DNA from: Bdellovibrionota bacterium FG-1
GTDB lineage: Bacteria; Bdellovibrionota; UBA1018
Assembly: GCA_051382295.1 (NCBI GenBank)
Contig: JBBCAW010000028.1
Coordinates: forward strand, 1-43,363
Length of the DNA: 43,363 nt
Reading direction: 5' to 3'
The notes under the pieces are model-generated. The model was not told the DNA's origin and ran no database searches. It worked only from the letters and a program-made list of their open reading frames with translations. Of this stretch, positions 1 through 43,363 are shown piece after piece. Made by a program: the position numbers and the translations under genes. The first letter of the stretch is position 1. The number at the start of each line of letters is the position of its first letter.

Positions 1-594
1 ATTCCCTGCCACGATAGCGCATACATGAGTCATTGCCATAACAAGGGCTTCGTCGCCAGCGAAAAATCTCAAGCTACGCACTTTCTGAAAAAGGACACTG
101 ATGATTCGTTATTTGAGTCCCCTCCCGTGTCTGAGGACACCTCGGATGTAGTGACGGGTAGCAGGCGCAATTTCAGAGGTACGAAACTGGATTATGGAAA
201 ACGAGAGGCCGAGAATTCTCGGTTAGGAAAACAGGGAGAACTATTCGTTTTGGATGCCGAGCGTCGGCGACTGGCAAAAGCTGGCCACCAGGATCTTTCG
301 AACCGTGTCGAGTGGGTTGCGGACACTAAGGGCGATGGCCTCGGATATGATATTCTTTCGTTTACCCTTGAAGGCGAAGAAACATTCATTGAGGTAAAGA
401 CCACAAAATATGGAAAATTTTTTCCATTTTATGTGACGGAGAATGAAGTCCTATTCTCTGAGTTCCGTCCAGCACAATTCTTGCTGTACCGACTATTCGA
501 CTTCCCTGAGCGTCCTAGGATCTTCGTTCTCCAAGGTAGTCTTCGCGTGACATGCCGATTAAAGCCTACGGACTACCAAGCTACTGCCCTTTGA
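1..594 (+). CDS. DUF3883 (NOV C-terminal, PD-(D/E)XK-like) domain protein, probably 5'-truncated by the window edge
   Basis: GELFV..ERRRL...VEWVAD..GDGLGYDILSF...FIEVKTT motif; frame is open from base 1. Confidence 0.85.
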   Translation: MPCHDSAYMSHCHNKGFVASEKSQATHFLKKDTDDSLFESPPVSEDTSDVVTGSRRNFRGTKLDYGKREAENSRLGKQGELFVLDAERRRLAKAGHQDLSNRVEWVADTKGDGLGYDILSFTLEGEETFIEVKTTKYGKFFPFYVTENEVLFSEFRPAQFLLYRLFDFPERPRIFVLQGSLRVTCRLKPTDYQATAL

Positions 595-732
595 TTCTTC
601 CGCGCAAAATTTCACTGGCTCCTTAAGCCGGTATGCTTCGCTGCTACTTCGTTGCCGATAACCTGATACTCGGAGGTAGTATTCGAAGGTTTGCTGCCGC
701 TAATTACCCTAATTCCTCTTGCAGGGCGAGGG

Positions 733-1101
733 TCAAGGCGTGGCAGATTTGGACCTTCGAAGAATCTCGTAAATCGTCCGCCGGTCCCATCGGCCAGCCC
801 GGTTCTTAGTTGGTATGCCTTCCTTGTTCGCCCAATGGGCCAGCTTGGCGTAAGAGTACCCCTGCACTCGTAATTCATTTAGCTTCGCGATGACTTTCTG
901 TTCGCCAAGGTGTGGGACGACGCGGCCATCGTGGATCCGCTCACCATACGCTAGCTGGGATTTCCGGTAGTGCGGCAACCCGTCCTGGCGCAGCTCGACT
1001 CCGTGCTTCAGCAAGTACTCAACCACGGTCGATCGGACGCACCCGATCTCCTTGGCAATTTGAGCCGTAGACTTCTGCCTATCTACGTACTCCTGCGTCA
1101 T
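733..1101 (-). CDS. HTH plus recombinase DNA-binding domain protein lacking a serine catalytic domain
   Basis: STAQIAKEIGC..STV HTH, then LAYG...GYSYAKLAHWANKEGIPTKN..GRWDRRTIYEIL recombinase-domain motif; frame stays open upstream to about 1236. Confidence 0.7.
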   Translation of the reverse strand: MTQEYVDRQKSTAQIAKEIGCVRSTVVEYLLKHGVELRQDGLPHYRKSQLAYGERIHDGRVVPHLGEQKVIAKLNELRVQGYSYAKLAHWANKEGIPTKNRAGRWDRRTIYEILRRSKSATP

Positions 1102-1209
1102 AAAATCCTTATCAGTGAACCAGTTGTAAGAAGAAAACGGCTCTGATAGCTTTACTCGGGCATGGGGACCACGCTGGAGTTTATCGCCTCTTGAAGTACC
1201 CCAATTTTC

Positions 1210-1238
1210 GGGGAGTCCTTTTTGGGCTCCCCTTTTTT
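1210..1238 (+). terminator. Rho-independent terminator-like hairpin
   Basis: GGGGAGTCC-TTTTT-GGGCTCCCC stem-loop followed by TTTTTT. Confidence 0.65.
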
Positions 1239-1444
1239 ATTTGTAGTTCCAAGTACTTGAAATGATTCAGCCCGAATCTCAACAGCTTCCGATTCTCACA
1301 AGATCTCACTCCAAATCACAGGACTAAGCTATCAAAAAGCTATCACTTTACTATCAAGTCACAAGAAGTTTTCGCATTTTTCGCCGATTCCCAGCCAAAT
1401 AAGCCATGATCTCAATGAGTTCTAATCGAAATATATTGCATTTT

Positions 1445-1468
1445 TGTAGTACCAAATGTAGTACCAAA
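1445..1468 (+). repeat. 12-bp tandem direct repeat (TGTAGTACCAAA x2) overlapping a putative promoter
   Basis: Exact copies at 1445-1456 and 1457-1468; TTGCAT-N17-TAGTAC ends 6 nt before ATG 1471. Confidence 0.75.
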
Positions 1469-1470
1469 TT

Positions 1471-2487
1471 ATGCCAATTACCAAAGCAAATACAGCACTT
1501 TATAGCAATGTCCGCAGCATCCTGGATCAAGCCCGTGGAAAAGTCCATAAGACCATCAACTCAATCATGGTCCAAGCCTATTGGCATGTAGGACGGCTAA
1601 TCATCGAAGAAGAGCAAAGAGGGAAGAACAGGGCAAATTACGGCGAATACTTGCTGGAGTTTTTGTCCAAGAAGCTCTCGAAGGATTTCGGCAAGGGGTT
1701 CTCCATCACAAATCTCAAGAACATGCGCCTGTTCTACCGGGCGTTCCCAAAACGTCAGACAGTGTCTGACCAATTGAGCTGGAGCCATTATCTGATTCTG
1801 ACCAGAATCGAAGACCCCCAAATGCGGAGCTTCTACCTGAAGGAAACTATCAACGCTTCCTGGTCAGTTCGAGAACTGGAACGGCAAGCCGCCTCCCTTT
1901 TATACGAAAGACTGGCACTGAGTAAAAATAAAAAAGCTCGCACCCGCCTTGCCCAAAAGGGACACGAAATCACCTCTCCGGCCGATCTTGTGAAAGATCC
2001 CTATGTACTAGAGTTTTTGGGTATCAAGCCGGCGGCACTGATGTACGAAAAAGAACTCGAAACCGCCCTCATTGATCACTTACAGGAATTTTTACTTGAA
2101 CTGGGAAAAGGATTCACCTTTGTTGGAAGACAGCAACGCCTCACGATTGAAGGTGATCATTTTTTTGTCGATCTCGTTTTTTACAATCGTGTCGCAAAAT
2201 GTTTTGTTTTAATCGACCTGAAATTGGGAAAACTGACACATCAGGACATCGGTCAAATGCAGATGTATCTGAATTATTTCAAACGCACCGAGCGTCTTGC
2301 CGGTGAAAACGAACCCATAGGCATTCTCCTCTGCTCCGAAAAAAACGATACTGTCGTTAAATTCACACTTCCAGAGGGAAAAAGAGAGATTTTTGCCTCC
2401 AAATACAAACTGACTTTACCCACCGAAGTTGAACTCAAAAAAGAAATTATAAAAGAGCGCAAGCTGCTCGACACTAAGAAGCACTAG
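1471..2487 (+). CDS. YhcG/DUF1016 PDDEXK nuclease-domain protein (copy 1)
   Basis: YWHVG, NLKNMRLFY, LSWSHY, WSVRELERQ, KDPYVLEFL, FLLELGKGF, DLVFY, IDLK, PIGILLC. Confidence 0.95.
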   Translation: MPITKANTALYSNVRSILDQARGKVHKTINSIMVQAYWHVGRLIIEEEQRGKNRANYGEYLLEFLSKKLSKDFGKGFSITNLKNMRLFYRAFPKRQTVSDQLSWSHYLILTRIEDPQMRSFYLKETINASWSVRELERQAASLLYERLALSKNKKARTRLAQKGHEITSPADLVKDPYVLEFLGIKPAALMYEKELETALIDHLQEFLLELGKGFTFVGRQQRLTIEGDHFFVDLVFYNRVAKCFVLIDLKLGKLTHQDIGQMQMYLNYFKRTERLAGENEPIGILLCSEKNDTVVKFTLPEGKREIFASKYKLTLPTEVELKKEIIKERKLLDTKKH

Positions 2488-2489
2488 TC

Positions 2490-3188
2490 ATGCATCTTGT
2501 CAGACATTTTCGAGAATATTTCAAAATCGTCAAATCCGTCCGTGAGGGAATCAAGATTAAGTCGATTACAGTTCACTACGTCGGGAAGCTCACGTTTGCT
2601 GAGCGGGAGCGGCTCAAGATCCTGCTCAAGGAAGTCCGCACCAAGAAGGATCTCGCCGCCGCTCTCAAGCAAACTAAGGACTCATCTCTCAAGGTCGTGG
2701 AAGCCGGCCCCGTCCATGAAGCGGGCAGCCAGAAGAATAAAGTGAAGCTCGTGGCGGTTAGGGAGGGGGTCTACAAAAAGGTGATCGACCAAGACTGGTT
2801 GAAGCAAGCCTACCTCAAAGACAAGATGGGGGTGGGTCAGATCGCTCAGATTTTAGGACTGGGAGAAGATCGGGTCCGGGACCACCTTGAGAAATTAGGT
2901 ATTACAGCTCAGGAGCGAATTAAGCTTGCCCATGTCCGCAATGAACGCACCCATCTTGCTTTTGGATGGCATGTCATAAATGGGCAGAAGGTCAAAGACC
3001 CCACCGAATGGGAGGTCATCGAGCAAATGACCAAATGGCGGAATATTGATGAGCTTACTTTTGATGCAATTGCTGACAAGCTCACCAAAATGGGCGTGGC
3101 TGGTAAGCTGGGGGTCGTAATTTGGGATCGGGGGAGCGTGCGGCGGGTTATTCTTCGGAACTCGAAGAGAGGTCCAAAATTAACCTGA
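2490..3188 (+). CDS. HTH plus recombinase DNA-binding domain protein, paralog of 733-1101
   Basis: WLKQAYL..KMGVGQIAQILG, LAFGW...TFDAIADKLTKMGV..K...WDRGSVRRVILR; no catalytic serine motif. Confidence 0.65.
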   Translation: MHLVRHFREYFKIVKSVREGIKIKSITVHYVGKLTFAERERLKILLKEVRTKKDLAAALKQTKDSSLKVVEAGPVHEAGSQKNKVKLVAVREGVYKKVIDQDWLKQAYLKDKMGVGQIAQILGLGEDRVRDHLEKLGITAQERIKLAHVRNERTHLAFGWHVINGQKVKDPTEWEVIEQMTKWRNIDELTFDAIADKLTKMGVAGKLGVVIWDRGSVRRVILRNSKRGPKLT

Positions 3189-3498
3189 CTGACAATGGCG
3201 TATTCAAAATATGTTCGATGCTTTGTACGACCCTTTCTTGTCCATTGTGTTTCACATACCACGGGTACTTTGCTTTCAGCATCTTATGCGTAATCTTCTT
3301 TTCATCTGCAAGTTGCTGCAATGGGGTTTCTCCTCCATCATCCTTAATTCGATCCACAGAAGGATGATCGAACGCCTCTGCCCTTCCTGCTCTGGAAATG
3401 TAATGCAGAGGCGTTCTCCCTATAAAGTCCCGGATCTTACCTGACGATGATTGACTGCATTCATGAGATTCGTTCCTCCGTTGGGAACTTGGTCTCAC
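3148..3498 (-). CDS. Ankyrin-repeat-like fragment, possibly a remnant
   Basis: GRTPLHY and DDGGETPLQQLA ankyrin-like motifs; start uncertain. Confidence 0.4.
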   Translation of the reverse strand: MRPSSQRRNESHECSQSSSGKIRDFIGRTPLHYISRAGRAEAFDHPSVDRIKDDGGETPLQQLADEKKITHKMLKAKYPWYVKHNGQERVVQSIEHILNTPLSVRLILDLSSSSEE

Positions 3499-3969
3499 GG
3501 TTTTTCAACTTACGTCAGACGGGGGCGGCAGAGTCTTTACGATCTAAAGGGAAACTGGCTATGGCAGCGACTTCCGGAGAATGAGGCTTTAGAGTTGACC
3601 AAAGCTGCAATGGATCTGTCGGTGGCCTTTGCGGATATGGACGTGGAGCCCACAACCACAGCAGTCGAGAGTACAAACTCTGAAAAGGTACGGCCGTGAC
3701 CTCGGTGGTTACCTGGTGAGAAGAAAATATCTTCGTCACGTTGGGCAGTGTGAGGCGCGGCGCCAAATTTTTAGACAGCGAATTTCGCAACTGGTGGCGG
3801 AGCCAAGGCCCTGACCACGAATAACAGGTCGTTCAGCTAAATTTATCGAAGCAGAAGAAGGAAGGAAAAAGACCGTAAATTTTAACTATTTGAATTTCAA
3901 CACACAAAAAAAGTCAGTTGAGGGCGTCCTTGCTTGATTTTTCACATAACAGGCATGGCTTTACTGCTC

Positions 3970-4746
3970 ATGATGAACAAGCCAGCATTGGCAGACCGTT
4001 ACATTCACCTTGGATCAGAAGATATCTGGACGTCAATGCTCTTTGGTGAGTTGCGCAAGCTTCCACCCGAGTTTTTACGGCGAATAATAAATCAAGCCGT
4101 TGGACATGAAGTTATCTTGGCTGACGAGCTGGACGCGGACCTGTGCCAAATAAAATGTTGGGAAAAGCTGGATCCACCGCTGGAGCGAAATCCCCGTGGT
4201 AGAAATGCAGATGATGGAACGGTCTCATTTTTTCAATTTGGCCCCAGTGCCCCCAAGGAAGGCCAAACTGAAGCAGACGTGATTATCCAGCTTGGGTCAC
4301 GGCATAGCCAGAACCGCTATCATACATTAGTTCTAGTGGAAATGAAGTGGCGCTCACCACCCGCAACAAAAACTTCGAATGATTCAAATCGCCATCAGAT
4401 GGTCAGAAATTTACAAGCCATTCTAAGGCTCTCTGAAAAATTAGGCTCTCGGAGAATGATCTGTATCCTTTGGGACAATAAATACGGGCCTGACCCGATG
4501 ATTCGCAGAATGCGAAACCCGACCACACTACGAACACTAGTGAAGGAACGTCATTTGTCCAATTTTTCTTTCGAAGAAGTGGCGGAGAATGTGGGCTGGG
4601 TAAACTATAGTCAGGTGAGAAACATTGTGGCTGAACTCGTACCTCAGATGCCAACAAGGATCGAGCGGATGGTGGCCAAAGACCTGCTCTTCTTATTGGA
4701 TGACCTTTTGGCACGAAGTGTGAGGCAAACTGAGCTACCGTTGTGA
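3970..4746 (+). CDS. PD-(D/E)XK nuclease-like protein
   Basis: SEDxxT..FG.L N-terminal motif, TEADVII...LVEMKW...HQMVRN; ORF track starts at 3934, ATG 3970 chosen. Confidence 0.6.
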   Translation: MMNKPALADRYIHLGSEDIWTSMLFGELRKLPPEFLRRIINQAVGHEVILADELDADLCQIKCWEKLDPPLERNPRGRNADDGTVSFFQFGPSAPKEGQTEADVIIQLGSRHSQNRYHTLVLVEMKWRSPPATKTSNDSNRHQMVRNLQAILRLSEKLGSRRMICILWDNKYGPDPMIRRMRNPTTLRTLVKERHLSNFSFEEVAENVGWVNYSQVRNIVAELVPQMPTRIERMVAKDLLFLLDDLLARSVRQTELPL

Positions 4747-4847
4747 GTGGAATCACAACTTCACATTCTGATTCGATTTATTACGGACACGTCTTCGGCT
4801 ACTCACTCCCAAGCGGGACACCAAGGTCCTTCCTGAGGAGTAACGGC

Positions 4848-5036
4848 ATGAGTATTGAGTGGAAGACGAAAGTAAAGATACGGAAATGTCTGCGATGCAA
4901 CAGTGAGTTTGAAAGTCGCAGATTGGATCATCGGCTTTGTAAAAGATGCCGGAACAAGTCGATGAAACAGTGTGCACCGCTTCTGGCCACCGGCTGCTAT
5001 CGTATAAAAAAGAAGAAGGCTCCATCAGGTTTTTAG
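4848..5036 (+). CDS. Small CxxC-CxxC zinc-finger protein
   Basis: RKCLRC...HRLCKRC; GAGGAG RBS before ATG 4848. Confidence 0.6.
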   Translation: MSIEWKTKVKIRKCLRCNSEFESRRLDHRLCKRCRNKSMKQCAPLLATGCYRIKKKKAPSGF

Positions 5037-5097
5037 ATTTCGAATCAAGACTTCAACTTCTGATTCGATAGTGTTCCCCTGTGACACCGCGTAATTC

Positions 5098-5454
5098 TTG
5101 CTCATGACTGAACTTACCGAGTTCGGTCAGTATATCAGGATTTACGGAGTGTTCTTGACAGTGAACGCGTTATCTAAAAAATGCACTACAGGCGGAGACG
5201 AGTTCCCTTTGGATGGCTTTTATTCAAAGGGAGATCGCTTAGATAGCGCGTGCAAGTCGTGTAAGCGCTCCAAACGGAAAGCTACATACGTAGTCCAGAA
5301 ATCCAAACAAACTTCTAAGCGTGCGCAGGACGTTTTAGGTAGAATCACTAAGTGCTTCGATATAATTTATCAAGCTGAGCACCGAGGATTGGATGGTTAC
5401 AATTACCGGCTCACGGAGATGATAGAAAGATGTCAAAAGCGCGCAACGCAGTAA
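5098..5454 (+). CDS. Hypothetical protein with degenerate zinc-ribbon, overlapping the recombinase start
   Basis: KKCTTG..FPL..FY.KG.RLDSACKSC; overlaps ATG 5430; start uncertain. Confidence 0.5.
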   Translation: MLMTELTEFGQYIRIYGVFLTVNALSKKCTTGGDEFPLDGFYSKGDRLDSACKSCKRSKRKATYVVQKSKQTSKRAQDVLGRITKCFDIIYQAEHRGLDGYNYRLTEMIERCQKRATQ

Positions 5455-7021
5455 GGTTTGATCGTGTGTCCACTGAGGACCAAAAGAGCGGGTTTTCGCT
5501 TGATGCGCAGAAAGCTCTCGGTGAGAGGTACGCTAAGGAACACCAATTGAATGTTCGAAGGGTATGGTCGGTTGGTGAATCTGCTTCCAAGGAAAAGGAT
5601 CGGCAAGAGTTCTTCGACATGATTGAATATGTCAGGGCCAATTCGATCAAGGATGTGATTTTTGATAAGGTTGATCGTGCTGCTCGTGGATTTAAGTCAG
5701 CAGACATGGTTGAGGGTCTCATCGAGGATGAGGGCATTAGGTTTCATTTCACTCGAGACCATCTGATTATTGACAAGGATTCTCCGCCGCAGGAGAAGTT
5801 TCGGTTTTCCATGGGAGCGATTCTTGGAAAATATTACATCGACAATTTGAAATCTGAGATTAACAAGGGATTACAAGCACGGCAGGATGTGGGCCTGTGG
5901 AATAGTAAAGCCCCATTCGGGTACAAAAACATTCGTACGGGAAAAGATGAGAAAGCTGTTGTCGTTGTTGACGAAGAGTCTGCTCCACTTGTGAGGCAAA
6001 CATTTGAACTCTACGCCACTGGAAATTATCCGTACACGCACTTCATGGATTTAATCAAAGCCAGGTTTCCCGATCGCGTGGTTACCAAGCGTTTGATTGA
6101 GGAGATGCTTGCTAACCCTTTTTACTATGGAGCAATGAGGGTTAAGGGACAAGTTCTGCAAGCCTGTCATGAAGCACTGATTGATAAAAAATTATGGGAC
6201 AGCTGCCAACGGATTCGTGGCATTCGGAGCGCCAATCACCGTGCACTCAGGACGGGTTCTATCCCAAAGCCCTTGATGAACCTCATGACTTGCGGAGCCT
6301 GTGGCCATACGGTTACGGGAGAGACCCACCTCAAGTCGAGTGGCAAACAGTACATTTATTACCATTGTGCCCATCACGGGTGCCCTGAGCGCAGGGTCAA
6401 TACCGCCAGGAGAAACTCTTTGAGCAGATCGGAGCAGCCTTCGAGCCTTTTGCTCGTTTCACGCCAAAGGCCACCCGTGCCTTTATTGAAAGTCTGGAGG
6501 GCAAGCTCCAGGATCTTGATCTTTACACCCAGAAGGCTACCGGGGAGCTGGCTGAGAAGCGGCTCGAGATCAAGGAGAAGATCACTAAGCTGGAGCAGCT
6601 ACATCGGGATGGAATCCTGACTGATGCCGAGTATCAGGAAGTAATCGCAGTGAAACAGGCCAGTTTGGACGAGGTGAAGGTCGAAATCGATGCCCACAAC
6701 GAGGCGGACCACAAAACCTTCAGGGAAGGCTTCAGGGTTATCGAACTCCTAGTGAAGGTCAGTAATTTTATGAAGTTAGAGGGAAATCAGCTAGAAAAAA
6801 TCCGCCTTGCAAAATTGGTCTTATCGAACCCAACTCTACAAGGCGGAACTTTACGATACTCTTACGAAAAACCGTTCGATGTCCTCTTAGATTTGACATC
6901 GAACGAAATTTGGTGGAGACGGCGCCCGCAGAATCATTCCGCATACTTGCGGCCCATTTTTTCCTATTGTAGGAAAAGCGGCTGCGTCATGCAAGCGCGA
7001 AAAAAAATGCGACACGTATAG
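5430..7021 (+). pseudogene. Large serine recombinase split by a -1 frameshift near 6404
   Basis: RVST..Q...SL..Q catalytic motif, DKVDRAAR, APFGY recombinase domain, CGACG/YYHC zinc ribbon; coiled-coil C-terminus continues in the frame of ORF 6650-7021. Confidence 0.85.
6911..6924 (-). other. att-core remnant: tmRNA/tRNA-Ala-type 3' end (CGCCGTCTCCACCA)
   Basis: TGGTGGAGACGGCG on plus strand; no T-arm follows; lies between the serine recombinase and the tyrosine-integrase element. Confidence 0.65.
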
Positions 7022-7030
7022 TGAGTTTGA

Positions 7031-7048
7031 GACATTTCGCGAAATGTC
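7031..7048. repeat. Perfect 18-bp palindrome GACATTTCGCGAAATGTC in the att-proximal region
   Basis: Direct inspection. Confidence 0.7.
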
Positions 7049-7065
7049 GGGAAATGTTTTTGCGA

Positions 7066-7380
7066 TCATGATGCAAGCCCTCTGATGATCGCGGAGACGG
7101 TTGAGAGTTCTGGATTGAAATTCTGTTTGCGGTCTACGAGGTCGTAAAGCGTCCGCCGACCAAGTCCCGCTTTTTTCGCAAGCTGCATTTTATTTGCGAC
7201 CATTAGATGCGCGGAAAGCACGTCGCGGAAGGATTCGAGATCCCCGGTCTTGATGCATTCAAGCAGGGTCTCAGCTACGAGCTTAGCGCTGCATAATTCT
7301 GGGCTCGAAAACGGAACATGGGCCTTTAGTGCGGGCTTTTTAGGCTTTTGTTTACCTTTTCGGTTCGACGTGGGCGACAT
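7066..7380 (-). CDS. Addiction-module antidote/HigA-like HTH protein with no adjacent toxin
   Basis: LLECIKTGD..SF...L...NKMQLAKKAGLGRRTLY.L....NPELSTVSAII; ATG 7380 chosen (ORF track starts at 7461). Confidence 0.75.
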   Translation of the reverse strand: MSPTSNRKGKQKPKKPALKAHVPFSSPELCSAKLVAETLLECIKTGDLESFRDVLSAHLMVANKMQLAKKAGLGRRTLYDLVDRKQNFNPELSTVSAIIRGLAS

Positions 7381-7385
7381 TACAT

Positions 7386-7418
7386 ACGAGTGTGCGCCTT
7401 GGCGCACGTTACTGTCAA
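7386..7418 (-). promoter_or_regulatory. Sigma70-type promoter with palindromic operator
   Basis: TTGACA -35 followed by GTGCGCC-AA-GGCGCAC (7392-7407) just upstream of ATG 7380. Confidence 0.55.
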
Positions 7419-7457
7419 GCGTGAGTTTTTGGAAAACCGCATGAAGTCCTGGTTCGG

Positions 7458-8609
7458 TCATTTACCGACTTCTTTGGAAGCGGTTTCCATCTCGGCTTCA
7501 AGTTGTTCCACGGTGGGAAGCTGGCCTTTGAGTGTCTCAGGCAGCGACTCCATGAGCTGCACACTGAATGACGACACGCCGATTGGCTTAGTCATGTCTT
7601 GGAGCGCGTATTCGACGACGTTCTTGTTCTTATTTTTGCAAAGAATGAGTCCAATGGTTGGATTATCGTCCTTGTGGCGGAGCGTTTTGTCGATTGCAGT
7701 GAGATAGAAATTCAATTTGCCCGCATACTCAGCCTTGAAGTCAGTCATCTTAAGCTCGATGACAACAAAGCAGCGGAGCTTAATATGGTAGAACAACAAG
7801 TCGATGAAAAATTCGTCACCACCCACTTCAACTCGATACTGGTTGCCGACAAACGAAAAGCCGACACCTAATTCAAGGAGGAATTGCTTGATGTGTTCAA
7901 GTAACCCCCGTTCCAGATCTTGTTCGTGCGCCTTGCTTCCCAGGGTAAGGAAGTCGAAGCAGTAGGGATCTTTTAGAGTTTGTTGTGCGAGGTCAGAGTC
8001 GGGCTCGGGTAAGCGGGCCTTGAAATTTGTGAGAGCTTTACCTTGGCGTTGGTAGAGCTTGTTTTCAATTTGGATGACAAGAATTGTTCGACTCCAGCCA
8101 TGGGTGATGGCTTGTTGAACGTACCAAAGGCGTTCCTCGGGTTTGCTGACTTTCTCAAGAAGCGTGATGTTGTGATACCAGGGCAATTGTGCAAGTGCCT
8201 GCTGCACAAATGACCGTTTTGGGTACGCCACGGCAAATGCCCGCATATACTTCAGATTGCGCGGAGAAAATCCAGTCATGCTTGGAAACTCTCGACGCAA
8301 ATCCATCGAAAGGGAGTCGATCACTTTCGCTCCCCAGCCTTTTGCCGATTGTTTGGCGCAAATTGCGGTCCCCACGTCCCAATAGAGCATCACGAGATGC
8401 GTGTTGACCGAGACACTCGCAGAAATTTGCGAATGCTTGATTCTTGCTTTAATCGCCTCAAGAAAGGCCCCATAGGTATTCAATTGTGCAAGCGGCACTT
8501 GCACAAAGTTATCCTGTAAGATCATTGGGTTGCGACTATTGGCTTTTGTCCGTTTTGCGGCACTGGCAGGGCGTTTTTCCGCTTTCGCCTTCTTTTTGAT
8601 GCGTTTCAT
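7458..8609 (-). CDS. YhcG/DUF1016 PDDEXK nuclease-domain protein (copy 2)
   Basis: LYWDVG, GWGAKVI, GFSPRNLKYMRAFA, LPWYHN, KDPY.FDFL, FLLELG.GF, VIELK. Confidence 0.95.
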   Translation of the reverse strand: MKRIKKKAKAEKRPASAAKRTKANSRNPMILQDNFVQVPLAQLNTYGAFLEAIKARIKHSQISASVSVNTHLVMLYWDVGTAICAKQSAKGWGAKVIDSLSMDLRREFPSMTGFSPRNLKYMRAFAVAYPKRSFVQQALAQLPWYHNITLLEKVSKPEERLWYVQQAITHGWSRTILVIQIENKLYQRQGKALTNFKARLPEPDSDLAQQTLKDPYCFDFLTLGSKAHEQDLERGLLEHIKQFLLELGVGFSFVGNQYRVEVGGDEFFIDLLFYHIKLRCFVVIELKMTDFKAEYAGKLNFYLTAIDKTLRHKDDNPTIGLILCKNKNKNVVEYALQDMTKPIGVSSFSVQLMESLPETLKGQLPTVEQLEAEMETASKEVGK

Positions 8610-8651
8610 ACGTTGCTCCAAATCCTATAAAAAAGCTTTATCATCGTTCGT

Positions 8652-9860
8652 TCAATCTTTCTTCCGGTGATCGTAAAGGCTGACGACTTTTTCCATCACG
8701 GCCTCCTCGGTCGGAATGAAGCGGAGTACCTCGGTTGCACCGGCCTCGTCGATCCCGGCAAGACGGATGTAACGCTGCATTGTTTTTAGGTCGCGCCAGC
8801 CGCAGATTTTCATCACCACCGTTGCGGGTATGCCAGTTGAAATGAGCTGCGTCGCAAAGCAGGCGCGGAGCGTGTGGAACTTTATGGATGGCAAGCGATT
8901 GCCGATGCAGAAGGCCCGCAAGGTTCTGGCTTGTCCACCCTTGTTCCAGTCCGAGAATCTTGGCAAAAGAAAGTCATCTGGCCGCAATCGTTCGAGTTGC
9001 CGTTCGTTCATCAGAAACCAATAGACCTCGCTCGAAACGGGAACGGTTCGCCAATAGCCAGCCTTCGTGGGGCCAACCTGCTTGAACCGGGTGTTCCAGC
9101 TTTTTCGAACGCGAATAAATCCGTATCGTTTCTGGTGAAAGGGCTTCTGGTCTTCTTCAATCGCGGCTTCCCTGGAAATAACCTCGACATCGCCTCTCTT
9201 GAGCTGATGGAGTTCGCCGCTGCGGCAGCCGGTGAGGACGGCTACCACCCAGACCGGGTACCACGGGTGGTTTTGCTCCCTTGCCTTGCGTAGAAGGGTT
9301 TTGATTTCCTCGCTGGTCAAAACCTCCGGGCGGCGCTCTTCGCGCTCCATCTGAACTTCCAGGCCAAATACCGGGCTTTCATGAACGCCGGTAATGTGGC
9401 GTTCTTCGATGCCCCACTTATAGATGACGTTGATCGTGTTCTTAATTTTCTTGCGGAAGGCGCCGTTTTTTCCGGCAGCTTCGGCGAGCCGGTCGATTTC
9501 CCGCCCGTCGCCACGATTCAGCTCGGACGCGATTCTTTTTAGCCACGGCGTTGTCCAATTTCGCATGAGCGCCGCGTGATCTGGGACGGTCGCGACCGCG
9601 TAATGCCTCGTGGGGAAAAGCTCTTGCTGTGCGACCCAGCGGTCAATGACATCGCCCCAGCAAAGCCCCTGGGCCTCAAGTTTGGTGATTTGCTCGGACA
9701 ACTCTCGAATGAGGCGCTTTTCCTCGGCGTTCGCTTCGCGCTCAGATGTGAGACCGTTGACGCGCTTCTGCACGCGGGCAGTTGAGCTTCCTCGTCCTCG
9801 AAGGTCGAGATAAACCCGCCAAAAAATTTTGCCGTCTTTTTCGTATTTGGTAATGGCCAT
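8652..9860 (-). CDS. int: Tyrosine recombinase/integrase
   Basis: TGCRSGE (R), PTK (K), FHTLR (HxxR), CGW....MQRY (W, Y); GGAGG RBS. Confidence 0.93.
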   Translation of the reverse strand: MAITKYEKDGKIFWRVYLDLRGRGSSTARVQKRVNGLTSEREANAEEKRLIRELSEQITKLEAQGLCWGDVIDRWVAQQELFPTRHYAVATVPDHAALMRNWTTPWLKRIASELNRGDGREIDRLAEAAGKNGAFRKKIKNTINVIYKWGIEERHITGVHESPVFGLEVQMEREERRPEVLTSEEIKTLLRKAREQNHPWYPVWVVAVLTGCRSGELHQLKRGDVEVISREAAIEEDQKPFHQKRYGFIRVRKSWNTRFKQVGPTKAGYWRTVPVSSEVYWFLMNERQLERLRPDDFLLPRFSDWNKGGQARTLRAFCIGNRLPSIKFHTLRACFATQLISTGIPATVVMKICGWRDLKTMQRYIRLAGIDEAGATEVLRFIPTEEAVMEKVVSLYDHRKKD

Positions 9861-9874
9861 GAATCCTCCCTTGG

Positions 9875-10096
9875 TTAAAAGGCTGAGGATTCAAGCAATC
9901 GATCGAGTTCAATCCTTCGAAAATAAAGCCGGCGTCGGAACTTTCGGGGCCGGAGATAACCCCGGAACACCATAATTCTCAGCGCATTGGCCGTTTTCCT
10001 AAGGTACTTCGCAGCATCCTTCGAATCTAGCCAGGTGAGGCAGTTGAAATCCACCTCATCTGGTTCCCTGTCAGTCGCGATTTCAAGTGTAGTCAT
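9875..10096 (-). CDS. Excisionase-like HTH protein
   Basis: WLDSKDAAKYL.....LR.MV.RG.L...KF.RRLYF...ELD, immediately upstream of the integrase. Confidence 0.8.
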   Translation of the reverse strand: MTTLEIATDREPDEVDFNCLTWLDSKDAAKYLRKTANALRIMVFRGYLRPRKFRRRLYFRRIELDRLLESSAF

Positions 10097-10130
10097 TATT
10101 TCCCCATTTTCCAAGATGTTCGGTGCCTTT

Positions 10131-10499
10131 TTATTTTACGGTGAAAAAGAACTGGTATTGCTTGGAGCCCCAGGACGAAGCCGCGATCCAGACCGGGCGA
10201 ATGACGCGCCAAGCGGCCCGAAAGACACCATAGGAGTAGCGGTCGTATTCTTCCCGCTTTATAAGCCCCAGGATCAAAAACAGCTCAGGGTATAGGGGCG
10301 TATAAAAGACCACCATGCGCGCAAAGCGATTCAAGATGTGTAATGCGATGTTTCTAACGTGCAGGGCAAACAACGCAGCGAAGCTCGAAAAGAAGACCAA
10401 ACGGACGATGCGGTAGTCCGCCGCGCCAAGTTCGTGTCGGACCCACGCCCCGAGGAGTTCGAAAAATAAGATTACAAATGAAACAATGGCATGAATCAT
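10131..10499 (-). CDS. Small membrane protein, hypothetical
   Basis: Two to three hydrophobic segments; tightly packed in the operon. Confidence 0.6.
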   Translation of the reverse strand: MIHAIVSFVILFFELLGAWVRHELGAADYRIVRLVFFSSFAALFALHVRNIALHILNRFARMVVFYTPLYPELFLILGLIKREEYDRYSYGVFRAAWRVIRPVWIAASSWGSKQYQFFFTVK

Positions 10500-10502
10500 A
10501 AG

Positions 10503-10847
10503 TTACCTCTCCACCGCAGTCTCGGTGCCAGCCTGGAGCAGGACACCCAGGAATTCATCTTTCGACACCTTGCCGTTCGCGGCGCAGTAGTCTTGATAGC
10601 GTTTCTCCAGACGATCTTTATTGGAGAGCGTCCGGTCCTTGAGCGCATCCAGATGGTCAGGCTTGATTAATGTGATCGCGAGGGCGACATAGTCGTCCGG
10701 CGTGACGGGCCGACCGAAGCTTTTGCGGTTGATCACCGCGACCTCGGCCTGGATCTTTTTTTTGGTTTCGCGCTTGACGCGGAGACTGTCGGTCTTGAGT
10801 TTGGTTTTCTTACTGGCTTGTACAGTCTGCGTAGTTTCAGTGTTCAT
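10503..10847 (-). CDS. Hypothetical protein downstream of the relaxase (possible DNA-binding accessory protein)
   Basis: AAGGGGG RBS; basic N-terminus; operonic position. Confidence 0.7.
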   Translation of the reverse strand: MNTETTQTVQASKKTKLKTDSLRVKRETKKKIQAEVAVINRKSFGRPVTPDDYVALAITLIKPDHLDALKDRTLSNKDRLEKRYQDYCAANGKVSKDEFLGVLLQAGTETAVER

Positions 10848-10860
10848 AGGTACCCCCTTG

Positions 10861-12702
10861 TTATGGAAAACGGATTTCTCGCTCCAGGCCCACTTCGCGC
10901 GACATCGAATGCGACGGTGCCGTGAATGCGGGTGGCTCCCACGTCAAGTTGACCTCGATGTGGAACGGATCGAGTGAGTCACGGAGCGAGTCAAAGAAAT
11001 GCAAAATGTCTGGCGCATGGGTGCGCGACTGGCTGGTGCCGTCGATTACCGTCACGCGCTCCAGCTCGCGGCTTCGCGCCACGGCCTGGTGAACCGGCTT
11101 GAGCGACGGTGCGAGCAAGACGAGGAGCGCGGCATTGCTCGCCTCGGGATCAATATAAAGATTCGGGGCGCGCCGCAGGAATGACTCGGGCTCAAGGTAG
11201 ACATGCATTGCCTTGGCCTTTTTGGGATGGGAAGCGAAGAACGCGCCTTCGGCAGATCCCTGGCGCTTGGCTTGATAGCGGCCGCCTTCTTGCGGAACAT
11301 AGTCCATCGATCCATCTTCGTTGTTTCCTGAGAACAGACGGATGACGCCGTCGCGCCCGACATGCACATGCTGGCGTTTGAAGAGTTCACCATGAACTCG
11401 GTGATTGGGAGGGTGGCCCAGCCACCGGGAGAGGTAGGCGACGGCCTCGTTGCGTGACGCTTTCTCGCCCTTTGGGACGTAGAAAGACTGATACGACTTC
11501 TTCGCCTCGCCGAGATGCTGTTCGAGCAGCAGCAGCTTCGGGTTGTCATTCAGAATGGATACGGCGTGCAGGAATCCGACCTCACGGTGGGCGGCCACGA
11601 AGTCGATCGCGTTGCCACGGGTCTTGTTGCGATGGTTGGTCCAGGTGTAATCCGACACTTCAACGTAATCGCGGCCACGGAGCACGGTTCGGCCATCGTC
11701 GGTGCGCGAAAGGCCGATTTTGGTGCGATCACAATAGCCAAGAATACTTTGCAACTTGGCGCGCTGGATCTCTTCGATCGGGATCATGCTCTTGGCCAGT
11801 TCGTCCAAGCGCGGTTGGGTAACTCGATCAGCGCGGGTGGATACCAGGGGCGTCGTCGCCGGTGCGATCTGCTCCGCGTTGGTAAGTGCGCGCGGGGGTG
11901 TGCGATAGCCTGCGATCAGCCCGGAAAGGGTCGCGCGCAACTCCGGCGATGCTGTCACCCGCGCGCGGTTGGCTTCGAACTTCCGTTCGAGGCTGGGTTT
12001 GTCCAAACGAGGGTCGAGGTTTCGGCCACGTTTTCCGTGGGTTTTGTCCGGGTAGTAATAGGTGATGTTCTCGGGCTCGATGCGGACTTGCACGTCAAAC
12101 GCGTTGAGGATGGCAACATAGTCGTCATATCCGGTGGCATGGTGCCGGGCGAAATTGGCTTTGTTCGCCATGTCTACGACGTAGGAGCGCCCGCGCATGC
12201 GGTCGATCCGTTGTACCTTCTCGCTCAACCCGGAGCGGCGACGTTGCGCTTCTTTAGGAAGAACACTTAACCCTTGGGCCAAACATAATTCATCGCTCAC
12301 GTCCCGCAAGGTTTGCAGGTGGGCTTTTTTGTTTTGAATGCGCTCCCCGGTAGCTCCGCTTACCGGGTTGAGCGCGATGTGGTTGTGGAGGTGCGGAGCG
12401 TCAGTGTGAGTTTGAACAACGTACTGATGATTGGGCGCAAAGCGGGATACCAGCTCGACGCCCATCGCGTGAACCTGCTCAGGCGTAAGCCGTTTGCTAT
12501 CGGAGGGCGAGAAACTTTGAATGATGTGGATCAGCTCGTTACCCTTCGAACGCATCTTATCTTGGATTGCGACGCTATCCTTGCGGAGTGACTCCAGCCG
12601 GATGCCGTGCTCAGTCTGAGGGTTTTCCTCGCGCTCATTCGAGCGCAGGTACTTTTCAACCCGGTTGGCGTCTTGTACGAAGAGAATTTTAACGGTTGCC
12701 AT
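10861..12702 (-). CDS. MOBP-type relaxase with C-terminal primase-remnant/DUF3991-like region
   Basis: N-terminal Tyr (EKYL), HIIQSFSP, HTDAPHLHNHI 3H motif; RGNAIDFV...GFLHAV. Confidence 0.9.
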   Translation of the reverse strand: MATVKILFVQDANRVEKYLRSNEREENPQTEHGIRLESLRKDSVAIQDKMRSKGNELIHIIQSFSPSDSKRLTPEQVHAMGVELVSRFAPNHQYVVQTHTDAPHLHNHIALNPVSGATGERIQNKKAHLQTLRDVSDELCLAQGLSVLPKEAQRRRSGLSEKVQRIDRMRGRSYVVDMANKANFARHHATGYDDYVAILNAFDVQVRIEPENITYYYPDKTHGKRGRNLDPRLDKPSLERKFEANRARVTASPELRATLSGLIAGYRTPPRALTNAEQIAPATTPLVSTRADRVTQPRLDELAKSMIPIEEIQRAKLQSILGYCDRTKIGLSRTDDGRTVLRGRDYVEVSDYTWTNHRNKTRGNAIDFVAAHREVGFLHAVSILNDNPKLLLLEQHLGEAKKSYQSFYVPKGEKASRNEAVAYLSRWLGHPPNHRVHGELFKRQHVHVGRDGVIRLFSGNNEDGSMDYVPQEGGRYQAKRQGSAEGAFFASHPKKAKAMHVYLEPESFLRRAPNLYIDPEASNAALLVLLAPSLKPVHQAVARSRELERVTVIDGTSQSRTHAPDILHFFDSLRDSLDPFHIEVNLTWEPPAFTAPSHSMSREVGLEREIRFP

Positions 12703-13045
12703 AGTCCCTCATGGCTAGGGCGTGAAGGTCTTTCATCAGTTTGAACATCGCCGCGATCTGTTCGTTTACACCATCGTTGATGCCGCTGTTCGTGCGCTTG
12801 GCGACCTGGTTCATGTTATTGCCGATGGCGCCGAGTTGCCGGAGGATCTCGCGACTTGTCTCGTAGTCGAACGCGGGCGGGAGCAGTTCGGCGGCGCTGA
12901 AGTACCGGGTCTTGAGCAGCCAGGGAATGCTATGGCCCGTCAGCAGTTGATCGCGCTGAACGCGGCGGTATTCCACTGGCGTGAAGCGCACGCATGAGCT
13001 GTTGGAACAGGGAGTAGCAACCCTCTCGCCAGCTTCTTTGGTCAT
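12689..13045 (-). CDS. mobC: MobC relaxosome accessory protein
   Basis: VRFTPVEY, LRQLGAIGNNMNQVAKRTN; overlaps relaxase start; GAGGTG RBS before ATG 13045. Confidence 0.88.
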   Translation of the reverse strand: MTKEAGERVATPCSNSSCVRFTPVEYRRVQRDQLLTGHSIPWLLKTRYFSAAELLPPAFDYETSREILRQLGAIGNNMNQVAKRTNSGINDGVNEQIAAMFKLMKDLHALAMRDYGNR

Positions 13046-13049
13046 GACA

Positions 13050-13256
13050 CCCACCTCGGTTCGTTGCTCAATTCGTTGCACTTGCGCGCTTCGGAGTCGG
13101 CGGAATGGGCACATAACGCAGGAAGCTGTTGCGAAGAAAAAGGGCCAAAATCCGCAGACGCAAGCATGGACTCTGATATCAGAGCCCGTTTACCACCCCG
13201 AGGCCTTCGGCCCCGGACCCCTGTGAAAACGCCGGAGAAAGACGAAGGCGAAGACA
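13050..13256. other. Candidate oriT region
   Basis: Non-coding gap directly upstream of mobC-relaxase; contains a GGCCTTCGGCC hairpin and TGCTTGC on the minus strand; nic site not identified. Confidence 0.4.
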
Positions 13257-14741
13257 TCACAAACCTCCAATCGCGGCCCTGGCGGCAAGACCAGCGCCCG
13301 AGGAAACGCTTTCGGGCAGAGTGTCGGGCGCTGAATCTGAAAGCAGGGGGCGCAATCCCATGATGAGGGAACCCGTGAACAGCGGGCCGATCATGAGTTG
13401 CAGCCACGAGTACACGGCGAACGCCTGATAGAGCCGCGACGAGACGAGTGCCGCCGCGTAAAGCGATACGCCGTCGGTGAGTCGTCCGAACGTTTCGAGT
13501 GTTTCAAGGTTGAGCGCGAGCGTGGTGACGACGTGATAGAGCAGCGCCCAAAGTGGATTCCAAAGGCAGATACTCAGGTACGTCATCCACCACCAAACGA
13601 CGGGCTTCCAGTGGCCGGCGGCGAGAAAGAATACGAGGATCGGAAAGAATCCGACCAGCAGCATCTTTAGAAATCCTGAGACGTGCGGGGCGCGGGCGAA
13701 GTGATCGGATAATTCTAGCGAACGTTTCGCTGCGACCGAAGCGCCTTTGAGATCGCGACGGCCCAGGAGTGAGAGCACGCCGTCCATCGAGAATGCGCGG
13801 TTGAGGTATTGCATGATCCTGCCGCCGGTTCCGGGTAGCTCGGCGCCCTTTTCGACGCCCATCGTGCCCTCGCGGCCTTCGAGGTAGTGATTGACGAGCA
13901 AGTTCGAGGTCACCCAATTTTCATAGTTCTGGCCAAACCCCTGCCAGAACCTCGGGAGACCTGAGCCCTCGGCGACGGCGCGGTCGTAAACTGATGAGCG
14001 GTGGTGGGCGTAGTCCGTGAGCGCCTGGTTCATCCCGCGTTTGAGTTCCAGGCAGTTGCCGACGGGGCCGGTCCCGAGTGGAATCGCAGCGAGCTTTTGG
14101 TCGGCACCGTTCTCGCGCGAGAAGTAGCGATCGAGGAAGCCACCGTCCGTCGAAGGGTCATACTGCGGCAAGACCTTGCTCAAGCACTCTTCGGTGTAGA
14201 AATCGATACTCGACTTGAGACCGGGGTCGTCGATCGAGTCGGCGGCGGCTCCGAGCATGGCCTTGTAGAAAAAGTTGGCTGACGTTGCCTGCGGGTTGGT
14301 CCTACTGAATGTCGAATCCACGAGGAGCGCCAAGGCGCGGGCAATCTCCTCTGCTGAGGCCGAGAGCAGGCGAAACACGAGGCTGACCCGGTACTGGTCT
14401 TTTGCGTTCGAGACGTGACTTACGATGTAAGGGTTCTGGCTCCACGTCCCGCCCGCCATGTTCGCCGGACTCACGCTGGCGTCAACCTTCAGGAGCGAAA
14501 TCCCAAGGAAAAGGCAGAATACGAGGGCTACGACGCTGCCCACGGGCGCGCGATGCGTGCGCAGGAAAAACGGAATGTATCGGGATGCGAAGTGGACGAG
14601 GAACGTAAAGAAGGCGACGCCGAAGATGAGGATGAGCGCCGCTCGGAAGATTACCTGCGAGGTGATCCAGCGGGTGACCTCTTCCTGGAACTGAAGACCC
14701 ATTTGTAAGTACAGCGCTTCGTAAGCTGTGTTGGCGTACAT
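13257..14741 (-). CDS. traG: TraG N-terminal-domain-like inner-membrane T4SS protein
   Basis: N- and C-terminal TM clusters, FYTEEC and C..LK periplasmic cysteines, G.LKMLL...FP.L and LWNPLW. Confidence 0.7.
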   Translation of the reverse strand: MYANTAYEALYLQMGLQFQEEVTRWITSQVIFRAALILIFGVAFFTFLVHFASRYIPFFLRTHRAPVGSVVALVFCLFLGISLLKVDASVSPANMAGGTWSQNPYIVSHVSNAKDQYRVSLVFRLLSASAEEIARALALLVDSTFSRTNPQATSANFFYKAMLGAAADSIDDPGLKSSIDFYTEECLSKVLPQYDPSTDGGFLDRYFSRENGADQKLAAIPLGTGPVGNCLELKRGMNQALTDYAHHRSSVYDRAVAEGSGLPRFWQGFGQNYENWVTSNLLVNHYLEGREGTMGVEKGAELPGTGGRIMQYLNRAFSMDGVLSLLGRRDLKGASVAAKRSLELSDHFARAPHVSGFLKMLLVGFFPILVFFLAAGHWKPVVWWWMTYLSICLWNPLWALLYHVVTTLALNLETLETFGRLTDGVSLYAAALVSSRLYQAFAVYSWLQLMIGPLFTGSLIMGLRPLLSDSAPDTLPESVSSGAGLAARAAIGGL

Positions 14742-14754
14742 GGGCTGCTACAAG

Positions 14755-14875
14755 AGCAGGTGTTGTGCCAGGATGTGTGCGTTGATAGGCTCGTGAAATT
14801 ACAACGATTGGGATTTTTTATTGAGGGCGGATGAGGCCGGAAAGTCTACGTGGTGAGACTTGGGCGTAGACTTTC
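14755..14875 (-). promoter_or_regulatory. Sigma54 promoter P1 (traG-mob-int operon) with IHF-like site and palindromic UAS
   Basis: TGGCACAACACCTGCT at 14770-14755; IHF-like site at 14786; GAAAGTCTAC-N16-GTAGACTTTC at 14840-14875. Confidence 0.85.
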
Positions 14876-14943
14876 TGGGCGTCTGAGCTCGGATTGTTCG
14901 GTGCAACGACGATAAACGCAGACCTGCCGGGGTGGGAAGTTTA

Positions 14944-16257
14944 TCATTTCACTTCTGTCCAGAGGCCGTCTTCGACACGTCTGACCTTGGAAAAGTGTTC
15001 GTCAAATTCATCGCAATGGAAGCTATGAATCGGAATGATTGCTTTGGGGGCGACGGCTTCCACGAGTCTTTTGAGGTCACTCAGGTAAGCATGGCCAGAA
15101 CAATGAATATGAATGGGGCCACGAATCTCATTGATTGCGAGGAAGTCAGTAACATCGGTCATTCTTGGTAAATATCCACGCCAGAGTGAGTAGATGTAAG
15201 AAGCGCCGTTGAGGGCCTTTGTTGAAATACCAGAGGGCCATTCTGGGTCAAAGTCTCGAATCAGGCTGCCTCTGAAGCAGAATGTGAATAATTCGGGCGC
15301 TCTCGAAATTTCGTGAGCCAGGATCTGATGAACACGCAGAGGTGCAATTTGTCTATCTTGCGCTCTATTCCGAAGTGCGTTCCGGAGAAACGCGCGGTTC
15401 ATATAGACCTTTACGCCGTCCCAGCCAGGCTGAGGAAGACTGCTGACATTCAGAGCCTTAAATAGGCTGGCGGTATAGCCATCCATGACCAAGGTTCTTC
15501 CGGCCTTCAGGGTTGCTCGATAGATTGTTACCATTCGATCAATGTTCTGCGAACTTGCCTGGACGAGCACTAGGCCCGAAGTGTTTTTCATCTCGTCGAG
15601 AAAGAGGGGTTCGAGTTCCTGTTCTGTGACGTACTTCTCGTCACGCCCAATCATCGTACCTTCCATAAGAAACGAATCGATCTCCTTCGGAAGTGAGCGG
15701 ATTAAACTGTCCAGGCACCAGTGCTTCCGTCCGTGGCCTCGAAAGTCACCAGAATAGAATAGTCTCTGGTCATCAGCCTCTATTAAGAGCGCATAGGCGT
15801 CAAAGGCTGAGTGATCCATGAGAAACGGCGTGATGCGAAAGGGGCCGATTTCGAACGGATGCCGATCTGTATAGTGGTGCGGACTTCTAATCCCGGTTTT
15901 CATCGGAGTGTACTCTTCGGTGATCCTGATCAAGGTTGCGGCTTTTTCGCCCATGTAAAACGGGATACTTTCATGCACAAAGCGGGAAAGTCCGTAGTGA
16001 TCAATGTGCGGATGTGAAATGACGACGGCTTGGATTCCTGATGGGCTCCCATCATACAAACCCGGCAACTCGGGCAGGACTTTTTCTTGCACTAACTCGG
16101 TTACGCTTCTGCTTAGAATTTCGCGCGAAGAGAACGGGCCTTCTTCTGGCAGTGTTAGTGGCATGCCAATATCAAGAATGATTTTCTTTCCCTGAGCTTC
16201 GACCTCAATGAGATTTCCGCCAATCTCGTTCGCTCCGCGGTGGATTCGATATTTCAT
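14944..16257 (-). CDS. MBL-fold/beta-CASP (RNase J-like) metallo-hydrolase
   Basis: RGANEIGGN, SHPHIDH, DHSAFDA, SGDFRGHG, IHCSGHA, IPIH. Confidence 0.9.
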   Translation of the reverse strand: MKYRIHRGANEIGGNLIEVEAQGKKIILDIGMPLTLPEEGPFSSREILSRSVTELVQEKVLPELPGLYDGSPSGIQAVVISHPHIDHYGLSRFVHESIPFYMGEKAATLIRITEEYTPMKTGIRSPHHYTDRHPFEIGPFRITPFLMDHSAFDAYALLIEADDQRLFYSGDFRGHGRKHWCLDSLIRSLPKEIDSFLMEGTMIGRDEKYVTEQELEPLFLDEMKNTSGLVLVQASSQNIDRMVTIYRATLKAGRTLVMDGYTASLFKALNVSSLPQPGWDGVKVYMNRAFLRNALRNRAQDRQIAPLRVHQILAHEISRAPELFTFCFRGSLIRDFDPEWPSGISTKALNGASYIYSLWRGYLPRMTDVTDFLAINEIRGPIHIHCSGHAYLSDLKRLVEAVAPKAIIPIHSFHCDEFDEHFSKVRRVEDGLWTEVK

Positions 16258-17132
16258 ATGGCACCTCCGTTAATCAATTCGCAGTGGCACAGGGTGGGAA
16301 GATCGAAATTGCCGGTGCTCAAGAGCGCTAAGCGAATTTTGTGCTTAGAATATTCAAGGCGTTCCTTGAATCGTCCAAGAAGACGGCTTTTGGGGTTATA
16401 GGCGTATAGGACGGTGAGCGCCTGCACGGGTTGATTTGGGTCAATGTTTGGCATGTTTTCCGGCAAGAGGCCTAATTCTACTTTCTGTCGAATCATCCGG
16501 TTGAAAGAAATAATGAGAGTGTTCAAGGGATGTTCCGAATTTTCGCAAAACATTTGAAAGTACGGTGGGATTTGCTGATGAAGGCGCTGAATGCTGTTAT
16601 CCAGGCCAACCTTCAGTTCTGTAAGTACGAGCCCCCTGGACTCGCGGTCCACTCCCAACATGTCTAGCCGAGGTGCGCTTCCGTTCACACGAGCCTGACG
16701 GTCAAAGATCACTATACGAGAACTGTGGATCGAATTTGCTTTTGCGATGGCGTCCTCAATTCGGCCCTCGTCGCCCGTAAGAGGCATCGCATTGGCGGAA
16801 ATTGCGTTACGCTTTGCGCTCAGCCAATCAATGGTTGATCTGTCACACTCAAAACGGAAGTAATCGCCACTGTCCGACAGAGGTTTGGGCGGTAAAGTGA
16901 TCTGTTCGAGGTACTTTTTGTGAATTTTGACGGAATGGGAGTCGGTGAGACGGTCGTATGTGACCTCTGCTAAACAAGCTGCACCGTCGTATAACTTGAC
17001 TGTGTCGCGCGCTCCGAAATTGAGGCACCAATGCCCGGCCTTAGCCTCTTCTACCAGGGGGTGCAAGATCCCTGCTTTAAGCGCCTGAAACATCTGCTCT
17101 GATAACTCACGATATACTTGGTTTGTTTTCAT
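16254..17132 (-). CDS. PD-(D/E)XK nuclease-like hypothetical protein
   Basis: E..IE, RLDMLGV...LVLTELK...Q...Y; GGAGG RBS before ATG 17132; ATGA overlap with the MBL gene. Confidence 0.6.
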   Translation of the reverse strand: MKTNQVYRELSEQMFQALKAGILHPLVEEAKAGHWCLNFGARDTVKLYDGAACLAEVTYDRLTDSHSVKIHKKYLEQITLPPKPLSDSGDYFRFECDRSTIDWLSAKRNAISANAMPLTGDEGRIEDAIAKANSIHSSRIVIFDRQARVNGSAPRLDMLGVDRESRGLVLTELKVGLDNSIQRLHQQIPPYFQMFCENSEHPLNTLIISFNRMIRQKVELGLLPENMPNIDPNQPVQALTVLYAYNPKSRLLGRFKERLEYSKHKIRLALLSTGNFDLPTLCHCELINGGAI

Positions 17133-17301
17133 AAAAGCCTCCATACAAACCAGTTTACGCGATGCGTTATAAAACAGCAACTATAATTATATTATAATTT
17201 CAGTCCCATATAAAACAAGCACTTAGAACGATATCTATATGGAAATCCATAGATGTATATTTGATGATAACTGCAAATAGGCGTAGAATTGAGGGTAGCT
17301 A

Positions 17302-17646
17302 ATGGAGGCGGCAGCGATGAAAAAGGAAACAGACGAACAGTATTTTACTTCGGATAATAGGCTCTCTGAAAAAGGGAAAACCGCCGCTAGCAAGATATTG
17401 CTGCGTACTAATGAGGAAATTCAAAGGATCGGTGGCGTATCGAAGGCTGCTGTCTATAAATGGAACGCCAAAGAAAAGCCTGCGCCGATCTCGCCTAGGG
17501 GTAAAAGTGCTTTTCTGCGGTTGATTCAGAGCATTGATGAGCCTTCCGCGAAAAGAACTGGAAAAGCAATGTCGCTCTCCCAGGTGGCTACTGATGAACT
17601 TATAAGAGAACTGAAACGGCGCGGGGCGCGCCAAATACTTTTCTGA
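17302..17646 (+). CDS. Small HTH-like regulator, divergent from the nuclease pair
   Basis: NEEIQRIGGVSKAAVYKW HTH-like segment. Confidence 0.55.
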   Translation: MEAAAMKKETDEQYFTSDNRLSEKGKTAASKILLRTNEEIQRIGGVSKAAVYKWNAKEKPAPISPRGKSAFLRLIQSIDEPSAKRTGKAMSLSQVATDELIRELKRRGARQILF

Positions 17647-17681
17647 ACGGTCGACACATCGGCGAAACAGGCTATTTCACA

Positions 17682-19028
17682 TTATTGTTGTGTGGAACTA
17701 CAAAACATCCCATCCGCGCAGTCATTCATCCTCGCCGCATGTGACGCCCTGGTCTCGGTCCCGCTCTGCGTAACAAGGTTCGACCGCGTGGCTTCGTCCT
17801 GCGCCGCGAGCCCCTCGGCGGTGATGTATTGCATGACCTCACCCACTGGTTTGGCCTGCTCCTGCCGGAGCCGGAGCGTGAGATCGACCTGGTCCTTGAG
17901 CGACTGGCGTTTCTGCTCGATCTCCAGCTTGCGGTTGGGCGGTAGATTTGGATTCTGTGCGGCCACCGTGAGTACGTCGATCGAGCGATTCATATCGCGG
18001 CTAAACGCCTGCATTGCCATCGCCTGCGAGAGCTTCAGGCAGACACGGTCGCGCCGCAGCTTGGGAAGATAGGATAGATTTCTGACCACATCTGGCGTGA
18101 GCATGGGCGTTTCTTCCTCGCCTGACGCTGACGGCAGCGCCTTCATCCGACGAGCAATCTCGTCATCAGGAATGAACTGCGCGCTTGTCGCGAGCTCGGG
18201 CAGGAGCTTTCCGCAAAACGCCTGGGAAATCTGCTCCTCCATCGAAAGAAGGTAGGATCTCGGTGAATAAGCGTGCGCGCGCGGACCATATTCGACGCGC
18301 ACGTTTCCGTTCGTAAGTACGGTATCGCCCACGATTGATTGAAGAAGTCCGGTGACCCGGTCGCCCTCGGCACCTGAGAAACCGGCCCAACGAGTTGAAT
18401 CCGCGAGAAGTTGATTGGGACGATTGGGGTCGTCAGACCGCCCGGCCCACGCGCCAGCCTTTTTCTCAAAGACTCCATTTTGGCAAGAAGCCATGGCCGA
18501 CTCCATGTCGCCGCCATTGGCCTCGATCGAGCGATGAACACAGGACTGGCGTTCGCGGTAATAATCCTCAACGCGCGAATCGACGTACTTATCCATGATC
18601 TGGCACTGGTTCAGGCGAAGGCCCGCGATGAAATTTGCGGAGACCTGAGTGTGCTTGAGGATCGCGCACCAGGTTGGCGACATATAGCAAGCCGCGAGCA
18701 TCGGCGCGCTTCCTAGAATGTCCTGCGCCATTCCCTTGAAGTAATCTCCATTCAAGACCTTACCAAACGCAGCGCGAAGGGTTCCGTCGATGCTGATCTT
18801 GCCGCAATCTGCGCCGATGGCGAGATTTACGCCGAGGTCGATCGGCTTCATCATCTCAAATAGATCATTGCGCCTCTCTGGATTGGGCGCATAAAGATAA
18901 TCTTGGGGCTTTAGGCGACCCTGCCAGCGCGCGTCTGCGCCTGCGAACCCGAAGCTGTCAGCAGCGAAAGCACTGGGGTTTGCGACAACGAGCGCTGTGA
19001 TCCACGCAAATCTTAGCATTGGCTTCAT
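17682..19028 (-). CDS. TraH-like periplasmic T4SS protein
   Basis: Signal peptide, GADCGKISID (compare TraH AGCGGID), cysteine-rich, coiled-coil C-terminus; follows traC. Confidence 0.55.
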   Translation of the reverse strand: MKPMLRFAWITALVVANPSAFAADSFGFAGADARWQGRLKPQDYLYAPNPERRNDLFEMMKPIDLGVNLAIGADCGKISIDGTLRAAFGKVLNGDYFKGMAQDILGSAPMLAACYMSPTWCAILKHTQVSANFIAGLRLNQCQIMDKYVDSRVEDYYRERQSCVHRSIEANGGDMESAMASCQNGVFEKKAGAWAGRSDDPNRPNQLLADSTRWAGFSGAEGDRVTGLLQSIVGDTVLTNGNVRVEYGPRAHAYSPRSYLLSMEEQISQAFCGKLLPELATSAQFIPDDEIARRMKALPSASGEEETPMLTPDVVRNLSYLPKLRRDRVCLKLSQAMAMQAFSRDMNRSIDVLTVAAQNPNLPPNRKLEIEQKRQSLKDQVDLTLRLRQEQAKPVGEVMQYITAEGLAAQDEATRSNLVTQSGTETRASHAARMNDCADGMFCSSTQQ

Positions 19029-21667
19029 GTTGCGCCTCCTTGTTCCGGCGCGAGTGCCTCGACCATCAATCCCTCCGTCGTGCCTTCCGGATATCGCGCG
19101 ACCAAATCCTCGAGCGCACGATGCGGTTCAGTCGGGAATGCCTTCAAAGTACGTTCGGCTTCCAAGGCATCAGGCCGATGGGTGGGCATGAGCCATAATT
19201 CGTGTGCCGAAGGAACACTGCGGAATACCCCAGCGAGAGCCTGTGTCTTGTGAATGTAAAACGCATCGGCGTAGCGCCCGCGCTCGGTGCGCAGGCTTTT
19301 TACGATCTGGGTCGCCGCCTCACCCAATAGCTCCGAGTTCTTCGCAATAAAGTTCACGTTGTCGTCTTTCATCGAGAGGAAGAGAAAGTGGTCCGCCACG
19401 GCCCACATCGCTTGACCTGCTGCCGTGTCGAAATAGTTTCTAGGATTTGGGGTCAGACCGATCAAATAAAACCCGAGCTTCCGAAACGTCTCAGCCGCGT
19501 CGATGACAAAGTCCTTCGCAACGGGGTTGTTGCGCCCGAGCATCCCGAGTTCTTCGATCACGATGAACCCACCGCGGCTTCTGGCCTCGTCGTTCTTGAT
19601 CTTGCGGCGAATGTCATCAACCACGCTCATGGTCATCAGCGTCTGGAGCACGGGCTCGCCGGAAAGGGCGTCCAGGTCATAAACATAGAGATCGGCCAGG
19701 CGGTCGGAACCTTTGCGACGCTCCGATCCACGGAAAAACGGGCCAAAAACGCCGTCTGAGTAGAAGGGCCGCAGTTTTTTGGCGAGATCATCGACAGCTT
19801 GGCCGTATTTCTCGAACTCGGGCTGACCGGTCAAGGTGCCAAGCTGAGAAATTACATCGTCTATGCACACGTCGGAAGCGGCGTCCCCGCCGCCCGCAGC
19901 GGCATCGAGAAGTTCACCGGCAACATATCGGACGCCTGCCGTTTGGGTCCGCACCTCGTATGCCTGTCGAATCGCCTGCGTGATGCAGGTCGTGTGCTCA
20001 GAGTCGAACTCGAACTTGGGTGAAGTCAGTTGAATCGCGGCGGTCAGGAGTTTGACGAGAAAGCCTAGCTTTTCCTCGTCTAGGACGCCGCGAAACGGCG
20101 AAAACGGCATGGGCTTGCCATGCTCGAAAACAGTAAGCTCTGACGGCAGAAATTTCGAGACCATCCCGTAGCTCGTCTTGTGGTCGATGACGAAGATCAG
20201 CGGCTTGGGGTCTCGCCGCAGCTCACCCAGGAGCATCAGGATAACTTGGCCGCTTTTGCCTGAACCCGTATCGCCCAAGACGGCGGTCATGTGCGAGTTG
20301 CCGTGAGTCCGAAGCGAAAAAGGCACGATGCCGTTTTCCCGCGATAAAAAAAGCGACCCACCGCCAGCCACCATCGGGCAGCCGCGAAAAGTATCAAAGA
20401 CCGGACAGAAATGAACGATATCAGAGGCTAGGATCTTTACGCCCCGTTGGGCGGTGTAATCCGCGATTGGATGATACTGGAGCGGCAACGAATTGAGCCA
20501 CAGGCCAAAACCGATTTCTTTTTCGACGAGCGCCTCGCATTCCAGCCGTTGCTGAAAACGGGCCAGACATTCCTGCGTGCGTTGATCGAGGTCGTCTTGA
20601 GAGTCACCTTCGATCAAGAGAGTGAACGTCATGCGCAGCACGCGGTCATCGCGGAGAAGTTGGTCTTGCAGACCCTCGATCTCGGCTTTCTGCCGCCTGG
20701 CACGGGCGGTAGGCGTATTTTGAAGAAAAAACTCCTTCAAGGCGAAGTGACGTTTGACTGCTGCCGATTTCGGAAAGGACACGTTAACGGAGAGACGAAA
20801 TGGAAAATCGAGGCCGAGGAAATAGGCCATGGCCCCAGGGTACGCAAACGACGGAGCATTTTTGAGGGAGATCGTGCGCGTGGTCACGCCCTCGCGGGTT
20901 ATCCCCGGATAATCGACCCGGCTGGGACAGAAGATAACCTGCTCCGAAAGTGATAGGCCCGGATTCACTGGCGAGAAGGGGCGCTTGTAATACGTTACCG
21001 GGTTGAACGTCCTTCGCAAAAAATCGGTCAGATCGGCTGAATTGAGCCGCTTGAGTGGCAGCGGTGAGGTCAGCTCAAACTGCGACAACGAATGATTGAA
21101 GGCTCGCGCTTGCCTCAGAAAACTCTGAAGCTCGTTCGAGAGGGTTGCATGAGTATTGCCAATCTCGGAGGCGACGCGACCGAGTTTAGCTTTCGCGGAA
21201 GAAGTTTTCTCAAACTGCCGCACTGAAAGATAGAGCGTGCGTCGCATAGGCACTCCGCTGCCACGCAGTCGCTCGACCTGGGCGAGATGTAGGCTTGCCG
21301 GTACGTCGCCGCGACTCCGGTCGGCCCCGGTCACGCTGCGATCCCATTCGCGATCAAACGGCGAGATAACCGACTGATCGAAGAGCAGCGACAGCGTGAC
21401 ATCATCGGGAAGTCTAAACCACGAACGAAGACCCTCCAGCAATGTCACGATCTCTTGAGACGTTTTGGTTTCGTGTTCACAAAGCGCAACCTCATATACG
21501 ACACCTAAAGAGCCATCTTTCTGCCGAAATAATCCAAGTTCCGCGACATATTCGTCATAGGTCAGGAAGTTCGCTAAGCTATCGGGGCGCTCCAGGAACG
21601 CACGAGCGAAAACTTCGTGCTTCGATAATGCGTCGTGAAGGATCTTAGGAAGATCGGTCGTTTTCAT
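19025..21667 (-). CDS. traC: TraC/VirB4 ATPase
   Basis: 880 aa; Walker A GDTGSGKS, FVIDHK.SY, IEELG, FRKLG; NSLPL motif. Confidence 0.85.
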   Translation of the reverse strand: MKTTDLPKILHDALSKHEVFARAFLERPDSLANFLTYDEYVAELGLFRQKDGSLGVVYEVALCEHETKTSQEIVTLLEGLRSWFRLPDDVTLSLLFDQSVISPFDREWDRSVTGADRSRGDVPASLHLAQVERLRGSGVPMRRTLYLSVRQFEKTSSAKAKLGRVASEIGNTHATLSNELQSFLRQARAFNHSLSQFELTSPLPLKRLNSADLTDFLRRTFNPVTYYKRPFSPVNPGLSLSEQVIFCPSRVDYPGITREGVTTRTISLKNAPSFAYPGAMAYFLGLDFPFRLSVNVSFPKSAAVKRHFALKEFFLQNTPTARARRQKAEIEGLQDQLLRDDRVLRMTFTLLIEGDSQDDLDQRTQECLARFQQRLECEALVEKEIGFGLWLNSLPLQYHPIADYTAQRGVKILASDIVHFCPVFDTFRGCPMVAGGGSLFLSRENGIVPFSLRTHGNSHMTAVLGDTGSGKSGQVILMLLGELRRDPKPLIFVIDHKTSYGMVSKFLPSELTVFEHGKPMPFSPFRGVLDEEKLGFLVKLLTAAIQLTSPKFEFDSEHTTCITQAIRQAYEVRTQTAGVRYVAGELLDAAAGGGDAASDVCIDDVISQLGTLTGQPEFEKYGQAVDDLAKKLRPFYSDGVFGPFFRGSERRKGSDRLADLYVYDLDALSGEPVLQTLMTMSVVDDIRRKIKNDEARSRGGFIVIEELGMLGRNNPVAKDFVIDAAETFRKLGFYLIGLTPNPRNYFDTAAGQAMWAVADHFLFLSMKDDNVNFIAKNSELLGEAATQIVKSLRTERGRYADAFYIHKTQALAGVFRSVPSAHELWLMPTHRPDALEAERTLKAFPTEPHRALEDLVARYPEGTTEGLMVEALAPEQGGAT

Positions 21668-22131
21668 TGGGTGGCGGCCTCCGGTGCGGCGGATAATTTA
21701 GGCGCAGGCGGCGTAGATTTTTGGCTCCTGTGTTTGCGCGGATGCTTACCTTTGGTTTCGCGGATTCCTGCCACGGGTGGCGCGTCTTCGTCGGTTGGGT
21801 CGAGCACCCACTGATCTTGCGCGACGAGAAGAAAGACGTAGCCGCCCCAAAAATAATCCCGTGTCGGCAGCTCATGCGGAAAGATGTAGACCTTGGCCAC
21901 GCGAGGGGCAGCTCGCTGCAAAACTGAGCCTTGGGCGTGCCGACCACGCTGATAAAGCGCGACTTCCTCATCATCCGGCGCGTCTCCGTACCCCGCCCTG
22001 TTGTCGAGCATCCTGACATAGGGCGCGCGGTTCACACAGCCACCGCCAAGCGCCAGGACCAACCAAAGTGACGCAATCGCACTACTCCATAATCCGCGTG
22101 AAATACGAATAGATCGTTGTATTCTGGGCAT
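21664..22131 (-). CDS. traV: TraV outer-membrane lipoprotein
   Basis: Lipobox-like GGGC; R..PRVAKVYIFPH...D...GGYVF.LV...W; GAAGGA RBS. Confidence 0.75.
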   Translation of the reverse strand: MPRIQRSIRISRGLWSSAIASLWLVLALGGGCVNRAPYVRMLDNRAGYGDAPDDEEVALYQRGRHAQGSVLQRAAPRVAKVYIFPHELPTRDYFWGGYVFLLVAQDQWVLDPTDEDAPPVAGIRETKGKHPRKHRSQKSTPPAPKLSAAPEAATQ

Positions 22132-23467
22132 GTCCAATTCCTTCCTCGCCGTTTTGAGCAAAATAATCTTTGGGGAGATCCACTGAATCCTGCATGATGA
22201 TCCAGACATCCTGACCGGAGCCGACGTTAATGGTGGGCAATAGATTTTGTGCCTGTTTGAGATACCACTGCGTGACCATCGAGGCGGCTTCAGCAGCACC
22301 ACCCGCACCGATGTATTTCGCCTGGTCGCCCGTAACCATAGACTGACCGCCGCCTAACGGCGTCGCCTGTTGCGTCGTCTGTGCTTGTTGAACGGCCTTG
22401 CTGATACCAGTTACGACACTCGATAAAAACCCCATGGCCGCGACGCGATCCTGCTTGGTGTTTACAGTTCCCATGACCGCAAATGAATTGTCCGCGTCAT
22501 CGGCAACGAAACCATTGACCTCGCGCTCGAAGAAACCACCCTTTTTAGATACGCATGAAAGTTTCACGGCCTGCATTTGCACGCGCTCTGTCGAAAGATC
22601 GCCTTGGGCCTTAGCGATTGCAAAGCAGCCCGTGAGATCCAGGCGCTTGTGGTTTGGAATGACATAGGCAAAATCAAGTTGGAGAAGAGCTGGATAAGTC
22701 TTGCCCTCGGGCGCCTCGACACCCGTCAGGAGCTTTGCTTTGACGTAACTTCCGGTCGGCAGCACCACGCTCGGACGTTTCAGATAGACCGCGCCCGACG
22801 TCTTCACGGGAAAAGACACGACATTGACACCCGGCTTGCCACCTCGGCGCGATTTGTCGATTCCCGAGAATGCAGAGGTGCCCATTCCGGCTCCTGTTCG
22901 CATTGGGCCAGCCTGGGAAATAGACGTCGCATCGCGCATTGGTGTCTTGCTGTAGTCATCGGTTGGCGCTCCGAGGCGAATCGCGGGTGCGCCGGACTGT
23001 CCGACCGGGGGAGTGGCCGCCATCGTTTCGGGCGCCGGTGGTCCATAGAGAGTTGGCGAAGACGGGGCTCCGGGCAGAGGTGGCGCGGACTGCGTGTTGG
23101 CCGCCGGTACTCCCGCTAGTGTAGGCGGAGTACCAGGCGCACCAGCTCCCGGCTGTATCTGGCTGAGCTGACCACGCAGTTTGGTCACCTCCTCTTGGAG
23201 ATGTTTTTGCTTTTCGAGAATCTCTTTTTGTTGGCGGCTGAAAAGGGTCTGCTCGCCCTGAAGCACCTTTTCTCCGGGGTTTCCGAGGATGCTGGCGTGT
23301 TTGAAATCAGGAACTCCATCGGTACGAACCAGAATCCTCGTGGACTCGGCTCCGGTCGCATAAGACAGAAACACGGCTATCGCAGCTACGCCGCCAGCCA
23401 GAGCCAGGGGCTTTCGATGCGTTCGGATTGCTGCTTGAATGCGGGGCAAGTCGCGATCAAGCCTCAT
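22082..23467 (-). CDS. traB: TraB/VirB10
   Basis: N-terminal TM, coiled coil, Pro-rich linker, LPTGSYVKAKLLTGV.AP, DLTGCF...A.GDLSTER. Confidence 0.9.
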   Translation of the reverse strand: MRLDRDLPRIQAAIRTHRKPLALAGGVAAIAVFLSYATGAESTRILVRTDGVPDFKHASILGNPGEKVLQGEQTLFSRQQKEILEKQKHLQEEVTKLRGQLSQIQPGAGAPGTPPTLAGVPAANTQSAPPLPGAPSSPTLYGPPAPETMAATPPVGQSGAPAIRLGAPTDDYSKTPMRDATSISQAGPMRTGAGMGTSAFSGIDKSRRGGKPGVNVVSFPVKTSGAVYLKRPSVVLPTGSYVKAKLLTGVEAPEGKTYPALLQLDFAYVIPNHKRLDLTGCFAIAKAQGDLSTERVQMQAVKLSCVSKKGGFFEREVNGFVADDADNSFAVMGTVNTKQDRVAAMGFLSSVVTGISKAVQQAQTTQQATPLGGGQSMVTGDQAKYIGAGGAAEAASMVTQWYLKQAQNLLPTINVGSGQDVWIIMQDSVDLPKDYFAQNGEEGIGHAQNTTIYSYFTRIME

Positions 23468-24315
23468 TTGTCACCCTTTCCACTTTTGAGCGCGACCGGA
23501 AGGATGATGCGTTGTGAAGACGCTCCGGGACGCGCGACCACGCGAAGGTAGGCTTCGCGCTCTTCGGGAGTTTTCCCACCGATGATGCTGCGATCCACCT
23601 GGGCGAGAATCGCGAGGTTAGGCTGTCCGATGGCCAGTGCGTCGAGCGTGATCTCGAAGGAGCTTTCTTTGGAGCCTGTTTTTAGTAGATAGACATAGCC
23701 GTTCATGTCGTGACCCCGGTAAACCCGCTTCAGCTCAGCGGTAAGATTCGGGGAACCCAGCGAAATGGGCTTCGAGTAGTTCTCTGAATTGAACCCCGCC
23801 ACCTGATCGCCGCGAATCATCGCACGCATGAGATCGAGTTCGGAGATCACCATTGGATCGGCGTGGTCTTTGAGATTGGGATTTGTGTCGCCAAGGTCTT
23901 CTTTGGCCTTGAAGTCATAAATCGAATCGCGCTTGAGATTCGAGCGCGTTGCGACAACAAGTTGCGTGCGGATTGGCGTGCCGTCAGAGAGCAGGAAGGT
24001 TACGTCAGCGGAGCCCTCGGAGAATCTCGGTTTAACCGCTAAAACGCTGTAGTCGGACTCTTCTTGATTCGCGGGACGAATTTCGAAGCGGCTGGCCTCG
24101 GTGATCGTCTTTACTTCCATGGGAAACCGAAAAATTGTCTCTGTCCCGAAAGCCACGGGGATGGTTTCGCGCGCCTTCCCAAAAAGAACATCTCGGGCTG
24201 ATGCCGAATGAGTTACGCCGAACGACATCAGCAGCAGAGGCGGTAGAAACCGCGCAAAATAGACACTCAGGCGTGCCATTCGAGCCCCTGTTTTATCTGT
24301 CGAGTTACTTTCCAT
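23464..24315 (-). CDS. traK: TraK/VirB9-like protein
   Basis: Signal peptide, LMRAM..G motif, position between traE and traB. Confidence 0.7.
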   Translation of the reverse strand: MESNSTDKTGARMARLSVYFARFLPPLLLMSFGVTHSASARDVLFGKARETIPVAFGTETIFRFPMEVKTITEASRFEIRPANQEESDYSVLAVKPRFSEGSADVTFLLSDGTPIRTQLVVATRSNLKRDSIYDFKAKEDLGDTNPNLKDHADPMVISELDLMRAMIRGDQVAGFNSENYSKPISLGSPNLTAELKRVYRGHDMNGYVYLLKTGSKESSFEITLDALAIGQPNLAILAQVDRSIIGGKTPEEREAYLRVVARPGASSQRIILPVALKSGKGDK

Positions 24316-25156
24316 TTTGTCCCCCTTGCGTGAATCCAGATTTTACGCGAAATGCGTTTGCGTCCTGACTGGTGAGCTTGACGATTTCGAGATACCAGCG
24401 CTTTCCGGCTTTGGGCGGAACCAGCCGTAGGACCATCTCGATCACGATGTCGGTTGACCCCAGGTGCTCGTTGTTGGCATAGGTGTCTTTTCGGCCAACG
24501 GCAGTGACTTGGTAGTAGCCGTCCTGATTCGTGCGGATTTCTTTTTGAGTGATGCTCAGAATCTGCGCGATTGCCTCGGTCTTTACCCGCGCCACCCAGG
24601 TTGATGATTCCATCTTAAACTGAACCCGAAGCTCGGGACTCATGCTGTCGCCAAGTCGTGCGTATTGTTCGGCGACGTTGGCTGGTGCGAAGGTGCCAAA
24701 GGTCTGGAGAAAATCCATCGCGGCATTCTGAATGTGGGATTCCGGAACGCTCTGAGGAGCTACCGGCGTAAAATCGAGAACACCAGGCGCGAGGATGAAT
24801 TCCTTTTCCCGGAGCTTAGTGTTCAGGTGCGAGACCTCGATACGCGAGGTGAGAAAGAGCGCGACAAAGCCAACTGACACGAGGGCCAGCGCGTACTGAA
24901 GAGACAGTTTTTCTCTCATGAGTGCGGCCCGGTAGCAGATATACTTGGGAAGCACCCGCAGATCGACGCCGCCTACAATATAAGCAGGCGGGGTTTGAAG
25001 GCGCGCTGCCTCGAAGCCTTTTTCCATTGGCCCAATGACGTGGGAGTGGAGGGCAAGGGCGGCCTTGTGGCTTGCGCGCGACACGGCGGCTTTTGCGGTG
25101 GCCCCGGCTTGTCCCGACTTTGTCTTGAGCTTCGTGATCCAATCAGTAGATTCCAT
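24305..25156 (-). CDS. traE: TraE-like protein
   Basis: Single TM followed by ILAPG and a VirB8-like periplasmic domain; gene order L-E-K-B. Confidence 0.7.
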   Translation of the reverse strand: MESTDWITKLKTKSGQAGATAKAAVSRASHKAALALHSHVIGPMEKGFEAARLQTPPAYIVGGVDLRVLPKYICYRAALMREKLSLQYALALVSVGFVALFLTSRIEVSHLNTKLREKEFILAPGVLDFTPVAPQSVPESHIQNAAMDFLQTFGTFAPANVAEQYARLGDSMSPELRVQFKMESSTWVARVKTEAIAQILSITQKEIRTNQDGYYQVTAVGRKDTYANNEHLGSTDIVIEMVLRLVPPKAGKRWYLEIVKLTSQDANAFRVKSGFTQGGQNGK

Positions 25157-25168
25157 GGGCGCCTCCGC

Positions 25169-25480
25169 TCAATCCGACATCGGCTGGTTTCGACCTGGAT
25201 TGACGAGTCCAGGCAACTGCGTTCCGAAACGGCTATAAGGCCAATGAAAGACCATCCCGCGATTGAAGTTTCGCCGAACGTAAGGAAGGCCAGCGAGCGC
25301 CAGGACGAGCAGCACGCAGAGAATCACCCACTGATAGAAGATGGCTCCAAAAATCAGGATCAATCCGAGGGCAACAAATACTTCGGATAACTCCCAAAAC
25401 TCTAGGACCATGACTGGCGAGTCGAGCGTCTGACTCACAGGACGTCCGAGGCGGCGTTTCATTTCGGTATAATCACGCAT
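25169..25480 (-). CDS. traL: TraL
   Basis: TLDSP..VLEFWE, two TM segments, GMVFHWPY; GGAG RBS before ATG 25480. Confidence 0.75.
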   Translation of the reverse strand: MRDYTEMKRRLGRPVSQTLDSPVMVLEFWELSEVFVALGLILIFGAIFYQWVILCVLLVLALAGLPYVRRNFNRGMVFHWPYSRFGTQLPGLVNPGRNQPMSD

Positions 25481-26003
25481 TGCCTGACTCCCGATCTGCG
25501 GCGGGCCTAGTCTCTGGCATCTTGAATCGAGCGACGTACTGATCGCGGTTGATGAACTCGACCTGCGAGAAGACGCTGCTTGAACCGCTGATTGAGAAAA
25601 TGTTTTTGACCCATGTTGGAGCGGTTCCGAACAGGAGTGCGGAGACAATTGCGACGACGGCACTTCCGAATCGGGCCTCTTTTAAACTCCAGGCGGCGCC
25701 GCCAACACAAAGGCCGCAAAGGAGTCGCGCCACCCATCCGAAAATTGCCGTGTCGAGAAATTTAAGAAGAGTGCCGGCGCCTTCCATCTGAGCAGATATG
25801 TCATCGCCGGGGAGGCGAACGGTACCGGCGAACGCGGTATATGGATCGAGCACCATCACGAACACATAGACCATGACGGCAAGTTCTATGATGATCAGGA
25901 CCGGTGCGAGTCGATAGATAAAGTCGATGGCGCCGACGAGCCATCGATCCACCCAGGTTAGATCGGGATGATGGGACAAGATTTGCGATTCCGTGGTTTT
26001 CAT
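25473..26003 (-). CDS. Pilin (TraA/VirB2-like) precursor
   Basis: Long leader ending AFA, two hydrophobic helices, first gene before traL; GAGAGG RBS. Confidence 0.65.
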   Translation of the reverse strand: MKTTESQILSHHPDLTWVDRWLVGAIDFIYRLAPVLIIIELAVMVYVFVMVLDPYTAFAGTVRLPGDDISAQMEGAGTLLKFLDTAIFGWVARLLCGLCVGGAAWSLKEARFGSAVVAIVSALLFGTAPTWVKNIFSISGSSSVFSQVEFINRDQYVARFKMPETRPAADRESGNA

Positions 26004-26040
26004 TTTGGCCTCTCTCTTTCTCAAAGCTGCAAACGAGAAG

Positions 26041-26161
26041 AGCAGAGACCGTGCCAGCGCAGGGCTTTCGGTAAGTGCGCGAGATGATGATGGTCAGGGT
26101 TTTTTGGCTAACGTGATTTCAGTGGGAAAGTCTACGTGGTGAGACTTGCGCGTAGACTTTC
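26041..26161 (-). promoter_or_regulatory. Sigma54 promoter P2 (pilin-traH operon) with IHF-like site and UAS
   Basis: TGGCACGGTCTCTGCT at 26056-26041; IHF-like site at 26072; palindrome at 26126-26161. Confidence 0.88.
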
Positions 26162-26463
26162 AGGGGCTCAGTTGAAGTGATAGTGACGGTACTCAGCCGC
26201 AAGACGATCCGGCATGATGGCGTCCTTCGATCGCGGGTCCGCGAGAACGCGATAACACGTCCCATCTCAGTTTTCCGCATCCGGTGGACGTGCGATCTTT
26301 TCCCTTGGCTCTGGACTTGCGACTCTGGCTTATTGCTCTTTTCCATCTCGTCGAATATGCCGTTCAGGCGGTCGAGTTGTTCTTGCGTCAACGGTCGCCG
26401 ACGGATCGCCTTCAGTCGCGCGGCTAGGGTTGCAAACGGCTTCTTTGCTCTTGGATTCTTCAT
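26119..26463 (-). CDS. Possible small basic protein overlapping the P2 UAS
   Basis: Plausible helical N-terminus; 3' part runs through the regulatory palindrome. Confidence 0.3.
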   Translation of the reverse strand: MKNPRAKKPFATLAARLKAIRRRPLTQEQLDRLNGIFDEMEKSNKPESQVQSQGKRSHVHRMRKTEMGRVIAFSRTRDRRTPSCRIVLRLSTVTITSTEPLKVYAQVSPRRLSH

Positions 26464-26551
26464 TTCAAGTCACTCTTTTACCTGCCACCAAGATAACTCG
26501 AAAAACAGCGTCACAACGGCTTGATATTACTCATAATTACATATTCGTACA

Positions 26552-27409
26552 TCATCTTTTGTCCGAAAGTGCCCCCAACACCGCCGCTGCCGTCTGATAC
26601 CCCTGCATCTTGAAGAACGACTTCTTCTGAATATCCCCAATCAGCAACACCGGCACGCTCTCGATCCCGTATCGCTTCAGCTCCTCGGGCGGCGCCGGAC
26701 TCACTGGGAACGGAATTTTAGCGCGTGCGGCCTCGTCGCGATCAACTTGTCGCAGTTCGATCCAATAACCGAGCGCGGAAAGCTCGCGGATTGTCGTTGA
26801 GAGCATGTGCTCGCAATGCGGACAGTGGGAGTCGAAATAGAGCCGCAACCGAAACCGCTTGGCGTCGGGACGTGGCGCAGGTGCTCCGCCAATCCGAGCC
26901 GATGCGCGCGCGACGGCCGCCGGGGCCTCGGCAGCAGCGCTGACCATGGCCGCCGGTAGTGCCGGCATGTTTGGCGGCAAACTCTGGCCGTGGTTCGCGG
27001 CGTAGGCCGTGAGCTTTTCTTGAAGCCGGTGAAGAAGCTGATTCTTCGTTTCCAGGTAGTGAAACCAATTTTCGATATTCGAGTCCGTGGGATTACGGGC
27101 GATCTCCATGAACGGCGCGGGCGGTGTGTAATCGCCTTCGCGGAAAAACTCGTCGTTCTTGGGGTCACTATATTTCTGCCACGGAAACGTGCCCACACCT
27201 GGCTGCGCTGCCCCCTTTGTGGGGGCCGCCAGCGGTCGAACCGCACCCAGTGTCGATGTTGCGCCGCCTTTCGGTGCAGCCTGCTTCCAGTAATCTAGAT
27301 CCGGCTCGCCAAAATACGAAAACTCCGAGCCCGCCGCGAGCGCGTTGACGGTGAGAAGCAGCATGTAGAGCGGCCCGGCGCAGAGACTACGCCGCTGAGA
27401 GGATCTCAT
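26552..27409 (-). CDS. TraF-like thioredoxin-domain pilus assembly protein
   Basis: Signal peptide, ARNPT..NI..W TraF-like motif, LYFDSHCPHC CxxC, YGIESVP; GAGGTG RBS. Confidence 0.7.
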   Translation of the reverse strand: MRSSQRRSLCAGPLYMLLLTVNALAAGSEFSYFGEPDLDYWKQAAPKGGATSTLGAVRPLAAPTKGAAQPGVGTFPWQKYSDPKNDEFFREGDYTPPAPFMEIARNPTDSNIENWFHYLETKNQLLHRLQEKLTAYAANHGQSLPPNMPALPAAMVSAAAEAPAAVARASARIGGAPAPRPDAKRFRLRLYFDSHCPHCEHMLSTTIRELSALGYWIELRQVDRDEAARAKIPFPVSPAPPEELKRYGIESVPVLLIGDIQKKSFFKMQGYQTAAAVLGALSDKR

Positions 27410-28484
27410 AGGCATCCACCTCACCGCTATTTCCGAGCTTGAGCATCGCCTCTTGCAGCGACGGTGACTTACGCCCCGTCGTCGGCTCCACGTATTCAAA
27501 GACGGGAAGACGACCGACGATTCCGCGCTGGCAGCCAGAGCAATCGCCTTGGTGGGGACCACGCGTCCAAAGTGGCCCGTCTCCGTATTCTGGGCCACCA
27601 AAGAACTCGTGTCGTTCACGGTCATTCACGATCCGCTTGCAGGTCGGACACAGTTTCGCCAGCAACCGCTGGGCAGATGCAAACCGCAGAAGCGATGTCA
27701 CCTGGTCCTCGCGAATACCCAAGCCCATGAGTCGGCCCGTGACTTCGCGGGCATTATTCGCGTGAAGCGTAGAGAGCACGAGATGCCCGGTCGCCGCAGC
27801 CTGAAAACACAGTTCGGCGGTCTCGCGGTCCCTCACTTCGCCGACGAGAATTACATCCGGGTCCTGCCGCATCATCGCGCGCAGCGCATCGCCATAGCCG
27901 AGCTTCGGCGAGACCTGAATCTGGGTGATGCTCGGGAATGTGTATTCCACCGGGTCTTCGATCGTGACGATGTTGAGACTGGCGCGGTCAAGGGCCGCGA
28001 GGGCCGAGTAGAGAAGCGTGGTCTTGCCGCTGCCCGTGGGGCCGGTGATCAGACATACGCCCGATCCTTGTTTGAGTGCGCGATTTACGGCACGCTGCGC
28101 GTCTTCCTCAAGATTCATGGCCGCAAGGTCAAAGGAGCGGGCCTTATCGAGGAGTCGCAAGACGAGCTTTTCACCGTGAATTGTGGGCACCAGGCTCACC
28201 CTGACATCGAGGTTGAGTTCCGGCACGCTGATCCTTGAATCCTGTGCGCGAAGACTCACGGCCACCGAGCATTGGCTCAACCGCTTTGCCTCTTGCAAGA
28301 AGGGCGCTTTATGGACCTGTGCGATGTTCTTCCACGCAATGAGGTCGCCGTTCACCCGAAAGCGAATCCTCACGCTCTCGCGATCCGGTTGAATATGAAT
28401 ATCCGAAGCGCCCAGGCCCTTGGCCTGCGCGATCATGTCCCAATACAGACCCGCGTATGGATTTTCGTTACCAAGATCACTCAT
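27387..28484 (-). CDS. GspE/PulE/PilB-family secretion ATPase (short form)
   Basis: ASDIHIQP, IRFRVNG, GEKLVLRLL, GPTGSGKT, TIEDPVE, RQDPDVILVGEVRD, TGHLVLSTLH, tetra-Cys motif. Confidence 0.93.
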   Translation of the reverse strand: MSDLGNENPYAGLYWDMIAQAKGLGASDIHIQPDRESVRIRFRVNGDLIAWKNIAQVHKAPFLQEAKRLSQCSVAVSLRAQDSRISVPELNLDVRVSLVPTIHGEKLVLRLLDKARSFDLAAMNLEEDAQRAVNRALKQGSGVCLITGPTGSGKTTLLYSALAALDRASLNIVTIEDPVEYTFPSITQIQVSPKLGYGDALRAMMRQDPDVILVGEVRDRETAELCFQAAATGHLVLSTLHANNAREVTGRLMGLGIREDQVTSLLRFASAQRLLAKLCPTCKRIVNDRERHEFFGGPEYGDGPLWTRGPHQGDCSGCQRGIVGRLPVFEYVEPTTGRKSPSLQEAMLKLGNSGEVDAYEILSAA

Positions 28485-28485
28485 A

Positions 28486-31400
28486 TTAAATTCCCCCACC
28501 CGGAACGGCCTGACAGGCCAGTAGAAGTGCCGCTATTTCAATGGCTGCCGCCGGGGCTTCCGGTATGTCCTGACAGCAGCTCACCTTTTTCCAGACCGTA
28601 AAAAGATAGCCATTGGGTTTCCCAAACATGCGTTGCTCCTCGCGCACGCCCTTCAGGGTTTCAAGTGCGCCCAGATTCTGTCCTTCCCGAAAACAAGAAG
28701 AGCCTTGCGGGTACAGCATTTGCCAGACCTCATCGGGATCGCTTGGGACGGTGTGACTGACTTCCGTGCCGATACTTTTGAGACGCGCGGCGATCATGAG
28801 TGCCGCGCCCGCGCGCGAAGCACCGTGATAGACCCCATAGCGCGGAAAGAAGACGCCCCAACCGTTACAGGCATCGCGCGAAGAGGGCGGATACTTGGGC
28901 AGTGGAAGAGGAAAACTACAACCGCCGCCGCCACCGAACGCAGGGGTACCAGCGCCAGCCAAACCTTCCGCAGCGCCCTTGAGGATGCACGCTTTGGGCG
29001 ATAGGCTCCATGCAAGAAAAGACGGCTGAAGAGAGTCGGCAGTTCCTATGCCCCATTGTTTCCCGAGGTCTTCGCTCATCAGATCAAAACAGGGCATTTC
29101 GGCTCGTGCGCCCTGGCACGGTAAAGCCGAGAAGACCGGGCTTGCCAGTGGCACAGCAATTGATCGGGCCTGAAAAGCGAAAGTGCCATTGTCGTCCTCT
29201 ACACCGAATGGAATTGGCACGCCCGTGTGATGGAGCGCAAGCTGCGCGGCGGCCGGGTGTTGACCAAAAAATGTATCTTTGGAGTTGGGCCAAACTTCGA
29301 GGAACGTCTGTGGGACGTAATACGAGATTTGGGCGCACGGCCTGGGGATCGGCCAGCCGCACATGCACATTCCGACGTTAAAATTCAGGCAGGACATGAA
29401 TTCCGAGGAGCGGATGACCGAGCATACGTTCGGAAAAAGTACGGCGGCCCGGGCGACCTGTGATGCGGGGGCCATGAAGATGAACACGCCGAGACCAATG
29501 ACGACCGTCGTTGCAAAAAAGGACCGCGTCTTGCGTGGAACCTGCGCGGCCTTTCGCAGAATTTTCATGATCGCACGGTGCGAGATTCTCATGGTCTTTA
29601 GGAAATAGGGTTTGAGAAAAAGCTTCTCGAATTGCGTTTCCACCCCGTTAAAAATCTGCGCGAAGGCTTCAAAAGGACGCAACCGCGAAAATTCGCGCGC
29701 GGTGACCGGAAATTCCTGCGTGGTGTGCGTCGAAACACTCTCACTTCGGCTGGTCCGATTGGAGTTCTGCCCGCCGAATAGGAGATCGGGCCGCGTGTTC
29801 TGCGCGCTTTCCGAAGAACTGTGAGACTGCCGCTCGCGATCGACCTGGCCGTGGGGCTCCTGAAAAAGACGGATCGTTTTAGTGTCGGTCGAATTTCCGA
29901 AAATACGCGTGCGAAAATTCTGTAAAATCTCGCGCGTGGCGGGCTCGCTACGAATGGCGTTCTCCAGGGAACTCACGCTTTGGGTGGCCGCGATCGTTAT
30001 GGCCTTCGACTCGCGAGCCTTGGCGAGATAGCGGTCGTCGCCCAATCCGGCGCCACCGCCGCTTGTCGCCACGTCTTGGTATTCGTCCATGACAAGCACC
30101 GCATAACGAGTGTCTGGGGCGTTTGCCTCATCGACCCGTGCCAGTACGGCCTCTTGATAGAGCAGTTTAAAGAGCGTTCCGATGGAGCGGGCCAGGGAAT
30201 CGTTTTCGATATTGAGGCAGATCAGTTTGCCGTCCCTTACGGCCTGGGCGATTGAATGCAGGGTGATTTCGTTTCGTGCAGGCGACAGGATTTGGGAGAC
30301 GCGGTATTCCAAAAATTCATTCAGGAAGCCTGTTGCCGTGGCGAGAATGCTGGTGCGAATCTTCTGATCCATTTGCGAAAACTCTTCTTTGAAGTAATTG
30401 ATCGCCATTGTGATGTTGTCGCGTTCCTCGGGGGTCCATTCGCGGGTGGCCAGGCAGTCGGCCAGCTCCGCCGCGAGCCCCTCGTCACGCGCCTGGATCA
30501 GGGCGCGATACAACTCACGGAAAGTAAAATATTCGAACTTTGTGGCGCAGTAGACGAGGGAGTTCTTGAGTAGGTTGAAACTCGCTTGTTCCCAAAAGCG
30601 GTTGTCCGATGAGCTGCCGAGAAAGTTTACCGAAGCTAGCCGCAGGCTATTTGCGATACTGGTGAAGGCCGAGTTGCGGAGCATTCCTTCACGCCAAATA
30701 GGATTGAATTTCACAGAGCCTTCAAGGGATACCCAGAGCAAATGTTCGGTCATGCCCTGAGCTTCGATGATCTTGCGCAACTCGCTGACGAAAGTTCTTT
30801 TGGGGTCAATCGCGAGGAGCGATGGTCTAATCGAAAAGAACGCTAGGATTTGCTGCAAAAGACGCAGAAGGATCTGCGACTTCCCAGACCCGATCGATCC
30901 AGAAAGAAAAAGGTTACCCGTCAGGCCACGGAGCCCCTGGTAGACCCATTTCGCCTTATGGCTTTCTCCAGCCAAGGTGGGATTTGGTTCCTCATAAATT
31001 GCACCGAGGATAATCCCGTCTTGAATGGCGTCGATCCGGGGCAACCGCCCTGTCGGAATCGGTAAAATGCGAATGAGTTGTCGGAAACTCAATTGAATGG
31101 CGATCATCGCTCCAATGCCTGCGACGCCCACGTTGGCGATGAAGATGCCTTTCAGGTGGGCTGTGGATAGGGCGAACGGAAGAAGGTCGAGGCGGTGAAG
31201 CGCACACTGATGGGTGGCAAGGTACCAGCCCCCGAGGTTGGCCAAGGTGTAGGCGGCAATATATTGCGCGATGATGATTGCGAGTTTTCGACGGTGATCC
31301 TGCTCGGTCTCACTGGGGCTGCTCACTCGAAGCGATTTTGTGTACCGCTTTGCAGCCACCCCAATCCAGATGATGTTGCCAAGCAGCACCGCCGCGAACA

Positions 31401-31590
31401 CGAGGAGCGGTGTGGAATTGATTTCGCCAAACCAAGCGAGGCGGCTTGCAAGAAGCTCCGTCGCGCGTGGGCTTTTTAGCCAAAAGAAAAGGGCCGCAAC
31501 ACCGCCCGCCGCAAGAAGGGCAGCGGGGAGAGGAATATCAGGATTTTTTGCGCCAGGTAGAGCGTTAGGGCGGGTTGCGGCTTCAGTCAT
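28486..31590 (-). CDS. TraD/VirD4-like coupling protein fused to a C-terminal TraU-like domain
   Basis: N-terminal TMs, GSIGSGKS, IDPK, LVMDEYQ, ATQS; then TM and CMC..PIPRPC..YYVP..FLEV, WG.FFPR.G, WQMLYP, VWKKVSCC; ATGA overlap with ssb. Confidence 0.8.
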   Translation of the reverse strand: MTEAATRPNALPGAKNPDIPLPAALLAAGGVAALFFWLKSPRATELLASRLAWFGEINSTPLLVFAAVLLGNIIWIGVAAKRYTKSLRVSSPSETEQDHRRKLAIIIAQYIAAYTLANLGGWYLATHQCALHRLDLLPFALSTAHLKGIFIANVGVAGIGAMIAIQLSFRQLIRILPIPTGRLPRIDAIQDGIILGAIYEEPNPTLAGESHKAKWVYQGLRGLTGNLFLSGSIGSGKSQILLRLLQQILAFFSIRPSLLAIDPKRTFVSELRKIIEAQGMTEHLLWVSLEGSVKFNPIWREGMLRNSAFTSIANSLRLASVNFLGSSSDNRFWEQASFNLLKNSLVYCATKFEYFTFRELYRALIQARDEGLAAELADCLATREWTPEERDNITMAINYFKEEFSQMDQKIRTSILATATGFLNEFLEYRVSQILSPARNEITLHSIAQAVRDGKLICLNIENDSLARSIGTLFKLLYQEAVLARVDEANAPDTRYAVLVMDEYQDVATSGGGAGLGDDRYLAKARESKAITIAATQSVSSLENAIRSEPATREILQNFRTRIFGNSTDTKTIRLFQEPHGQVDRERQSHSSSESAQNTRPDLLFGGQNSNRTSRSESVSTHTTQEFPVTAREFSRLRPFEAFAQIFNGVETQFEKLFLKPYFLKTMRISHRAIMKILRKAAQVPRKTRSFFATTVVIGLGVFIFMAPASQVARAAVLFPNVCSVIRSSEFMSCLNFNVGMCMCGWPIPRPCAQISYYVPQTFLEVWPNSKDTFFGQHPAAAQLALHHTGVPIPFGVEDDNGTFAFQARSIAVPLASPVFSALPCQGARAEMPCFDLMSEDLGKQWGIGTADSLQPSFLAWSLSPKACILKGAAEGLAGAGTPAFGGGGGCSFPLPLPKYPPSSRDACNGWGVFFPRYGVYHGASRAGAALMIAARLKSIGTEVSHTVPSDPDEVWQMLYPQGSSCFREGQNLGALETLKGVREEQRMFGKPNGYLFTVWKKVSCCQDIPEAPAAAIEIAALLLACQAVPGGGI

Positions 31591-32006
31591 TGGGCTACCC
31601 CCTCTCCAGTCCATTGGTCAAACGTCGGTCCGGGTGCCTCGCCTGTTTTTTCATCGCGTGCCGCACGCAAACGCTCGACTTTGAGTACGTCGGAGGCCAC
31701 GATCTCGAAGGCCAACCGTTTGGTGCCGGCCTTGTCGGTGTAGGGGCTAACTTTAAGTTCGCCGGCCACGAGAAGTAGATCACCTTTGCGCGCGTTAGCG
31801 ACGACACGATCGCCGAGGCTTCCGAAGCAGGTTATGCGGAACCATTGGGGCTCACGCTGAACCCGTTCGCCGGAGTCGGCATCGACCCCGCTCACGTTTT
31901 GCGCGATGGCAAAAGCCACGACGCTTTTTCCTGATTTCGTCTTAGCTCGCGCCTCCGGTGCTTCGCCGACGTTTCCGATGACTGTGATTTGATTGCTTGT
32001 GTTCAT
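31587..32006 (-). CDS. ssb: Single-stranded DNA-binding protein
   Basis: NQITVIGNVG..PE, WFRITCFG, KGDLL.V.G.L...Y.DK.G. Confidence 0.92.
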   Translation of the reverse strand: MNTSNQITVIGNVGEAPEARAKTKSGKSVVAFAIAQNVSGVDADSGERVQREPQWFRITCFGSLGDRVVANARKGDLLLVAGELKVSPYTDKAGTKRLAFEIVASDVLKVERLRAARDEKTGEAPGPTFDQWTGEGVAQ

Positions 32007-32014
32007 AATTTCCT

Positions 32015-32473
32015 CTATCCGTTGAAGCCATTCATGGTGCCAATGAGCGGGACCCAGACGCCGCGCTCGTAATTCTCCTCAAAAGCCGTAAACTTTGGGT
32101 TATCGAAGGGCGATGGATACTTCCCGAACACCTCGTTGACTGCGCCTTCAAGTAATTCGCGACGGAACATGAATTTTGGATAAGCCGTGACGAGAGCTGT
32201 GTAAGCATTGGGCCACAGGGCCTTGATCCGGCGCGATAGCTGTAGGCCGACACCGCGAACAGAACCAAAATCCTGATCGAGGTAAAACCTCTCGTGCCCA
32301 CGGAATACGTCTCGCCCGATGTCGTCGAGGAACCACTCCGCATCGGGATAGGTCATGAGCGAAATCCCCTTCGCCCGTGAGATGCGCAGCCATTCGTCGC
32401 GAATCGCCTGCTCTTCTTCGACAAGGACGTAGGTCACTGGTTCACTGCTCGGAGACATAGTTTGCGGGTTCAT
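32015..32473 (-). CDS. Stand-alone atypical receiver (CheY-like) domain protein
   Basis: YVLVEEE, FYLDQDFG...GLQL...IK, ALVTAY; TGATG overlap with the upstream ORF. Confidence 0.65.
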   Translation of the reverse strand: MNPQTMSPSSEPVTYVLVEEEQAIRDEWLRISRAKGISLMTYPDAEWFLDDIGRDVFRGHERFYLDQDFGSVRGVGLQLSRRIKALWPNAYTALVTAYPKFMFRRELLEGAVNEVFGKYPSPFDNPKFTAFEENYERGVWVPLIGTMNGFNG

Positions 32474-32679
32474 CAGTGGAACCCTCGTCCCATGAAGCGA
32501 CATCTGGCGTCGTTGCGATACCGCGCAAGCCGCTCTTCCGGGGTTTCGTGGTTCGCATCTTCAAATTCTGTCGGGATTCCGGTTGATTCACTGCTCTCTG
32601 GAAAAAGAGTTCGGATTATCCGAGAAATCCTGCTTTTCAGCGCTACCAGTGAGTTTTTGATTTCGTCTTCTTGGTTCAT
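32473..32679 (-). CDS. Small hypothetical protein, first gene after promoter P3
   Basis: GGAGAG RBS before ATG 32679; translationally coupled to the next gene. Confidence 0.6.
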   Translation of the reverse strand: MNQEDEIKNSLVALKSRISRIIRTLFPESSESTGIPTEFEDANHETPEERLARYRNDARCRFMGRGFH

Positions 32680-32740
32680 TTTGCTCTCCATCTCGTCTAT
32701 TGCCCACATGGGCAGGGTTGAACTTTCGGAGAGTTCTAAG

Positions 32741-32861
32741 AGCAGGTGATGTGCCAAAATGAAGCGGGAGCTAACTGGCGGAAATGATGGAGTTGAGGTG
32801 TTTTTAAGATAGGCAATTGGGCGGTGAAAGTCTACCGGCAGAGACTTGTGTGTAGACTTTC
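32741..32861 (-). promoter_or_regulatory. Sigma54 promoter P3 (receiver-ssb-coupling protein operon) with IHF-like site and UAS
   Basis: TGGCACATCACCTGCT at 32756-32741; IHF-like site at 32772; palindrome at 32826-32861. Confidence 0.85.
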
Positions 32862-32961
32862 GAGGGACGAATGGCTTCAAGAGAGGGCGGCGGAGATCAC
32901 GGGCAGCGTGCTTTTCAGTTCAGTTGTCACCTTCCGGGTAAGACCGGAGCGAAAGGCCGCC

Positions 32962-33585
32962 TTATGGAGTATCTGCACGTGGGCCATCCCGCCCCGCTGT
33001 GCTCCCTGTACATGGTCTGTGGCTCTTTCTAAGCGGTTGGCTGGGCTCGGGTTGAATCATGAGAGGCCCAATCGCTGATTGTATAAAATACTTTTGATAT
33101 TTCTTACGAGCGGATTCGCCGGTTCTTAGGTTTTGCTTCCGCATCATGCGGCGAGCCTTCGCTTCCTCTCGGCGTCCTCCAATAACTTTTCGAAGCAGTT
33201 CACGACCGTAGTGATTTTTCTGATCGCGGATAGAGCGACGCTCGATGGCAATGTATTCGCGAAATAAACTCCGCGCTTGATCCGTCCATGGGAGAACGTA
33301 GGCACCCTCAAGTATCGCTCTCCCCACCCAAGCCCGATGCCACATTCGGGAATAGCCAATCGAGATACAATCCAGTGGGAGATAGAGTTTTTTACAAATC
33401 CAAATCCATTCTGTGACGCCAACCGCCCCAATGTCCCATTCGCCATCTTTAATTTTCGGCTTGCCCTTTGCGGCAATGAAAGCACGGAGGAAAAAGTTTT
33501 CATTCAGCCCGAGTTCATGAAGCGCGAGATTGATAATCGCTGAAAAGTCGCCGGATGCTATTGATGGGAAAAGTGGACGTTGCAT
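32962..33585 (-). CDS. Hypothetical protein, divergent from the XRE genes
   Basis: About 200-aa ORF; GGAGAGGG RBS before ATG 33585. Confidence 0.55.
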   Translation of the reverse strand: MQRPLFPSIASGDFSAIINLALHELGLNENFFLRAFIAAKGKPKIKDGEWDIGAVGVTEWIWICKKLYLPLDCISIGYSRMWHRAWVGRAILEGAYVLPWTDQARSLFREYIAIERRSIRDQKNHYGRELLRKVIGGRREEAKARRMMRKQNLRTGESARKKYQKYFIQSAIGPLMIQPEPSQPLRKSHRPCTGSTAGRDGPRADTP

Positions 33586-33626
33586 GGACTTATCCCTCTC
33601 CTTGAAATGTATGTTCACCGAGAAGT

Positions 33627-33683
33627 GCCGTATAGGCCGTCATCTCAGGTTTCGTATAGGAATCCGAAATCTTCGTATACGAA
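33627..33683. promoter_or_regulatory. Three related operator-like palindromes between divergent genes
   Basis: GCCGTATAGGCC 33627, TTCGTATAGGAA 33651, TTCGTATACGAA 33672. Confidence 0.55.
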
Positions 33684-33722
33684 ACTAGTGGAGTAAAAAA
33701 ATCGCCTACGCTCTTGACTGCA

Positions 33723-34022
33723 ATGGCGAAACTAGTCGAGGCCAAGAGCGATGGCCCAAATGACAAAAAAGGACGGAAGAAGCGCTTTGAGTACAGCTCG
33801 GCTGAAATGGCTGAACTCAAAAAACTTGGACGCGGCGTAGCATTCTTCATATCCAAGAGCGGCAAATCGACCGAAAAGTTTGCATATGAAACCGGCTTGG
33901 GAAAAGGCCACTTGTCCCGAATCGTTCGGGGACAGTCCGATATCAGATACTGCACACTACGCACGATCGCCAAGGGACTTGGATTCAAAGACGTGCCTTC
34001 CTTTCTTTCCGAGATTCTTTAA
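33723..34022 (+). CDS. XRE-family HTH regulator
   Basis: STEKFAYETGLGKGHLSRIVRG..DIR..TL..IAKGLG. Confidence 0.85.
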   Translation: MAKLVEAKSDGPNDKKGRKKRFEYSSAEMAELKKLGRGVAFFISKSGKSTEKFAYETGLGKGHLSRIVRGQSDIRYCTLRTIAKGLGFKDVPSFLSEIL

Positions 34023-34061
34023 TCCCGTGACTACCACAAATATCACATATTCGCGCGTTTC

Positions 34062-34077
34062 GTCCACAGTTGTGGAC
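34062..34077. promoter_or_regulatory. Palindromic operator candidate GTCCACA-GT-TGTGGAC
   Basis: Upstream of the second XRE gene and a TAGAAT -10-like box. Confidence 0.5.
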
Positions 34078-34114
34078 TCATGAAGCCAACAAAGTCCGTA
34101 GAATATCTGAGAAA

Positions 34115-34378
34115 ATGGCAGTGAAGAGGAAAACAAACAAACCCAAGGCAGACCAAAAGTGGCTGATCGCTCTTGGTAAGCATATCGAGGGCCTGATGAG
34201 GGCGCGCGGATTCGAGTCGGCTTACGACTTCTGGATCAATAGCGCGAGTGACCAATTTTCTCGGGCGGCTCTTCAGTATATAATTGCAGGCAAGAGAGAC
34301 CCCAAAGCTACAAGTCTGTGCGCTCTAGCAAAACTCCTAGGCGTAAAGCCTTCGGTACTCTTGGAATTTGAGCTGTAG
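34115..34378 (+). CDS. XRE-family HTH regulator
   Basis: LGKHI, SRAALQYIIAGKRDP...SL.ALAKLLGV.P..LL. Confidence 0.8.
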   Translation: MAVKRKTNKPKADQKWLIALGKHIEGLMRARGFESAYDFWINSASDQFSRAALQYIIAGKRDPKATSLCALAKLLGVKPSVLLEFEL

Positions 34379-34401
34379 CGCAGCACGTTAATAACGGTAT
34401 C

Positions 34402-35907
34402 TTACCTAACCGTGCGTCGTAAGACATCGCGCCTCAGTTCGGCGTAGAATGTTTGCGCCAGTGCATTCAAATGTTCTGGAAGTTCAGAAATGACAGGCAC
34501 ATGGCCTTCGATAAAGTATGGATTTCTGGGGTCGACTTCGGCGGTCCGTATCCAAAGCATGGCGAAGTTTACGATTCCCAATGCTGGTCTGCCTTTCGCT
34601 GATTCTAACAATCTTTTGGAAACATCATTAAGGCTACTTAGGGCGTCATCGACATTGCCGTGATTGCTCTCAAAATCCAAAGTAGCGGCATAATCCTTCC
34701 ACCTTAGGAAATCCGGATAATTCAGTTCGACGAGCACACGTTGGTCTCGTGGATTCTCCATCATTTTTTGCCATGTTTTCTCATCAATGGCCTCGGTCTT
34801 CGCCATTTCTTCCATGAAGCATCTATGCATTGCTACGAATTGCGTCGGATCAGCGCGCATTTCTTCGACGACGCCGACAATTGATCCAAGCAAAGAACCC
34901 AGGTGCTGCATTTTTCTGTATCCAGCAAGTCGATCGTGTTCTGACCAAAAGAAATGTTGTTCCGTGTAGAGCCCTGGTCGGCTCAATGTTGGAAACAGTT
35001 GGCGGCAGCCAAAATCATTCCAACCGAATTCCCTGAGTAATGCATCGTGCTTGTTACAGTAGTTCTGAAACTCAGCATTACTGATGGCTCCACCAGCTAA
35101 CATCGCGACAGGCAAGAGTCTCGCTCCTCCCTTTTTCTTTGCGAACTTCGCAAGTTTGGACGTCACAGTTTTGAAGTTTGAACCCGAAATCCATTCATCC
35201 AGATGCATAATGATGTCATCCTTCTGAAGATTTAACGCGTCAAGTTTTTCACTCATGAGCTGCTCACGGGTGATTCCGACAGACTTGGAGTTGTTTCGAT
35301 TCAGAGACACTCGTATGTGGTGATACGCAAGACCATCTTGCTTCATGACTTCTTCGAGCAGCTTAGTTGGTATCGAGTTTCCGAGTGGAAACTCGACTAT
35401 AATTACTCTGGTCTTGTCAGTGTAATTAGCCTTTAGACAATTTGAAATATTTTGCAGGAGCGTGACGAGTGGTTCAACTTGGTGTTGAATGCTCCGCACC
35501 CAACGTTCGGCAAGGACGTTAAGCGCCCCACCTGCCAATATCAGGCACTGCTTTGAAAGGTCAGCAGATTGAAACGGTGGTCGTACCGCAAGCAAATTTA
35601 AGGCGCTACCCGCGTTCATTATCATCGACGGCTCATTGCGAATTTCTGGGAACGCGACCACCTGTCCGAGTGCTGCATAGAACGAAGCGATCATCTTGAG
35701 GTGGGAGCGATCAGCTTTTAGCGTCTGAATCACCTCGTCTCGATGCGTTGAAAACAGCTCAGCAAGTTCTTCGAGTCCTTGCTGACCGGAAAGGTGCTGG
35801 AGAAAGTCAGCGCACTCATCTGCGAGCGCTTCATGTTGGCTGTCTAGGCTTTGAAGATATTCTTCGCGATTAACCATTAAGCAGGAATTTCGCAGATAGA
35901 TGTTCAC
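34402..35907 (-). CDS. Hypothetical protein with possible PRTase-like domain
   Basis: 501-aa ORF, AT-richer than flanks; IIMHLDEWISGSN resembles a PRPP-binding loop; start uncertain. Confidence 0.6.
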   Translation of the reverse strand: MNIYLRNSCLMVNREEYLQSLDSQHEALADECADFLQHLSGQQGLEELAELFSTHRDEVIQTLKADRSHLKMIASFYAALGQVVAFPEIRNEPSMIMNAGSALNLLAVRPPFQSADLSKQCLILAGGALNVLAERWVRSIQHQVEPLVTLLQNISNCLKANYTDKTRVIIVEFPLGNSIPTKLLEEVMKQDGLAYHHIRVSLNRNNSKSVGITREQLMSEKLDALNLQKDDIIMHLDEWISGSNFKTVTSKLAKFAKKKGGARLLPVAMLAGGAISNAEFQNYCNKHDALLREFGWNDFGCRQLFPTLSRPGLYTEQHFFWSEHDRLAGYRKMQHLGSLLGSIVGVVEEMRADPTQFVAMHRCFMEEMAKTEAIDEKTWQKMMENPRDQRVLVELNYPDFLRWKDYAATLDFESNHGNVDDALSSLNDVSKRLLESAKGRPALGIVNFAMLWIRTAEVDPRNPYFIEGHVPVISELPEHLNALAQTFYAELRRDVLRRTVR

Positions 35908-36048
35908 GCATGTAACGGAAAGTCGTTCCCAAGTGCGCCGCGTAGGAACGGCGGAGTCTTTTCAGGCTCCATATGCTGAGCGGTCGCCAAGTAAATCGAC
36001 TGGTATCCTCTCTGTCGTCGGCGCTCAGTACTAGGTCAACGGTTGCGG

Positions 36049-38343
36049 TCATGAGTCGATCCCTTGTGCCGGCGATTCGTGAGAGGATTGGGCAGCGATG
36101 GGCGAGCTATCAGCAAACAGTGGCACCACCCCCGCGAGCGGTTTGGGAATCATCTTGAGACCGAGCCAGGAAACATGAACGGTGACAATCTCTTCGTCGA
36201 ATCGCCCGGTCACGAGGACGGCTTGCTTGGCGATCTTCAACTCGTCAATCAGGCTGATGCCCGTTTTCTTTTCGCCAAGAAGTTCAAAATCCACGAGATA
36301 AGTCACGCTTCCTGCGTTCGGCGCTGAGTTTTTCACCCAGGTGATCAGATCATGGCCCTTATAGAGGTGTACGACGCGTTCCTCCGATAGGCCGAGGCCG
36401 CTTGCCTTGAGACGCATGTTCCAAAGATCGTGAATCGAGCGATCGTCGTCGAGGATAACCACGGTTCCGTCGGATGGAATTCGCAGCTCACTCAGAAACC
36501 ACTCCGGTGCGGGCGTGCGGGGCATCTCAAGGGTGACCTGAGTGCCGTGCCCCAACTCGGATGCGATTGTGAGCGTACCACCGCATTTCTCGATGGCCTC
36601 GCGGGCACCTGATAGTCCAATCCCTGAGCCGCCCTTCTTGTCGAAGGTTGCGCCTCGCTGGCCAAGCTGCGGCAGTCGATCTTTAGGTATACCTTGTCCG
36701 GTGTCTGCGACGCAGATCCGTACCCGTTCGCCCCAGGCGCGGCAGGTGATCGTCACGGGTCCACAAGCATCTGGCATGGCTTCCACGGCATTGTTAATCA
36801 GGTTCGAAAGGGCGACGCGAAGATCCGTGGCACGAACGGCGGCGAACAGAGCATAATTCGCGGCGTCTGGTTCCGTGACTAACAAGACACCGGGACGATC
36901 CTGTAGCTCGACGCGCTTTTTGGTCACCACGCTGTCGATCAGGCTGACAAGGTGTTGGAGTGAGGGTTTCTCGTTTTTCTTTGTTCTTACTTTCTGCCCC
37001 GGTACTGCTGGGGCATTGGCAGCGCGCGGCGGGCCACTTGTAATCGCCCGGTCGCCATCGGCCTGGGCTTTGAGCTCATCGGTGAGCACCCGAATTTCCT
37101 GCATGGCGTTGGCCAGCACCCGCCTTGGTTCATCACGAGCACCAGTAAGCATGGGCACTGCATTTTCAGCCGCCACCAGCGGTGAGCGAATGTTGTGCGC
37201 GACATCGCGGGCCATCTCGGCGAGCGCCTTGCTCCGCTCGGAGGCGACGAGTTCCTTTTGATTGGCCTCAAGGCTATCAAGGAGCGTGTCCATCGTTCGA
37301 CCGATATTGGAAATCTCGTCCTTTCCTGTGAAATTAAACCGAATGCTGAGGTCCTTGAGGTCGGCGATCTCGCGACTCTTCTGATTGATTCGTTCGATGC
37401 GGGCGGTGAGCTTTTGCGCAATGATCCGAGACAACACGAAGGCAAAGATCAAGCCCAAGGCTGCCGCGATCAAAAGGGTCCATCCCGTTTTTCCAAGACT
37501 TCCGTTCAGATCGCCGAGCGACACTTTGGTTCTAAGCATGTAGTTGAACTTACCGGACGGGTCGGACACCAACCCCTTGCCGACGCATTCACAGCACGAT
37601 TGAACCGTAGCTTTAACGGGCGTTGAAATTTCAATGCTGTCACGGCCAACAAGGGTCAGACCCTCGGCTGGGGTCTGTACTGAAGTGGGATTGGCACCAT
37701 CGGTAATCGTATCTCCCGACCGAATGAAGTTCGCGAGGGGTTTTCCGCTCGGGGTGTAAATGGCCAGGGCCATGAGATTCTTATCGCTCGCCATGACAGA
37801 ACGGAAAAGATCGCCGATGTATCCGACTTCCGTCCCGATATTGATGACATGGCGCCGATCGGCGGTTGGCAGAAGTGCGAACTTGAGTACCTGGCGATCC
37901 ACGACGCTGGGCATGAGCGGCGTATGGTCGTATTCGCTTTCTCCGGTGAATAACTCTCGGTAACCGGCGCAAAAGCTAAAAAGGTTCGGCAGGTCAGCTA
38001 TTTTGTACTTGGTCGAACGAATAAATTTTCCGTCCGCTCGGACAAATTCAATGCTCGAAATGCGAAGGTTGCGCTGCATGACCCGGAGCTTGGCGTCTGA
38101 TGGAATCGGGTGGTCGGCGGTGTAATAGCGAAGCGCCTGGAGCGCGACCCGCATGGTGTCTTCCGTGCCGCTCTCCAGTTTTTCAATCGTTTCGCCAAGT
38201 GTCGTTGATAACGACCGATACCGGATCTGGTAGTTTTCCGTGACGCTGCTGGAGAGGGCGCGGTAGGCTCCGCCAACGGCGATCACGAGCAAGAAGCTCG
38301 ATGAGAGGAAGAGGGCCAGCAGTGTTTTCCGGTAAAAACTCAT
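36049..38343 (-). CDS. Membrane hybrid sensor histidine kinase (periplasmic sensor, HAMP, HisKA, HATPase, atypical C-terminal receiver)
   Basis: Two TMs; VAHNIRSPL, NLINNAVEA, DTGQG, GSGIGL; VILDDD...YLVDFEL...LVTG. Confidence 0.93.
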   Translation of the reverse strand: MSFYRKTLLALFLSSSFLLVIAVGGAYRALSSSVTENYQIRYRSLSTTLGETIEKLESGTEDTMRVALQALRYYTADHPIPSDAKLRVMQRNLRISSIEFVRADGKFIRSTKYKIADLPNLFSFCAGYRELFTGESEYDHTPLMPSVVDRQVLKFALLPTADRRHVINIGTEVGYIGDLFRSVMASDKNLMALAIYTPSGKPLANFIRSGDTITDGANPTSVQTPAEGLTLVGRDSIEISTPVKATVQSCCECVGKGLVSDPSGKFNYMLRTKVSLGDLNGSLGKTGWTLLIAAALGLIFAFVLSRIIAQKLTARIERINQKSREIADLKDLSIRFNFTGKDEISNIGRTMDTLLDSLEANQKELVASERSKALAEMARDVAHNIRSPLVAAENAVPMLTGARDEPRRVLANAMQEIRVLTDELKAQADGDRAITSGPPRAANAPAVPGQKVRTKKNEKPSLQHLVSLIDSVVTKKRVELQDRPGVLLVTEPDAANYALFAAVRATDLRVALSNLINNAVEAMPDACGPVTITCRAWGERVRICVADTGQGIPKDRLPQLGQRGATFDKKGGSGIGLSGAREAIEKCGGTLTIASELGHGTQVTLEMPRTPAPEWFLSELRIPSDGTVVILDDDRSIHDLWNMRLKASGLGLSEERVVHLYKGHDLITWVKNSAPNAGSVTYLVDFELLGEKKTGISLIDELKIAKQAVLVTGRFDEEIVTVHVSWLGLKMIPKPLAGVVPLFADSSPIAAQSSHESPAQGIDS

Positions 38344-38348
38344 GAACC

Positions 38349-39287
38349 CTATCTCCTAACGAGTTCCATAACTAAAACGGCAAAGCGGTAATCGCCGAAG
38401 TTTTCGCCGCTTAATATTTTGTGACGAAAACCATCGGGCAGCATCAGCTTCGCGCTGAGGGTATCCCAGTGGGTTCCCTCGTATCGCCACAGTTCTGCGT
38501 ACTCTGCCAGCGTGTGTACCGAATCTTTTAATACCTCTCCCGAACCGATGATCTCATTACTGAAAATCGGAGTGGTCGGGAGCCGTAGAGTGGATGCGGG
38601 CGCTGCCGCAATATTTATGGGAACTGCGCTCTCGCTGCGGCTGTCTTTGATGGAATCTACGATGGCCTTTGGCGCGAAAACATTGGTTACCAAAAAGAGG
38701 CGCTCACCAGGAAGAATCGAGACTGCCAGCGCGTCAAAGGCGGTTGGAAGGCTAGAGATGCAGTTTACGACGAAATTGCAGACATGAATGGTGTTCTGCG
38801 GGGTTGCGGGCCGAAGTACCTGGCCACCGATTCCACCCTGAATCAGCTCCAAACGGGCGCGGGAGCTAAAATGAGTTTTGAGTGCCGCAAAGGAGTTGTC
38901 ACTGGGCTCGACCAGCGTGATTTTCTGAATGCCTCGGGCCTCAAAGAAGGGAACGAAGCGCCCAACCCCTGCGCCCCAGTCAATGACGTGAACCCCGGCC
39001 AATTGCTTGGGCAGGACTTGCGCGTACCAGGCGAAGATATTGCGATCGGTCTGCCCGGATTTACCCGAACCGTCCTGATCGGCGACGTTTTCCATCACTT
39101 GAGTGGCGGCGGCGTCGTAAATCCCATCGGCGACGTTTTTTTTGCGGTCGTTCATGTCTTGTCCCTCCGTTGGGCGATCATTTTTCGGATCCAAAAGCTC
39201 CTCGCAGCGGTGCTTTGGGTCGGACGCCATTGCAGTCGTTCCCAAACACCCAAGCGTTATAACGAGGATCAATCGCCGTACCTTCAC
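38349..39287 (-). CDS. Class I SAM-dependent methyltransferase with apparent signal peptide
   Basis: VIDWGAGVGRF, LVEPS, CNFVVN, LPGERL; N-terminal MKVRR-hydrophobic-AMA. Confidence 0.75.
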   Translation of the reverse strand: MKVRRLILVITLGCLGTTAMASDPKHRCEELLDPKNDRPTEGQDMNDRKKNVADGIYDAAATQVMENVADQDGSGKSGQTDRNIFAWYAQVLPKQLAGVHVIDWGAGVGRFVPFFEARGIQKITLVEPSDNSFAALKTHFSSRARLELIQGGIGGQVLRPATPQNTIHVCNFVVNCISSLPTAFDALAVSILPGERLFLVTNVFAPKAIVDSIKDSRSESAVPINIAAAPASTLRLPTTPIFSNEIIGSGEVLKDSVHTLAEYAELWRYEGTHWDTLSAKLMLPDGFRHKILSGENFGDYRFAVLVMELVRR

Positions 39288-39290
39288 GAG

Positions 39291-39743
39291 TCACACCTGC
39301 TTCATTAGAAATGTGCCCGCACAAACCATGGCGATCCCCATCGCACGACCGGCGCCGATCGGCTGCGCCTGAATCCCCAGGAAGCCGCCTTGCTCCATAA
39401 TGGTCGAGGCAATGAACTGGCCCGTGACTACCATCGCGAGCGTCGTACCGATCGGAAGCGTGCGTACTGACGCCAGCACACTCGCGACGATCGTCACGCC
39501 AAAAATGCCGCCAGCGAACGAGTACCAGGGTGCTGAGCTGATCTGCGCGAGGCCCTGTTGTGCGATTCGCGGGCTTACCAAGCCGCTGCCAATGATCAGA
39601 AGCAGCGCAAAGACCGCGCCACCGAGGTGACTTACGAGCGTTACCCAGATGCCTGGGACCGATTTGCCGAGAACATTGTTCAGGCCCGTCTGTACCGCAA
39701 CACAGATCCCCGCGATTATTCCGAATAAAGATGCAGCCAACAT
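39291..39743 (-). CDS. DMT-family (YdcZ/DUF606-like) transporter
   Basis: AG..VAVQ..LN..LG, APWY..AGGIFG, GQ..AS...E..G.LG. Confidence 0.9.
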   Translation of the reverse strand: MLAASLFGIIAGICVAVQTGLNNVLGKSVPGIWVTLVSHLGGAVFALLLIIGSGLVSPRIAQQGLAQISSAPWYSFAGGIFGVTIVASVLASVRTLPIGTTLAMVVTGQFIASTIMEQGGFLGIQAQPIGAGRAMGIAMVCAGTFLMKQV

Positions 39744-40609
39744 CAGATTTCCCCTCCAGAAAATTCAGACGACAGAGTTACGGTCCCAAAGGAGAGATTC
39801 AAAAGATGTGGATACCGACCGCGTTTCACAAAATAAATCGTGGCCTGGTTCAGCTCGCGCGGAAGGCCAGTCACTTTCTGATATTCAAGTTTTCCCCAGA
39901 GCCGCAGATCGCGGCATACTTGCTCGATCTGCGCGAGCGAGATGTTTTGCGGACACTTAAGACCTACGACATCCGAGAGTCGCAGCGCCATTTCAAGCAG
40001 ATCCACTCCAGACGGAGCCATGTCTTCTAGCCGGAATTCTCGGCTCAGGTCATAGTCGTAGCGCCCTGCCCACGGCGGATCGAGGTAGACGGCATCAAAT
40101 CGTATTCCCGTGACGATTCGTGTCCTCAATACTGAAACCGCGTCCTCGTGGTTCAGCGTCCATCGAGTGGCAAGTCCGCTGCACTGGACGTTATGAAGGG
40201 CGACCAAAGTGCGGATGGGATCAGTTTCAGCGGATTCGACGTGGAATCCCTCTTGAAGAAAGGCCCACGCTGTTTGGCCGGTGCCTGCGAACAGATCCAG
40301 GAGGCGAAGGTCTTTTTTGCGGGGATCGGCACAGGAAAGACGCCGGAGCATCTTGGCCGTGTGGATCGCAATCGGGCTTTCGGTCGCATCGAAGTACCCG
40401 CGCGCCGTGACCTGATAGCCACTCGCGACGGCCTTCGTTAAGGGCATGCCGAAGTACTGGCGCTCGTAGGGGGCGCCGACACATCCCGCGACCTGGTGGT
40501 TAAAGTCGATGACCTCCGCGAGATTCAGAATGCGGTCACGGGTCGTGCAAACGCCGCTGGACGATGATGGATCGGCTTGCGTTCGCCGAAACTGCGAAAG
40601 TGCAGTCAT
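39743..40609 (-). CDS. TGS1/RsmD-like SAM-dependent amino-methyltransferase
   Basis: LLDLFAGTG, AETDP....A.HN, FDAVYLDPPWAG, KCPQN. Confidence 0.8.
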   Translation of the reverse strand: MTALSQFRRTQADPSSSSGVCTTRDRILNLAEVIDFNHQVAGCVGAPYERQYFGMPLTKAVASGYQVTARGYFDATESPIAIHTAKMLRRLSCADPRKKDLRLLDLFAGTGQTAWAFLQEGFHVESAETDPIRTLVALHNVQCSGLATRWTLNHEDAVSVLRTRIVTGIRFDAVYLDPPWAGRYDYDLSREFRLEDMAPSGVDLLEMALRLSDVVGLKCPQNISLAQIEQVCRDLRLWGKLEYQKVTGLPRELNQATIYFVKRGRYPHLLNLSFGTVTLSSEFSGGEI

Positions 40610-42117
40610 GCGGCACCGCCGTTTTCCGGAGGTGCCGCGCGTTCTCGTTCGTTAGAGAGATCGAAGGCGACTCCCGGAGTGACTCCCTCCGCTTTGCCGG
40701 AGTAGGGACGGCGCTCAATTCCCAGATGCGCGAGCCGTTTGAAGACGGTGCTTCGCGCCAGTCCCAGGCGAGTGGCCGCCTCGGCGGCGTTTCCGTTGGT
40801 CACGGTGATGGACGAGGTGAAGTAGGCTCGCTCGGCTGCGTCCATGAACGCCGCATAAGAGCCATCGTTCAGATCTGATAGCTCTGTAGGAAGCGTTGAT
40901 TCGAGCGCGCGGATATCAGCGGCAGGGCCGCTCACTACATCAAAGGAGATGTCTTCGGCTTCAATTTGCTTCAGGCCACGCGCGCCGTTGCCGGTTCTGT
41001 GCTTTACGCGCAGGTACGCGCGTTCGATTGAGTTTCCAAGCTCGCGAATATTGCCAGGCCACTCGTGTCGCATGAGTTTTCTAACGGCGCGCTCGGAGAT
41101 TTTAAGTGCGGGGCCGTCGAGCGAGCGGCAGAAATGTTGGGCCAACGCTGGAGTGTCCGCTATGCGATCGCGAAGCGGTGTGGTCTGAATGCGAATGACG
41201 TTGAGCCGATACAGGAGATCTTGGCGAAACTGCTTTTGCTTCACCATTTCTTCAAGGTTCTTATTTGTCGCGGCGATGACCCGACAAGAGGTGTGAATAG
41301 GCTTGGTGCCGCCCACGCGAAAGTACGTTCCGTCTTCGATCACTCGAAGGATCTTGCTCTGAGCGTCGTAGGGAAGATCCCCGATTTCATCGAGGAAGAT
41401 GTCGCCATTATGCGCCAGCTCGAATTTACCTGGTTTGTCGCTGAAGGCGCCGGTAAACGTACCTTTCTGGTGACCGAAGAGTTCCTCTTCGACCAGATTC
41501 TCGGGGATCGCCGCGCAGTTGAGGACGACGAGCGGGCGCTGTTTTCCGTCGGAGAGGGCGTTGATGCGACGGGCGATCAGTTCTTTGCCCGTGCCGCTCT
41601 CGCCCGTGATGAGGAAATTGGACATCGCGCCCCTGACGGAAAGGATCTGCTCGCGTAAGGCCGCGGTGGAGGGCGCGTTGCCAATGATCTCGTACTTGAA
41701 CGCGACTCGAATCTGTTCCTTCAAGCTGACGAGGCTTCGCGTGTCCGCCGCGCGTTCGACGACGAAGGGAATGCGGATGAGCAGGTCGGCCAGGCCGCCC
41801 TCGGACTTCACGACGTAATCGTCGGCGCCCAACATCATGCATTTCTTCCCGCTATTCGCTTCCTTGTCCTCGGTGAGGATGATCACAACGGTGTTGGGGT
41901 TGTCTTCTTTGATGCCTTTGATGAGCGTCGTGCCGTCGCCATCCGGCAAGCGCTTGTCGAGAATGACGACATCGTAGGTCTGAGTCTGGAGCGCTTCCTT
42001 GGCCTCGTTGAGATTGGCCGCGCCTTCGATGTCCATGTACACGCCGAGGAGTTGGATGACGCTTTCACGGAATGCTTCGGAGTCTTCGACAATGAGGATT
42101 TTCAAATCGGATTTCAT
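40606..42117 (-). CDS. NtrC-family sigma54-dependent response regulator (REC-AAA+-Fis HTH)
   Basis: ILIVED, ILDKRLPDGDG, GESGTGKE, ELFGHQKGTFTGA, FLDEIG, FRQDLLYRLNV, WPGNIREL, GNAAEAA..LGL.RST. Confidence 0.96.
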   Translation of the reverse strand: MKSDLKILIVEDSEAFRESVIQLLGVYMDIEGAANLNEAKEALQTQTYDVVILDKRLPDGDGTTLIKGIKEDNPNTVVIILTEDKEANSGKKCMMLGADDYVVKSEGGLADLLIRIPFVVERAADTRSLVSLKEQIRVAFKYEIIGNAPSTAALREQILSVRGAMSNFLITGESGTGKELIARRINALSDGKQRPLVVLNCAAIPENLVEEELFGHQKGTFTGAFSDKPGKFELAHNGDIFLDEIGDLPYDAQSKILRVIEDGTYFRVGGTKPIHTSCRVIAATNKNLEEMVKQKQFRQDLLYRLNVIRIQTTPLRDRIADTPALAQHFCRSLDGPALKISERAVRKLMRHEWPGNIRELGNSIERAYLRVKHRTGNGARGLKQIEAEDISFDVVSGPAADIRALESTLPTELSDLNDGSYAAFMDAAERAYFTSSITVTNGNAAEAATRLGLARSTVFKRLAHLGIERRPYSGKAEGVTPGVAFDLSNERERAAPPENGGAA

Positions 42118-42165
42118 ATCTGCTTGCGCCCCTTGTTGCTGGGACTACCGCATAGCCGTTAGCTT

Positions 42166-42232
42166 GTCTCGATTTTTTTCAAATTAACGTCGTTTTTTGA
42201 GACTTTTTCGTTTTAAGTCTCACCGCGTGTCT
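42166..42232. promoter_or_regulatory. Cluster of UAS-like half-sites upstream of the activator gene
   Basis: TGAGACTT-N9-AAGTCTCA at 42198-42222 plus flanking GTCTC; shares the AAGTCT core with the UAS. Confidence 0.55.
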
Positions 42233-42355
42233 CGCGTGCGACGAATTCGTGTGGCACTTCGCGCAACTAATGCGATGCGTTGATGGTTGTTGCCGTGCAG
42301 TGTCGAATTTGCGATCGGGGTTTCGTCGATCGCGCCTCCTTGTTCGGGATGCCGA

Positions 42356-42535
42356 CCGCGCTTGCGACCTGTCTATTCTCCGCCCCGCAGCACCCCGTCC
42401 CGCCAGGCTTCTGATTCTCGCCAGCCTGTCATGCCGGGTGCCCCTACGGGAGCGGGGCGGAGGACAGGATCGCCGCGCGGCCTGGTTTCGCCTTCGTCCC
42501 CTCGCTTTGGGCGAGAGGGAACGAAGTCAAACCCA
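42356..42535 (+). promoter_or_regulatory. Long stem-loop pair, Frpo/ssi-like single-stranded promoter candidate or structured RNA leader
   Basis: Nested complementary arms 42356-42480 and a second hairpin 42483-42535 immediately before the RBS. Confidence 0.55.
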
Positions 42536-42559
42536 CCCTCTTTCACAAGGAGAAGCAAA

Positions 42560-42949
42560 ATGACGACGATGAAATCCGCGATCGAAAAAATCCTGGCCGC
42601 CCACCAGCAACTTGATGCCTTCCGCGCAAACGAACACTACGCCGTGAAGATCGCCAGCAACGGGTTCATGCCGATCTCGATTGAGAAGCATGACAAGCAA
42701 ATCACAGTCACGCACTATTTCCTCGACGCCAGTGGTGATCTTTGCCCTGACCCTGATGTCGAATATGTCGATCTGGGCGGCGCCGATTGGCTCCCGGTAG
42801 CCATACAGCACTCAACAGGCTTGTATTGCAGGGCCGCAGAGCAAGCCGCCAGCGGCAATTGGCTCATCTCCAAGCGGGCAATGCGCGACCTTCAATCCTT
42901 CTCGCGGATGTGGGCGCGGAATCTGTTATCTAATATCCGGCGAATCTGA
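42560..42949 (+). CDS. DUF6908-like protein
   Basis: GFMPISIE, HYF...GDLCPDPDVE, F..MWARNL; AAGGAG RBS. Confidence 0.7.
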   Translation: MTTMKSAIEKILAAHQQLDAFRANEHYAVKIASNGFMPISIEKHDKQITVTHYFLDASGDLCPDPDVEYVDLGGADWLPVAIQHSTGLYCRAAEQAASGNWLISKRAMRDLQSFSRMWARNLLSNIRRI

Positions 42950-43363
42950 GTGCATGCAGTCGTGATGTTGAAGTTTTCAGCACGCTCGCGACTCAGAGAT
43001 AGGCTTGGTTTCTAATAAAGGTGCCATAAGTGGATACCAGGCATGGATTCTTTGCCGAACCAATGAGGCATGAGGCTTGCCCCATTTTGTATGAAACCTG
43101 ATGGCTAACGATGGTGATGAACGGATTCCCTTGGCATAAATGAGCACGCCGCAATCACGAAGCCAGTGCTTTAGACTGCGCGCGGTCGCGGCCCTTCCCC
43201 GGAAGCAATTGATAACGGGGTATGTTTCAATTTTACCCTGCTTATCCGGTTGTCACTTAATTGATGTTTTTGAAGATTTCGCGCTGCGCGCAACGCTGTA
43301 GACTTCTCGATAGGTTAATCCAGGCCGGAGAGTTCCAAGTCCCAGTAAAGTTCGAAATGATAC

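What the first reader, a model, noticed from the sequence alone, without database searches (positions are those of the whole stretch)
14755..32861. All three transfer operons start at architecturally identical sigma54 promoters
Seen: minus-strand TGGCAC-N6-TGCTCTT (GG-N10-GC) boxes at 14755-14770, 26041-26056 and 32741-32756. In each case an IHF-like TA(A/G)-N6-GA(A/G)AT site begins exactly 16 bp beyond the -24 box (14786, 26072, 32772), followed by a T-tract. A 36-bp palindrome, GAAAGTCTAC-N5-GAGACTTG-N3-GTAGACTTTC, begins exactly 70 bp beyond it (14840, 26126, 32826). Each promoter heads a transfer operon: traG-mobC-relaxase-xis-int; pilin-traLEKBVCH; receiver-ssb-T4CP-ATPase-traF. Established: a -24/-12 box, IHF site and UAS about 100-130 bp upstream of the start is the classical enhancer-dependent sigma54 layout. 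The well-studied conjugation activators (TraJ, SetCD/AcaCD, TraR) act through sigma70. Inference: this is a sigma54 conjugation/excision regulon.
Basis: partly seen in the sequence, partly recalled or inferred. Interest (0 to 1): 0.92.

Follow-up and report, generated by a model that had tools for sequence, protein, structure and literature searches.

The report
Sigma-54 switch driving a conjugative element
A mobile DNA element in an uncultured bacterium appears to turn on all of its DNA-transfer and excision genes through three identical sigma-54 promoters, each with the same upstream activator site, a form of conjugation control that did not turn up in the literature searched.

Summary
TGGCAC-N6-TGCTCTT boxes (canonical GG-N10-GC) lie at 14752-14770, 26038-26056 and 32738-32756 (-). 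Each has the 36-bp palindrome exactly 70 bp upstream, without indels. The genome holds two more such units on other contigs.

Conservation is island-like: UAS 0.85, A-tract 0.77 and -24/-12 0.81, against 0.23-0.35 in the spacers.

The element encodes a REC-AAA+-HTH sigma-54 activator (40606-42117) and a histidine kinase. The host has one rpoN and IHF-like genes.

In relatives, an activator gene lies upstream of the coupling-protein operon in 9 of 9 loci with more than 3 kb of upstream DNA. The operon heads there carry a different UAS (GAGACTC repeats) matched to a different activator HTH.

Caveats:
- There are no expression data.
- The 'IHF' motif matches the IHF consensus no better than chance.
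- The sister elements' -24/-12 boxes are 1-2 bp too closely spaced.

Verdict: probably a two-component, sigma-54-dependent conjugation/excision regulon. No such control appeared in five literature searches. An earlier AI note of this scan (e1-7419302) reported a similar switch on other DNA.

The parts
14752..14770 (-). Sigma-54 -24/-12 box P_traG (TGGCACAACACCTGCTCTT). Predicted start near 14744. The traG ATG at 14741 would be at +4.
14840..14875 (.). UAS 1: a 36-bp palindrome with a central AAGTCTC, centred about -114.
14786..14819 (-). Conserved A6 tract (14814-14819) and ATTTC-N6-YTA motif (14786-14799) between UAS and promoter. Candidate bend or IHF region.
8652..14741 (-). Operon 1: TraG_N 13257-14741, MobC/NikA 12689-13114, relaxase 10861-12702, two unknown ORFs 10131-10847, xis (HTH_17) 9875-10096, tyrosine integrase 8652-9860.
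26038..26056 (-). Sigma-54 -24/-12 box P_pil (TGGCACGGTCTCTGCTCTT). Predicted start near 26030.
26126..26161 (.). UAS 2: the same palindrome at the same distance.
14944..26003 (-). Operon 2: membrane protein, possibly the pilin, 25473-26003; TraL, TraE, TraK, TraB; TraV-like; TraC 19025-21667; TraH-like; two unknown ORFs; MBL/RMMBL hydrolase 14944-16257.
32738..32756 (-). Sigma-54 -24/-12 box P_t4cp (TGGCACATCACCTGCTCTT). Predicted start near 32730.
32826..32861 (.). UAS 3: the same palindrome at the same distance.
26552..32679 (-). Operon 3: small ORF 32473-32679, receiver-like 32015-32503, SSB 31587-32006, T4CP-TraU fusion 28486-31614, GspE/PilB-like ATPase 27387-28499, TraF-like 26552-27625.
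40606..42117 (-). Element-encoded sigma-54 activator: REC, AAA+ domain (GTFTGA loop) and C-terminal HTH. Proposed binder of the UAS.
36049..38343 (-). Membrane histidine kinase with an unknown periplasmic domain, HAMP, an H-box and HATPase. Proposed partner of the activator.
42199..42221 (.). Inverted repeat GAGACTT-N9-AAGTCTC just upstream of the activator gene. It has the same core as the central UAS site and is a candidate autoregulatory site.

Best explanation
The window is a putative integrative and conjugative element. Its three transfer operons are: (1) traG-mobC-relaxase-xis-int; (2) pilin-like gene, traL/E/K/B/V/C and more; (3) receiver-like gene, ssb, T4CP-TraU, ATPase, traF-like gene. 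Each is transcribed from an enhancer-dependent sigma-54 promoter.

Proposed mechanism:
1. The element's own membrane histidine kinase (36049-38343) senses an unknown signal.
2. It phosphorylates the element's NtrC-type activator (40606-42117).
3. The activator assembles on the three AGTCT-core sites of the 36-bp UAS, centred about -114.
4. A fixed, A-tract-containing spacer, possibly bent by IHF, brings the activator to the sigma-54 holoenzyme waiting at -24/-12.
5. ATP hydrolysis opens the promoter.

All three promoters share one UAS at one distance, so mating-pore assembly, DNA processing and excision would switch on together, with little basal expression.

Shown by sequence: the motifs, their rigid spacing, the gene content, the presence of rpoN and the IHF-like genes, and the family-wide linkage to an activator gene. 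Inferred: which protein binds the UAS, dependence on sigma-54, the start sites, and any role of IHF.
For: - Three perfect boxes with canonical spacing and three perfect palindromes at a fixed 70-bp offset; 0 palindromes were expected by chance.
- Five such units genome-wide align without indels. Conserved islands stand in otherwise unrelated sequence: 0.85 / 0.77 / 0.81 against 0.23-0.35.
- The host uses the same N5 spacing: 46 sites, against 6-15 at other spacings. It has one rpoN.
- The activator has REC, Sigma54_activat (2.3e-62) and AAA_lid domains. By eye (my reading) it has Walker A and B motifs, an R-finger and an HTH. The kinase has HAMP, an H-box and HATPase.
- In 9 of 9 related loci with more than 3 kb upstream of the T4CP gene, an activator homologue lies 1-4 kb upstream. 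It was seen in 0 of the 18 loci with less upstream DNA (27 loci examined).
- A sister class of elements has 14 promoter units, in 6 external loci and 3 contigs of this genome. They sit at the same operon heads and have a different UAS (GAGACTC x4). Their activators share a different, conserved HTH. Both classes co-reside in this genome, each with its own activator.
- In the 12 of those 14 units measured, the UAS-to-promoter distance takes values one helical turn apart: 70.5 against 81.5-83.5 bp.
- 5 of the 6 AAGTCTC sites in the window lie in the three UAS or just upstream of the activator gene.
- No sigma-70-like site lies upstream of the three operon heads (6 hits in 14000-33500). In 8400-14900 there are 0 sigma-70-like hits, and the 7 terminator-like hits are all on the + strand, none on the operon's minus strand.
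Against: - There is no transcript or binding data; no RNA run was listed.
- The activator's sigma-54 contact loop reads GTFTGA, not GAFTGA. Whether that variant works is not shown here.
- Pfam HTH_8 is not detected in the window's activator at E<=0.001. The HTH is inferred from an alignment to an HTH_8-positive homologue at 31% identity.
- The activators of the two classes are only 29-38% identical, which is no closer than to the host's other activators. Orthology of the regulator across the family is therefore not shown.
- In the sister elements the -24/-12-like boxes are TGGCAY-N4-TTGCA (12 units) or N3 (2 units), that is 1-2 bp shorter than canonical. Their hosts use N5. By my recollection of work on the Klebsiella nifH promoter, such spacing changes abolish sigma-54 promoters. 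This raises a doubt about how the boxes are read in the family.
- Three distant loci with an activator gene (L025-L027) showed no -24/-12 box at my threshold.
- The exact class I UAS was not found outside this genome: 400 genomes of the phylum gave chance-level hits only, and viral contigs gave none with a box.
Confidence: 0.75

Rival explanations
1. The -24/-12 boxes are real sigma-54 promoters, but the palindrome is bound by a different protein. Candidates are one of the element's XRE-type HTH proteins (33714-34378, + strand) acting as repressor or anti-activator, or a host activator that supplies the ATPase.
For: Two XRE-like HTH ORFs lie just upstream of UAS 3. The genome encodes more than 20 other sigma-54 activators. 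The binding partner was never tested.
Against: The UAS class changes in step with the element's own activator HTH. The XRE genes lie in a low-GC stretch and were not seen next to the UAS in relatives whose ORFs were scanned. The same core repeats sit upstream of the activator operon itself, both in the window and in L010.
Confidence: 0.1
2. The TGGCAC...TGC boxes are not read by sigma-54. The conserved block is an operator plus promoter for another factor, and the resemblance to -24/-12 misleads.
For: In sister elements the two half-boxes are conserved but lie 1-2 bp closer together (N4 in 12 units, N3 in 2). Their hosts' own sites are N5. Uniform spacing within an element and variable spacing between elements is not what a host sigma-54 of fixed geometry predicts.
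Against: The window's boxes have exactly canonical spacing and a near-consensus sequence. Every element with enough upstream DNA carries a protein with a sigma-54 interaction domain. A UAS 70-115 bp upstream with helical phasing is the enhancer layout. The genome has only one Sigma54_DBD match.
Confidence: 0.1
3. The palindrome acts at the RNA level, as a 3'-end hairpin (terminator, stabiliser or processing site) of the operon that ends just upstream. It would not be a DNA enhancer.
For: All operons are co-oriented, so read-through would transcribe the palindrome. It folds at -14 to -20 kcal/mol, with z-scores of -3.0 to -4.6.
Against: No U-tract follows the stem. The stem sequence is invariant rather than covarying, and the one arm change, in the C4 copy, is not compensated. 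The loop holds a conserved AAGTCTC. The distance to the -24 box is fixed. Related core repeats lie upstream of the activator gene, where no co-oriented operon ends.
Confidence: 0.04
4. The three units are recent duplicates of one segment and are alike by descent only, with no shared function.
For: The core motifs are identical.
Against: Spacer and flank identity is at random level (0.23-0.35) while the motifs stay at 0.77-0.85. Paralogous units in a second element, whose proteins are 79-87% identical, keep the motifs and spacing while the flanks diverge.
Confidence: 0.01

Closest known systems
Classical enhancer-dependent sigma-54 promoters (NtrC at glnAp2, NifA at nifH with IHF, XylR at Pu of the TOL plasmid); details recalled
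   Same: GG-N10-GC box, activator sites about 100-130 bp upstream, bent DNA in between, and an AAA+ activator that is often the response regulator of a two-component system.
   Different: The targets here are a type IV secretion/conjugation machine, the relaxase and xis-int. The UAS is a 36-bp unit with three AGTCT-core sites. The candidate IHF site does not match the IHF consensus.
PilS-PilR control of the type IV pilin promoter through sigma-54 (recalled)
   Same: A kinase plus an NtrC-type regulator drives a pilus-subunit operon from a sigma-54 promoter. A GspE/PilB-like ATPase is in this regulon.
   Different: This is a conjugative F-like T4SS (TraC, TraB, TraE, TraL, TraK) on a mobile element, and three operons are co-regulated.
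CTnDOT RteA-RteB (Bacteroides conjugative transposon)
   Same: An element-encoded two-component system gates excision and transfer (passages read in PMC5812530). That RteB is NtrC-like is my recollection.
   Different: RteB acts on one promoter (P_C of rteC), and a cascade follows (RteC, then xis2c-xis2d-exc). No -24/-12 promoter at tra operons is described in the passages I read. Here the activator site sits directly on every transfer operon.
Master activators with a common box at each tra operon: SetCD (SXT), AcaCD (IncA/C), VirA-VirG vir boxes (Ti plasmid); recalled, and listed in the search results
   Same: One element-encoded activator, or two-component system, has an identical operator in front of several transfer operons.
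   Different: Those work with sigma-70 promoters. This one has sigma-54 boxes and an AAA+ activator.
Sigma-54 control of other secretion machines (HrpR/HrpS for T3SS, VasH-type activators for T6SS), cited in PMC3162934
   Same: An AAA+ activator and sigma-54 switch on a large envelope machine.
   Different: The word stem 'conjugati' does not occur in the main text of that sigma-54 survey. A T4SS or conjugation target appears to be unreported in what I searched.
   Same: It proposes a sigma-54 promoter on a conjugation operon, with a palindrome shared with the element's sensing operon. This fits the GAGACTC-type sister class that I saw in Bdellovibrionota-type MAG loci.
   Different: That note concerns other DNA and the other UAS class. 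It is an unchecked AI note and not independent evidence.

Membership tests
sigma-54 (RpoN) dependent promoter | GG and GC doublets 10 nt apart (TGGCAC-N5-TTGCW) | tested here: met
   TGGCAC-N5-CTGCT at all three sites. The same spacing is enriched in the host: 46 sites, against 6-15 at other spacings.
sigma-54 (RpoN) dependent promoter | Host encodes sigma-54 | tested here: met
   One Sigma54_DBD match, 219 bits, on contig C12.
sigma-54 (RpoN) dependent promoter | Activator binding sites roughly 80-150 bp upstream | tested here: met
   Palindrome centred about -114, at a fixed distance in 5 of 5 units.
sigma-54 (RpoN) dependent promoter | Transcription requires rpoN and an AAA+ activator | not testable with these tools
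NtrC-family response-regulator activator (bEBP) | REC + sigma-54 interaction AAA+ domain + C-terminal HTH | tested here: met
   Response_reg 5.5e-22, Sigma54_activat 2.3e-62 and AAA_lid. The HTH is aligned to an HTH_8-positive homologue. NCBIfam ntrC scores 336 bits, below its cut-off of 558.6.
NtrC-family response-regulator activator (bEBP) | GAFTGA loop that contacts sigma-54 | tested here: inconclusive
   The loop reads GTFTGA in the window and in its paralogue on C143. Relatives have GAFTGA or GSFTGA.
IHF binding site | Match to WATCAANNNNTTR (consensus recalled) between UAS and promoter | tested here: not met
   The best match in the window units has 2-3 mismatches, which is the mode for random 70-mers. 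Sister-class units have 3 of 14 perfect matches and 3 of 14 with one mismatch. The host has IHF-alpha and an IHF-beta-like gene.
Integrative and conjugative element | Integrase, excisionase, relaxase, coupling protein and VirB4/TraC ATPase in one block | tested here: met
Integrative and conjugative element | Attachment sites or defined ends, and excision | not tested
   The window is a whole 43-kb contig. It has no tRNA gene. The ends were not sought.
F-type (MPF-F-like) conjugation system | TraL, TraE, TraK, TraB, TraV, TraC, TraU, TraF, TraH and TraG_N | tested here: inconclusive
   TraC_F_IV, TrbI/TraB and TraE score over Pfam's cut-offs. TraG_N, TraK, TraL and TraU have E-values up to 0.001 but score under the cut-offs. 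TraV, TraH and TraF are weaker still. The best plasmid relative of the T4CP is 24% identical.

The most novel reading that the evidence does not exclude
This family of conjugative elements may carry interchangeable sigma-54 switches: orthogonal activator/UAS pairs that let related elements coexist in one cell under separate control. Its members also differ in -24/-12 geometry. The window's class uses canonical N5 spacing. Sister elements conserve TGGCAY-N4-TTGCA (12 units) or N3 (both promoters of one element), although their hosts' own sigma-54 sites are N5. If those short-spaced boxes are active, then either sigma-54 holoenzyme can be driven from non-canonical spacing by these activators, or a new way of reading -24/-12 exists.
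Probability: 0.3. Interest if true: 0.8.

Novelty: new variant of a known kind. Interest (0 to 1): 0.62.

Why it matters
Conjugation is normally described as controlled through sigma-70 promoters, by repressors, by FlhDC-like or LuxR-like activators, or by OmpR-type regulators. A sigma-54 switch would differ in three ways:
- Sigma-54 promoters have almost no basal activity and need ATP-driven activation.
- One sensor kinase could therefore gate pore assembly, DNA processing and excision together, in an all-or-none way.
- This would link horizontal gene transfer to an environmental or cell-to-cell signal in poorly studied bacteria (a magnetotactic MAG, and Bdellovibrionota-type MAGs).

Two related element classes sit in one genome, each with its own activator and UAS. 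This suggests how related elements avoid cross-activation, and it offers ready-made orthogonal activator/enhancer pairs.

The short-spaced boxes of the sister elements bear directly on how strict sigma-54 promoter geometry really is.

Tried and rejected
- Expression data: the look-up of sequencing runs listed 4 DNA-type rows, each with a word share of 0.06 or less, and no RNA holder.
- The exact class I palindrome elsewhere:
  - Among 400 other genomes of the phylum, 10 had a single 1-mismatch hit. By my count of the rows, the reversed control pattern hit about 21 genomes, so this is chance level.
  - Of the 9 fetched loci, 0 had the box at the right distance. One had a TGGTAC...TGCT 57 nt away with a different layout.
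  - Viral contigs gave 84 stretches. Of the 80 read, 0 had a box or a central AGTCTC, and 70 are one phage sequence.
- IHF consensus scan of the window units: chance level.
- Plasmid database: the best T4CP relative is 24% identical, so no named relative was found.
- Rfam and tRNA scans of the window: nothing found.
- Kinase sensor domain (residues 26-290): no Pfam family even at E 0.5, so the signal stays unknown.
- Distant loci L025-L027: no -24/-12 box with at least 9 of 11 matches between the activator gene and the T4CP gene.
- Literature: five searches found no paper on sigma-54-driven tra operons or on GG-N9-GC spacing. The library lacks most subscription journals, so this is not proof of absence.
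- One call with wrong arguments was repeated correctly.

Full report
OBSERVATION

The three minus-strand boxes TGGCAC-N6-TGCTCTT lie at 14752-14770, 26038-26056 and 32738-32756. They are the only perfect matches in the window. The only other match within two mismatches is on the + strand at 4673.

The palindrome GAAAGTCTAC-N16-GTAGACTTTC occurs three times, at 14840-14875, 26126-26161 and 32826-32861. No match appeared in 100 shuffles. Each palindrome begins 70 bp beyond the T of TGGCAC.

Reading the boxes as T1-G2-G3...G14-C15 gives GG-N10-GC, the canonical sigma-54 spacing (consensus recalled).

The centre of each palindrome holds a third site, AAGTCTC, in the same orientation as the first arm.

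MORE COPIES AND SELECTION

The window is the whole of contig C28 of a 4.44-Mb, 158-contig assembly, 97.7% complete with 5.0% contamination.

Genome-wide there are two further units with the same box, palindrome and spacing:
- One on C63 heads a paralogous ssb/T4CP operon; the T4CP is 79% identical.
- One at the end of C4 stands before a deleted traG/int remnant.

The five units align without a single gap. Among the three window units, which head unrelated genes, mean pairwise identity is:
- 0.85 in the UAS
- 0.77 at the A-tract
- 0.52 in the ATTTC-N6-TTA region
- 0.81 in the -24/-12 box
- 0.23-0.35 everywhere else

This is the signature of selection on discrete protein-binding sites at fixed distances, not of recent duplication.

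GENES

Pfam and NCBIfam give the following.

Operon 1:
- TraG_N 13257-14741, MobC/NikA 12689-13114, a MobA/VirD2 relaxase 10861-12702 and a tyrosine integrase 8652-9860.
It scores HTH_17 at 1e-7, over the cut-off.
- Between 8400 and 14900 there is no sigma-70-like site, and none of the 7 terminator-like hits is on the minus strand. One transcript from P_traG through int is therefore plausible.

Operon 2:
- It begins at ATG 26003 with a 176-aa membrane protein, for which TrbC-pilin is only a lead at 0.85.
- It continues with TraL, TraE, TraK, TraB and TraC, sub-threshold TraV- and TraH-like proteins, and an MBL/RMMBL hydrolase.

Operon 3:
- It begins at ATG 32679 with a 69-aa ORF, then a 162-aa protein that looks like a receiver domain only in the language-model search (0.96; 22 of 30 hits in Response_reg sets).
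- SSB follows, then a 1042-aa coupling protein fused to a TraU domain, a GspE/PilB-like ATPase and a sub-threshold TraF-like protein.

The closest plasmid coupling protein in PLSDB is only 24% identical, so the element family is uncharacterised.

THE REGULATOR

The protein encoded at 40606-42117 has Response_reg (5.5e-22), Sigma54_activat (2.3e-62) and AAA_lid domains. In the translation I read GESGTGKE (Walker A), DEIGD (Walker B), RQDLLYRL and GNIREL. The sigma-54 contact loop reads GTFTGA. A C-terminal helix-turn-helix aligns with an HTH_8-positive homologue.

In the same apparent operon lie two methyltransferase-like genes, a YdcZ-type DMT exporter and a 764-aa membrane kinase. The kinase has HAMP, an H-box (VAHNIRSPL) and HATPase domains. 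Its 265-aa outer domain matches no Pfam family.

Just upstream of the activator gene lies GAGACTT-N9-AAGTCTC. Thus 5 of the 6 AAGTCTC sites in the window are in a UAS or at the activator's own promoter region.

The host has one rpoN, an IHF-alpha gene over its cut-off, an IHF-beta-like gene just under its cut-off, and HU.

RELATIVES

Scans with the coupling protein found 3 loci in species genomes (Oligoflexia and Bacteriovoracaceae MAGs; 59-64% identity). They also found 24 metagenome loci (31-63% identity).

Of these 27 loci, 9 have more than 3 kb upstream of the T4CP gene. All 9 encode a sigma-54 activator homologue 1-4 kb upstream. None of the other 18 loci reaches that far. Where ORFs were scanned, a kinase sits beside the activator (L008, L010).

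The window's own genome holds further related elements:
- C63/C143/C153, at 79-87% identity
- C35/C58/C14, at 50-70%
- C19, at 31-50%

A sister class of promoter units stands at the same operon heads in C35 (x2), C58, C14, L008, L010, L019 (x2), L020 (x2), L021 (x2) and L022 (x2). That makes 14 units. Each has four GAGACTC-type sites around a GAGACTCAGTCTC palindrome and then a TGGCAY...TTGCA box.

The activators of these elements share a conserved HTH (…AAEILG(L/I)SR(A/P)TFFRKAK(D/E)(L/F)GLV). It differs from that of the window's class (…ATRLGLARSTVFKRLAHLGI). The sister class in this same genome has its own activator on C75, 72% identical to those of L010 and L020.

So the UAS type and the activator's DNA-reading helix change together, and the two classes coexist in one genome. 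This is the best available argument that the element's activator binds the UAS.

In 12 of the sister units measured, the palindrome-to-box distance is 70.5 bp (3 units) or 81.5-83.5 bp (9 units). These values are one helical turn apart, as expected for face-of-the-helix looping.

WHAT DOES NOT FIT

(a) Spacing in the sister units. Their boxes are TGGCAY-N4-TTGCA in 12 units and N3 in both promoters of L020, which is 1-2 bp shorter than canonical.
- The host genomes use N5. This genome has 46 N5 sites, 15 N4 sites (5 of them the sister- and C19-class promoter boxes on C14, C19, C35 x2 and C58, plus one more on C19), and 6-9 sites at N3, N6 or N7.
- The hosts of L010, L008 and L009 have 33, 36 and 20 N5 sites, against controls of 1, 2 and 9. 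They have only 7, 12 and 9 N4 sites, against controls of 4, 3 and 5.
- By my recollection of the nifH spacing work, a 1-bp deletion kills a sigma-54 promoter, so this is unexplained.
- It does not touch the window's own boxes, which are canonical. It is, however, the main reason for not rating the sigma-54 reading higher.

(b) The 'IHF-like' motif. It is conserved in position, but it matches WATCAANNNNTTR with 2-3 mismatches, as random 70-mers do (31% and 52% of 5000 respectively).
- In the sister class, 3 of 14 units match perfectly (chance 0.4%) and 3 of 14 match with one mismatch. Five of these six lie at the same offset.
- A role for IHF is therefore plausible in the family but not shown for the window. 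The invariant A-tract could bend the DNA on its own.

(c) Distant loci. Three of them (L025-L027) have the activator gene but no recognisable box at my threshold. L039 has a canonical one and C19 has an N4 one.

(d) Distribution. The exact class I UAS was not found outside this genome.

(e) Data. There are no expression data.

ALTERNATIVES

If transcribed, the palindrome would fold as an RNA hairpin of -14 to -20 kcal/mol. Several points argue against an RNA role:
- It lacks a U-tract.
- Its stem is invariant rather than covarying.
- The single arm change, in the C4 copy, is not compensated.
- Its loop carries the conserved third site.
- It keeps a fixed distance to the box.

No sigma-70-like site precedes any operon head.

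LITERATURE

Five full-text searches found no report of sigma-54 promoters on tra operons.

- In the 2017 ICE review (PMC5812530; passages found by term search), 'RpoN' occurs once, in the title of a cited paper on symbiosis genes. CTnDOT is described there as gated by the RteA/RteB two-component system through a cascade.
- In the 2011 sigma-54 survey (PMC3162934; term search), the stem 'conjugati' does not occur in the main text, while T3SS and T6SS are named.

An earlier AI note of this scan (e1-7419302) reached a similar reading on a Bdellovibrionota element in another genome. That is a lead that agrees with mine, not independent evidence.

VERDICT

The best reading (confidence 0.75) is a two-component, enhancer-dependent sigma-54 regulon that co-activates the mating pore, DNA processing and excision of a conjugative element.

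The mechanism itself is textbook. Its use as the master switch of conjugation appears unreported in what I could search, so I rate it a new variant of a known kind.

Noticed in passing
L008:3389-3503, L010:9305-9417, L019:7935-8049 and 14244-14369, L020:9048-9200 and 16088-16201, L021:80-194 and about 6000-6118, L022:2664-2778 and 9381-9495; genome contigs C35 (22724, 11310), C58 (50331), C14 (4012): Sister elements carry GAGACTC-repeat enhancers followed by TGGCAY-N4-TTGCA (12 units) or N3 (2 units, both in L020). That is 1-2 bp shorter than the canonical sigma-54 spacing their hosts use. Spacing is uniform within an element and differs between elements.
   Followed up: partly
window 14741-14770: The traG start codon (ATG 14741) lies at +4 of the predicted start, with no Shine-Dalgarno sequence, so the mRNA would be leaderless. 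The N-terminus MYANTAYEALY is conserved in the C58 paralogue, where the ATG is at +3 of its box. It is also conserved in C19 (MFSNTAFEAMY), where the gene has a Shine-Dalgarno sequence and no promoter.
   Followed up: partly
window 28486-31614 (-): The coupling protein (TrwB/TraD-like) is fused to a C-terminal TraU-like, cysteine-rich domain. The fusion is kept in all six aligned homologues, including many invariant Cys (alignment A1).
   Followed up: partly
genome contig C14:3840-4115 (-) (locus L016): Tandem arrangement: a GAGACTC-type unit with an N4 box is followed about 150 bp downstream by a variant of the window's palindrome (GAATGTCTAC..AATGTCTAC..GTAGACATTC) and a canonically spaced TGGCACGCGAGGTGCT. 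This lies upstream of a relaxase gene 50% identical to the window's.
   Followed up: no
window 32701-32727 (-); C63 paralogue; leaders of sister-class T4CP operons (e.g. L010:9440-9462): The 5' leader of the T4CP operon holds a half-site-like GAAAGTTCAAC and a small hairpin (TGCCCATGTGGGCA). The C63 paralogue keeps a hairpin with a different sequence. Most sister-class leaders (9 of the 14 units by my reading) hold a GAGACTC- or AAGACTC-type motif, in some of them inside a hairpin.
   Followed up: no
genome contigs C63, C143, C153; C35, C58, C75, C14; C19; end of C4: One MAG holds at least three or four related conjugative elements and a remnant, each with its own activator. With 5% contamination, a mixture of strains cannot be excluded.
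   Followed up: partly
window 38349-40609 (-); L010:2571-6017: Between the activator and kinase genes lie two methyltransferase-like genes and a YdcZ (DMT) exporter. In L010 the regulatory operon holds an EamA (DMT) transporter, a radical-SAM-like protein (under Pfam's cut-off), a periplasmic binding protein and a GNAT. Small-molecule synthesis or export next to the sensor hints at a self-made signal.
   Followed up: no
window 33000-36000: A low-GC stretch (0.475-0.49, against about 0.53-0.60 in the neighbouring kilobases) lies between UAS 3 and the kinase gene. It holds two divergent XRE-type HTH ORFs (33714-34022 and 34070-34378, +) and a 501-aa protein of no known family (34402-35907, -).
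   Followed up: no
window 1-8621: The left part holds likely cargo or neighbouring mobile DNA: two YhcG/DUF1016 PDDEXK nuclease genes (1471-2487 +, 7458-8621 -), a large serine recombinase (5430-6620 +), a recombinase fragment (733-1101 -) and a NOV_C protein.
   Followed up: no
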